A DNA stretch of 64,000 nucleotides from Hamiltosporidium tvaerminnensis FI-OER-3-3 (lineage: Eukaryota > Fungi > Microsporidia), in assembly GCA_022605425.2 (NCBI GenBank), contig JAKIMF020000011.1, positions 248,001-312,000 on the forward strand, given 5' to 3'. The notes under the pieces were generated by a model, which saw nothing but the letters and a program-made list of their open reading frames with translations, did not search any database and had not been told where the DNA came from. This document shows positions 1 through 64,000 of this stretch, one piece after another. Position 1 is the stretch's first letter, and the number at the start of each line of letters is the position of its first letter. The position numbers and the translations under genes were made by a program.

Positions 1-1670
1 CTTAGAGATTAACAAAGAGAAGTCAGCCACAAATGATACGTGTTGTGAAGATACTGCTACTCTTCTAGAAGGTGTTAGTGTTTACAAATATTTAGGAATA
101 ATAGAAGATAGCAGAGGAATTCCAACACATAGCTCATTTGAAGAAGTACAGAGCAAACTTATATCAAGAGTTGAAAGACTTTGTCACACAAGATTAAATG
201 CAAAAAATTTATTTTCTGCAATCAATCAACATGCGATATCGTTAATCAACTACCACATAGGAGTACTTCGACTTGAACCGGCTGACTTCTCTAAGTTAGA
301 TGATGCAGTGCGTGCGGTGTTGGTGAAGAATAAGATACATCTCCGCCCAGGATGTAAAGAGCGTTTGTATCTTCCTAGAACAGAACTTGGAAGAGGCCTA
401 CATAGTGTTGAGTTGCAAAGCGAACATATGCTTCTGCAACTCTTGGATTGTCTGGAAAAAAGTAAAGAAATATCAACTAGACGAGCAGCAATCCTCAAGG
501 TGGAGAATAATAATAAAACCCATCTTGCACTAATAAAAGGCTTCTTAAAAGTAAAGTACAGGTTGGTAGAAGAAGTCACTAAGAAAAGTTTAGAAGAAGC
601 TCAACTTGCAAAACTATATAACGAAATAGAAAAACGAAAACTACATTCAAAGTTATATAATGCAAGAAAAAATGAGCTTGTGAGTGTTAGTGACTCTTCA
701 AGATGGCTAAAGAGAGGAAATATTAGGCCACGAAATGAAGCTGTGTTCTGCTATATCCAGGATAGAAATGTATTCTGGGGAGCAGATGGTGTGTGTCAAC
801 ATTGCGGGAAGTCTGGTAAGACTGTAGATCATCTAGCAACTAGATGTGAAAAAATGCTAGGCCATGATTACACTAGACGGCATAATGAAGTGGTTAGATG
901 CCTACACCTACTTCTCCTAAATAGATATAAGTTTAAGTCTTCAAAACGAATAAGGAGTCACTCAGTTCAAGAAATTCTTGATAATGAGTATGCAGAGATA
1001 AGTGTAGACACCAGAATAAAAACTGATGTTAAAATTCGGAATAACAGACCGGACATATTTATTTTAGATAAGAAGAAGAATAAGATAACACTCATTGAAG
1101 TAGGAATCACTTCCCAAGATTCACTTCAAATAGTTGAAACTGAAAAACTTAGGAAGTATGACCTGCTAGCGAATGAGTTGGGTCTTATTTATAGGTGTAG
1201 TGTTGAGATAATCTCTTATGTGATGACCTGGGACGGTATTGTGACAAAATACCATAAATCTCATCTTAAAAGACTAGAAATACCCATGAATGTAGAGGCA
1301 TACATTCAGTCTATAGTACTTAAGAAAACAGTCGAAACAATTTCCTTTGATCGACGAAGAGGACTTGAGTCAGGACTAAATGCCGAAGAGATCTGGGAGA
1401 GAGCGTCAATGGGTGTTATTATGAGATCAGAGATGCATGAGGAACCAATACCCCCTTTAAAAGAAGCGAAAAGAGAGGAAGATGGTGTTAAAATTTTAAA
1501 ACCAAAAAATAATACACCCCTTATTTCACAAGGAGGAACCACTTTAGAGGAACCGACCAATAACATAAATGAAGAGTCGGATTTGGAAGAAGAGAAAATA
1601 GTGGTTAAAGAGGTAGAAGAAAACATTAAAAAATGGTAAAAATATTTTAACCCAGAATTTTATTAAATAA
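1..1670 (+). mobile_element. RLE-type (R2/R4-group) non-LTR retrotransposon, 3' half (5' part lies outside the window)
   Basis: Contains the RT/endonuclease ORF below. The short 3' end taaaaatattttaacccagaattttattaaataaa matches the copy at 16826-16862 (- strand) and the 3' fragments in the array. Confidence 0.92.
2..1639 (+). CDS. Non-LTR retrotransposon polyprotein, C-terminal part: end of RT, thumb, CCHC knuckle, PD-(D/E)xK restriction-like endonuclease, acidic tail
   Basis: The frame is open from base 2 (LEINKEKS...YKYLGIIED, RT subdomains 6-7) through the tracked ORF 308-1639. Motifs: CQHC..TVDHLATRC, RRHNEVV, RPDIFILD...LIEVG...EKLRKY. Confidence 0.93.
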   Translation, partial: LEINKEKSATNDTCCEDTATLLEGVSVYKYLGIIEDSRGIPTHSSFEEVQSKLISRVERLCHTRLNAKNLFSAINQHAISLINYHIGVLRLEPADFSKLDDAVRAVLVKNKIHLRPGCKERLYLPRTELGRGLHSVELQSEHMLLQLLDCLEKSKEISTRRAAILKVENNNKTHLALIKGFLKVKYRLVEEVTKKSLEEAQLAKLYNEIEKRKLHSKLYNARKNELVSVSDSSRWLKRGNIRPRNEAVFCYIQDRNVFWGADGVCQHCGKSGKTVDHLATRCEKMLGHDYTRRHNEVVRCLHLLLLNRYKFKSSKRIRSHSVQEILDNEYAEISVDTRIKTDVKIRNNRPDIFILDKKKNKITLIEVGITSQDSLQIVETEKLRKYDLLANELGLIYRCSVEIISYVMTWDGIVTKYHKSHLKRLEIPMNVEAYIQSIVLKKTVETISFDRRRGLESGLNAEEIWERASMGVIMRSEMHEEPIPPLKEAKREEDGVKILKPKNNTPLISQGGTTLEEPTNNINEESDLEEEKIVVKEVEENIKKW

Positions 1671-2306
1671 AATTAAAAAATATATATTTTCTCTTCTTTT
1701 TTTTGAATTTTAATTATTTGATAGATTAATTTTCTAAAAAGTTCTAATTATAAATATACGTACTCATTATAATTCAAATCTTTAAATAAATTTATTTGAA
1801 ATACCAAAAATATCTTTGAATTCAAGAGATAATAAAGTAATTTCAATGTTTCGAGGAATTTAACTAAGTAAAAAAGAAAGAATTTTATCTATTTAAATAG
1901 AGATTATAATTTTGTGACTTATCCAGTCTACAGCAATAAAGACCGACAGGAGTCAGATATATTTTATTAATATTTCCTTTATAATCGAATTATCTTCAAA
2001 TATAATTATATATTTGTGGTATTTTATGGCAAATTATATTTAGTGTTTAAAATCATAGATTTTATTTGAAATTTTGCTTACTTAAATCGATGAAATAATT
2101 TAATTAATTTATTTGAATAAAAAGTAGGTAAAATACATTATGAATTAGGAATGTATAATTCTGAATAATATACTATCAAATTTAAGAAATATGATATATT
2201 TAACAATATTTTCTAAATATTCTTCCTTCTACAATTTAATTATGATTGAAGAAATATATTTAAAATATAGTACATATTCATTAAAAATAATTAGATAAGA
2301 GATATT

Positions 2307-2738
2307 TTAATATATTTCCGAACCACTTATTGATGTAGAAGAGTCTTCAAATTCAAATAATTGAAAATCATCATCTTCACATACTTCTCTAGAAAAGATA
2401 CCGGCTGTAAATGTTAGACACATACCATTATGTAAAATGCGGTACATATTAATTTCATCTAGAACTATTTGAAAATCATCGTAGCTATAAGGCATAGCAA
2501 TGGCTATTCTCTGATGTCCAGGTGTTACAGCCAATTCCATTTTCAAACTTGTTATATAAACAGATAAATATTCGGGCATATCTTTTGTATATTCAATGTC
2601 AAAACTTTCAGCCAGAGGTAAAGGTACACCTATAACAATATTTTTTTCCACACCCAAATATAATCCAGAACCATAATTATATATCAAAAACCCTTCTATT
2701 CCAAACATGAATAGCAGTACTGACAGCATCTCTTCCAT
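2307..2738 (-). CDS. Secreted ricin-B-lectin-like (RBL, beta-trefoil) protein, about 140 aa
   Basis: First ATG at 2738 (or 2729, giving MLSVLLFMFGIEG as a signal peptide). C-terminal YRILHNGMCLT...EVCEDDDFQLFEF fits the CL-x(9-11)-C-x(5-7)-QxF/W pattern of microsporidian RBL proteins. Confidence 0.72.
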   Translation of the reverse strand: MEEMLSVLLFMFGIEGFLIYNYGSGLYLGVEKNIVIGVPLPLAESFDIEYTKDMPEYLSVYITSLKMELAVTPGHQRIAIAMPYSYDDFQIVLDEINMYRILHNGMCLTFTAGIFSREVCEDDDFQLFEFEDSSTSISGSEIY

Positions 2739-3781
2739 TTCCTGAAATCTTTTTATACACTTCGTGTTGAATCTGTTCAATAATTTTTCTTACAGACATT
2801 TAGTATATTCTTAGAATCGGATAGTTGAAGCATTTATAAGACACAATCATCCAATAAACTAATTCAGAAATCCCACAAAAAATATTTATTTACTTTATTT
2901 AATGACCAGTAATTATACTCTAGGAAATATTTATCAAATAATCTTAAAATATAATAATAATATAATCATTTAATTAATTAATACGATAAATTTTCAATAT
3001 ATTTAGAAATTTCTAAACATAAAAATCGTCTATTTTAATAGATACCGGACCGGCTCATATTTTTTAGATAGTTTTTCACTTTAAAAAAAATCTAATAATT
3101 TCATATAAAATTTTTTTATAAACTTTTATAGTATTTTCGAATCAAAAATTCTATTATAGGAAATCCTAATTTATATTTAGATTGTATTTACATAAAATAA
3201 ACGAACTTCTTTGTATTTTGGATATAATAGGTCTTCTATTCTTTAAATTAGTATTTTTTCAATTTATACTTAAAATTATTTCAAATTAAGGATTAAAAAA
3301 AATATTAAATTTTCTCTTTTTATTTATGAAGAATACTGCTTAATCAAATTCCGTTCCAAAAATGTTAATTTTAAAAATTTTCAAGAGTCAAATGATTTTT
3401 AAAAATTGTTATTTCTTTTAAAAAAATATAATTTTTAAGCATTTTATTTATATTTCCATTAGGAAATTGTAATTAGAAAATAAAATTTACTTTAAACATT
3501 TCATAAAGAATATTATTTGTAAATATTTATATTTTTTGTAAAGAATTACTCTATGATTAAATATTTCTTAGATTTTGTCATTGAATAAATAAAAAATTTA
3601 TATTCTAATTATTTACGATTCAATCGTTCCATAATTTAAATATTTCTTAGATTTTGTCATTGAATTTTACTTTTTTTTACAGTTGAAATGTACAATCTTA
3701 TCTATAATTTGACATTTAAAACGAATAAAAAACTTGCTAAATTTTTTACAGAATATTTTATAAATAAAAGAAAAACATTTT

Positions 3782-4009
3782 TTAATCATCTTTTTGTGTA
3801 TTTTCAGTAAGAAAAGTACTTTTATATTTCTCAAATTCTGCTACCACATTAGATATTTTATTAAACAGATTATCACTTAAATCACCACTTTTGGGTTCTC
3901 TACTGTTGTGTAAAGAAGGATTTCGAACATTTTGCATTTCACCATTGCTTATGAGATTCTCTGCACATGAATATAGAGCCAGAAGAAAAGAAAGTGAGAA
4001 AAGAATCAT
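3782..4009 (-). CDS. Small putative secreted protein, 75 aa
   Basis: ATG at 4009 gives MILFSLSFLLALYSCA (signal-peptide-like), then a hydrophilic segment and an amphipathic helix (DNLFNKISNVVAEFEKYK). GC is locally higher than the flanks. Confidence 0.55.
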   Translation of the reverse strand: MILFSLSFLLALYSCAENLISNGEMQNVRNPSLHNSREPKSGDLSDNLFNKISNVVAEFEKYKSTFLTENTQKDD

Positions 4010-4313
4010 TGATTTGTTTTTAAAAAAAGTGCAATAAATATAAAATGTTTCAGTATGAAACAAAGTAAGAGAAACAAATATTTTATTTAAAAATGTTATT
4101 TTGTAAAAATTTATGTTTTACAAAATAATTGAATATTTACTGATTTATGACTAACACACATATGAATGGTGCAGCTTCGAATCAGTAAGGGTTAAATTAT
4201 TTGAAGATTTTAAATATTTTTTTTAAATGGTTTTCAAAAGAGAAAGTAAAAAAAAAATGTATGTGAGAGTCGTTTTTATTGTAAATTGTGTCCAAATAAA
4301 TTTAAATAGTTAT

Positions 4314-4539
4314 TTAATATTTAAATCAAATATTTAATTTATAGTTCTTTTAGTTTCGTTGCATTTCAATTTTACTAAGCTAGAATTAATATTTAAATCA
4401 AATATTTAATTTATAGTTCTTTTAGTTTCATTGCATTTCAATTTTACTAAGCTAGAATTAATATTTAAATCAAATATTTAATTTATAGTTCTTTTAGTTT
4501 CATTGCATTTCAATTTTACTAAGCTAGAATTAATATTTA
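4314..4539. repeat. 72-bp tandem repeat, about 3.1 copies
   Basis: ttaaatcaaatatttaatttatagttcttttagtttc(g/a)ttgcatttcaattttactaagctagaattaatat recurs at 4321, 4393 and 4465 with one substitution. Confidence 0.95.
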
Positions 4540-4843
4540 TTTGTTTAATAAAAAAATGTGGAGATATTTTTTCTTTTTTGAAGGTAAAAAATATAAATAT
4601 GCGTTGAATACGTTGTTATTTAAGAGTGCTTTTTATGAGAAAATATAAATTTACAAGTTGGATTTATTTTTAAATTCGGTAAAATTATTTGATTTTACTA
4701 AATGACTTATTGCCATATAAGGAATTTTCAGGCAACTTGTTTTTGAAAAGATTTTATTGCATAAAAACCATGCTATATTAGGTATGCATAAACAAAATAT
4801 TACAATATATTTCTAAAAATTAAATGTTAATGAATAATTTTAA

Positions 4844-6244
4844 TTATGCCACGTTCGGATAGCTTAAAGTGTTATTAGCCTTTTTACCTTTTTTCGAATG
4901 TATATGAACATGGGGTACATCTGCATTAGAAGGTAAATTGCTTTCATTATCTGAAAATTCTACACCATCGAAATCTTTTAGAAACTTATGGAATACTTCT
5001 TCTTCTAGAATATCATCTGAAGAAGATTCTTGATTGGCGCGCACTTCTGTTTTGGCTATGTATGGGTTTAAAAGTTGTGGTGTATTTGATTTCACATAAC
5101 CTGCAACATAATTTACAGTATCAGAAAATGTATGGCGTGGAATATCTGGGCTCAATTTTGAGTAGGGTGTAGGTTTTAAACAAGCAGGATTAATATTCAA
5201 CGGCGCAGGCTCAATTTTTTGAGACATTACAGTTGCCACAGCTCTAGGTTTACACGTTTTCTCGGGTGTCAAAGTAGATATTTTTTCTATATAACTATAC
5301 GCAACTGTTGTTGTGATTGTCTCTTCTTTGGTTTTTGTGACATCTACAGTTTTTGTTTCTTTAAAAACCGACGTTGTATAGATCGTACTTACACTTGTCT
5401 GTGTCTCCGTAACGATATCCGTGGATGTAATTATACTTCTTTCGATTGCAGTGCTTGTCACGGTAAAATGCACATCTTTAGGAATTATACGTTCTGCTGC
5501 AGTTTTTGATACAACTAAAGCAGGTGTTCCAAGGGCTGCTACAACTGGCTGTGCCGTTTTATTTCCATTGATATTATTTGGGGGATTCTCTAGAAAATGT
5601 TTCATCATATTTGAAAACTGATCTAACATTTCAGATCCAAACGATTCTGAACCAGATTTACTAGAACCGGTCGAATTAGAAGTATTGCTGGATGTACCTT
5701 GCTGCAGTTTAGTGGCCGTGTGCGGTCCGTACAAATCTCTTTTTTCGGCTTTCTTATTCTTTTCTGGATCAAATATTATCATAAACTGTTGGTCCGGATC
5801 ACCCGATTTACATTGCTCGGTGTGAGGTGTATCATGATGAAATGCCAAACAAAAATCTTCAATAGAAAGCTTATGAAACTCACCTTCCTTTTTAATCGTC
5901 CATAAAGGTGGCGGTTGCTTATCATCGGAAGAAAGTATTAAATTTCCCTTCTCGTTTTTATCCATCCTTTTTCCTGCCGCATTTCTCGGCTCTATACCCA
6001 CTTTCTTTTCAAATCCCTGTCCTTTATTTATTAACTTAAACACCGCCAAAGGATCATTAACTTCATGTGTATAAGTTATTTCACCTTCGTGGTAATCCAA
6101 AGCTATATCATGAGAATATTCATCTTTGTGCAGTATCTTAATCATTTTATCTTTTCCATCTTCAGAAGACAAAGGAAATGTCATATTAGCAGTATCTATC
6201 CACAATAAAAACACATAACATATTATTTTCACAATATCACACAT
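4844..6244 (-). CDS. Secreted RBL-domain protein with Ser-rich linker and Thr-rich (mucin/adhesin-like) stalk, 466 aa
   Basis: Hydrophobic N-terminus (IVKIICYVFLLWIDT). RBL-like motif LWTIKKEGEFHKLSIEDFCLAF...EQCKSGDPDQQFMI. TSSNTSNSTGSSKSGS linker and TVTSTAIERSIITSTDIVTETQTSVSTIYTTS segment. Confidence 0.8.
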   Translation of the reverse strand: MCDIVKIICYVFLLWIDTANMTFPLSSEDGKDKMIKILHKDEYSHDIALDYHEGEITYTHEVNDPLAVFKLINKGQGFEKKVGIEPRNAAGKRMDKNEKGNLILSSDDKQPPPLWTIKKEGEFHKLSIEDFCLAFHHDTPHTEQCKSGDPDQQFMIIFDPEKNKKAEKRDLYGPHTATKLQQGTSSNTSNSTGSSKSGSESFGSEMLDQFSNMMKHFLENPPNNINGNKTAQPVVAALGTPALVVSKTAAERIIPKDVHFTVTSTAIERSIITSTDIVTETQTSVSTIYTTSVFKETKTVDVTKTKEETITTTVAYSYIEKISTLTPEKTCKPRAVATVMSQKIEPAPLNINPACLKPTPYSKLSPDIPRHTFSDTVNYVAGYVKSNTPQLLNPYIAKTEVRANQESSSDDILEEEVFHKFLKDFDGVEFSDNESNLPSNADVPHVHIHSKKGKKANNTLSYPNVA

Positions 6245-6699
6245 CTATCTTATTTAACTCAAACTATTTTTTATATATTTATCTTCCAAACTTAAAACAT
6301 ATTTGTTTTACAAAGGAATGCTGAATTAAATACGTATCAACACATAGATATATTTAATCAATTTAATTATATATATTGTAAAAATACAAAAATATTTGTC
6401 AAGATTACCAAATTAATACCAATTTGTCTTTATTAAGTATGATGTGTCATATTTATTAAGTAATATTATTATGCTGTAATCTTATCTCATAACTTTATAA
6501 AAAATATGTTTCAAAAATAAAATTTCATATTGATAAATAATATAAATTTTATGGTATAAATTATGAGTTAAATTATCTTTGTAAAATTCTATTTCACCTA
6601 AAAATAATTAAAAAAAATTTTTAAATTTTATAACTGACAAAATATTTTATATTATTCAAATAAAAATAAATAGGAAGTAAATGTTCTTAATTAAATATT

Positions 6700-6965
6700 T
6701 ATTCTTCTATCAAATATTCATTCTTCTCTCAGTTATTCATTCTTATCTCAAATATTCATTCTTATCTCAAATATTAATTCTTATCTCAATTATTCATTCT
6801 ATCTTAAATATTCATTCTATCTTAAATATTCATTCTTATCTCAAGTATTCATTCTATCTTAAATATTCATTCTATCTTAAATATTAATTCTTCTCTCAAA
6901 TATTCATTCTTATCTCAATTATTCATTCTTATCTCAAATATTAATTCTTATCTCAAATATTTATT
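6700..6965. repeat. About 19-bp minisatellite (atattcattcttatctcaa), roughly 14 degenerate copies
   Basis: Directly visible repeats of tattcattct(t)atct(c/t)aaa with no spacers. Confidence 0.9.
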
Positions 6966-7639
6966 CGTTTTAAAAGATTTTTATGTATTTTCTTTAAAGA
7001 ATAAAGTTTATACAAAATAGAAAATTTATTCAATTAAATCTCGGGTTAAACCTTTTTTTTATCATTTTCATATATTTTCTTCTTCTCTTTTCTTAAAAAT
7101 AAGAAAATATTTTTAAATGCAGATAATTTTTTATTTGATTTGTTAAAAATTGCTCTTCCCTCTTAATTTCGCAATAAATATTTTAAAAATTAATATCCAC
7201 CACACCAATACACAATCCGTAGAATCCTAGATCATATCAACTCTTATTTAAATTCAAATATGTTTGAATTTGTAATATTACTGAAAATTTACTTCTTTAA
7301 GAATGTCAATATATTTATAAAAATATTCTGTATTCTGTACAAATTTATAAGTCATAATAACAACTTAATTTGAATGATTATTTTCTTTAATTCAAAGCCT
7401 ATTAATAAGGTAAAATTTATAAGAAATTAGGAATTATTTTTTGGAAATAAATATTTCTTTTTTATAAAAAGTAATTGAAAAAAATGAAATTTTTAAAGAA
7501 ATTTATCAATAGAATAGAAAAGAAAATGAAGGGAATTATGAAAAAATAAAATTGAAAAAAATAAAAGAATATTATGTGTAATATTTAGAGGAAAAGAAAA
7601 TAATATCAAAGAAAATTAAGGAAATATTTTTTAAGTCAA

Positions 7640-7806
7640 ATATAAAAGAAATAAAGGATTTAAGAGTTAAAAGAAATAAAAGAAATACAGGAAATATAAG
7701 AAATAAAAGAAATAAAAGAAATAAAAGTAATAAAGGAGTTAAGGAGTTAAAAGAAATAAAATAATTAAAAGAAATAAGAGAAATATAAGATTTAAAAGAA
7801 ATAAAT
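7640..7806. repeat. Degenerate purine-rich 9-mer satellite (aaagaaata-like)
   Basis: Runs such as aaagaaataaaagaaataaaagtaataaaggagttaaggagtt. Confidence 0.7.
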
Positions 7807-8198
7807 ACGAATGATTGAAACCGAAAACATTTAATTCTGAGATATTTCTTTAATTAAAAATTAATTCTGTATGAAATTTTTCTTGAGATAATACGGAATT
7901 TGTATAAATTATATTTTTAAAAATATAATTAAAAGAAATAAAAAATGAAATAAATTGAAATTACTAAAATAAGTAAATGAGATTATATTGAAATTAAAAA
8001 CGATAATTAAAGATTGAGAACTCAAATTATAGATGATTCTAAAAAAAATATTTTAAAATCAAATATCTTGAAAACTGGTATATTTGTATCTTTATTTAGT
8101 TTTATTATATTCTTTATGGTATTAAAATAAATTTACGATAAATTTAATGGATAATCTTTGTTTAAGAAGTGAAACAATATGTTTCGAAAACTATACAA

Positions 8199-9674
8199 AT
8201 GAATACAACAAAGATAAACATCATGAAAAGAAGAGTTGATATACTAATATTCATTTATTTTTATTTGAATTCGACGATATTAATGGAAATTGTTCGTGTG
8301 GTTGATCCAGAAACAGGTAATATTTTATCGGCTGAGACATTAAATATGGTCGATGGGCGGAATGGTAGCAAGGAAAATGGACCATTTACTCGACAGGTTG
8401 TTTCCATGGCTACGGGGTCTCCGCCGATGAATCGATTATTGACTTCTGGACAGGTGGTGCACCCTTCTTCAGATAACAGTGGACTAGCAAAAATTGATTC
8501 TGAGAAGGAAACTGACCCTGAAGATTTATGGTCTTTTATACCAATAAGAGGAAATAAAGTGTTGTTTGTTGGTAAAGAAAATATGTGTTTAAAACGAAAT
8601 GGTGCGCAAATTTCTCTTGAATCATGTCCAAAGCTCGATAAAATTGTTCCTAAGGAATTTGAATGGCTTATTAATATTCAAATAAGCAAAGAAGATTATG
8701 ATAGGTGTAAGACAATTGTAAGCGAATATGAAAAGTCGGATGGAGGTTTAGGTGGCGTTTTTAAAATAAATAGTAACCGCGAGCCCTCGTCTGATAAGAG
8801 TGCTGCACCTGGTTCTCAACAAAGCGAGCCTTCTGGAAACAAACCCACAGGGGATAAGTATGGTGATGAAAACAGACAAAGAGACATGTCACCAGATGAA
8901 TATTCTTCAGCTTCGATACATAACCCATCAGATAGCTATCGCCCAGATTCCAATTCGGACAAACCAAGTAATATAAATAAACGAAAGTATTCTGGCGATA
9001 AACATTATACGCCAGCGGACCGAAATAATCAGGAAAATGGTTTTCCACCAAAGGAAGATCATAGAGATAATAATGATAATCCAGGTGACGATTATTCAAG
9101 ACATAGAAGTAACGGATATAGAGAGGGCAATAGTAGAGGGAAATATTCTAGAAGAGATGATGATAAATCCATAGCTGATTCCCAGTACGGTGATGGTGAT
9201 AGAACAAGGGACGAATATCTAAGAGATAAGAATGACATATCTCAGAGAGATAATACGCTCGAACCCAGAAATCAACCAAGAGGAAGTTTTCCGAAAGAAA
9301 CCGACGGACAAAGGGATAATCACACCCCAAAAGATCAATATCGACCGGAAAGAGATGACAGACTTCCACATCATTCTGATCGAGAAGATGATATTCCAAG
9401 AGAAGGGCACTCAATATCTCCCAAAAATGATCGTTATGGCCCACCCGATAATTACTCTCCCCACATAGATCAGGAAAGAAACAGCGGTAAGAGAAGTTGG
9501 TACCATCCATCTCGAAGTGAAGCAGCATATTCTGGCAGAAATTCAAAAAAAAGTAAAACTTCAGGTGAACTTGACACTCCAATAGATAATCGTAGTAAAG
9601 ATGAAAATATATTAAGTACCTTAGAAGCCTTAAAAGAACTGTTCCAAGAATATGGAGACTCAGTCAAAAAATAA
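8199..9674 (+). CDS. Secreted RBL-like protein with a long D/R/S/N-rich disordered C-terminal region, about 490 aa
   Basis: First ATG at 8199 (alternative 8223, MKRRVDILIFIYFYLNST signal-like). RBL-like motif LWSFIPIRGNKVLFVGKENMCLKRNGAQISLESC...EFEWLI. About 290 aa of low-complexity charged tail ending in an amphipathic helix (ENILSTLEALKELFQEY). Confidence 0.8.
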   Translation: MNTTKINIMKRRVDILIFIYFYLNSTILMEIVRVVDPETGNILSAETLNMVDGRNGSKENGPFTRQVVSMATGSPPMNRLLTSGQVVHPSSDNSGLAKIDSEKETDPEDLWSFIPIRGNKVLFVGKENMCLKRNGAQISLESCPKLDKIVPKEFEWLINIQISKEDYDRCKTIVSEYEKSDGGLGGVFKINSNREPSSDKSAAPGSQQSEPSGNKPTGDKYGDENRQRDMSPDEYSSASIHNPSDSYRPDSNSDKPSNINKRKYSGDKHYTPADRNNQENGFPPKEDHRDNNDNPGDDYSRHRSNGYREGNSRGKYSRRDDDKSIADSQYGDGDRTRDEYLRDKNDISQRDNTLEPRNQPRGSFPKETDGQRDNHTPKDQYRPERDDRLPHHSDREDDIPREGHSISPKNDRYGPPDNYSPHIDQERNSGKRSWYHPSRSEAAYSGRNSKKSKTSGELDTPIDNRSKDENILSTLEALKELFQEYGDSVKK

Positions 9675-10941
9675 AATTCAATTCTCTAAACTCATTATCA
9701 AAAGAATTTTTAATTTAATTAATATATTTCCTTTTCAAAAATAGAATTAAACATAAAAATGTTTTCTCTTTCAACCAAAATATATATTTTTGAATTATTT
9801 CGAACATGTTCTTTGTTAAACTAGAATCCTACGAAATATTTTATATAAAATACAACCAACAAAAAATATTTCTCTAAATAAGATATGCACAATTTTAATT
9901 TAATAATCTAAATACCCAAATATTTTAATTCCATATTTGAATCTTAATACAAAAAAATTCTAAAGAACTTTAAAAAATGTTTATTTCTCTAACATACAAT
10001 TTAAAAGAAAAATAAATAACTTTGAATCAATTATACTCACATATCTGAACTGTTTAATACCAATAAAACTGACTAATTAGATTTTTAAATTATTTATTTT
10101 GAAAACATAAAATATTTTTTAATTGTCTGATAATTTTAGTTATTAAAGGTAAGAAATATTATATTACTTATTAATAACGTAGATTAGTAGAATATCAAAA
10201 TTAAATATTGAATAAAATATATTCAAAGAAGAGTAATTTGGTATTTCTAATTCAAGAAAAATCATTTATAAAATAAATATTAAATTTTATTTTTTTAATT
10301 TATACTTTTATAGAAGAATATAATTCGTATAAAATTTAATTTCATAATTTTTCAATACAACATAAATATTTCTAGGATTGTATGATTGTTAATATAAAGT
10401 TATTCTTTGTTGATTTCAAAATGAAAGTTAATGAATATTTTATTGCTCATAAAAGAAGTACGATCAAATGACAAACAAATCAGATTACGTAACAATAAAG
10501 TAAAAGAATAGAAAATGTAATAAAAAAGCAATTTTAAATAATATTATTAAACCCTGATCTTAAAATAATTATTATATTTGCGTAAAGAAAAACATGAAAT
10601 AAAATAAACGCTATATTTTTGTTTTTTAATTCCTGATTTAGATTTTTAAAAATTTTAAAACAAAAAAATCTGATCAAAAAAAATAAAAAATGAGAAAAAA
10701 ATCGTATATTTGTTTTGATTAGAAAATTGAGCGTAACCACAAATTTAATTATAAAATAAAGACAAAATGAAAATCGAAACTTAGATAAGAAGCTTTCTAA
10801 TAAAATTTTAAAGCAATAAATAAGTTCATAAAATAAATTTTACATTTAAATTGCTATATGAGACAGATGAGTAAAATAAGTGAAACAAATAAATTCTTTT
10901 AGAATAAGAAAATTGATAAAAGAAAATTTAAATAATTAATA

Positions 10942-11868
10942 TTAAACTCTGCAATATTCTGCATCATTTGACATTTCATACACACATATATCCAAAGCAA
11001 CTTCTGCACTCTCTCTAACGATATCAGCATCACATTGAAGATACTCCTTAAGGATTTCATAGCACTCGTCTGTACCAATCGCACCAATAGCTTCTGCACA
11101 TTCATGTCTGACCATATCATGTTCATTTTCATCTGCAAGTACTGTCTTTAAATGTGGAATACTCTCTTTCATTCTAAGTTGTCCTAATACAAATGCTACT
11201 TCATGTCTAAACAGTGCAGAAGGATCAATAAAGCCTTTGACCAGTACATCTACATTTTTTTTATTCCTCAAAGAAAACATGGCGCCATATCTAAAGTAAA
11301 TATCGCGGTGGTATAAATATATCGATTCTAAGATATAATCATCGATGATCAACGGATATGCAGGGTCATACGAATCAAATTCAGAAATTTCTATTTTATC
11401 AAATTTAACAAAATCATCAACAGAATATTCATTGATCGAGTTCTCGTTCGTTTCAACTTCAATTTTATTGTTTAGTTGGTGGTGATTTTCTATCTTTCTA
11501 ACAGCTAAATAGCATGTTTCTCTCACAGGAATAGAAGCATCTTCGTAAAAAGATTTTAAAAATTCTATATTTTTTTTATCTAGAAAATTACCAAGCGCCT
11601 CAGCACATTCGTGTCTTACGATTTCATTTTCTTCCGTATTTCTTAGAACATTTTTTAGTGTATCAATACAACTTGGATTTCTCATTTGTCCCAATACATA
11701 CGCCAATTCGTGTTTCAACAAAACAGATTCGTTATGAAATGCAGAAATAATAATCAAAACCGATTCTATTGTATTGATATTACGCAAATAGAACAATGCG
11801 CGCATTTTCTGTGTTATATTATATTTATTTCCGTTTAAAATATCTCTTGCTTTATATACTTCAGACAT
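10942..11868 (-). CDS. DOHH: Deoxyhypusine hydroxylase (eIF5A hypusination, HEAT-repeat diiron enzyme)
   Basis: Four His-Glu motifs in two dyads: LKHELAYVLGQ, VRHECAEALG, FRHEVAFVLGQ, VRHECAEAIG. Also KMRALFYLRN and SYDPA. 308 aa. Confidence 0.97.
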   Translation of the reverse strand: MSEVYKARDILNGNKYNITQKMRALFYLRNINTIESVLIIISAFHNESVLLKHELAYVLGQMRNPSCIDTLKNVLRNTEENEIVRHECAEALGNFLDKKNIEFLKSFYEDASIPVRETCYLAVRKIENHHQLNNKIEVETNENSINEYSVDDFVKFDKIEISEFDSYDPAYPLIIDDYILESIYLYHRDIYFRYGAMFSLRNKKNVDVLVKGFIDPSALFRHEVAFVLGQLRMKESIPHLKTVLADENEHDMVRHECAEAIGAIGTDECYEILKEYLQCDADIVRESAEVALDICVYEMSNDAEYCRV

Positions 11869-11880
11869 AATATGGGCTCA
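11869..11880 (-). promoter_or_regulatory. Microsporidian CCC initiation motif upstream of the DOHH ATG
   Basis: The minus strand reads ...aaaaaaatgagCCCatattATG. CCC/GGG motifs close to the start codon are established microsporidian promoter elements. Confidence 0.55.
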
Positions 11881-14800
11881 TTTTTTTAAATATATTTAAA
11901 AATGGTAAATTATAAAATTTATATCTTATATATGAATCAATAATAAGAATTTGTGATGAAAATAAAGGAGAAGTAATTAAAAAAAAGATGAAAAAATTAA
12001 TAGTTCATATAATTATATACATTTCTATGCTTAAGACTTTTATTAAGACTTATCGTTTTTTTTTGATAAAATATTATTTTTGTATTATTCGCTCCTTTTT
12101 AAATATATTTTACTATAATAATCGCATATTCAAAAAAAGAGATAAAAATACTAAATACCGTTTTGAAAATGTATGATTATTAATTCATATTTATATATTT
12201 ATTCTTTTCATAGTTTGTAAAGCATAATCATAAAGTAGTAATAAGTAATCAAAGACTCTATAAGCAATAATAAAAAATAAAAATTATATAATTCATTAAA
12301 ATATATGAACTAATTATTAAAGTATCTAATAAATTATTACTATACTATCGAATTAACAATATTCCATGGTTTACAAAATAATTTATATAACATAGACAAG
12401 ACAGATGGTACTTTAGAATTACTTCATTTTTACAAAGCAAATGCAAAAACAATGGTTTAAAACCAGATCGAGAGACCCACTTTAGTAAACTGATATTTTT
12501 TGAGTATTTTATAAGAAAATAAGAGAAAAATTTATCTGAAACATATCACATCTTTTTACAACAAAAGCACATGATATATTGTCTTCACGACTTCCGCAGT
12601 TCTAGGTTTAACATAGAAAGATTTATTGAATTTAATCAGGATCCTTTATGATGCCTACATCGCACTGTTTTATATATAGATGTGTCTAGAACTCATTAAA
12701 TAGAGAGAGGACACGCCATTCTTGTTAATAACTTTGCCTAGTATGTGATATTAGACCAAAAAGCATTTTAGGCTCTTTCATTCAAGCAGTATTTCGTTTA
12801 TTCTGCACTCAACGAACCGTATAGACTTTCGTATAAAGTATTTCGGCGACTTATATTCGGGCCAACAGTACGTTGAAATGCGATACGAACTGATACAACC
12901 TGCTACTTATTCTTCCCGGTTTTATAAGACGTTTTTTTAGTATATCCTAAACGCTAAGTCTAGTAATCCGAGTAGAAAGGTAAACTTTTATGCTTTTACT
13001 TGGCGATGCTTAGCAAGTTCTGCTGCGATCTAGTTACATAAAAAATTACAAAATAGATTTTTAGAAACAGTTTCTTACTTTGTAGATCTTTTCTTTCATA
13101 TACAAATTCCCGTGTAACAATAAAAAGGTAAGGTGTTTTTCATTCTACTAAAAATTGTATTAGTACTTTTACAACAATTTAATTCGATAATCTCGAATGA
13201 ACATGTTCTTAATACGGTTATTTATCCTCTGCATACAAATCGTGTCGCAATGTATAAAATGTATGACTAGTAAAATTTAGATGCAACCTTGGGAGTTATA
13301 AATGGTAAAAATATGACCAATATTGCAATCTGATCAATAAATATAATTTCCCATCAAATAATATGGCGTATAACATAATTATTCAATCATTTTATTATGC
13401 GCTGTATCGTTTTTCTAAGTTTTAACAAAAATGCCTTTTTTGTACTTAAAAAGCGCATCTAATCATCACTGTGATATTTTAATTATAGAGATTAATATTT
13501 TATCTCAAGAAAAAGACCTGTAAGAGGTATTACTGAGAGAGGTTAAAGCTTGTGCGGAGCTGTATTGCCGAAGATCAATGAATAGTTTATGCAGTAATTC
13601 CCATGATTTTATCTAAATTGAATGAAATCTCTGGATTTATGTTGAACTAAAGCTATAAAATTAACTGATATGTTTCCTAAAATTATAAGAATATTTGTTG
13701 AGTATTATTAAATTGATTCAATTTCTAATGTTTTGAAGATTGAAAATAGAAATTAACAAACGAAATTTAAAACGTAGCAGCAAATATACTTAAAATACCA
13801 CAAACAGGAAGTAAATCCTTAGAAAAATAGATATAGCCTGTGCCTCTTAAGTTTATGATAGTAATAATAATATAACGGTAGTTTTAGCAGACAAACCTTA
13901 TCATTTAGAAAAAAAAATCTGAAACCAGAGAAAATAAAGCTTAATGGATACAAAATAACACGCATTCAAGGTTCATACGAAATTAATTTGAATTCAAATA
14001 TATGATAACAAAAATTCTTCTATTTTTTTAGCAGCTTTATCATATAAAACATACAACTAGAATTAGATAATAAAGCCAATTCATAACTGTGGCTTTGAAT
14101 AAAACATAAATTTTTTAGGGTTAAAACATTTTAAAGCATATTTGAATGCTTTACATCTAGTTTTAAATAACTAGAGGCATAAACTTAAGATACCGAATCG
14201 TTAAATTTAGAAATATTTTGCTTCATCGGGATTAAACAGATTATTTGAACCAATCCTCGATGGCTAAGACAATAGAAGTACACATATATTCGTTAATATT
14301 TCGAGATGTTTTTTTTTATAATTAGAGATTCGTATCCGGTATATAAAATAACTTTAAAATTACATAAAAAATGAAGAATAATCAATATAAATAACAAAAG
14401 TAAACATTAAGAGATATTTAAAATCCAGTATAATTCATCTCAAGTCACACAGAAGAAGGTTTTAAAATATTTTTTAAAAATGAACTATTCATATTTGAAT
14501 ATTTAGTCTTTTATAGATTCATTACAAGACTATTTCTAGAAATGAAGTAAAAAGAAAAGGCCAAATAATTTACTTTTTATATGAAATACGGCAAAATTGT
14601 CAATTTAGTTTTTTGAACAATGAGGATTTTATAGAAAAGTCTTACGTTTTGTATATGTTTATAGATTTCTAATCTAAAAAAATAAAATACAAAAATTTGA
14701 AGATTAAACTTATCATTCCTTTATCTTTAAGATAAATTGCAATTTAACTTTTAGATCAGAATGTACATCGAAATAAAAATATATTTTATAAAGATTAATT

Positions 14801-16022
14801 TCATTATTTACGATCATAATTACAACATTTATTTAGAAAAATTTCAAATTTTTACTATATAATTTAAAAATTTGATCTATAATAAGAATATTGTGAAAAA
14901 AAATTGTTTCGCTTTCCTACATATATATTGGAGTCATTGTGTCATTGAATAGTAGAGATAAAGAAATTGGGTATAAATTTTTGAATTGGCATTAATACAA
15001 AGAAAATTATGAAATAATTGTTCTATCCTTTATAAAAAAATTTGTAGTAAAATTAATTAATCGTTTAAATTTAAGCCGCTAAAAATCTTAATAAAATAAT
15101 TGGATTCTGAGCAGTATTTTATAGCCACGAGAATCGTAGGAAAGTAATTTCTTTATTCTCTATATTCCCACTAAATATTTAGTTTAAACGTGTAAGAGTG
15201 ACATTTTTTTGTATATGAATAGTTGTTCTAAGCTATTCATTTGTCTAGTAAAATTTCTTTTCATTTTAGAAACATCTCATTGAACAGAAATGGTAAATAT
15301 GAAATTAATTTTTTATATTTTTTTAAAAACGTATATATAAGGTAAATAAACTCGTCATATGTTTTTAAAAAATATTACTATAATTTTTTCTACTAAGATT
15401 TTTGTTTTTAAAAACGAAATATTAAAATTATATTTTTAAGTATTTTTATCATAGAAAAGGTTTTATAAAAAAACCAATACGCATTATATTTTAATAATTT
15501 AAATCTGTTTTATTGAATAAAGTTAAACATACAAATTCGCAAAAAAAACAGAGGTATAGTGTATATTCTTTTTTATTAACAACCTCTACCATATTTTTTA
15601 TGTTGATTTTAAAGCAAAGATTTATTTGTGATATTTTAAGTAAAATTTCTTCTTGAATATAAAATTCAAACCGAATTTATAATTTTTAAACAAAGGTGTT
15701 ACTATCATGGCTTTTATTGGTATAAATTTTTATAAATTTACTTAGTCGGCTAATTTATTTTTTTCTTTAATTTTTAGAAAAAAAAAATCGAATTACTGAT
15801 CTTAACTAAAAATAGACAAATTATTGGTCAGTTACTATAGTAAGTTAATTCGATTTATAAAAACTATTTGAATAGATTTAAATTGAAAATATCTCTGGAT
15901 TGATGGGTATCTGTTTGATGTGATTTATATAATTCAGTGATTTAAAATATACAGAATTGTCACAAAAAAATGATTTTTTATAAAGTTGTTAAAAAAATAT
16001 CATAAAAAGTTTTAATATCATT

Positions 16023-16455
16023 TTATTTCAGATGAAAAATACCTTTATGAATTAATAGCTCAACAAGAAACAAGATTATTCCCAATGCTCCAAGATATGG
16101 TTTCTTCTAGATTCAAGCATATTGTGAAAATCACCAAAGAAATATGCAAAGATTAAATGAGTTAAAGCAGTCCAAAACATATAATACCAGCTGAATAGAA
16201 CCAATAACTTTCCAGTAGTGCATTATATAATAGGCAACAAAAAAAAATAAATGCTATAAAACACACAAATGTAATAAATATTTCTATTTTGGCATTCCAA
16301 GACTTTCTTTTTCTCTCTATCATTTGATCATGTACTTTGATTACTATTTTTTCCCCTTGAATTTTAGGTGGTTTATATTTTCCTCGCGCGATGATACCAT
16401 TACTTATAATTAGAGCCATAGGATTATTATTTTTTTTTGCAATTAAATTTATCAT
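16023..16455 (-). pseudogene. Frameshifted multi-pass membrane protein (about 4 hydrophobic segments)
   Basis: ORF 16455-16162 ends in two hydrophobic segments. Shifted frames continue as ALTHLIFAYFFGDFHNMLESR and KKPYLGALGIILFLVELLIHKGIFHLK*, with the stop at 16025-16023. Confidence 0.4.
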
Positions 16456-16817
16456 AATTTGTCATTATTAAAATAGGAAATATATAATTTAATTTATCAA
16501 ATATGCGCTAATTAAAGTGCAAAAAAATTTTCATGCATTTTCTAATAACAAACCCCAAAATATTTCTTTGTAAAATAAATTTTTCACTTAAATACCTATT
16601 GACCATTTGGTTGTATTCAAATTTTATTACGAACAAATTATTGCTATATTTGCACAGTTTTCTGCATTTTACAAGAAATAATTACTAATTATAACTGCAA
16701 ATGAAAGGCACAATAATTATTTTAAATAAAGTTTGCATGCAAAGAAAATTTTCTAGACAATTTCCTTTAAAAAAAAATAAATTCTAAATAGTAAATGCCA
16801 AGTCATTTCTACAAACA

Positions 16818-19800
16818 GCTTTTGGTTTATTTAATAAAATTCTGAGTTAAAATATTTTTACCATTTTTATATGTTTTCTTTTACCTCTTTAACCACTATT
16901 GTCTCTTCTTCCAAATCCGACTCTTTATTTATGTTATTGGTCGGTTCCTCCAAAGTGGTTCCTCCTTGTGAAATAAGGGGTGTATTATTTTTTGGTTTTA
17001 AAATTTTAACACCATCTTCCTCTCTTTTCGCTTCTTTTAAAGGGGGTATTGGTTCCTCATGCATCTCTGATCTCATAATAACACACATTGACGCTCTCTC
17101 CCAGCTCTCTTCGGCATTTAGTCCTGACTCAAGTCCTCTTCGTCGATCAAAGGAAATTGTTTGTGCTGTTTTCTTAAGTACTATAGACTGAATGTATGCC
17201 TCTACATTCATGGGTATTTCTAGTCTTTTAAGATGAGATTTATGGTATTTTGTCACAATACCGTCCCAGGTCATCACATAAGGGATTATCTCAACACTAC
17301 ACTTATAAATAAGACTTAACTAATTAGCTAGCAGGTCATACTTCCTGAGGTTTTTAAGTTTCATACACCCGAAGTGAATCTCGGGAAGAGTTCATACTTC
17401 AATAAGTGTTATCTTATTCTTCTTCGTATCTAAAACAAACATGTCCGTCTGTTTTCCGAATTTTAACATCAGTTTTTATTCTGGTGTCAAATCTTAGCTC
17501 TGGATACTCATTATCAAGAATTTCTTGAACTGAGTAACTCCTAATTCGTTTTGAAGACTTAAACTACTATCTATTTAGAAGAAGTAAGTATAGGCATTTA
17601 ACCACTTCATGATGCCGTCTCGTGTAGTCATAGCCTAGCATTTTTTCACATCTAGTTGCTAGATGATCTACAGTCTTACCAGACTTCCCGCAATGTTGAC
17701 ACACACCATCTGCTCCCCAGAATAAATTTCTATCCTGGATATAGCAGAACACAGCTTCATTTCGTGGCCTAATATTTCCTCTCTTTAACCATCTTGAAGA
17801 TTCACTAACACTCACAAGCTCATTTTTTCTTGCATTATATAACTTTGAATGTGTTTTCGTTTTTCTATTTCGTTATATAGTTTTGCAAGTTGAGCTTCTT
17901 CAAAACTTTTCTTTGTGACTTCGTCTACTAACCTTTACTTTACTTTTAAGAAGCCTTTTATTAGTGCAAGATGGGTTTTAATATTATTCTCCACCTTGAG
18001 GATTGCAGCTCGTCTAGTTGATATTTCTTTACTTTTTTCCAGACAATCCAAGAGTTGCAGAAGCATATCTTCGCTTCGCAACTCAGCACTATGTAGGCCT
18101 CTTCCAAGTTCTGTTCTAGGAAGGTATAAACGCTCTTTACATCCTGGGCGATAATGTATTTTATTCTTCACCAACACCGCACGCACTGCATCATCTAACT
18201 TAGATAAGTCAGCCGGTTCAAGTCGAAGTACTCCTATGTGAAGGTTGATTAACGATATCGCATGTTGATTGATTGCATTAAATAATTTTTTTGCGTTTAA
18301 TCTAGTGTTACAAAGTCTTTCAACTCTTGATATAAGTTTGCTCTGTACTTCTTCAAATGAGCTACGTGTTGGATTCCTCTGCTATCTTCTATTATTCCTA
18401 AATATTTGTAAACACCAACACCTTCTAGAAGAGTAGCAGTATCTTCACAACACGTATCATTTGCGGCTGACTTCTCTTTGTTAATCTCTAAGCCAATCAC
18501 TTCTAAAAATTCGTTTGCCTCGCCTGTCATAGCACTCAATGTGGAGCTGTCTTTTGCAAGGAGCTCAAGATCATCAATAAACAAGAGATGATTAGTAGAA
18601 TAGAATGTTGCATCTATTCGTACTGTCACTTTTGTGTATTTTTCATTAAGCTTTCGGCTTAATAGATCTATACACAACACAAATAAAATTGGTGAAAAAT
18701 ATCTCCTGCAGAATCCCTCTCTCAATTTCTTGCTCATGATTTTTTCAGGCCCTACTGATATATCAATTTTCCATTTTGATATAATTACCTTAATAAATTT
18801 CAGGATCCAATCAGGTAAATTAAGGTTTAAAATGCATTGAGTTAAATAAGCATGGTCTATTGAATCATAAGCTTTTTTAAATTAATCCATGTTGTCTTAA
18901 GATTATTTCCATACTCTTTATTTAAGGTAATATTCAGTAGAGCCTGCTCTTTCGCTCCCTGCACACCTCTTACCGCCCCTAATTGGTTCTCTGCAAGCAA
19001 CCCTCGCCTTTCCACTTCAAGTTGAACGACTTTCGTTACACACTTTGTCGTTAACTTATAGAGGTTGGGCATACAAGTGATTGGCCTGTAGTCAGAGCCT
19101 CTTCGTGGAATTCCTTTCGGTATCAAATACGTAAGCCCGCAGTAAAACCAATCAGCTTGATGTGTTCTTTCTAAACATATAACTTTCACAATATCATAAA
19201 TATATTTGTGAAGAGTTGTAAGTTTCTTAATGAAAAATTGTAAATACCATCAATTCCAGCAGCTTTCCAGTTGGGAAGCCAATTAATGATATTTACAAAT
19301 TCATCAAGTGAAGGAAACGTAGTCGGATGATTATCTGATACAAATGGAATCAAATAATCATCATCTGTGACTGTGTCATCATTTTTGTTCCACACTGTAG
19401 ACCAAAAACTCCCAATTTCATCACGACTAACCACATGCTCGGATTCCACACGCTCAGATAACCCACGATAAAATCGACCTCGGAAAAGCTCAAACATACG
19501 ATTCTCTTTTCGGAATTGCTTCCTACTTTCATGCATCGTAATTTTTTTCTCGTACACATTCAAAGACTCATTCTTCTTAACTAAAGCCTCGGAAATAGCA
19601 GTTAGACTGCTCAAGTTTAAATTAAACTCTCGCATGATTTTCCTAAGGCTCTTCGTTTCCGAAGTGGAGAGCTTTTCCTGCTTACAAGCCTTCTCGAGAA
19701 GATCTTTGGAAAGTACTGGCTTAGAAATTTTACTTTCTATGTTTTCCTTCCAAGCGGATCTAGGCTTCTCTTTACGTGTTGCCTCGTCATAGCATATCTG

Positions 19801-20622
19801 CGTAGCTTGCATGATATACGCGGCTTCCGTAATTGACTCAGGTACATGAGCTCCTGCATAATCACCGACTATTCGATTAATGAGATCCAGAACTTTACTA
19901 TCAACCAATTCATTTGGATGTTTTCTAGTTCGGACCACCACTTTTCCAATTTCGTTCTCCGAGATTTCTTTGATTTTACTCAAGAATATATCTCTCAGGT
20001 TTATGTACTCCGTAGTGTCGGTCAGGGTGCATGTATCAGCGAGACAAGTGGCGATTCTACGTCGCTCTCCATTCTCTTCTGATTTTACTTCCTTTCATCT
20101 CACTTTGTGCCAATTTTTTTAACACTTCGAGAGTTTCAGTGCAGCCGAATTTCTCATTATAGTACCTGTGAAGCTCTGTCCAGCCATTTCTTGGCATTCT
20201 TTCAAACCTTGTCTGTACTGCAAAAAAACAATTCGAGGCCATTCCTTCGGGTCGGTTGTTACGGATCGAATATCGTCCGCAATGCCATTAGCCTGTTACC
20301 TTCCGGAATAGCCAGAGTACAGGGGCTTGTCATGTCGTACGATGGATCGCACGCAGAGACTTCAACCGAAGAGGGAACTGGTGCATTAGGCGAAGGTAAG
20401 GTGTCAAGCCCACTATTTTGCATTTTACTGCATGTTTGGCTTGGTGGTGGAGGTGTTATTGTTGTGTAGAAGGAGGAAGGTAGGGAAATCGCCGGCGGGT
20501 GTAGCTTACATTTTTGTACCTCACTATCACTCTTCTTCACCTCATCAGCGTCGTTTGCAGCCTTTATTTTGGTATTTTTCGATATTTCGCTGCTAACATT
20601 TTTCTTTCTACCCATTTTTTTC
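16818..20622 (-). mobile_element. Full-length (3.8 kb) RLE non-LTR retrotransposon, decayed by frameshifts and stops; same subfamily as 1-1670
   Basis: Perfect 14-bp direct repeat catttctacaaaca at 16804-16817 and 20623-20636 (TSD). ATG at 20615. Fragments carry RT motifs (KAAGIDGI, TYLIPK..DYRPITC..NLYK, ENQLG, SPILFVLC, LLFIDDL, YKYLG), the CCHC knuckle and the RLE. About 95% identical by eye to 1-1670. Confidence 0.93.
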
Positions 20623-20800
20623 CATTTCTACAAACATTAATGTTTTATTTTATTACCTTTTGCTCTTTAAGAGCGATTTTAAATAAATTATAATCAAAAA
20701 CAAATGATGCCTTTATAAGTCTTTATACAGAATTTATTATATATTGTTTACTTGTATTTTACTTAACTTTAATATTTTTTGTGTATTTAAATGTAGAATT

Positions 20801-21835
20801 GGGACCAGAGACACCTTTATGGACTAAATTCGCATTAAAAACAAAAATTTGAAAAAATTACACCTAAATTTATAGTTATAACTTTACAATTCCAATTTAC
20901 TAACATCTTCTACCACTCCCCTATAAATTAAATTAAAAAATAATGATAAATTTAAACAATGGATATTTTAAACAGCTTTATTAAGAGCTAAACAATCTTG
21001 AAATATCATCTAATAATTAATTTTCTCCCTTTTTCCAACAGCAAATACTAAAGGTAACAAAATTTTGTTTTAAGTTCGCCATCGATTTAAGATAAACTTT
21101 ATAAGTGGGAACCAATTCTTCTCAATCTTGTTGGTAGGAACACCAGAAGATTTGATAGAATCAATCGCACGAGTGATTTACTGTTTGCTGATCAAAATAT
21201 TTTTCCAAATCACTATAACCTTCTCAACAGTCTAAATAGATTATACAACCGGGCTTCATAAGTTGTAATATTATAGCGGTAATTGTTTCTTTAGTTATAT
21301 CAAAGATAGGTAGACACATTATTTTCCGAGCAAATGTTCTTTCCCCTAACACTATTGTACTTTTGTTTACCAAATCATAATTCGCGAATTTGCTCAGAAA
21401 ATTTCATTGCCTCAAATATATTCCTGCGTTACAGTCAAATTACTTTTGTTTTATCATTCATTTTTTTAACTAATGTCTTTAATCTTCTGTTTATAATATC
21501 TCGAGCAGAAGATATTGTTCTCATTTGTGTGTTTGCAAGGAAACCAGAAGCTGTTTTTCGACGATTTTAAGATTTTTTTTATAGTTGTCGAGCAAAGTAC
21601 CTTTAAGACCAGAAACTTTCTTTTTACATGAAGTCCATGTATAAATTAAAAATAATGATGATTATGAATAGAGAATTATTCAAGAAATACAAGTGCTGCA
21701 TTTTTGGGCCAAAAAAAGTTAATATATGGCACTTAAGCCAATCACTAATATATCGAAACTAAAACTCATGTAAAATTAAATTTTTTGAATTTTTGTTTTT
21801 AAAAAAAATTTAGTATCAAAAAACTACTTTCCACC
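20801..21835 (-). mobile_element. Merlin (IS1595/ISXO2-like) DNA transposon relic, copy 1
   Basis: Minus-strand translation across stops and frameshifts gives QIREL*FGKQK/YNSVR (cf. ExDESKFGKRKYNRGR), KETITAIILQLMKPGCIIYLDC*EGYSDL, QTVNHS and GVPTNKIEKNW (cf. GVHTNxIEGxW). Degenerate ~60-bp TIRs begin with GG. Confidence 0.78.
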
Positions 21836-22934
21836 AACAAGCTTTTAATTTCGAAGATTTTCTAGAGTCAAAAATGTTGAAAAAGCAATCAAAAAGCCAA
21901 ATTAAACTTATATTCTTATATATTAAATCATGGGCGTAAACCAGAAAAAATACACCAAATGATCACAAAAAAACAAATGTCAATCAAGAATATTTTCGTT
22001 TTTTTAGCAAACAGTTTGAACAAAAAAAACATGCAAAAGGTATTTATATGTGCGCAATACAAACTAGAGTATATGCAAAGGTTGTTTTATTGCACCAGAT
22101 TGCACTAAATTCACGCTTTTGAAAAAAAATACAATGAATGAATAATTTTTTGTTAAAATAGGTTGTCTGATTAGATTTATAACGTAAGAAAAAGTTATTA
22201 CTTTATTTCTTTTTTGACATATACTTTAAGGATGGAATTATTTCCCCGTTTTGGAAATCGGCTTCGGAATATAGAATTAATTCTTCCGCCAAATCAAGAG
22301 TTTTTTTAAAATAAAAACCAGACAATTTTTTTAATTTGCATATTCTTATATATAATTAATGCGCGTCTCATAAATTTATGTTGATTTGATTCTTTCAACC
22401 TGATAAATTCTGTTTTTAAATCGATTTTTATTATTAATATAGAATTGAACATAAATAAACATCCGATATGCAATGAATGTGTGGAATTGGTTTGAGAATC
22501 ACTGGTTAACATTTTGATGAGATATAAACCACATTAGATATATTGGCTAATCAATCATAATTTCGTATTAAAACAGATTTAAAGAAGTAAATTTCAACTA
22601 AAAGACAATCTCAAGAATACATTTCTTCATACGGAAATCTTACTATGACTTATGCAACATAAATTTTATAGATTTAGCTCAGAAAAAGAGAGGAATCTAT
22701 GAATTTCGTTTTGGTTTGACCCCTTAAAACAGGATTTTCGTAAAAGAGGAATTAAAAATGAAAATGCAAAGACATTGACCATCGACAAAACGCTTTAAAT
22801 ATGTTCATCATAAACACCTAGAAGTGGAAAAAATCGGGATTAAATGAGCAATAAAGATTTGAGAAGATATATAATTGATAGTCTAAGAAATTTTCTGTTG
22901 CAAATAAATTATTTTAACTATTGAAATTGAAGCT

Positions 22935-23545
22935 AAGATATGAGGAAAAATAAGATAACACACATTGAAGTAGGAATCACATCCCAATATTATGTTCAAA
23001 CAGTTAAAACATAGAAACTTGGGAATTATGACTTAGTAGAAAATGATTTAAGTCTTATTTATAAATGAGGTGTAGAGATGATTCCTTATGTGATGACCTG
23101 GGACGGTATTGTGATAGAATACAACAAAAAATATGCTAAAAGGCTACAAATACCAATGAATGTAGAGGCATATATACAATCCATAGTACTCAAAAAGACA
23201 GTCGATACAATTTATTTTGATCGACAAAGAGAATCTTAGTCAGGTCAAATACAATAAAAAGCTGGGAGAGAGCGCCATTAAGTAAGTGTTATACTAGGCT
23301 GTGATGTAAAAACAACTAACACTCTTTTTAAAACAAGTAGACAACGAGGAAGATGGTGTTAAAACGGAAAATACAAAAAATATTACATCTCATATGTCAG
23401 AAGGAGGAACCACGTTATAGAAACCTAAAATTAACATCAATTAAGTGTTGGATGTTGAAGAAGAAACGATAGTGGTTAAAGAAGTAGAATGAAATTTATA
23501 ATAGTTATAAAGATGTTTTAACCTAGAATTCCTTTAAATAAAAAA
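22935..23545 (+). mobile_element. 5'-truncated 3' fragment of the RLE non-LTR element (pseudogenised), unit 1
   Basis: KNKITHIEVGITSQ...YVMTWDGIV...IPMNVEAYIQSIVLKKTV with stops. Ends in ttttaacctagaattcctttaaataaa, like the element 3' end. Confidence 0.85.
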
Positions 23546-23610
23546 AGAAAATAAAAATTAAAAAATTTGCTTTTAAGTCATTTTCCCAATTTAGAAATTC
23601 TCAATTAAAT

Positions 23611-23719
23611 TGACTTTTTTGACTTTTTTGACTTTTTTGACTTTTTATAAATCAAAATTAATTAAAATCAATATTTTGACAGCAACACTGGGTTTATAAA
23701 GCAAGAAAATCAAACCCCC
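23611..23719 (+). promoter_or_regulatory. Putative promoter of the 519-aa gene: (tgacttttt)x4, gggTTTATAAA, and CCCCC directly before the ATG
   Basis: Sequence ...ctgggtttataaagcaagaaaatcaaaCCCCCATG is conserved in all three units (CCCCC at 36587-36591 and 49459-49463). Confidence 0.6.
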
Positions 23720-25279
23720 ATGAATCTCTTCACCATTTTTTTAATTCAAAACTCCCTCTGTGCTGGTATTTCGAATCCGATCTTAGACATGAATTGCAAA
23801 AAAGTTCCAGATAATGCCACAGATTCACAGTTTATACAAGATATATTTAATCCTTCCGAACCGCCAGCTCTCGATCCTTTCCATATTAACATAACGAATA
23901 GACATCAAGATGTAATAGACGATATTTCTCGAGTCATACCTTACGTTAAAGTCATTATTGAAGCCCATTTAGAAATAACAAAGTGTATATTCGAAGATTC
24001 CATGAAAGAAGCTATCGAAGAACAATTGAATGATTTTAAGAAGCGCCCAAGTGATCCTAATTTCAAAAGTGAGAAACTCATATACAAATCGATACTTTTA
24101 AATTTTAAAAAAATCTTTTTAAAGAAGTATATTCAGTGTTGCATCAACCAAAATACCTTGGAACCAAATGAAATTAGTGTATTAACAAGAATTGTTAAAG
24201 TGTCGACACTCTCTAAGGATCTTTTTGTCAAAGAAAAGCTCAATGAAATCAAATCTAAAGAAATAACTGAAAAGCTACTCAATACCGAACACGAAATATC
24301 TGAGGTACTTCAAAGTAGTATTGAAGACAAAGCATTTAAGCAAATTATATTTGAAAATTTGTTTGTTGTTTTTGCAGTTAGCTTGCTAGTTCTGAATCAA
24401 AATTTACCAGATTTTTCGGTTTATAATGCAACAAAAAACGAAGAATATTTAAATTCGGAAATCAAAAATAATGAATTTTTAAAAATCATAAAAAAAATAT
24501 ATTCGAAGAATGCATGGCCACTTCCAAAATCTTATGAAAATCGAATTATGCAAACATCAGAACAATCAAAAGAATTACTAATTAAAGAACTTTGTGGGTT
24601 AATTTGTGAGAACTACCAAAACAAAAACTACAGAGATAAATTTAAGAAAAAAATCTTTACATTTATTTTTGAGGATGATAAACAAGATCGTTTACCATTA
24701 GTGATTCAAAATGTTTCGAAAAATATTTTTCCAAATGACTGGTCGAGTTGCGGACTTTTATGCTTTAAAGGAATTCTAGAAAGGCATTCAAATCACACTT
24801 TATACCTATCGTTTAGTTTGTCGATTGAAGACTGGCTCATAGTTTTTATCAGACAAATTTTTTCAAAATTTAAAAAAGAGAGGTTTTACAAAATAGTAAG
24901 TGAAGATTTTCCTGATGCTGAAGCAGTACGAAAAGAAATTCTTAAAGAAATATTTGGGGAAATCCCCGAAATCAGCCCCTTCTGTGATGATATAAAACTG
25001 TTTTTGGTTAAGTTAAAAGAGAATCTTAAATCCCAAACATATATTTCCTTTTATATTTACAAAGTTGAAGATTCAATTTTCAACGATATAATAACCGAAT
25101 TTTTTGAAGAAAAGAAAATATCCAAAACAGAAATTCTTCATGGAGGAAATATGAGTGATATAGATTTAAAAATCAGAAATAATGTTATGAGTTGTTTCGA
25201 ATATTGTTTTAAATCTACTTTGACCAGCCATTTTGGAAATGATGAATTTATAAAGAAAAAAACTATTATTTTTGAATAA
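23720..25279 (+). CDS. Lineage-specific secreted protein family, paralogue 1 (519 aa, mostly helical, K/I/F/E-rich)
   Basis: Intact 1560-bp ORF in DNA where the surrounding elements are decayed. Signal peptide MNLFTIFLIQNSLCAG and a CCC motif before the ATG. No domain recognised. Confidence 0.88.
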   Translation: MNLFTIFLIQNSLCAGISNPILDMNCKKVPDNATDSQFIQDIFNPSEPPALDPFHINITNRHQDVIDDISRVIPYVKVIIEAHLEITKCIFEDSMKEAIEEQLNDFKKRPSDPNFKSEKLIYKSILLNFKKIFLKKYIQCCINQNTLEPNEISVLTRIVKVSTLSKDLFVKEKLNEIKSKEITEKLLNTEHEISEVLQSSIEDKAFKQIIFENLFVVFAVSLLVLNQNLPDFSVYNATKNEEYLNSEIKNNEFLKIIKKIYSKNAWPLPKSYENRIMQTSEQSKELLIKELCGLICENYQNKNYRDKFKKKIFTFIFEDDKQDRLPLVIQNVSKNIFPNDWSSCGLLCFKGILERHSNHTLYLSFSLSIEDWLIVFIRQIFSKFKKERFYKIVSEDFPDAEAVRKEILKEIFGEIPEISPFCDDIKLFLVKLKENLKSQTYISFYIYKVEDSIFNDIITEFFEEKKISKTEILHGGNMSDIDLKIRNNVMSCFEYCFKSTLTSHFGNDEFIKKKTIIFE

Positions 25280-26099
25280 ATTATTAAGTTTTATGCGTTT
25301 TTATAACCAATTTCTTTACAATTTGAAGTTTTACGTGAAATTTACCCTTAAATAATAAATTCTGTGTTGAACAAAATTTTGAAGATATTTTTTTTAAAAT
25401 ACTTCTCAAGTATAAAAAAAATTAATTTAATAAATTTCATATCCAATGACTTACATTATTCCATTACTTACTAAAAAAAATAATCATAAAATGAGCTATG
25501 CAATTCCGACAGCAATTTGATAAAATTATAGTCGTACAAAAAAGTTTTTTTTAAATTCAAAATTGCAGGAAATCATATTTAGCGGACTGAAAACATTTCA
25601 AAACATTTGCGCAACATAAAGCAACTCTGAAGTGTCTGTATGTACTGGGCTAGTACAAAGGAACGAGATATTTTCAATACAGTCATATACTTGAATATAA
25701 CCAAGTGTTTTTTTAAAAATGAAATAAGATGTTGATGTTCGTTGTAACGAAATCGCGTTTTTACTTTATATATTGCCATTTTGGAAAGAGCTTTTAACAA
25801 ACAAAAATAAAGAAGACATCTTTATTACGTTTTTGCTGTAATTTTGACCATTATTCATCTATTTAGTTGTTAGTTATGCAATTCAAATTAAACAATGAAG
25901 TTGTGCTCTAAAAAAATATCATACAGAAGTATGAAGTAGACTCAATTATAATTGAAAGAGTTTAATTGGTTTATTTTTACTTTATTTTGTTTTTTCCTTA
26001 TATTTTATTTTGTATTTAGGATTAATTTTTGTTATTCTATTAAGTTATGGATAAAAAATCACCATAGATCTCTTACTTTAATTTTTATTAATTTCATTT

Positions 26100-29000
26100 T
26101 TCTAAAAATGAGTTAAATCAGAAAAAAAAGCAAATTTTTCTCTTTAAAATAATTTTTTCCACAATTTCAACCACTTCTATCTCTTCCTCCAACTCCAACT
26201 CTTCATTTGTATTAGTTTTTGGTTCCTTTTCTGTGGTTATGCCATGCAAAATAAGGGGTAAAATATGTTTTCTATTTTCCGATTTAAGATCTTCTTCCTC
26301 GTTGTCTATTATCTTTAAAGGGGGTGTTTGTTGTTTATGCATTTCAGCTCCTAAAATAACAATTAATGATACAATCTTCCAGCTCTCTTCGGCATTTGGT
26401 CTAGACTCAAGTCATCTTCGTCGATCAAAAGAAATTGTTTCGACTGTCTTCTTGAGTACTATGAATTATATATGACTCTACATTCATGGGTATTTGCAGT
26501 CTCTTACATACGTCTTATGGTATTTTGTCACAATACCGTTCCAGATTATCACATAAGGAATTATCTCTACAGTACATTAATAAATAAGACCTAACTCAAT
26601 TGCAAATACCTCATACTTCCTAAGATTCTCTGTTTCAACTAGTTAAAGAAAGTCTTGGGTAGTGATTCCTACTTCAATGAGGGTCATCCTATTTTATCTC
26701 TTGTCTAAAATAAATATATCTGGTCTGTTACACCGAATCTTGACATCAGTTTTTATTCTGGCGTCGACTCTTATCTCTGCATATTCGTTATCAAGAATTT
26801 CTTGAACTGAGTGGCTTCTAATTCGTTTCGAAGACTTAAACTTATATTTATTCAGCAAAAGTAAATTTATACATCGTACCATTTCATTGTGTCGTCTTTG
26901 TAGTCATGACTAAACATTTTTTCACATCTCGTTGCTAGGTGATCTACTGTTTTTCTAGACTGGTTGCAGGATTGAAACATACCTTCTGCACCCCAGAATA
27001 ACATTTCCATCCTGGATATAACAGAACACTGTTTCATCACGTGGTCTTACACTCCCTTTTTTTAACACACTTGAGGAGTTATTTACACTTACCAGCTCGT
27101 TATTTCTAGCACTATATAACTTTGAATGTAGTTTTCGGTTTTTGATTTCGTTGTATAGATTAGCTAGTTGAGCTTCTTTCAATTTATTTTTTGTGACTTG
27201 CTCTTCAAACCCGTATTTTACTTTTAAAAAGTTTAAATGCGTGAAAGGTAGGTTTTATTATTATTTTCAACTCTTAAGATTGCTGCTTTTCTGTCGATGT
27301 ATCTTTATGTTTTTCAAGACAATCCTAGAGTTGCAAAAGCATATGTTCGCTTTTAAATTCGCCACTATGTAAACTTCTTCCTAGTTCTTTGCGTGGAAGG
27401 TATAGACGTTCTTTACATCTTAGGCGCATATGTATTTTGTTCTTTACTAACACATCACGCACCGCATCATATAACTTAGAAAAGTCAGTCAGTTCAGTCG
27501 GAGTACATTTATATGATAATTTAGTAAAGAAATTGAGTTTTTTTAATAGCTTGAAATAAATTTCTTGCATTTAATCTCTTGCAATAAAGTCTTTCTACTC
27601 GCGCTTTAAGTTTAGTTTGTACAGCTTCAAATGACTTAATTGTTTGAACACCTCTGCTTTCTTCTATAATGCCAAGGTGTTTATAAACACCTATTCTTTC
27701 AAGAAGAGTAGCAGTATCTCCACCACATTGAACATTAGGAGCCGAATTCTTTTTGTTTTTCCAATCTTATATTATTAATGAACTTTGTAATCTCACTCGT
27801 CATTCCTTCCACTTTTTGTACATCTTCGGCAAAGAGCTTAAGATCATCAATAAACAAGAGTTGATTATTCGCGTAAGATTCTTTATCTGTCTTTATTTTC
27901 ACTCTTGTGTATTTTTAATTAAGCTTTCGCTCAATAGATCCATCCAAAACACAAACAACAATGGTGACAGACTATCCTATTGCAGAATCTCTCCATCGAT
28001 CTTCTTGCACATAATATTTTCAGGCTCAAATGATATATTAATTTTCTATTTTGATATAGATACTTAAATAAATTTCCGGATTCAATCACATAAATTAAGG
28101 TTTTTTATGAATTAAGTCAAATAAGCATGATCCATTGACTCATGGGGTTTTTTGACATGTATACATGTTGCCTTAAGATTTTTTGCGTACTATTTATTCA
28201 TTGAAACTTTTAAAAATACCTGGTATTTTGCTTCTTGCGCTTCTCTAAGCGCATCCACACTGATTATCCGTTAGTAATACTCGTCTTTTGCCTAAAGCTG
28301 TGAACTTTAGTAACACATTTTGACCTATGTTTATACAGGTTATCGGCCTGTGAACAGAATCAGTATTTAGTGTACTTTTAGGTATCAGATAGGTAAGTTT
28401 GCAATAATACCCGTCGACTTGAGGCGTTAATTCGTAACGTATGACTTTCACAATATCGTAAAGATATTTATGATGCTAAGTTTCTTGATCTAAAAGTTAT
28501 AAATACCATCAATTCCGGCGGCTTTCTAGTTAGGCAGCCAATTCATGCTATATTTAACTCTTCACGTGAAGAAAAAGCGGTCTGTTGCGTATCTGACACG
28601 AAAGGTATAAAAAAATCATCTTATGTAACTACCTTATTCTCTTTGTCTATATTGTAAACCAAACTTCTATAATTTCGACAGATAAACCAAATGCTCAAAT
28701 TCAACGCGCTCAGATAAGCCCAGATAGATTCGACCTCGGAATGACTCAAAGACGATTCTCTTTCCGGAATTTCTTCCTGCTCTCTTTAATCGGATGTTTT
28801 TTCTCGTAAAATTCGAAGCCTCATTCTTTTTAACCACAGACCTAGAGAAATCATTTATTCTGCTTAAGTCTAAATTAAACTCTCGCCTAATTTTTCTGGA
28901 CTTTTCGTTTCCGAAGTTAAGCTTTTTCTGTTTTTAAGCCTTCTCAAGAAGATATTTATAAATTACCAACTTGCAAAATTTACTTTCTATACTTTCCTTT

Positions 29001-29845
29001 TAAGCGGATCAAGTTTAGCCTTACTTGTCATCTCGCCATAGCATACATGAGCCGCATGAATGATCCGATCTGAATTACTAACATTCTTAGGCACATAACA
29101 TTCAGCATATTTACCTGTGATTCGATTTATGAGTACGAAAACTTTACTGTCAACTAATTCTACATAAGTTTTCTAGTTCGGACAACTACATCTCCGATTT
29201 CCTTCTCCGTGTTTCCTGGATTTTACAGAAGAACTTTTCTCTTGGGTTCATATAATGTAGTGTCAGTTAAGGAACATGACTCAGTGAGCAAGTTACGATT
29301 CTACGTCGGTCTCTATTCTCTTCTTGCCTTATTTCTCTTTCTGCCTTATTTTTTATTAATTTTTTTAACACATCAGTATCAACAGTTGACCAAATTCCTC
29401 ACTATGGTACCTAAGAAAGCAGACCAGCTATTTCTAGGCATTCTCTCAAATATTTTTTGCACTGCTAAAATAGCAGATCTAGGCCTTTCCTGCTCTACGG
29501 CTGTAACAGAGTCAAGCATTGAATGCAATTATATCAGTCGATTTCCTTCTAGAATAGCAGGTGCATTGAGGTTTTCTATTGTGTTGGCTGGTCTACACGC
29601 AGACGAATCGAGACAGGAAGAAGGGGGTGTGGAATCGAGCAGGCTTACTGGAGTAACCCAAAACGCATTGCTCGATGGGGAGTGGATTTTGTTATGGATG
29701 GTCGGTTGTGGTTGATGCGTCTAGATATCTTCACGTCATCTCTATCACACGTTTTTGTCTCTTTTAAACTAATTTACGATTTGTTTACAGCCTTTATTTC
29801 TTCATTTTTTATATTTTATCTGCCAACTTTTTTTCTTCTACCCAT
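26100..29845 (-). mobile_element. Decayed full-length RLE non-LTR retrotransposon (older subfamily), unit 1
   Basis: ATGGGTAGAAG start at 29845 is homologous to 20615. Fragments include TYLIPK..HRPITC, LLFIDDL, KSSKRIRSHSVQEILDNEYAEIRVD..RPDIFILD and the acidic tail. The 3' boundary is approximate. Confidence 0.88.
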
Positions 29846-31098
29846 AAAGAACACAAAATACATTGAATTGATTTTTATTAAAAATAAATGCTCTGTCATA
29901 TTACGTAACAGTATTTCTAAATTTTCACTCGTTTATGTAATCTTCTTTTTAAAAATTGTAGGAAGCTAAGACAAGCCGAAACCAGATAAATAGCTTAAAT
30001 TTATGTTGATTGTGATGCTTTGGTGCATAATTTTGCTTCAAATGCCACAAACACCCTATAAGTAAATAATAGATTTAATAGTAGTTATTTATACAACATT
30101 TAATAATACTAGGCACCTTGAAATAAAAATCCAAGGGACCAATATGAAAGACGAATTCAATATATTTTTTGTATTTAAAACTTTTAAATTAATAGAAAAA
30201 AGTTATTAACAAAAAAAAACATGTAAAAACAAGCTATTCTATTATAAAAATTCATTGTTTTCTCATTTGAAAAGTAATATAATACAGGAGAAGAAACCAA
30301 ACACGTAATTCAAATGAGGTGATATAAGAAACATGAATAACAAAGACTTATAAAAAATTAAACAACATGATTATATTCATAAAAAATAGTGCAATCAAGA
30401 AAAAATCGCGTTTTTTAAAAAACATGAAAGTGATTAATTTCAAACCGGTTGACTTTTTAACTTGGATTTTGCAAGGCTTGGAATCATAGGAAAAATATTA
30501 TACATGTTCGGCTGATATGAAATAGCTGTTAAGCTTCCTAGAATATATACTAGAAGATTCAACCTATTATTGAGTAGCAAGTTAACATATGCATCGCAAA
30601 ATATGAATTGTTATAAAAAGAAAGTGATATATCAACAAGATGAAATGCTTTTCAAAGTATGTGAACGTTAATTAAATTTTTATATTTATAAAGCTTTTTA
30701 CTGGAAAAAATATAGGTTAGAAAGAGAAATTAAGAAAAGCACTGGTAGCAAAATTATTTTACGAAATGAAAACTTTATCACTTTCAAAGTTAAAATTTCT
30801 TTAAAAATGAGTATGTGTTTGATATAGGTTCGAAACAACTAAATATTTGATATAATTCCTCTTAAGGAAATAATGGTTTGTTATCTGCTTAGAACTGTCT
30901 CTCCGGTAAAACTAATACAACAATTTACCTTGATGGACCGTAGAAGATTTAGCGTCTTGTGATTAGAAAATGCCTCGGAATTACTTCATTATCATATACT
31001 GGTATATTTAAATGCCATTTTTTTACTTTTACTGAATAGAATTTGATTTCATTCTGTAAAACGAACCGAAAAAATTTTCTTAATAAAGAATCCTAAAT

Positions 31099-31331
31099 TC
31101 ATTCATACTTTGCACTACAGCTCTGTAAGCGCGTTGGCTCTCTCAGCAATACTACCCACAGGTCTTTTTCAAGTGGATTTATTTATTTTTCGGGTTTCGT
31201 AACAAGTTAGTTTTAAAGGGTGGCTTGTTAGCCTTACGCCCAACACCAACATGGAGGACCAGTTCTTTTTAGTCGCCTCTTACGACAAGCATAGAATACT
31301 CCAAACCAATTCTGCACCCGGCATGGTTGGC
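31099..31331 (-). mobile_element. Non-autonomous RTE-derived SINE-like element (233 bp), unit 1
   Basis: 15-bp TSD taaagaatcctaaat at 31084-31098 and 31332-31346. Minus strand carries RTE 5'-UTR motifs (TGTCGTAAGAGGCGACTAAA; CTGGTCCTCCATGTTGGTGTTGGGCGTAAGGCTAACAA) and an RTE-type 3' end (GCTGTAGTGC...ATGAATGA). Confidence 0.8.
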
Positions 31332-31358
31332 TAAAGAATCCTAAATAGCATTGTTAAA

Positions 31359-33027
31359 TGTCGCGGCCCATAATCCCCCCCATATCCTTTGTGCCCCGTT
31401 ATTTCTAATACCCCCCCTTTATTTTCAATATATTTAACGCCTCTGTATTTACTATTAATTAATTTTTAACACACCCAAATTAAAATATGAGGTATTACGT
31501 TTCTAAATATAATAAGAGTCAAATGAAAATAAATGTTTATATACTTTTAATTTTATTTTTCACTCTAAAATTTTTTATCGGAATCAATTTTAAAAATAAA
31601 ACCATTTCCTTCTATCTTAACATTTCTTATTTTAAAAATAACATATAGTTAAAAAAAAAGAAAAAAACAAAGTAAAATTTAATCCGCTTTATTAGACTTT
31701 CTAAACAGTTATTTTTTCAGAATTAACGTTTTCTAATTCTATCATATTACCATTAAAACTATTTGTCACTGTAAAGACATAATCATCTAAAAAAGAATCA
31801 AACAAGACACGTTTAGTCTAGTATTCATGTCAAAATGCTTTTTTTAACAAAACCTAATCTCTAATAGGAAGATTTCTTATTTTTTTATTGTAATCTTTAC
31901 TTTCTATGATTCTTTTTTATATTTTTCAAAATTTTTAATTACTTCTGTATTAGTTTAAAAATTCTTATCAATTTCAGAATCAGTGGTTGTTGAAGATGAA
32001 GCAAGATATCAGGACCCATTTACTTCATTATACATTTAAGACCCAATCTCTAAATTCCACTGTGTCTTTATATCCCGGATCATGTTTGCTTGCTGTTTTA
32101 CATAAGAAATTGTTTCGTCAACAAATACTAAATCATCCTAGTTCCTCTGTCACTATATTACCAGAAAGAAGATTATAAATCCAGTTGATCATTAAAAGGT
32201 TGTAATGATGATTTATTTGAGGCACTATGTATTGTTCTATTATAAGCCAATATAACATCAATATAAAAACAGATCCATCTTTTTGTACCTGTAACATATA
32301 ACTTCTTTTGCATACTATCTTTTAATGTTTGATTCATCTTTTCGATTTGTTCCTGTGCCTTTGGATTATGATGTCTTCCATATATTATTTGAATGTTAAG
32401 ATCAGTTAAGTATGTTTCAGCCATTCATTTTGAAATTCTTCATCATTATCAGATTCAATCTCAACTGGAATACCAAAATTATAATAGAAATTTATATGAA
32501 TCTTCTTCGGACTGTGAAGTCTTGTTTATCGTTTTAAAAATATAGAAATACGTTGTATAAGTGTCAATTACGTTTCGAGTCCAATAATCTGATCATTTTG
32601 ATCAGCGTATCTTCTAAGAGCTACACAATTCATCATGAATAAATTGTATTATTTTTTTAAATTTATTCATTGATAAGAGTGATTTGCTCGGAAATTCGTT
32701 TCCTTATAACATGTTATTGCATTATAAAATATTTATTTAGTCGATAATATTAAGCATTAGAAGCCGTAAAACCTTGCATTGGGACTATTTGTATATGTAT
32801 TGCCTTTTAATCGTTTAGATTCAAAGACTCTAATCCGACCATATAAATATGGAAATTTTATTTGAGCAATAGAAGCTGGAGTAAATACGAAATAACCCTG
32901 AAATTATAGGATAAAAATAAAATACAAATAACATATATCTATTATAAATAAGGGTGTTATTAATACATAAAATTGCATTGGAAATAACGGGCACAAAGGA
33001 CATGGGGGGGCACCAAAGACCGTGACA
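31359..33027 (-). mobile_element. Ginger-like (TGT..ACA) DNA transposon with decayed rve integrase, unit 1
   Basis: Imperfect ~53-bp TIRs: TGTCGCGGCCCATAATCCCCCCCATATCCTTTGTGCCCCGTTATTTCTAATAC versus the reverse complement of 32975-33027. Integrase motifs GIPVEIESDNDEEFQN and GRHHNPKAQEQIEKMNQTLK...W...VILAYNRTIHSA. Confidence 0.8.
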
Positions 33028-33695
33028 TCTAATAAGACCACACTAGAAAACCCGATGTAAACATTTAAATGATAGACATTTTTCTTTTTGTCAAAAAAGC
33101 CAAAAATATCATATATTTTCACAAAATAAATCAACTCACTCTTTAGAACTGAGTGAACTGAAAGAATAAAAATAAAAGGATTCGTTCAAAATTACAAAAA
33201 TTAAATACTAAACATTGCCTTAATATTTTACGTTAAGTTATAATTTTGGCTTATAATGTTTACAAAGCATTGTATATATATCTAGAAATAGCAAATACCT
33301 ATTGATTAAGGGGATATATTTAGTAAAGAGTATGGCAATAATTTTTAATTTTTTTTGTAGACGAAAGAAGCTGTGTTTTAACAAATACAGATTCAAATTA
33401 AAGTCCAGTGAAAAATCTTATAAAGCTCTAAAATATGCAAATAATTTTTTGCTAGGTAGAAGTATGGCAATGCAGAGTGATTTATAACCACTATAAAAAA
33501 GTAGAGAATTTTTTTACGAATAGCAAGAATCATAAATCTTGCAATAGTAAACATACAAACCGAATAGATTTTGAAATTCAAATATATAGAAACACGGAAA
33601 AATTCAAATAAAGCAAACAAGAGCAGAAAAAAAAACAAATCATCTAATTAATTATATTTTTTTCTTCGTATTAAATTTTAAAAAATAACAGACTT

Positions 33696-34720
33696 GAATC
33701 TAGAGACACCATTATGATACTAATTTGGCATTTAAAACAAAAATTTAGAAAAATTACACCTAAATTTATATTTGTAACTTTACAATTCCAATTTACTAAC
33801 ATCTTCTACCACTCACCAATAAATTAAATTAAAAAATCAAAAATTTAAACTATGGAAGTTTTAAACAGCTTTATTAAGAGCTAAAAAATCTTGAAATTAG
33901 ATCTAATAATTAATTTTCTCCCTTTTAACAGCAAATACTAAAGGTAACCAAATTTTCTTCAGTTCCTCATCGATTTAAGATAAACTTCATACATGGAAAC
34001 CAATTCTTCTCAATCTTTTGGTAAGAGCACCAGAAGATTTGATAAAATCAATCGCACGAGTGATTTATTGTTTTCTTTTAAAATATTTTTTTCAAATCAC
34101 TATAACCTTTCTAACAGTCTGTATAGATTCTGCTACCGGGCTTCATAAGTTGTAATATTATGCAGGTAATTATTTCTTTAGTTATATCAGAGATAGTTAT
34201 CGACGTTATTTTACGAGCTGATTTTCTTTCCCCTAACACTATTGTACTTTTGTATACCAAATTTAAATTCGTGAATTTGCTCAGATAATTTCATTGCCTC
34301 AAATATATTCCTGCGTTACAGTCAAATTACTTTTGTTTTATCATTCATTTTTTTAACTAATGTCTTTAATCTTCTATTTATAATATCTCGACATAAATAT
34401 TGTTCTCATTTGTGTGTTTGCAAGGAAACCAAAAGCTGTTTTTAGATGATTTTAAGATTTTTTTTATAGTTGTCGAGCAAAGTACCTTTAAAACCAGAAA
34501 CTTTCTTTTTACATGTAGACCATGTATAAATTAAAAATAATGATGATTATGAATCGAGAATTATTCAAGAAATACAAGTGCTGCATTTTTGGGCCAAAAA
34601 AAGTTAATATATGGCACTTAAGCCAATCACTAATATATCGAAACTAAAACTCATGTAAAATTAAATTTTTTGAATTTTTGTTTTTAAAAAAAATTTAGTA
34701 TTAAAAAAGTACTTTTCACC
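33696..34720 (-). mobile_element. Merlin relic, copy 2
   Basis: Homologous to 20801-21835. Flanked by aacagactt / aacaagctt, a possible degenerate 9-bp TSD. Confidence 0.75.
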
Positions 34721-35814
34721 AACAAGCTTTTAATTTCGAATATTTAAGAGTCAAAAATGTTGAACAAGCAATCAAAAAGCCAAATTAAACTTATATTCTT
34801 ATATATTAAATCATGGGCGTAAACCAGAAAAAATACATTAAATGATCACAAAAAAACAAATGTCAATCAAGAATATTTTCGTTTTTTTAGCAAACAATTT
34901 GAACAAAAAAAATGCAAACATGATTTATATGTGCGCAATACAAACTAGAGTATATGCAAAGGTTGTTTTATTGCACCAGATTGCACTAAATTCACGCTTT
35001 TGAAAAAAAATACAATGAATGAATAATTTTTTGTTAAAATAGGTTGTCTGATTAGATTTATAACGTAAGAAAAAGTTATTACTTTATTTCTTTTTTGACA
35101 TATACTTTAAGGATGGAATTATTTCCCCGTTTTGGAAATCGGCTTCGGAATATAGAATTAATTCTTCCGCCAAATCAAGAGTTTTTTTAAAATAAAAACC
35201 AGACGATTTTTTTAATTTGGATATTCTTATATATAATTAATGCGCGTCTCATAAATTTATGTTGATTTGATTCTTTCAACCTGATAAATTCTGTTTTTAA
35301 ATCGATTTTTATTATTAATATAGAATTGAACATAAATAAACATCCGATATGCAATGAATGTGTGGAATTGGTTTGAGAATCACTGGTTAACATTTTGATG
35401 AGATATAAACCACATTAGATATATTGGCTAATCAATCATAATTTCGTATTAAAACAGATTTAAAGAAGTAAATTTCAACTAAAAGACAATCTCAAGAATA
35501 CATTTCTTCATACGGAAATCTTACTATGACTTATGCAACATAAATTTTATAGATTTAGCTCAGAAAAAGAGAGGAATCTATGAATTTCGTTTTGGTTTGA
35601 CCCCTTAAAACAGGATTTTCGTAAAAGAGGAATTAAAAATGAAAATGCAAAGACATTGACCATCGACAAAACGCTTTAAATATGTTCATCATAAACACCT
35701 AGAAGTGGAAAAAATCGGGATTAAATGAGCAATAAAGATTTGAGAAGATATATAATTGATAGTCTAAGAAATTTTCTGTTGCAAATAAATTATTTTAACT
35801 ATTGAAATTGAAGC

Positions 35815-36425
35815 TAAGATATGAGGAAAAATAAGATAACACACATTGAAGTAGGAATCACATCCCAATATTCTGTTCAAACAGTTAAAACGGAGAAACT
35901 CAGGAATTATGACTTAGTAGAAAATGATTTAGGTCTTATTTATAAATGGGGTGCAGAGATGATTCCTTATGTGATGACCTGGGACGGTATTGTGACAGAA
36001 TACAACAAAACATATGCTAAAAGGCTACAAATACCAATGAATGTAGAGGCATATATACAATCCATAGAACTCAAGAAGACAGTCGATACAATTTATTTTG
36101 ATCGAAAAAGAGAATCTTAGTCAAGTCAAATACAAGAAAAAGCTGAGAGAGAGCGCCATTAAGTAAGTGTTATACTAGGCTGTGATGCATAAACAACTAA
36201 CACTATTTTTAAAGCAAGTAGACAAACGAGGAAGATGGTGTTAAAACGGAAAATACAAAAAATATTACATCTCATATGTCAGAAAGAGGAACCACGTTAT
36301 AGAAACCTAAAATTAACATCAATTAAGTGCTGAATGTTAAAGAAGAAAGGATAATGGTTAAAGAAGTATAATGAAATTTATAATAGTTATAAAGAAGTTT
36401 TAACCTAGAATTCCTTTAAATAAAA
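35815..36425 (+). mobile_element. 5'-truncated RLE non-LTR fragment, unit 2
   Basis: ORF 35821-36120 is an RLE fragment (IEVGITSQ..EKLRNYDL..YVMTWDGIV), followed by the element 3' end. Confidence 0.85.
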
Positions 36426-36591
36426 AAAGAAATAAAAAATTAAAAAAATTACTTTTAAGTCATTTTCCTAATTTAGAAATTCTCAATTAAATTGAATTTT
36501 TGACTTTTTTGACTTTTTATAAATCAAAATTAATTAAAATCAATATTTTGACAGGAACACTGGGTTTATAAAGCAAGAAAATCAAACCCCC

Positions 36592-38151
36592 ATGCACCTC
36601 TTCACCATTTTTTTGATTCAAAACACTCTCTGTGATAGTATTTCGAATCCAATGTTTGATACGGATTTCAATACAGTTCATCATGATTCTTTTCTTTTAC
36701 TTTTTACACAAGATACATTTAATCCTTCTGTTTCGCCAGCTCTTGATCCTTTCCATATTAACATAACGAATAGACATCAAGATGTAATAGACGACATTTC
36801 TTTAATCATGCCTTACGCCAAAGTCTTTCTTGAAGCCCATTTAGAAATAATAAAATGTATATTCGAAGATTCACTGAAAGAAGCTATTAAAAAACAATTG
36901 AATGATTTTACGAAATGCCCAAGTGATTTTGATTTCAAAAATGAAAAACTCATATACAAATCGATACTTTTAAAGTTTATAAAAATCTTTTTAAAGAAGT
37001 ATATTCCGTGTTGCATCAACCAAAAAACTTTGGAACCAATTGAAATTAAAGTATTAAGAGATATTTTAATGGTGTCGACACTCCCTGAGGATTTTTTTGT
37101 CGAAAAAGTGCTCGATAAAATCAAATCTAAAGAAATAACTGAAAAGCTACTCAATACCGAAAAAGAAAAAATTGAAGTAATTCAAAGTAGTATTAAAAAC
37201 AAAGAATTTAAGAAAATTATATTTGAAAATTTGTTTTTAGCTTTTGCAGCTAGCTTGGTAGTTCTGAATCAAAATTTTACAGATTTATCGGTTTATAATG
37301 CAATAAAAAACGAAGAATATTTAAATTCGGAAATCAAAAATAATGAATTTTTGAAAATCATAAAAAAAATATATTCGAAGAATGCATGGCCACTTTCAGC
37401 ATCTTATAAAAGTCATAATTTGCAAACATCTGAAGAATTAAAAAAAATTCTTTTTAAAGGACTTTGTGGGTTAATTCTTGAGAACTACCAAAACAAAAAC
37501 TACAGAGATAAATTTAAGAAAAAAATCTTTACATTTATTTTTGATGATAATAAACTTCGTTTACCAGTAGTGATTCAAAATGTTTCAAATAATATTTTTC
37601 CAAATGACGACTGGTCGAGCGATGAACTTTTATTCTTTAAAGAATTACTCGAAAAATATTCAAATCACACTTTATACCTATCGTTTAGTTTGTCGATTGA
37701 AGACTGGCTCATAGTTTTTATCAGACAAATTTTTTCAAAATTTAAAAAAGAGAGGTTTTACAAAATAGTAAGTGAAGATTTTCCTGATGATGGAGCAGTA
37801 CGAAAAGAAATTCTTAAAGAAATATTTGGAGAAATCCCCGAAATCAGCCCTTTCTGTGATGATATAAAACTGTTTTTGGTGGAGGTAAAAGAGAATCTTA
37901 AATCCCAAACATATATTTCCTTTTATTTTGACAAAGTTGAAGATTCAATTTTCAACGATATAATAACCAAATTTTTTGAAGAAAAGAAAATATCCAAAAC
38001 AGAAATTCTTCATGGAGGAAATATGAGTGATATAGATTTAAAAATCAGAAATAATGTTATGATTTGTTTCGAATATTGTTTTAAATCTACTTTGACCAGC
38101 CATTTTGGAAATGATGAATTTATAAAGAAAAAAACAATTATTTTTGAATAA
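36592..38151 (+). CDS. Lineage-specific secreted protein family, paralogue 2 (519 aa)
   Basis: Intact ORF with signal peptide MHLFTIFLIQNTLCDS and CCCCC before the ATG. Colinear with 23720-25279. Confidence 0.88.
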   Translation: MHLFTIFLIQNTLCDSISNPMFDTDFNTVHHDSFLLLFTQDTFNPSVSPALDPFHINITNRHQDVIDDISLIMPYAKVFLEAHLEIIKCIFEDSLKEAIKKQLNDFTKCPSDFDFKNEKLIYKSILLKFIKIFLKKYIPCCINQKTLEPIEIKVLRDILMVSTLPEDFFVEKVLDKIKSKEITEKLLNTEKEKIEVIQSSIKNKEFKKIIFENLFLAFAASLVVLNQNFTDLSVYNAIKNEEYLNSEIKNNEFLKIIKKIYSKNAWPLSASYKSHNLQTSEELKKILFKGLCGLILENYQNKNYRDKFKKKIFTFIFDDNKLRLPVVIQNVSNNIFPNDDWSSDELLFFKELLEKYSNHTLYLSFSLSIEDWLIVFIRQIFSKFKKERFYKIVSEDFPDDGAVRKEILKEIFGEIPEISPFCDDIKLFLVEVKENLKSQTYISFYFDKVEDSIFNDIITKFFEEKKISKTEILHGGNMSDIDLKIRNNVMICFEYCFKSTLTSHFGNDEFIKKKTIIFE

Positions 38152-38969
38152 ATTTTTAAGTTTTATGCGTTTTTATGACCAATTTCTTTATAATTTGAAG
38201 TTTTACGTGAAATTTCCTCTTAAATAATAAGTTCTGTGTTGAACAAAATTTTGAAGTTATTTTTTTAAAAAACCTCTCAAGTATAAAAATTAATTTAATA
38301 AATTTCATATCCAATGGCTTACATTATTCCATTACTTACTAAAAAAAATAATCATAAAATGAGCTATGGAATTCCGACAGCAATTTGATAAAATTATAGT
38401 CGTACAAAAAAGTTTTTTTTAAATTCAAAATTGCAGGAAATCATATTTAGCGGACCGAACACATTTCAAAACATTTTGCGCAACATAAAGCAACTCTGAA
38501 GTGTCTGTATGTACTGGGCCGATACAAAGGAACGAGATATTTTCAATACAGTCATATACTTGAATATAACCAAGTGTTTTTTTAAAAATGAAATAAGATG
38601 TTGATGTTCGTTGTAACTAAATCGCGCTTTTAATTTATATATTGCCATTTTGGAAAGAGCTTTTAACAAACAAAAATAAAGAAGACATCTTTATTACGTT
38701 TTTGCTGTAATTTTGACCATTATTCATCTATTTAGTTGTTAGTTATGCAATTCAAATTAAACAATGAAGTTGTGCTCTAAAAAAAATATCATACAGAAGT
38801 ATGAAGTAGACTCAATTATAATTGAAAGAGTTTAATTGGTTTATTTTTACTTTATTTTGTTTTTTCCTTATATTTTATTTTGTATTTAGGATTAATTTTT
38901 GTTATTCTATTAAGTTATGGATAAAAAATCACCATAGATCTCTTACTTTAATTTTTATTAATTTCATTT

Positions 38970-41900
38970 TTCTAAAAATGAGTTAAATCAGAAAAAAAAG
39001 CAAATTTTTCTCTTTAAAATAATTTTTTCCACAATTTCAACCACTTCTATCTCTTCCTCCAACTCCAACTCTTCATTTGTATTAGTTTTTGGTTCCTTTT
39101 CTGTGGTTATGCCATGCAAAATAAGGGGTAAAATATGTTTTGTATTTTCCGATTTCAGATCCTCTTCCTCGTTGTCTATTATCTTTAAAGGGGGTGTTGG
39201 TTGTTTATGCATTTCAGCTCTAAAATAACAATTAATGATACACTCTTCCAGCTCTCTTCGGCATTTGGTCTAGACTCAAGTCATCTTCGTCGATCAAAAG
39301 AAATTGTTTCGACTGACTTCTTGAGTACTATGGTTTATATATGCCTCTACATTAAGTGGTATTTACAGTCTCTTAACATACGTCTTATGGTATTTTGTCA
39401 CAACACCGTTCCAGATTATCACATACGAATTTTTCTACAGTACATTAATAAATAAGACCTAACTCATTTGCTAATACCTCATACTTCCTAAGCTTCTCTG
39501 TTCAACTATTCTAAGAGAGTCTTGGGTAGTAATTCCTACATCAATGAGGGTTATCCTATTCTGTCTCTTGTCTAAAAGAAATATATCTGGTTTTTACACA
39601 GAATCTTGACATCAGTTTTTATTCTGGTGTCTACTTTTATCTCTGCATATTCGTTATCAAGAATTTCTTGAACTGAGTGGCTTCTAATTCGTTTCGAAGA
39701 CTTAAACTTATATTTATTCAGCAAAAGTAAATTTATACATCGTACCATTTCATTGTGTCGTCTTTGTAGTCATGACTAAACATTTTTTCACATCTCGTTG
39801 CTAGGTGATCTACTGTTTTCCTAGACTAGTTGCAGTGTTGACACATACCTTCTGCATCCCAGAATACATTTCTATCCTGGAAATAACAAAATCCTGCTTC
39901 ATTGCGTAATCCTACAATTCCTTTCTTTAACCATTTTGAGGAGTTATTTAAACTTACCTGTTTGTTATTTCTAGCACTATATAACCTTGAATGTGGTTTT
40001 CGGTTTTCTATTTCGTTATATAAGTTAGCTAGTTGAGGTTCTTCCAATTTCTTTTTTGTGACTTCCTTTTCCAACCCGTATTTTATTTTTAAGAAGTTTT
40101 TAATTAGTGAAGGGTAGGTATTATTATTATTCTCAACCTTTAGGATTACTGCTTTTCTGTCGATGTATCTTTGTGTTTTTCCAGACAATCCTAGAGTTGC
40201 AAAAGCATATTTTGCTGTTTACCTCGACCCTATGTAAACCTCTTCCAAGTTCATTGCTTGGAAGGCATAGACGTTCTTTACATCTTAGGCGTATATGTAT
40301 TTTTTTCTTTACTAAAACTACACGCACCGCATTATCTAACCCAGAGAAGTCAGCCGATTTTAGTCGGGGTACACCTTTATGATAGTTTAGTAAAGAAATG
40401 GCTTGTTGATAAATTGCTTCAAAGAAATTTATTGTAGTTAATCTCGGGCGACAAAGTCTTTGAACTTGTGCTATCAGTTTTATCTGTACACATTTAAACT
40501 TCTTAATTGTCTAAAAACTTCTGCTATCTTCTATAATTCAAAGGTGTTTATAAACACATAACCCTTCAAGAAGTGTAGCAGTAAATTCATCACATTGAAC
40601 ATTAGTGGCTGACATCTCTTTGTTAATTTCCAATCCTTTTTTAATAAACTTTGTAACCTCCTCTGTATCTACTTCCACTTTTTGTACATCTTCGGCAAAG
40701 AGCTTAAGATCATCAATAAAAAAGAGTTGATTATTCGCGTAAGATTCTGTATCTGTCTTTATTTTCACTCTTGTGTATTTTGAATTAAGCTTTCGCTCAA
40801 TAGATCTATCCACAACACAAACAACAATGGTGACAGACATCCCTATTGCAGAATCTCTCCTTCGATCTTCTTGCACATAATATTTTCAGGCCCAAATGAT
40901 ATATTAATTTTCTATTTTGATACAGATACTTAAAAGAAATTTCCGAATTCAATAGATAAATTGAGGTTTTTTATGAATTAAGTCAAATAAGCATGATCCA
41001 TTGACTCATGAGGTTTTTTGACATGTATACATGTTGCCTTAAGATTTTTTGCGTACTATTTATTCATTGAAACTTTTAAAAATACCTGGTATTTTGCTTC
41101 TTGCGCTTCTCTAAGCGCATCCACACTGATTATCCGTTAGTAATACTCGTCTTTTGCCTAAAGCTGTGAACTTTAGTAACACATTTTGACCTATGTTTAT
41201 ACAGGTTATCGGCCTGTGATCAGAATCAGTATTTAGTGTACTTTTAGGTATCAGATAGGTAAGTTTGCAATAATACCCGTCGACTTGAGGCGTTCCTTCG
41301 TAACATATGACTTTCACAATATCGTAAAGATATTTATGATGCTAAGTTTCTTGATCTAAAAGTTATAAATACCATCAATTCCGGCGGCTTTCAAGTTAGG
41401 CAGCCAATTCATGCTATATTTAACTCTTCACGTGAAGAAAAAGCGGTCTGTTGCGTATCTGACACGAAAGGTATAAAAAAATCATCTTATGTAACTACCT
41501 TATTCTCTTTGTCTATATTGTAAACCAAACTTCTATAATTTCAACAGATAAACCAAATGCTCGAATTCAACGCGCTCAGATAAGCCTAGATAGATTCGAC
41601 CTCGGAATGACTCAAAGACGATTCTCTTTCCGGAATTTCTTCCTGCTCTCTTTAATCGGATGTTTTTTCTCGTCAAATTCGAAGCCTCATTCTTTTTAAC
41701 CACAGACCTAGAGAAATCATTTATTCTGCTTAAGTCTAAATTAAACTCTCGCCTAATTTTTCAGGACTTTTCGTTTCCGAAGTTGAGCTTTTTCTGTTTA
41801 TGAGCCTTCTCAACGAGATCTTTATATAGTACTAACTTGCAAAGTTTACTTTCTATACATTCCATTTTAGCGGATCTAGGTTAAGCTTACTTGTTACCTC

Positions 41901-42713
41901 GCTATAGCATACCTGGGCCGCTTGGATGATTCGCTGCATCACTAACATTCGTAGGGACATGAAATTCAGCATATTCACCCGTGATCTAATTTATGAGGTC
42001 TAAAACTTTACTATCAATTAATTCACGTGGAAGTTTTCTAATTTGAGTCACTATATCTCCGATTTCTTTTTCCGAGAGTTCCTTGATTTTACACAAGAAC
42101 TTTTCTCTCAGGTTCATTTAGAGTGTGTGTCAGTTAAGGAACATGGATCAGTGAGAAACGTGACGATTCTACGTCGCTCTCTATTCTCTTCTTACCTTAT
42201 TTCTCTTTCTGCCTTATTTTGTTTAAATTTTTTTAACACATCAGTATCAACAGTTGACCAAATTCCTCACTATGGTACCTAAGAAAGCAGACCAGCTATT
42301 TCTAGGCATTCTCTCAAATATTTTTTGCACTGCTAAAATAGCAGATCTAGGCCTTTCCTGCTCTACGGCTGTAACAGAGTCAAGCATTGAATGCAATTAT
42401 ATCAGTCGATTTCCTTCTAGAATAGCAGGTGCATTGAGGTTTTCTATTGTGTTGGCTGGTCTACACGCAGACAAATCGAGACAGGAAGAAGGGGGTGTGG
42501 AATCGAGCAGGCTGGCTGGAATAACCCGGAACGCATTGCTCGATGGGGAGTGGATTTTGTTATGGATGGTTGGTTGTGGTTGATGCGTCTAGATATCTTC
42601 ATGTCATCTCTATCACACGTTTTTGTCACTTTTAAACTAATTTACGATTTGTTTACAGCCTTTATTTCTTCATTTTTTATATTTTATCTGCCAACTTTTT
42701 TTCTTCTACCCAT
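38970..42713 (-). mobile_element. Decayed full-length RLE non-LTR retrotransposon, unit 2 (mosaic relative to units 1 and 3)
   Basis: Start ATG at 42713. Fragments include LFFIDDLKLFA, CYFQDRNVFWDAEGMCQHC and the acidic tail at 38988-39212. Confidence 0.88.
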
Positions 42714-43970
42714 AAAGAACACAAAATACATTGAATTGATTTTTATAAAAAATAAATGCTCTGTCTTATTACGTAACCAAAGTATTTCTAAATTTTCTGC
42801 TCGTTTATGTAATTTTTTTTTATGAATTTTAGGAACCTAAGAGACAAGTCGAAACCAGATAAATAGCTTAAATTTATATTGATTGTAATGTTTTCGTGCT
42901 TAATTTTGCTTCAAACGCTACAAAAGACTCTATAAGTAATTAATAGTTAAAATAGTAGTTATTTGTATTATATTTAATAATACTAGGCACCTTAAATAAA
43001 AATTTAAAAGACCAATATGAAAGGCGAATAAAATAGATTTTTTTTAGTTCTAAACTTATAAATAAATAGAAAGAAGTTAATTACAAAAGAAACATGTGAA
43101 AACATGCTATTCTATGGTAAAATTTCTTTTTTTAAATATAAAAAATAATATAATACAGCAGAAGAAACCAAACACGTAATTCAAATGAGGTGATATAAGA
43201 AACATGAATAACAAAGACTTATAACAAATAAAACAATGATTATATTCAAAAAAATAGTGCAATTAAGAAAAAAAATTGCATTGATGGAAAAACATGAAAG
43301 TGATTCATTTCAAATCGATTGACTTTTTAACTTGGATTTTGCAAGGCTTGAAATGATAGGAAAAATATTATAGATTTTCGGCTGATATGAAATAGCTGTT
43401 AAGCTTCCTAGAATATATACATGAAGAGTAAAGCTAATATTGAGATTCGAGCTAACATATGCATCGCAAAATATGAATTTTATAAAAACGAAGTGATATA
43501 TTCACAAGAAAAAATGCTTTTCAAAGTATGTAAACGTTAATTAAATTTTTATATTTATAAAGCTTTTTACTGGAAAAAATATAGGTTAGAAAGAGAAATT
43601 AAGAAAAGCACTGGTAGCAAAATTATTTTACGAAATGAAAACTTTATCACTTTACCACTAGAAAATTCTTTAAAAATGAGTATGTGTTTGATATAGGTTC
43701 GAAACAACTAAATATTTGATATAATTCCTCTTAAGGAAATAATGGGTTGTTATCTGCTTAGAACTGTCTCTCCGGTAAAAGAATTACAACAACAATTTAC
43801 TTTAAGGAAATGTAGAGTATTTAGTAGCTTGATATTAGAAAATGCCTCGGAATTTCTTCATTAGCATAAACTGGTATATTTAAATGCCATTTTTTTACTT
43901 TTACTGAATAGAATTTGATTTCATTTTTCAAAACGAACCGAAAAAATTTTCTTAATAAAGAATCCTGAAT

Positions 43971-44204
43971 TCATTCATCCTTGGCACGATAGCCCTGTAA
44001 GCGCCTTGGCCTCCCTCAGCAATACTACCCACTGGTCTTTTTTAAATGGATTTATTTACTTTTTCGGGTTTCGTAACAAGTTAGTTTTAAAGGGTGGCTT
44101 GTTAGCCTTACGCTCAACCCTAACATGGAGGACCAGTCCTTTTTAGTCGCCTCTTACGACAAGCAGAAACAAACCAAACCAATTCTGCAATCGGCATGAT
44201 TGGC
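43971..44204 (-). mobile_element. RTE-derived SINE-like element, unit 2
   Basis: TSD taaagaatcctgaat (43956-43970) / taaagaatcctaaat (44205-44219). 3' end reads GAGGCCAAGGCGCTTACAGGGCTATCGTGCCAAGGATGAATGA. Confidence 0.8.
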
Positions 44205-44231
44205 TAAAGAATCCTAAATAGTATTGTTAAA

Positions 44232-45901
44232 TGTCGCGGCGCATAACCCCCCCCATATACTTTATGCCCCGTTATTTCTAATACCCCCTGCTTTATTTTC
44301 AATATATTTAACGCCTCTGTATTTACTATTCATTCAATTTTAACACACCCAAATTAAAATATGAGATATTTTGTTTCTAAATATAATAAGACACAAATGA
44401 ATATAAATGTTTTTATACTTTTATTTTATTTTTCGCTCCAAAATTTTTTATCGGAATCAGTTTTAAAAATAAAACCATTTCCTTCTATCTTAACATTTCT
44501 TATTTTAAAAATAACATATATTTAAAAAAAAAAGAAAAAAACAAAGTAAAATTTAATCCGCTTTATTAGACTTTCTAAACAGTTATTTTTTCAGCATTAA
44601 CGTTTTTTAATTCTATCATATTACCATTAAAACTTTTTGTCCCTGTAAAGACATAATCATTAAAAAAAGAATCAAACAAGACACGTTTAGTCTAGTATTC
44701 ATGTCAAAATGCTTTTTTTAACAAAACCTAATCTCCATTAGGAAGATTTCTTATTTTTTTTATTGTAATCTTTACTTTCTATGATTCTTTTTTATATTTT
44801 TCAAAATTTTTAATTACTTCTGTATTAGTTTGAAAATTCTTATCAATTTCAGAATCAGTGGTTGCTGAAGATGAAGCAAGATATCAAGACCCATTTACTT
44901 CATTATACATTTAAGACCCAATCTCTAAATTCCACTGTGTCTTTATATCCCGGATCATGTTTGCTTGCTGTTTTACATCAGAAATTATTTCGTCAACAAA
45001 TACTAAATCATCCTAGTTCCTCTGTCACTATATTACCAGAAAGAAGATTATAAATCCAGTTAACCATTAAAAGGTTGTAATGACGATTTATTTGAGGCAC
45101 TATGTATTGTTCTAATATAAGCCAATATAATATCAATATAAAAACAGATCCATATTTTTGTACCTGTAACATATAACTTCTTTTGCATACTATCTTTTAA
45201 TGTTTGATTCATCTTTTCGATTTTTCTTTTGCCTAAGGATTATGTGGTCTTCCATATATTATTTGAATGTTAAGATCAGTTAAGTATGTTTCAGCCATTC
45301 ATTTTGAAATTCTTCATCATTATCAGATTCAATCTCAACTGGAATACCAAAATTATAATAGAAATTTATATGAATCTTTTTCGGACTGTGAAGTCTTGTT
45401 GATCGTTTTAAAAATATAGAAATACGTTGTATAAGTGTCAATTACGTTTCGAGTCCAATAATCTCATCATTTTGATCAGCGTATCTTCTAAGAGCTATAC
45501 AATTCATCATGAATAAATTATATCATTTTTGTAATTTATTCATTGGTAAGAGTCATTTGCTCGGAAATTCGTTTCCTTATAACATGTTATTGCATTATAA
45601 AATATTTATTTAGTTGATAATATTAAGCAATAGAAGCTGTAAAACCTTGCATTGGGACTATTTGTATATGTATCGCCTTTTAATCGTTCAGATACAAAGA
45701 CTATAATCCGACCATATAAATATTGAAATTTTATTTGAGCAATAGAAGCTGGAGTAAATACGAAATAACCCTGAAATTATAGGATAAAAATAAAATACAA
45801 ATAACATATATCTATTATAAATAAGGGTGTTATTAATACATAAAATTGCATTGGAAATAACGGGCACAAAGGACATGGGGGGGGCACCAAAGACCGTGAC
45901 A
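44232..45901 (-). mobile_element. Ginger-like integrase transposon relic, unit 2
   Basis: TGTCGCGG... / ...CCGTGACA TIRs; homologous to 31359-33027. Confidence 0.78.
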
Positions 45902-46569
45902 TCTAATAAGACCACACTAGAAAACCCGATGTAAACATTTAAATGATAGACATTTTTCTTTTTGTCAAAAAAGCCAAAAATATCATATATTTTCACAAAA
46001 TAAATCAACTCACTCTTTAGAACTGAGTGAACTGAAAGAATAAAAATAAAAGGATTCGTTCAAAATTACAAAAATTAAATACTAAACATTGCCTTAATAT
46101 TTTACGTTAAGTTATAATTTTGGCTTATAATGTTTACAAAGCATTGTATATATATCTAGAAATAGCAAATACCTATTGATTAAGGGGATATATTTAGTAA
46201 AGAGTATGGCAATAATTTTTAATTTTTTTTGTAGACGAAAGAAGCTGTGTTTTAACAAATACAGATTAAAATTAAAGTCCAGTGAAAAATCTTATAAAGC
46301 TCTAAAATATGCAAATAATTTTTTGCTAGGTAGAAGTATGGCAATGCAGAGTGATTTATAACCACTATAAAAAAGTAGAGAATTTTTTTACGAATAGCAA
46401 GAATCATAAATCTTGCAATAGTAAACATACAAACCGAATAGATTTTGAAATTCAAATATATAGAAACACGGAAAAATTCAAATAAAGCAAACAAGAGCAG
46501 AAAAAAAAACAAATCATCTAATTAATTATATTTTTTTCTTCGTATTAAATTTTAAAAAATAACAGACTT

Positions 46570-47594
46570 GAATCTAGAGACACCATTATGATACTAATTT
46601 GGCATTTAAAACAAAAATTTAGAAAAATTACACCTAAATTTATATTTGTAACTTTACAATTCCAATTTACTAACATCTTCTACCACTCACCAATAAATTA
46701 AATTAAAAAATCAAAAATTTAAACTATGGAAGTTTTAAACAGCTTTATTAAGAGCTAAAAAATCTTGAAATTAGATCTAATAATTAATTTTCTCCCTTTT
46801 AACAGCAAATACTAAAGGTAACCAAATTTTCTTCAGTTCCTCATCGATTTAAGATAAACTTCATACATGGAAACCAATTCTTCTCAATCTTTTGGTAAGA
46901 GCACCAGAAGATTTGATAAAATCAATCGCACGAGTGATTTATTGTTTTCTTTTAAAATATTTTTTTCAAATCACTATAACCTTTCTAACAGTCTGTATAG
47001 ATTCTGCTACCGGGCTTCATAAGTTGTAATATTATGCAGGTAATTATTTCTTTAGTTATATCAGAGATAGTTATCGACGTTATTTTACGAGCTGATTTTC
47101 TTTCCCCTAACACTATTGTACTTTTGTATACCAAATTTAAATTCGTGAATTTGCTCAGATAATTTCATTGCCTCAAATATATTCCTGCGTTACAGTCAAA
47201 TTACTTTTGTTTTATCATTCATTTTTTTAACTAATGTCTTTAATCTTCTATTTATAATATCTCGACATAAATATTGTTCTCATTTGTGTGTTTGCAAGGA
47301 AACCAAAAGCTGTTTTTAGATGATTTTAAGATTTTTTTTATAGTTGTCGAGCAAAGTACCTTTAAAACCAGAAACTTTCTTTTTACATGTAGACCATGTA
47401 TAAATTAAAAATAATGATGATTATGAATAGAGAATTATTCAAGAAATACAAGTGCTGCATTTTTGGGCCAAAAAAAGTTAATATATGGCACTTAAGCCAA
47501 TCACTAATATATCGAAACTAAAACTCATGTAAAATTAAATTTTTTGAATTTTTGTTTTTAAAAAAAATTTAGTATCAAAAAACTACTTTCCACC
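46570..47594 (-). mobile_element. Merlin relic, copy 3
   Basis: Nearly identical to copy 2, with the same flanks. Confidence 0.75.
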
Positions 47595-48689
47595 AACAAG
47601 CTTTTAATTTCGAAGATTTTCTAGAGTCAAAAATGTTGAAAAAGCAATCAAAAAGCCAAATTAAATTTATATTCTTTTATATTGAATAATGAGGGTAAAC
47701 CAGAAAAAATACATTAAATGATCACAAAAAAACAAATGTCAATCAAGAATATTTTCGTTTTTTTAGCAAACAGTTTGAAAAAAAAAATGCAAACATGATT
47801 TATATGTGCGCAATACAAACTAGAGTATATGCAAAGGTTGTTTTATTGCACCAGATTGCACTAAATTCACGCTTTTGAAAAAAAATACAATGAATGAATA
47901 ATTTTTTGTTAAAATAGGTTGTCTGATTAGATTTATAACGTAAGAAAAAGTTATTACTTTATTTCTTTTTTGACATATACTTTAAGGATGGAATTATTTC
48001 CCCGTTTTGGAAATCGGCTTCGGAATATAGAATTAATTCTTCCGCCAAATCAAGAGTTTTTTTAAAATAAAAACCAGACAATTTTTTTAATTTGGATATT
48101 CTTAGATATAATTAATGCGCGTCTCATAAATTTATGTTGATTTGATTCTTTCAACCTGATAAATTCTGTTTTTAAATCGATTTTTATTATTAATATAGAA
48201 TTGAACATAAATAAACATCCGATATGCAATGAATGTGTGGAATTGGTTTGAGAATCACTGGTTAACATTTTGATGAGATATAAACCACATTAGATATATT
48301 GGCTAATCAATCATAATTTCGTATTAAAACAGATTTAAAGAAGTAAATTTCAACTAAAAGACAATCTCAAGAATACATTTCTTCATACGGAAATCTTACT
48401 ATGACTTATGCAACATAAATTTTATAGATTTAGCTCAGAAAAAGAGAGGAATCTATGAATTTCGTTTTGGTTTGACCCCTTAAAACAGGATTTTCGTAAA
48501 AGAGGAATTAAAAATGAAAATGCAAAGACATTGACCATCGACAAAACGCTTTAAATATGTTCATCATAAACACCTAGAAGTGGAAAAAATCGGGATTAAA
48601 TGAGCAATAAAGATTTGAGAAGATATATAATTGATAGTCTAAGAAATTTTCTGTTGCAAATAAATTATTTTAACTATTGAAATTGAAGC

Positions 48690-49295
48690 TAAGATATGAG
48701 GAAAAATAAGATAACACACATTGAAGTAGGAATCACATCCCAATATTCTGTTCAAACAGTTAAAACGGAGAAACTCAGGAATTATGACTTAGTAGAAAAT
48801 GATTTAGGTCTTATTTATAAATGGGGTGCAGAGATGATTCCTTATGTGATGACCTGGGACGGTATTGTGACAGAATACAACAAAACATATGCTAAAAGGC
48901 TACAAATACCAATGAATGTAGAGGCATATATACAATCCATAGTACTCAAGAAGACAGTCGAAACAATTTCTTTTGATCGACAAAGAGAATCTTAGTCAAG
49001 TCAAATACAATAAAAAGCTGAAAGAGAGTGCGATTAAGTGTTATACTAGGCTGTGATGCAAAAACAACCAAACGCTCCCTTTAAAGCAGGTAGACAACTA
49101 GGAAGATGGTGTTAAAACGGAAAATACAAAAAATATTACATCTCATATGTCAGAAGGAGGAACCAAGTTATAGAAACCTAAAATTAACATCAATTAAGTG
49201 TTAGATGTTACAGAAGAAAGGATAGTGGTTAAAGAAGTAGAATGAAATTTATAATAGTTATAAAGATGTTTTAACCTAGAATTCCTTTAAATAAA
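48690..49295 (+). mobile_element. 5'-truncated RLE non-LTR fragment, unit 3
   Basis: ORF 48696-48995 is an RLE fragment, followed by the element 3' end. Confidence 0.85.
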
Positions 49296-49463
49296 AAAAG
49301 AAAATAAAAATTAAAAAATTTGCTTTTAAGTCATTTTCCCAATTTAGAAATTCTCAATTAAATTGACTTTTTTGACTTTTTTGACTTTTTATAAATCAAA
49401 ATTAATTAAAATCAATATTTTGACAGGAACACTGGGTTTATAAAGCAAGAAAATTAAACCCCC

Positions 49464-51020
49464 ATGAATCTCTTCTCCATTTTTTTAATTCAAAACTCCC
49501 TCTGTGCTGGTATTTCGAATCCAATGTTTGATACGGATTTCAATACAGTTCATCATGATTCTTTTCTTTTACTTTTTACACAAGATACATTTAATCCTTC
49601 TGTTTCGCCAGCTCTCGATCCTTTCCATATTAACATAACGAATAGATATCAAGATGGGATAGACGACATTTCTTTAATCATACCTTACGCTAAAGTCTTT
49701 CTTGAAGCCCATTTAGAAATAACAAAGTGTATATTCGAAGATTCAATGAAAGAAGCTATTGAAAAACAATTGAAGGATTTTAAGAAGCGCCCAAGTGATT
49801 TTGATTTCAAAAATGAAAAACTCATATACAAAATGATACTTTTAAATTTTATAAAAATCTTTTTAAAGAAGTATATTCCGTGTTGCATCAACCAAAAAAC
49901 TTTGAAAACAGATGAAATTATTGTATTAAAACATATTTTAAAGGGGCCGACATTCTCTGAGGATTTTTTTGTCGAAAAAATGCTCGATATAATCATACCT
50001 AAGGAAATAACTGAAAAGCTACTCAATACCGAAAAAGAAAAAATTGAAGTAATTCAAAGTGGTATTAAAAACAAAGCAGTTAAGAAACTTATATTTGAAA
50101 ATTTGTTTTTCGCTTTTGCAGCTAGCTTGCTAGTTCTGAATCAAAATTTACCAGATTTTTCGGTTTATAATGCAACAAAAAACGAAGAATATTTAAATTC
50201 GAAAATCAAAAATAATGAATTTTTAAAAATCATAAAAAAAATATATTCGAAGAATGCATGGCAACTTTCAGCATCTTATGAAAATCGAATTATGCAAACA
50301 CCCGAAGAATCAAAAGAAGTGCTTTTTATGGGACTTTGTGGGTTAATTCTTGAGAACTACCAAAACAAAAACTTCAGAGATATATTTAAGAAAAAAATCT
50401 TTACATTAATTTTTGATAATAATAAACTTCGTTTACCAGTAGTGATTCAAAATGTTTCGAAAAATATTTTTCCAACTTACTGGTCGAGTCGCGAACTCTT
50501 ACGCTTTAAAGAATTACTCGAAAAATATTCAAATCACACTTTATACCTATCGTTTAGTTTGTCGATTGAAGACTGGCTCATAGTTTTTATCAGACAAATT
50601 TTTTCAAAATTTAAAAAAGAGAGGTTTTACAAAATAGTAAGTGAAGATTTTCCTGATGCTGAAGCAGTACGAAAAGAAATTCTTAAAGAAATATTTGAGG
50701 AAATCCCCGAAATCAGCCCTTTCTGTGATGATATAAAACTGTTTTTGGTGAAGTTAAAAGAGAATCTTAAATCCCAAACATATATTTCCTTTTATTTTGA
50801 CAAAGTTGAAGATTCAATTTTCAACGATATAATAACCAAATTTTTTGAAGAAAAGAAAATATCCAAAACAGAAATTCTTCATGGAGGAAATATGAGTGAC
50901 TTAGATATAAAAATAAGAAATAATGTGATGTATTGTTTCGAATATTGTTTTAAATCTACTTTGACCAGCCATTTTAGAAATGATGAATTTATAAAGAAAA
51001 AAACTATTATTTTTGAATAA
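49464..51020 (+). CDS. Lineage-specific secreted protein family, paralogue 3 (518 aa)
   Basis: Intact ORF with signal peptide MNLFSIFLIQNSLCAG and CCCCC before the ATG. A mosaic of paralogue-1-like and paralogue-2-like blocks plus private changes. Confidence 0.88.
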   Translation: MNLFSIFLIQNSLCAGISNPMFDTDFNTVHHDSFLLLFTQDTFNPSVSPALDPFHINITNRYQDGIDDISLIIPYAKVFLEAHLEITKCIFEDSMKEAIEKQLKDFKKRPSDFDFKNEKLIYKMILLNFIKIFLKKYIPCCINQKTLKTDEIIVLKHILKGPTFSEDFFVEKMLDIIIPKEITEKLLNTEKEKIEVIQSGIKNKAVKKLIFENLFFAFAASLLVLNQNLPDFSVYNATKNEEYLNSKIKNNEFLKIIKKIYSKNAWQLSASYENRIMQTPEESKEVLFMGLCGLILENYQNKNFRDIFKKKIFTLIFDNNKLRLPVVIQNVSKNIFPTYWSSRELLRFKELLEKYSNHTLYLSFSLSIEDWLIVFIRQIFSKFKKERFYKIVSEDFPDAEAVRKEILKEIFEEIPEISPFCDDIKLFLVKLKENLKSQTYISFYFDKVEDSIFNDIITKFFEEKKISKTEILHGGNMSDLDIKIRNNVMYCFEYCFKSTLTSHFRNDEFIKKKTIIFE

Positions 51021-51837
51021 ATTTTTAAGTTTTATGCGTTTTTATGACCAATTTCTTTATAATTTGAAGTTTTACGTGAAATTTCCTCTTAAATAATAAG
51101 TTCTGTGTTGAACAAAATTTTGAAGTTATTTTTTTAAAAAACCTCTCAAGTATAAAAATTAATTTAATAAATTTCATATCCAATGGCTTACATTATTCCA
51201 TTACTTACTAAAAAAAATAATCATAAAATGAGCTATGGAATTCCGACAGCAATTTGATAAAATTATAGTCGTACAAAAAAGTTTTTTTTAAATTCAAAAT
51301 TGCAGGAAATCATATTTAGCGGACCGAACACATTTCAAAACATTTTGCGCAACATAAAGCAACTCTGAAGTGTCTGTATGTACCGGGCCGATACAAAGGA
51401 ACGAGAAAAATTCAATACAGTCATATACTTGAATATAATCAAGTGTTTTCTTAAAAATGAAATATGATGTTGATGTTCGTTGTAACGAAATCGCGTTTTT
51501 ACTTTATATATTGCCATTTTGGAAAGAGCTTTTAACAAACAAAAATAAAGAAGACATCTTTATTACGTTTTTGCTGTAATTTTGACCATTATTCATCTAT
51601 TTAGTTGTTAGTTATGCAATTCAAATTAAACAATGAAGTTGTGCTCTAAAAAAATATCATACAGAAGTATGAAGTAGACTCAATTATAATTGAAAGAGTT
51701 TAATTGGTTTATTTTTACTTTATTTTGTTTTTTCCTTATATTTTATTTTGTATTTAGGATTAATTTTTGTTATTCTATTAAGTTATGGATAAAAAATCAC
51801 CATAGATCTCTTACTTTAATTTTTATTAATTTCATTT

Positions 51838-54800
51838 TTCTAAAAATGAGTTAAATCAGAAAAAAAAGCAAATTTTTCTCTTTAAAATAATTTTTTCCAC
51901 AATTTCAACCACTTCTATCTCTTCCTCCAACTCCAACTCTTCATTTGTATTAGTTTTTGGTTCCTTTTCTGTGGTTATGCCATGCAAAATAAGGGGTAAA
52001 ATATGTTTTCTATTTTCCGATTTAAGATCTTCTTCCTCGTTGTCTATTATCTTTAAAGGGGGTGTTTGTTGTTTATGCATTTCAGCTCCTAAAATAACAA
52101 TTAATGATACACTCTTCCAGCTCTCTTCGGCATTTGGTCTAGACTCAAGTCATCTTCGTCGATCAAAAGAAATTGTTTCGACTGTCTTCTTGAGTACTAT
52201 GAATTATATATGACTCTACATTCATGGGTATTTGCAGTCTCTTACATACGTCTTATGGTATTTTGTCACAATACCGTTCCAGATTATCACATAAGGAATT
52301 ATCTCTACAGTACATTAATAAATAAGACCTAACTCAATTGCAAATACCTCATACTTCCTAAGATTCTCTGTTTCAACTAGTTAAAGAGAGTCTTGGGTAG
52401 TGATTCCTACTTCAATGAGGGTCATCCTATTTTATCTCTTGTCTAAAATAAATATATCTGGTTTTTACACAGAATCTTGACATCAGTTTTTATTCTGGCG
52501 TCGACTCTTATCTCTGCATATTCGTTATCAAGAATTTCTTGAACTGAGTGGCTTCTAATTCGTTTCGAAGACTTAAACTTATATTTATTCAGCAAAATTA
52601 AATTTATACATCGTACCATTTCATTGTGTCGTCTTTGTAGTCATGACTAAACATTTTTTCACATCTCGTTGCTAGGTGATCTACTGTTTTTCTAGACTGG
52701 TTGCAGGATTGAAACATACCTTCTGCACCCCAGAATAACATTTCCATCCTGGATATAACAGAACACTGTTTCATCACGTGGTCTTACACTCCCTTTTTTT
52801 AACACACTTGAGGAGTTATTTACACTTACCAGCTCGTTATTTCTAGCACTATATAACTTTGAATGTAGTTTTCGGTTTTTGATTTCGTTGTATAGATTAG
52901 CTAGTTGAGCTTCTTTCAATTTATTTTTTGTGACTTGCTCTTCAAACCCGTATTTTACTTTTAAAAAGTTTAAATGCGTGAAAGGTAGGTTTTATTATTA
53001 TTTTCAACTCTTAAGATTGCTGCTTTTCTGTCGATGTATCTTTATGTTTTTCAAGACAATCCTAGAGTTGCAAAAGCATATGTTCGCTTTTAAATTCGCC
53101 ACTGTGTAAACTTCTTCCTAGTTCTTTGCGTGGAAGGTATAGACGTTCTTTACATCTTAGGCGCATATGTATTTTGTTCTTTACTAACACATCACGCACC
53201 GCATCATATAACTTAGAAAAGTCAGTCAGTTCAGTCGGAGTACATTTATATGATAATTTAGTAAAGAAATTGAGTTTTTTTAATAGCTTGAAATAAATTT
53301 CTTGCATTTAATCTCGTGCAATAAAGTCTTTCTACTCGCGCTTTAAGTTTAGTTTGTACAGCTTCAAATGACTTAATTGTTTGAACACCTCTGCTTTCTT
53401 CTATAATGCCAAGGTGTTTATAAACACCTATTCTTTCAAGAAGAGTAGCAGTATCTCCACCACATTGAACATTAGGAGCCGAATTCTTTTTGTTTTTCCA
53501 ATCTTATATTATTAATGAACTTTGTAATCTCACTCGTCATTCCTTCCACTTTTTGTACATCTTCGGCAAAGAGCTTAAGATCATCAATAAACAAGAGTTG
53601 ATTATTCGCGTAAGATTCTTTATCTGTCTTTATTTTCACTCTTGTGTATTTTTAATTAAGCTTTCGCTCAATAGATCCATCCAAAACACAAACAACAATG
53701 GTGACAGACTATCCTATTGCAGAATCTCTCCATCGATCTTCTTGCACATAATATTTTCAGGCTCAAATGATATATTAATTTTCTATTTTGATATAGATAC
53801 TTAAATAAATTTCCGGATTCAATCACATAAATTAAGGTTTTTTATGAATTAAGTCAAATAAGCATGATCCATTGACTCATGGGGTTTTTTGACATGTATA
53901 CATGTTGCCTTAAGATTTTTTGCGTACTATTTATTCATTGAAACTTTTAAAAATACCTGGTATTTTGCTTCTTGCGCTTCTCTAAGCGCATCCACACTGA
54001 TTATCCGTTAGTAATACTCGTCTTTTGCCTAAAGCTGTGAACTTTAGTAACACATTTTGACCTATGTTTATACAGGTTATCGGCCTGTGATCAGAATCAG
54101 TATTTAGTGTACTTTTAGGTATCAGATAGGTAAGTTTGCAATAATACCCGTCGACTTGAGGCGTTCCTTCGTAACATATGACTTTCACAATATCGTAAAG
54201 ATATTTATGATGCTAAGTTTCTTGATCTAAAAGTTATAAATACCATCAATTCCGGCGGCTTTCTAGTTAGGCAGCCAATTCATGCTATATTTAACTCTTC
54301 ACGTGAAGAAAAAGCGGTCTGTTGCGTATCTGACACGAAAGGTATAAAAAAATCATCTTATGTAACTACCTTATTCTCTTTGTCTATATTGTAAACCAAA
54401 CTTCTATAATTTCGACAGATAAACCAAATGCTCAAATTCAACGCGCTCAGATAAGCCCAGATAGATTCGACCTCGGAATGACTCAAAGACGATTCTCTTT
54501 CCGGAATTTCTTCCTGCTCTCTTTAATCGGATGTTTTTTCTCGTAAAATTCGAAGCCTCATTCTTTTTAACCACAGACCTAGAGAAATCATTTATTCTGC
54601 TTAAGTCTAAATTAAACTCTCGCCTAATTTTTCTGGACTTTTCGTTTCCGAAGTTAAGCTTTTTCTGTTTTTAAGCCTTCTCAAGAAGATATTTATAAAT
54701 TACCAACTTGCAAAATTTACTTTCTATACTTTCCTTTTAAGCGGATCAAGTTTAGCCTTACTTGTCATCTCGCCATAGCATACATGAGCCGCATGAATGA

Positions 54801-55582
54801 TCCGATCTGAATTACTAACATTCTTAGGCACATAACATTCAGCATATTTACCTGTGATTCGATTTATGAGTACGAAAACTTTACTGTCAACTAATTCTAC
54901 ATAAGTTTTCTAGTTCGGACAACTACATCTCCGATTTCCTTCTCCGTGTTTCCTGGATTTTACAGAAGAACTTTTCTCTTGGGTTCATATAATGTAGTGT
55001 CAGTTAAGGAACATGACTCAGTGAGCAAGTTACGATTCTACGTCGGTCTCTATTCTCTTCTTGCCTTATTTCTCTTTCTGCCTTATTTTTTATTAATTTG
55101 TTTAACACATCAGTATCAACAGTTGACCAAATTCCTCACTATGGTACCTAAGAAAGCAGACCAGCTATTTCTAGGCATTCTCTCAAATATTTTTTGCACT
55201 GCTAAAATAGCAGATCTAGGCCTTTCCTGCTCTACGGCTGTAACAGAGTCAAGCATTGAATGCAATTATATCAGTCGATTTCCTTCTAGAATAGCAGGTG
55301 CATTGAGGTTTTCTATTGTGTTGGCTGGTCTACACGCAGACGAATCGAGACAGGAAGAAGGGGGTGTGGAATCGAGCAGGCTTACTGGAGTAACCCAAAA
55401 CGCATTGCTCGATGGGGAGTGGATTTTGTTATGGATGGTCGGTTGTGGTTGATGCGTCTAGATATCTTCACGTCATCTCTATCACACGTTTTTGTCTCTT
55501 TTAAACTAATTTACGATTTGTTTACAGCCTTTATTTCTTCATTTTTTATATTTTATCTGCCAACTTTTTTTCTTCTACCCAT
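51838..55582 (-). mobile_element. Decayed full-length RLE non-LTR retrotransposon, unit 3
   Basis: Nearly identical to 26100-29845 (same fragment ORFs). Start ATG at 55582. Confidence 0.88.
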
Positions 55583-56833
55583 AAAGAACACAAAATACAT
55601 TGAATTGATTTTTATTAAAAATAAATGCTCTGTCATATTACGTAACAGTATTTCTAAATTTTCACTCGTTTATGTAATCTTCTTTTTAAAAATTGTAGGA
55701 AGCTAAGACAAGCCGAAACCAGATAAATAGCTTAAATTTATGTTGATTGTGATGCTTTGGTGCATAATTTTGCTTCAAATGCCATAAACATCATATAAGT
55801 AAATAAAGATTTAATAGTAGTTATTTATACAACATTTAACAATACTAGGCACCTTGAAATAAAAATCCAAGGAACAAATAGGAAAGACGAATTCAATATA
55901 TTTTTTGTATTTAAAACTTTTAAATTAATAGAAAAAAGTTATTAACAAAAAAAAACATGTAAAAACAAGCTATTCTATTATAAAAATTCATTGTTTTCTC
56001 ATTTGAAAAGTAATATAATACAGGAGAAGAAACCAAACACGTAATTCAAATGAAGAGATACAAGAAAAACTAAGCTAAGAACTTATAAAAAATTAAACAA
56101 CATGATTATATTCATAAAAAATAGTGCAATCAAGAAAAAATCGCGTTTTTTAAAAAACATGAAAGTGATTAATTTCAAACCGGTTGACTTTTTAACTTGG
56201 ATTTTGCAAGGCTTGGAATCATAGGAAAAATATTATACATGTTCGGCTGATATGAAATAGCTGTTAAGCTTCCTAGAATATATACTAGAAGATTCAACCT
56301 ATTATTGAGTAGCAAGTTAACATATGCATCGCAAAATATGAATTGTTATAAAAAGAAAGTGATATATCAACAAGATGAAATGCTTTTCAAAGTATGTGAA
56401 CGTTAATTAAATTTTTATATTTATAAAGCTTTTTACTGGAAAAAATATAGGTTAGAAAGAGAAATTAAGAAAAGCACTGGTAGCAAAATTATTTTACGAA
56501 ATGAAAACTTTATCACTTTCAAAGTTAAAATTTCTTTAAAAATGAGTATGTGTTTGATATAGGTTCGAAACAACTAAATATTTGATATAATTCCTCTTAA
56601 GGAAATAATGGTTTGTTATCTGCTTAGAACTGTCTCTCCGGTAAAACTAATACAACAATTTACCTTGATGGACCGTAGAAGATTTAGCGTCTTGTGATTA
56701 GAAAATGCCTCGGAATTACTTCATTATCATATACTGGTATATTTAAATGCCATTTTTTTACTTTTACTGAATAGAATTTGATTTCATTCTGTAAAACGAA
56801 CCGAAAAAATTTTCTTAATAAAGAATCCTAAAT

Positions 56834-57067
56834 TCATTCATCCTTGGGACTACAGCCTGTAAACGCCTTAGTCTCTCTTAGCAATACTACCCACAGGTCT
56901 TTTTCAAGTGGATTTATTTACTTTTTCGGGTTTCGTAACAAGTTAGTTTTAAAGGGTGGCTTGTTAGCCTTACGCCCAACACCAACATGGAGGACCAGTC
57001 CTTTTTAGTCGCCTCTTACGACAAGCATAGAATACTCCAAACCAATTCTGCACCCGGCATGGTTGGC
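56834..57067 (-). mobile_element. RTE-derived SINE-like element, unit 3
   Basis: Perfect TSD taaagaatcctaaat at 56819-56833 and 57068-57082, with the same RTE motifs. Confidence 0.8.
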
Positions 57068-57094
57068 TAAAGAATCCTAAATAGCATTGTTAAA

Positions 57095-58767
57095 TGTCGC
57101 GGCCCATAATCCCCCCCATATCCTTTGTGCCCCGTTATTTCTAATACCCCCCCCTTTATTTTCAATATATTTAACGCCTCTGTATTTACTATTAATTAAT
57201 TTTTAACACACCCAAATTAAAATATGAGGTATTACGTTTCTAAATATAATAAGAGTCAAATGAAAATAAATGTTTATATACTTTTAATTTTATTTTTCAC
57301 TCTAAAATTTTTTATCGGAATCAATTTTAAAAATAAAACCATTTCCTTCTATCTTAACATTTCTTATTTTAAAAATAACATATAGTTAAAAAAAAAAGAA
57401 AAAAACAAAGTAAAATTTAATCCGCTTTATTAGACTTTATAAACAGTTATTTTTTCAGCATTAACGTTTTCTAATTCTATCATATTACCATTAAAACTAT
57501 TTGTCACTGTAAAGACATAATCATCTAAAAAAGAATCAAACAAGACACGTTTAGTCTAGTATTCATGTCAAAATGCTTTTTTTAACAAAACCTAATCTCT
57601 AATAGGAAGATTTCTTATTTTTTTATTGTAATCTTTACTTTCTATGATTCTTTTTTATATTTTTCAAAATTTTTAATTACTTCTGTATTAGTTTAAAAAT
57701 TCTTATCAATTTCAGAATCAGTTGTTGTTGAAGATGAAGCAAGATATCAGGACCCATTTACTTCATTATACATTTAAGACCCAATCTCTAAATTCCACTG
57801 TGTCTTTATATCCCAAATCATGTTTGCTTGCTGTTTTACATCAGAAATTATTTCGTCAACAAATACTAAATCATCCTTTAGTTCCTCTGTCACTATATTA
57901 CCAGAAAGAAGATTATAAACCCAGTTAACCATTAAAAGGTTGTAATGATGATTTATTTGAGGCACTATGTATTGTTCTATTATAAGCCAATATAACATCA
58001 ATATAAAAACAGATCCATCTTTTTGTACCTGTAACATATAACTTCTTTTGCATACTATCTTTTAATGTTTGATTCATCTTTTCGATTTGTTCCTGTGCCT
58101 TTGGATTATGATGTCTTCCATATATTATTTGAATGTTAAGATCAGTTAAGTATGTTTCAGCCATTCATTTTGAAATTCTTCATCATTATCAGATTCAATC
58201 TCAACTGGAATACCAAAATTATAATAGAAATTTATATGAATCTTCTTCGGACTGTGAAGTCTTGTTGATCGTTTTAAAAATATAGAAATACGTTGTATAA
58301 GTGTCAATTACGTTTCGAGTCCAATAATCTGATCATTTTGATCAGCGTATCTTCTAAAAGCTACACAATTCATCATGAATAAATTGTATTATTTTTTTAA
58401 ATTTATTCATTGATAAGAGTGATTTGCTCGGAAATTCGTTTCCTTATAACATGTTATTGCATTATAAAATATTTATTTAGTCGATAATATTAAGCAATAG
58501 AAGCCGTAAAACCTTGCATTGGGACTATTTGTATATGTATTGCCTTTTAATCGTTTAGATTCAAAGACTCTAATCCGACCATATAAATATGGAAATTTTA
58601 TTTGAGCAATAGAAGCTGGAGTAAATACGAAATAACCCTGAAATTATAGGATAAAAATAAAATACAAATAACATATATCTATTATAAATAAGGGTGTTAT
58701 TAATACATAAAATTGCATTGGAAATAACGGGCACAAAGGACATGGGGGGGCACCAAGGACCGTGACA
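57095..58767 (-). mobile_element. Ginger-like integrase transposon relic, unit 3
   Basis: TIRs as in unit 1; rve fragment ORF 57925-58164. Confidence 0.78.
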
Positions 58768-59427
58768 TCTAATAAGACCACACACTAGAAAACCCGATGT
58801 AAACATTTAAATAAAGACATTTTTCTTTTTGTCAAAAAAGCCAAAAATATCATATATTTTCACAAAATAAATCAACTCACTCTTTAAAACTGAGTGAACA
58901 AAAAAAAAGAAATTGTTCAAAATTACAAAAATTAAGTAATAAACATTGCCTTAATATTTTCACTTAAGTTATGATTTTGGCTTATAATGTTTACAAAGCA
59001 TTGTATATATATCTAGAAATAGCAAATACCTATTGATTAAGGGGATATATTTAGTAAAGAGTATGGCAATAATTTTTAATTTTTTTTGTAGACGAAAGAA
59101 TTCGTGTTTTAATAAATCCAGATTCAAATTAAAATTACATTGAAAAATCTTATACAGCTCTAAAATATGCAAATACCTTTTCGCTAGTTAGAAATGATGG
59201 CAAAGCAGAGTGATTTATAACCACTATAAAAAATTAGAGAATATATTTACGAATAGCAGGTATCATAAATCTTGCAATAGTAAACATACAAAGAGGATAG
59301 AAATTGAAACCGAAATATATACAAACACGGAAAATTCAAATAAAGCAAACAAGAGCAGAAAAAAAAACCAATCATCTAATTAATTATATTTTTTTCTTCG
59401 TATTAAAATTTGAAAAATAACAGAATT

Positions 59428-60455
59428 GGGACCAGAGACACCTTTATAGACTAAATTCGCATTAAAAACAAAAATTTATAAAAATTACACCTAAATTTAT
59501 ATTTATAACTTTACAATTCCAATTTATAACATATTCTACCACTCACCAATAAATTAAATTAAAAAATCAAAAATTTAAACTATGGATATTTTAAACAGCT
59601 TTATTAAGAGCTAAACAATCTTGAAATTACATCTAAAAATTAATTTTCTCCCTTTTCCAACAGCATTTACTAAAGATAACCAAATCTTCTTAAGTTCGCC
59701 ATCGATTTAAGATAAACTTTATAAGTGGGAACCAATTCTTCTCAATATTGTTGGTATTAACATTGGAAGATTTGATAGAATCAATCGCTCGAGTGATTTA
59801 CTGTTTTGTGATCAAAATATTTTTCCAAATCACTATAACCTTCTCAACAGTCTGTATAGATTATGCTACCTGGCTTCACATGTTGTAATATTATACAGGT
59901 AATTGTTTCTTTAGTTCTATCAAAGATAGTTATCGACGTTATTTTCCGAGCTGATGTTCTTTCCCCTAACACTATTGTACCTTTGTTTACCAAATCGAAA
60001 TTCGTGAATTCGCTCAGATAATTTCATTACTTCAAATATATTCCTGAGTTACAGTCAAATTACTTTTGTTTTATCATTCATTTTTTTAACTAATGTCTTT
60101 AATCTTCTATTTATAATATCTCGAACATAAATATTGTTCTCATTTGTGTGTTTGCAAGGAAACCAAAAGCAGTTTTTAACATTTTAAGATTTTTTTTATA
60201 GTTGTCGAGCAAAGTACCTTTAAGACCAGAAACTTTCTTTTTACATGAATTCCATGTATAAATTAAAAATAATGATGATTATGAGTCGAGAATTATTCAA
60301 GAAATACAAGTGCTGGATTTTTGGGCCAAAAAAGTTACTATAAGGCACTTAAGCCAATCACTAAATTTATTGAAACCAAAACTCATTTGAAAGGGTAAAT
60401 TTTTTGAATGTTTATCTTTAAAGCTACATTAGTACGATTAAGGTACCTCTCACCC
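59428..60455 (-). mobile_element. Merlin relic, copy 4 (right boundary of the array)
   Basis: Left end GGGACCAGAGACACCTTTATAGACTAAATTCGCATTAAAAACAAAAATT aligns with the reverse complement of the right end, GGGTGAGAGGTACCTTAATCGTACTAATGTAGCTTTAAAGATAAACATT (degenerate TIR). Confidence 0.78.
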
Positions 60456-63400
60456 TCGTAATTATTTAAATAATTCAGTTTACAAACTGAATACCGTGTA
60501 ATTTTCATGGTTCGACGACTTAAATTGGTATTTCTTAATTGGCTTTCTCTTTTTTCAAAATATTTCTCTTACTTGAATTTAAAGTATCATTTTTTAATAT
60601 ATACCGCTGTCATACCCATAACGTAGATTTAATACTTTATTATGATATAACATAACAATATTCTTCCGAATCGGCACAAATAAATAGCTAAAATCTAGGC
60701 TTATTATTATGGTTCTAATTATTTCTATGTAAATTATAGATTTATGGTTTTTTGGTTGAATAGTTCAAACAAGTCTTTCAAACCATTAGAGCTTTAATGA
60801 AACATATAAAATTAATTTTTTTTCTCAAAAAATGTATAATTATGTATGAATACGGCATCAGTGGCTGTTCCAAAACATATAATTTTTTTAATCCTAATCA
60901 TTTTCGCAACAATTATGAAGAGAGAATTTTTTAGTTGGTCTAAAAATCTAATTTTAATTAATGTAAAATAGAGAAGAGGCTATCAAAAAATACATCAATG
61001 CGATGCCGCTAAGGCGATTTTCGGAAAGATTTGGACTATAAACGACTGTTTTTATTATTGTAAGAATATATATAAAATTTTTGGATTTTAATACACTCAC
61101 CGTTACCTTTCAAGGATGCAGCAGAAAACTATATCGTACTGTATCCTATATTTTTTTCTAATTACTTGGTTAGATTTAAATCCTACCAAAAATCATTTTT
61201 TTTTCAATTTTTTTATAGCTTGAAATTACGGTTCTAATTTTTTATTTTGTTTTATAAATTTAATATTAGACTTTTTCAAATATACTTTAATCTTTTAAAG
61301 TTATATTGTATAGTCCTGTGCAAGAAAATCTCAATATCTGCATATAAAATTTAGTATCTTTTTTTTTAATTTATATATTCTACTCTATTGCTTCTATTGT
61401 GCATTTATTTTCAAATGATCTAAGTAATTTGAAAGTACAAGTTCGTTCGTCTCAATGGGATAATGCCTTCTGCATGAGGTTATCACAATATATATATGTA
61501 TATTTCCTATTTCTGGTCTAAGATTGTTGTATTTATCATAGAATTATTTTTTTAAGACCTTAAAATATACTAACAAAAACTCAATCATATTCATTTATAT
61601 TTGGTTAATAATGAAAGAATCATATTTTCACAAATTCTTAACAAATACATGTGTATTATTAAATGCAAAAAAGTTTCTCAAATAGATGAAATATTATAAA
61701 TGTATTTTAGCTCATTGTTTTTTCTGTAGAAGATCATACAATACTCCAAGTAAATTCAAGCTACGAGATTATATTTGGGGATTTCTAAAATTTTTCTCTT
61801 AAAAACATAAGTTGATAGATCAACGTAAGTCTCTCGTATTCGAAAAATAAAAAATATATAAACCTGAGGATTTGCCGGGTAAACAGAAGAACATTATGAT
61901 ATCCCGACAAAATTTGATTATAAATCTATTATTTTTACATTTTTAATGCTCTACATCGGGAAATCAATACTATTTTATATTGATTTATAAAATTATATAA
62001 CTTAGGTTACTCAGAGCTACTATTGAATCGTCTAAAACTTATATGGTAATAAAATGTTTCTTCTTAGTTGATTTCATATGACTTTGTTTAATAAAACAGT
62101 ATTATATTCATTTCTTTAGAATAGATTTTTTTCTTTACGCGAAAAAAGCTTGAGTACAAAAACTAAAACGAAACAAATATAAATTAAAATACCCTTTTTC
62201 GCATTTTAATACTTCCAGTAGCTTACTGCATCTGCAATTTAGAAAAAGAAAAAAATATTTGAGATTTAAGTTATTTCAACGATTCTTCTTGTATAAGGAG
62301 TATAATTTTTTTATACTATATTCAAATATTATTTATTGTGGTTTTAATCTACTGATTAAATATTTCTCAGGATTCAATAGGAAGATTTTATAGTAATGTA
62401 GTTTTGGTCAATTGTATTTCTATTAGTTACTATGCTTTTTCGCTTACATATATGTTCTTCATATATATTTTAACATTGATTTACGAATGATTTAATAAGA
62501 TAACTTTTTCAAGCAAGACTGCATAAAATTGCACTTGCTATTTTACTATAAGCATCAACCATTTGACATCAAATTTGCTATTTTTGTTTGGTTTATTGAG
62601 TAAAATTATATTCGACGACAATTCATATATTTTGTATGATTGTTATATAGCTGCTCATTGCTATATTAAATTAAATTAAATAATCGGCTATAGAAATATG
62701 GGCTTATATTTCGTTTTTCTATATAAATCATAGAGAATAATGTATAGATATTTAAACGGAAGTAAGATTTTTGAAAACAATTTATAAATACTTATTATTC
62801 TAGTCGCTTTCTTAAAAGAAAGCCATCAAAAATATTTTATCTAATCAAAAGCTACTAAAAATTTTTAATATAAATATTTTATCTAGTTTAAAATAAGATT
62901 TCATCTTTGCTCTCTTAATTTTTTGACATAAGCCTAAGAATCGCACTAATTAACTGTATTTTCGAAATAAAAAACTACCGATAGCTCCAATATAGGATTT
63001 TATTGTTATCAATAACAAATTTTTTTTAAAAACTCTCCTACTTTGAATTTGAGATTTCCAAATATAGACATCATAAGACTAAAGTTTCCTAACCGAGCCA
63101 TGTAAATCATTTTACATATATAATTTAGATTTCATTTGAGCAGAAATTCATTAAATATTTAAGCTTCGGTAATACTAATTTTTTTTAAACCTAGTTTCTT
63201 CCCAAAATAGATTTTAGTAATTGTTTAGGTATGAATTACTTTTCATTTTATTTAAACGTTTAGTGCCATAAAATATATGTAATAGCTTCATAATGTATAT
63301 ATTATCTAACGAAAAATGCAGATACATCCAATTTAATCATTAATCATCATATATTTAGAATGTCGAAACACATTTAACAAGTCATTCGAATGAAAGTCTT

Positions 63401-64000
63401 CGCTTTGAATACAGAATTTTTAATAAATTTATAATTTCTTATAAGTCCGTGCAATAATTTGCTGCTAGACATAATATCAAGAAAGATTTGGTTAAAAAAG
63501 TCATAGAAAGGTATGAGTTTACTCAGGCTCTTCTTTTTTTTTAAATTTATTTTTTATTTTATAACTCAAAACAATTACCCAATATAGAATAGGATCTGGT
63601 AACCGGTAAGGATTTTGGTAGGAGTTAAGTTTTTCTTGACTCTAATAAAATTCATCTATATACACTTAAAAAGCAATTCGAATATTTTAAAACAAAGCTA
63701 CGGATATTAGAAACAACCTCTATCACATCATAATATTATTTCATATGAATGATTTAAAAGGAATTTATATATTTACGAAGTAGCGCGGCGCAAAAGCTTT
63801 TTACAAAGAGAAAATGTTAATTTATCGCTAGAGTTTAATATTAAGCTCGTATAGCACAAAGTTGTATCATTTTTTACAGAATGCACAAGGAATTTTTTTT
63901 TAAATTCTAGAGTGAGAAATAAAACGACATATACGGTATGATTTTAATTTTCTCGGACGATCATTATCTTAATTTATCCATTTTCTGTTTTCTTATGCTT

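Follow-up and report, generated by a model that had tools for sequence, protein, structure and literature searches.

Three mosaic genes of a Hamiltosporidium-restricted family in a transposon-filled tandem array, with excess amino-acid replacement in a predicted helical sub-domain

We analysed a window of 64,000 nucleotides, by which we mean the whole stretch of DNA under study, from the Hamiltosporidium tvaerminnensis assembly (21.64 Mb in 17 contigs; PMC10542269; PMC12449221). It contains a tandem array of three units, each of which carries one intact gene of a family restricted to the genus. The three genes are under selection to stay open, they are mosaics of exchanged blocks, and they show an excess of amino-acid replacements in codons 121–300. 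Judged from their sequences they are plausible candidate host-interaction genes. Our overall reading, to which we give an even chance, is that they are old triplicated functional genes shaped by conversion and by selection for change in a helical sub-domain, with a role in meeting the host. The features of the array are as follows:

20807–60422, no strand: tandem array, three complete 12.87-kb units and a ~1-kb partial fourth (59422–60422)
20807–33701: unit 1
33702–46575: unit 2
46576–59421: unit 3
23720–25279, plus strand: g1, intact, 519 aa, from the ORF list, 80% identity to g2 and to g3
36592–38151, plus strand: g2, intact, 519 aa, the copy modelled by AlphaFold2
49464–51020, plus strand: g3, intact, 518 aa, block mosaic of g1-like and g2-like tracts
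36592–36639, plus strand: hydrophobic N-terminal leader of g2, codons 1–16 (g1 counterpart 23720–23767, g3 49464–49511)
26165–29491, minus strand: degenerate LINE-like retroelement remnant of unit 1 (also 39035–42359 and 51903–55228)
22936–23553, no strand: LINE-derived segment upstream of g1, 170–780 bp before the start codon (also 35817–36434 and 48692–49306)

The array lies at ~269–308 kb of a 1.0-Mb contig, well inside it and not subtelomeric. The spacing of the repeat families gives a unit period of 12,866–12,887. When the window was aligned to itself by BLAST, 20807–47562 matched 33702–60422 at 93.5% identity and 20807–34688 matched 46576–60422 at 96.1%. A contig of H. magnivora is colinear across one unit junction, so that the tandem arrangement is independently shown, and the g3 protein is encoded in identical sequence on a contig of an older assembly. 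As had been stated in a preliminary description of this DNA, each unit holds a single intact ORF, of 518–519 aa. The only other ORF of at least 150 aa is a frame of 168 aa that lies within the LINE remnant, in units 1 and 3. An Rfam scan of the whole window and a Pfam search of the short ORFs of the spacer both gave no match. Searching sequencing runs with words of the locus returned four runs, their kind unspecified, that contain ~68% of these words; no RNA run holding the locus was among the runs listed by this search.

Between units the whole sequence, the dead LINE included, is a patchwork of stretches with 0% and with 10–21% divergence. The LINE remnant of unit 1 is 74% identical to 16888–20246, which carries an ORF with an RVT_1 reverse transcriptase, and the segment upstream of g1 is 75–77% identical to 1066–1682 and to 17431–16819. 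At first look more than 600 candidate copies of the LINE were found genome-wide. Patches of the remnant diverge by 14–21% between unit 2 and units 1 and 3. In the DNA upstream of the gene (22406–23005) the units differ by 0–0.5%, which bears out the near-identity of non-coding DNA noted there before. Other LINE copies could in principle have supplied the divergent patches of the spacer by recent ectopic conversion; this was rejected, since both unit haplotypes of the remnant are 83–90% identical to the 38–39 other genomic copies scored.

A profile HMM of the family was run against 1.84 billion representative proteins and gave 23 matches. All 10 clusters looked up among them hold only proteins of H. 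tvaerminnensis or H. magnivora, every one named “hypothetical”; the family is restricted to the genus Hamiltosporidium. A six-frame search of the genome, by which we followed an earlier suggestion to look for further members, gave 30 matches at about 15 loci. Eight full-length open frames exist, the three in the array and five others (L005, L006, L007, L009 and L014), and the remaining loci (about 8) are split or stop-bearing. Identity above 43% is found only among the three array copies and one dead copy on C12. One single-copy member occupies a colinear locus in both Hamiltosporidium species, and there the two species are 98.8% identical with a dS of 0.014. Pfam searches with the three array proteins, their neighbours and 22 family members gave nothing above threshold, the profile had no match among PDB sequences at E up to 10, and a search of the ESM Atlas by features returned no usable match. 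All eight intact members start with a hydrophobic leader of 12–16 residues, which in the model of g2 forms a helix at residues 2–16 followed by disorder up to residue 49, and which is probably a signal peptide, as predicted from sequence and model. The restriction to the genus and the presence of the leader in every intact member are among the parts of the former reading as a host-interacting family that found support.

Comparison of g1 with g2 gives 100 differing positions among the first 357 residues of the alignment (72% identity) and 8 among the last 163, exactly as had been counted before. The corresponding numbers are 97 and 8 for g1 and g3, and 63 and 9 for g2 and g3. That the variation comes in blocks and that invariant blocks share their codons also proved correct: codons 361–400 show no nucleotide difference among all three copies.

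Are these genes functional? Of 400 neutral simulations none stayed stop-free, either for g1–g2 or for g1–g3. Per 655 substitutions, 51 frameshifting indels were counted in non-coding DNA; the gene, with 158 substitutions, has none where ~12 are expected, and the two indels that it does contain are both 3 nt long. Intact frames are thus not expected by chance, and the genes are under selection to stay open. For codons 1–358 as a whole maximum likelihood (ML) gave an omega of 1.06, with a dS of 0.14–0.18, the level of the 14–21% divergence in unconverted patches of the dead LINE. The N-terminal divergence therefore dates for the most part from the old separation of the paralogues and not from recent diversification, and relaxed constraint accounts for much of the variation. 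The preliminary description had assumed diversifying selection over ~357 residues, and had named a dN/dS well below 1 together with a dS matching the neutral patches as evidence to the contrary. We found the match in dS and, with omega at ~1, not the low dN/dS; what stands of the assumption is an excess of replacements in a shorter stretch:

36952–37491, plus strand: codons 121–300 of g2, predicted helical sub-domain with excess replacement (g1 24080–24619, g3 49824–50363)
36952–37131, plus strand: peak codons 121–180 of g2

In codons 121–300 we counted 160.8 non-synonymous and 23.2 synonymous differences (omega ~2.2, P 7e-5), the estimates from counts overall being ~2.2–2.6 and that from ML 1.86 (p 0.0017), for a stretch that was picked after viewing the sliding scan. 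When only single-step codon changes are considered, 124 are non-synonymous and 15 synonymous against a neutral ratio of 76:24 (P 6e-5); since the excess remains, multi-nucleotide mutations were rejected as its cause. The non-synonymous fraction exceeded the neutral simulation in 392–400 of 400 runs. By ML, omega reaches 5.15 in codons 121–180 (p 3e-5) and is ~0.9–1.0 in the 60-codon sub-windows of codons 181–300, so significance is confined to 121–180; all these omega estimates assume a single tree, an assumption that recombination breaks.

The strongest alternative is that old paralogues are under weak constraint only. The copies would have to keep an open frame and encode a helical protein able to fold, no amino-acid change would be favoured, and ancient divergence, patchy homogenisation and inefficient purifying selection would produce the pattern. 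An omega near 1 and a dS at the level of dead LINE DNA over codons 1–358 are in line with this, as are the ML values for codons 181–300 and a patchwork identity that is equally strong in non-coding DNA. Purifying selection is moreover reported to be weak genome-wide in Hamiltosporidium and dN/dS to be elevated in general (PMC6944219). Against it, omega is heterogeneous along the gene, with about 0.7–0.8 in codons 1–120 and 301–358 and 0.46 in codons 359–520 versus the values above 1 in between. The excess, which single-step changes also show, is seen again when the copies of H. magnivora are taken by themselves (P 0.0014), and within codons 121–300 an alignment of only 7 sequences has 33 columns showing at least three amino acids. 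We consider weak constraint alone a rather unlikely explanation.

The differences between the copies are not scattered. At 200 variable sites, g3 agrees with g2 in 100 cases and with g1 in 50; at 41 it stands alone, and at 9 no two copies agree. Its g1-like and g2-like sites are clustered (43 runs versus 67.7 expected, P<0.0002). The H. magnivora copies contain g1-like and g3-like blocks in other combinations, with 0 differences over 20–60 codons, and units of the two species also share patches at the kb scale. Tests for recombination gave an Rm of at least 31 recombination events and a PHI of 0/500. Variants arise by short-tract conversion that shuffles blocks and not by point substitution alone. 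Divergence reaches 10–21% in the old blocks of the array, roughly tenfold that between the two species (1.2%).

24783–26370, no strand: low-divergence (homogenised) patch, covering the ~165 C-terminal codons of g1 and continuing past the stop for ~1.1 kb of non-coding DNA (equivalents in units 2 and 3)

This patch shows 0–6% divergence between units in 200-nt windows versus 10–19% just upstream within the gene. Because it extends ~1.1 kb into non-coding DNA, the near-invariance of the C-terminus is largely homogenisation, and the former view of a constant scaffold holds only in part. The C-terminus is also somewhat more constrained: besides its low omega, family-invariant residues occur there at twice the density, and the single-copy orthologue pair has 0 of 10 replacements in it. 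Two copies of H. magnivora, P0005 and P0006, have a second C-terminal haplotype.

Tracts of 20–60 codons, the high Rm and the fact that two species separated by only 1.2% have different mosaics could also be read as programmed variation. The tandem copies would then donate segments to one another by frequent and possibly targeted conversion, and one copy expressed at a time would show the new mosaics. We regard this as improbable, as three close copies and one dead dispersed copy form no silent archive, conversion patches that are just as frequent where the unit is non-coding give no sign of targeting, the frames of all three copies are complete and their upstream regions similar, and the host is without adaptive immunity.

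The AlphaFold2 model of g2 has a pLDDT of 76.8 and a pTM of 0.77. It predicts a short leader, a disordered linker, a long helical sub-domain (residues ~62–303) and an alpha/beta core, the latter built from the strand 51–59 and the C-terminal third with the helical bundle inserted after this first strand. A Foldseek search against the PDB yielded no convincing match (best E 0.41 for the whole model, 0.18 for the C-domain), and the fold search of the Atlas gave TM values of 0.24 or less. Modelling as proposed in the preliminary description thus produced a confident prediction with a novel-looking fold and no convincing relative. As to whether the variable residues form a surface, proxies from secondary structure and hydrophobicity showed that hydrophilicity at the variable positions does not significantly exceed that at the invariant ones (p 0.07–0.2). 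The most variable helix of the model, 204–228 (80% of positions), is also its most hydrophobic stretch. This is more readily reconciled with a helix that faces lipid or lies buried and accepts exchanges among hydrophobic residues than with a recognition surface.

That helix is one argument for an internal parasite protein that is not host-exposed, be it a membrane-shaping factor of degenerate dynamin type, a spore or membrane protein with change-tolerant hydrophobic helices, or a transposon-associated cargo gene spreading with repeats. Others are the dispersal of the family with its many broken copies, a weak sub-threshold Pfam signal of DUF5600 (EHD helical domain) in three members (E 0.01), and the structures nearest to the model in VIA-align. 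For residues 73–242 these are the stalks of dynamin, Drp1, Mgm1, MxB, SynDLP and OPA1 (Z 8.4–5.1 over 134–152 residues), and for the C-domain they include Rag and G-alpha G-domains (Z ~5, up to 5.6), all in the background range common for helical models. The likeness to dynamin-superfamily stalks and G-domains (5a3f, 8v8t, 6ql4, 4x0r; Rag GTPases 6nzd, 8yl2) is one of outline, an antiparallel bundle and a three-layer alpha/beta core in the model. Domain order and topology differ, the P-loop (GxxxxGK[ST]), DxxG and [NT]KxD motifs are absent from all seven array-type sequences, and no sequence relationship was found, the Dynamin_N, Dynamin_M and GED profiles having no match in 22 family members. 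The leader conserved in every intact member, an omega above 1, unusual for housekeeping machinery, and the single-copy member at a colinear locus in both species likewise make an internal role very unlikely.

Microsporidia possess lineage-specific large gene families of host-exposed proteins of the NemLGF1/5 type, defined among other criteria by clade-specificity and by at least 10 homologues within a single species (Reinke et al. 2017, PMC5423893). Like these, the Hamiltosporidium family is restricted to its clade, here a genus, has paralogues that are often adjacent and a putative N-terminal targeting-type leader, evolves fast and is without recognisable domains. It differs in being smaller (8 genes intact, about 8 loci broken), in its sequence, as the profile matches only Hamiltosporidium, and in the placement of the array copies in 12.9-kb transposon-filled units inside a contig; host exposure is putative here. 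Segmental gene conversion also shapes the mosaic multigene families of Plasmodium (var), Trypanosoma (VSG), Pneumocystis (MSG) and Babesia (ves). They share with the array the short-tract block recombination between paralogues, the alternation of conserved and variable segments and block types older than species. Whereas those families have tens to thousands of copies, the array has three, and the large silent, usually subtelomeric, donor archive of antigenic variation is absent; the host here is an invertebrate without antibodies. Plant NLR and fungal effector clusters, which evolve by birth-and-death and conversion, resemble it in transposon spacers, patchy homogenisation and positive selection in one sub-domain with the rest conserved or homogenised, an analogy that is evolutionary only, protein and organism being unrelated.

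We propose that an old tandem triplication in H. tvaerminnensis left each unit with one functional member of this ~520-aa family. Ongoing short-tract conversion between units would homogenise some patches, among them the last third of the gene together with its 3' flank, and reshuffle old variant blocks into new combinations in others. Selection would hold all three frames open and favour amino-acid change in the helical sub-domain, most sharply in codons 121–180. Most likely the protein acts in a secreted or surface-exposed form facing a variable host factor, in this case of Daphnia, secretion, host exposure and expression all being inferred; the three copies may then present different versions of a contact region on a common scaffold.

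Daphnia and Hamiltosporidium are a field and laboratory model of host-parasite coevolution. We found no published parasite gene tied to this interaction, and the Hamiltosporidium papers that we consulted report no such family. The locus offers a concrete candidate, a leader-bearing family found only in the genus, whose copies are held open, exchange blocks and show excess replacement in a stretch of 60–180 codons. That microsporidia have fast-evolving families specific to single lineages is well established. The array indicates that a transposon-rich, weakly selected microsporidian genome can retain old variation, here in blocks ~ten times older than the species split beside freshly homogenised DNA. 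A bolder view, which we hold to be doubtful, is that the array is a self-contained diversity generator in a largely clonal microsporidian, with conversion among three putatively expressed paralogues continually reshuffling ancient trans-specific blocks of a host-contact helical domain of previously unseen fold. If true, it would supply new variants without sex, would be the first cassette-shuffling system described in microsporidia and would give a direct molecular handle on Daphnia–Hamiltosporidium coevolution.

Hamiltosporidium tvaerminnensis is a microsporidian of Daphnia magna with a near-chromosome assembly (PMC10542269; PMC12449221). The genome comprises 21,638,905 bases in 17 contigs and the window corresponds to C16:248001-312000. 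Self-comparison of the window revealed a head-to-tail array at 20807-60422 with a period of ~12.87 kb, which ends with the initial 1 kb of a fourth unit. Each complete unit carries one long ORF:

20807-33701: complete unit 1
23720-25279 (+): g1, 519 aa, single long ORF of unit 1
33702-46575: complete unit 2
36592-38151 (+): g2, 519 aa, single long ORF of unit 2
46576-59421: complete unit 3
49464-51020 (+): g3, 518 aa, single long ORF of unit 3

Besides these genes we found no ORF of more than 150 aa in the array units except a 168-aa frame within a LINE remnant. The spacer between the genes consists of transposon debris. The LINE remnant at 26165-29491 is 74% identical to 16888-20246, the latter with a reverse-transcriptase ORF, and has more than 600 candidate copies genome-wide; a LINE-derived piece is also located 170-780 bp upstream of the start codon of each of the three genes. 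An assembly artefact is ruled out as the source of the tandem arrangement, as a 17-kb contig of H. magnivora is colinear across a unit junction. The arrangement is thus common to both species.

Just upstream of the array a 308-aa ORF (10942-11868, -) shows strong HEAT_2/HEAT_PBS repeats (E 2e-27), a pattern which we take to be that of the ordinary housekeeping gene for deoxyhypusine hydroxylase. This gene and three ORFs without a Pfam match (308-1639, +; 4844-6244, -; 8169-9674, +) occupy the ~15 kb flanked by two inverted LINE segments (1-1671 and 16826-18492) that are 94.8% identical.

Overall protein identities are 80% for g1/g2, 80% for g1/g3 and 86% for g2/g3. The difference counts previously given for g1 and g2 proved exact: 100 in the first 357 residues and 8 in the last 163. 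In 200-nt windows, divergence between units switches between 0% and 10-21% throughout the unit, in gene and non-gene sequence alike. At 26970-27792 and 28955-29350, for example, unit 2 is 14-22% apart from units 1 and 3, which are identical to each other, and at 20807-21405 unit 1 differs from units 2 and 3 by 9-14%. Each of the two LINE haplotypes shares 83-90% identity with the remaining scored genomic copies, which rules out recent ectopic conversion as the source of the deep patches and indicates that these represent old divergence between the units. The first two thirds of the gene, with 11-19% nucleotide divergence and a dS of 0.14-0.18 (g1 versus g2 or g3), lie at the same level as the old divergence of the spacer patches. 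Specific to the gene is that all three pairs differ along a 5' stretch of ~1,060 bases, or about 355 codons; over most of the spacer, two of the three units do not differ.

The last third of the gene is located inside a low-divergence patch (24783-26370). The near-invariant C-terminus of the preliminary description stands as an observation of low divergence, but this homogenised patch extends ~1.1 kb past the stop codon. Some constraint contributes as well: in a single-copy orthologue pair 10 of 10 replacements are located within the first 357 codons while the last 161 are free of them, and the density of family-invariant residues in the C-terminal third is double that elsewhere. This indicates that the C-terminal third is somewhat more constrained in addition to being homogenised.

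We compared the array with its counterparts in H. magnivora. Over the 4.5 kb compared at a single-copy paralogue, H. tvaerminnensis and H. magnivora share 98.8% identity (dS 0.014, dN 0.008), so that divergence between the variant blocks of the array is ~10 times that between the species. The four array-type genes of H. magnivora contain the same alternative blocks as g1-g3, combined differently. One of them, P0003, is identical in nucleotide sequence to g1 at codons 21-40 and 121-140 and to g3 at codons 141-180 and 301-360. Likewise, sites of g1 type and of g2 type are clustered along g3, which makes this gene a mosaic. Across 1.4 kb at least 31 recombination events were detected among six sequences, and PHI was lower than in 500 of 500 permutations. 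Taken together, this shows that short-tract gene conversion between units is widespread and went on after the species split. Conversion is also found in the non-coding parts of the units. At 22406-23005 and 25781-26170, patches without differences among the three units of H. tvaerminnensis, the H. magnivora unit is 2.5-10% different. This exceeds the 1.2% of the single-copy locus and looks as though homogenisation had led to a different old haplotype in each species.

In the non-coding DNA of the units we counted 51 frameshifting indels to 655 substitutions. The gene carries 158 substitutions and 2 indels, both of 3 nt, where ~12 frameshifts were expected. In a neutral simulation the observed number of substitutions was placed randomly in the first 357 codons with the spectrum measured in the spacer (400 trials per pair). 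The pair g1-g2 retained a frame free of stops in 0 of 400 trials, g1-g3 in 0 of 400 and g2-g3 in 3 of 400. Selection therefore maintains an open frame in all three copies.

Maximum likelihood codon models on seven sequences gave an omega of 0.67 for codons 1-120, 0.75 for codons 301-358 and 0.46 for codons 359-520 (p 0.023). For codons 121-300 omega was 1.86 (p 0.0017 versus omega = 1), a region chosen after a sliding scan and a test whose single-tree assumption is violated by recombination. When distinct changes were each counted once, this region showed 160.8 non-synonymous versus 23.2 synonymous changes at a neutral split of 76:24 (P 7e-5), and 124 versus 15 for single-step changes alone (P 6e-5). 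Taken separately, the window copies (P 0.0026) and those of H. magnivora (P 0.0014) each show the excess of replacements, the two sets being partly dependent via shared blocks. In 60-codon windows most of the likelihood signal comes from codons 121-180, with an omega of 5.15 (p 3e-5); for codons 181-300 omega is ~1 by likelihood and above 1 by counts. The diversifying selection proposed for the whole N-terminal region thus narrows to codons 121-300 with a peak at 121-180, whereas codons 1-358 overall give an omega of 1.06 and dS is at the old neutral level. Relaxed constraint on old paralogues, the main rival explanation, accounts for the omega of ~1 across most of the N-terminal part, but leaves the peak unaccounted for.

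An antisense ORF of 113 aa (36813-37154 and 49685-50026, -) overlies codons ~74-188 of g2 and g3 and is missing in g1. It coincides with the region of highest omega and is probably a chance ORF.

The AlphaFold2 model of g2, based on a family alignment of 22 sequences, is confident (mean pLDDT 76.8, pTM 0.77). It predicts the following elements (g2 residues):

2-16: leader helix
to 49: disordered stretch containing the first variable block
51-59: single strand
62-303: long all-helical sub-domain
311-518: strand-helix core, pairing with strand 51-59

Variability is maximal in helices 149-161, 166-177, 190-202 and 204-228 (69-80% of positions) and minimal in the C-terminal helices and strands (0-15%). 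Helix 204-228 combines the highest variability with the strongest hydrophobicity of any segment. Foldseek found no match in the PDB (best E 0.41), and a structure search of the Atlas gave nothing above TM 0.24. With an exhaustive aligner, dynamin-family stalks ranked top for residues 73-242 at Z 8.4-5.1, a range that the aligner rates as common background. A separate model of the C-domain (pLDDT 77.4) had a designed protein as its top match (Z 6.1) and Rag/G-alpha G-domains next (Z about 5), again in the common-background range; no nucleotide-binding motif was found in the seven array-type sequences. A housekeeping fold, which the preliminary description had named as evidence against an effector or antigen, was thus not identified by the searches of the g2 model and the C-domain. 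On H. magnivora contig PITI01000098 (712-2643 and 5001-6557) a single-copy member of the type found on contig C10 is located 2.4 kb downstream of a true dynamin gene (Dynamin_N, Dynamin_M, GED), which is probably a coincidence despite the weak stalk-like structural neighbours.

The database entries nearest to the array proteins come from H. magnivora, are 76-81% identical and are annotated as "hypothetical proteins". A profile built from 8 members returned 23 proteins from 1.84 billion cluster representatives, and 10 of the 10 family clusters looked up contain Hamiltosporidium proteins only. We found no match to the family in Pfam, PDB sequences or the ESM Atlas. A short hydrophobic N-terminal leader and a conserved lysine-rich tail at the end are present in 8 of 8 intact members. 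By six-frame search the genome contains ~15 further family loci (26-49% identity); five of them, on C16, C4 and C10, have full frames and the remaining loci are split or dead. In C16:874964-921495 (loci L005, L006, L007 and L011/L015) two paralogue pairs are mirror-symmetric around ~898.2 kb, which indicates a large inverted duplication:

C16 874964 (-) / 920107 (+): mirror pair 1
C16 881594 (-) / 913481 (+): mirror pair 2, one copy split into ORFs of 290 aa and 218 aa

L005 and L006 are 97.4% identical across 4.4 kb (dS 0.038, dN 0.011). A dispersed dead array-type copy (L004, C12:183468-185012) has the leader of the array genes, 43% identity and 23 in-frame stops. P0008-P0010, three earlier gene predictions for H. 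tvaerminnensis, appear to have been annotated on such remnants; P0009 and P0010 continue into unrelated sequence.

We propose that the array goes back to an old triplication, in tandem, of a gene which bears a leader and is specific to the genus. Differences between the copies are both removed and reshuffled by gene conversion, and selection preserves all three frames and favours amino-acid change within a portion of the helical sub-domain. Given the leader, the restriction to one clade, the presence of paralogues and an omega locally above 1, the most economical reading of these sequences is that g1-g3 are putative secreted or surface proteins contacting a variable Daphnia factor, to which the parasite would offer three versions.
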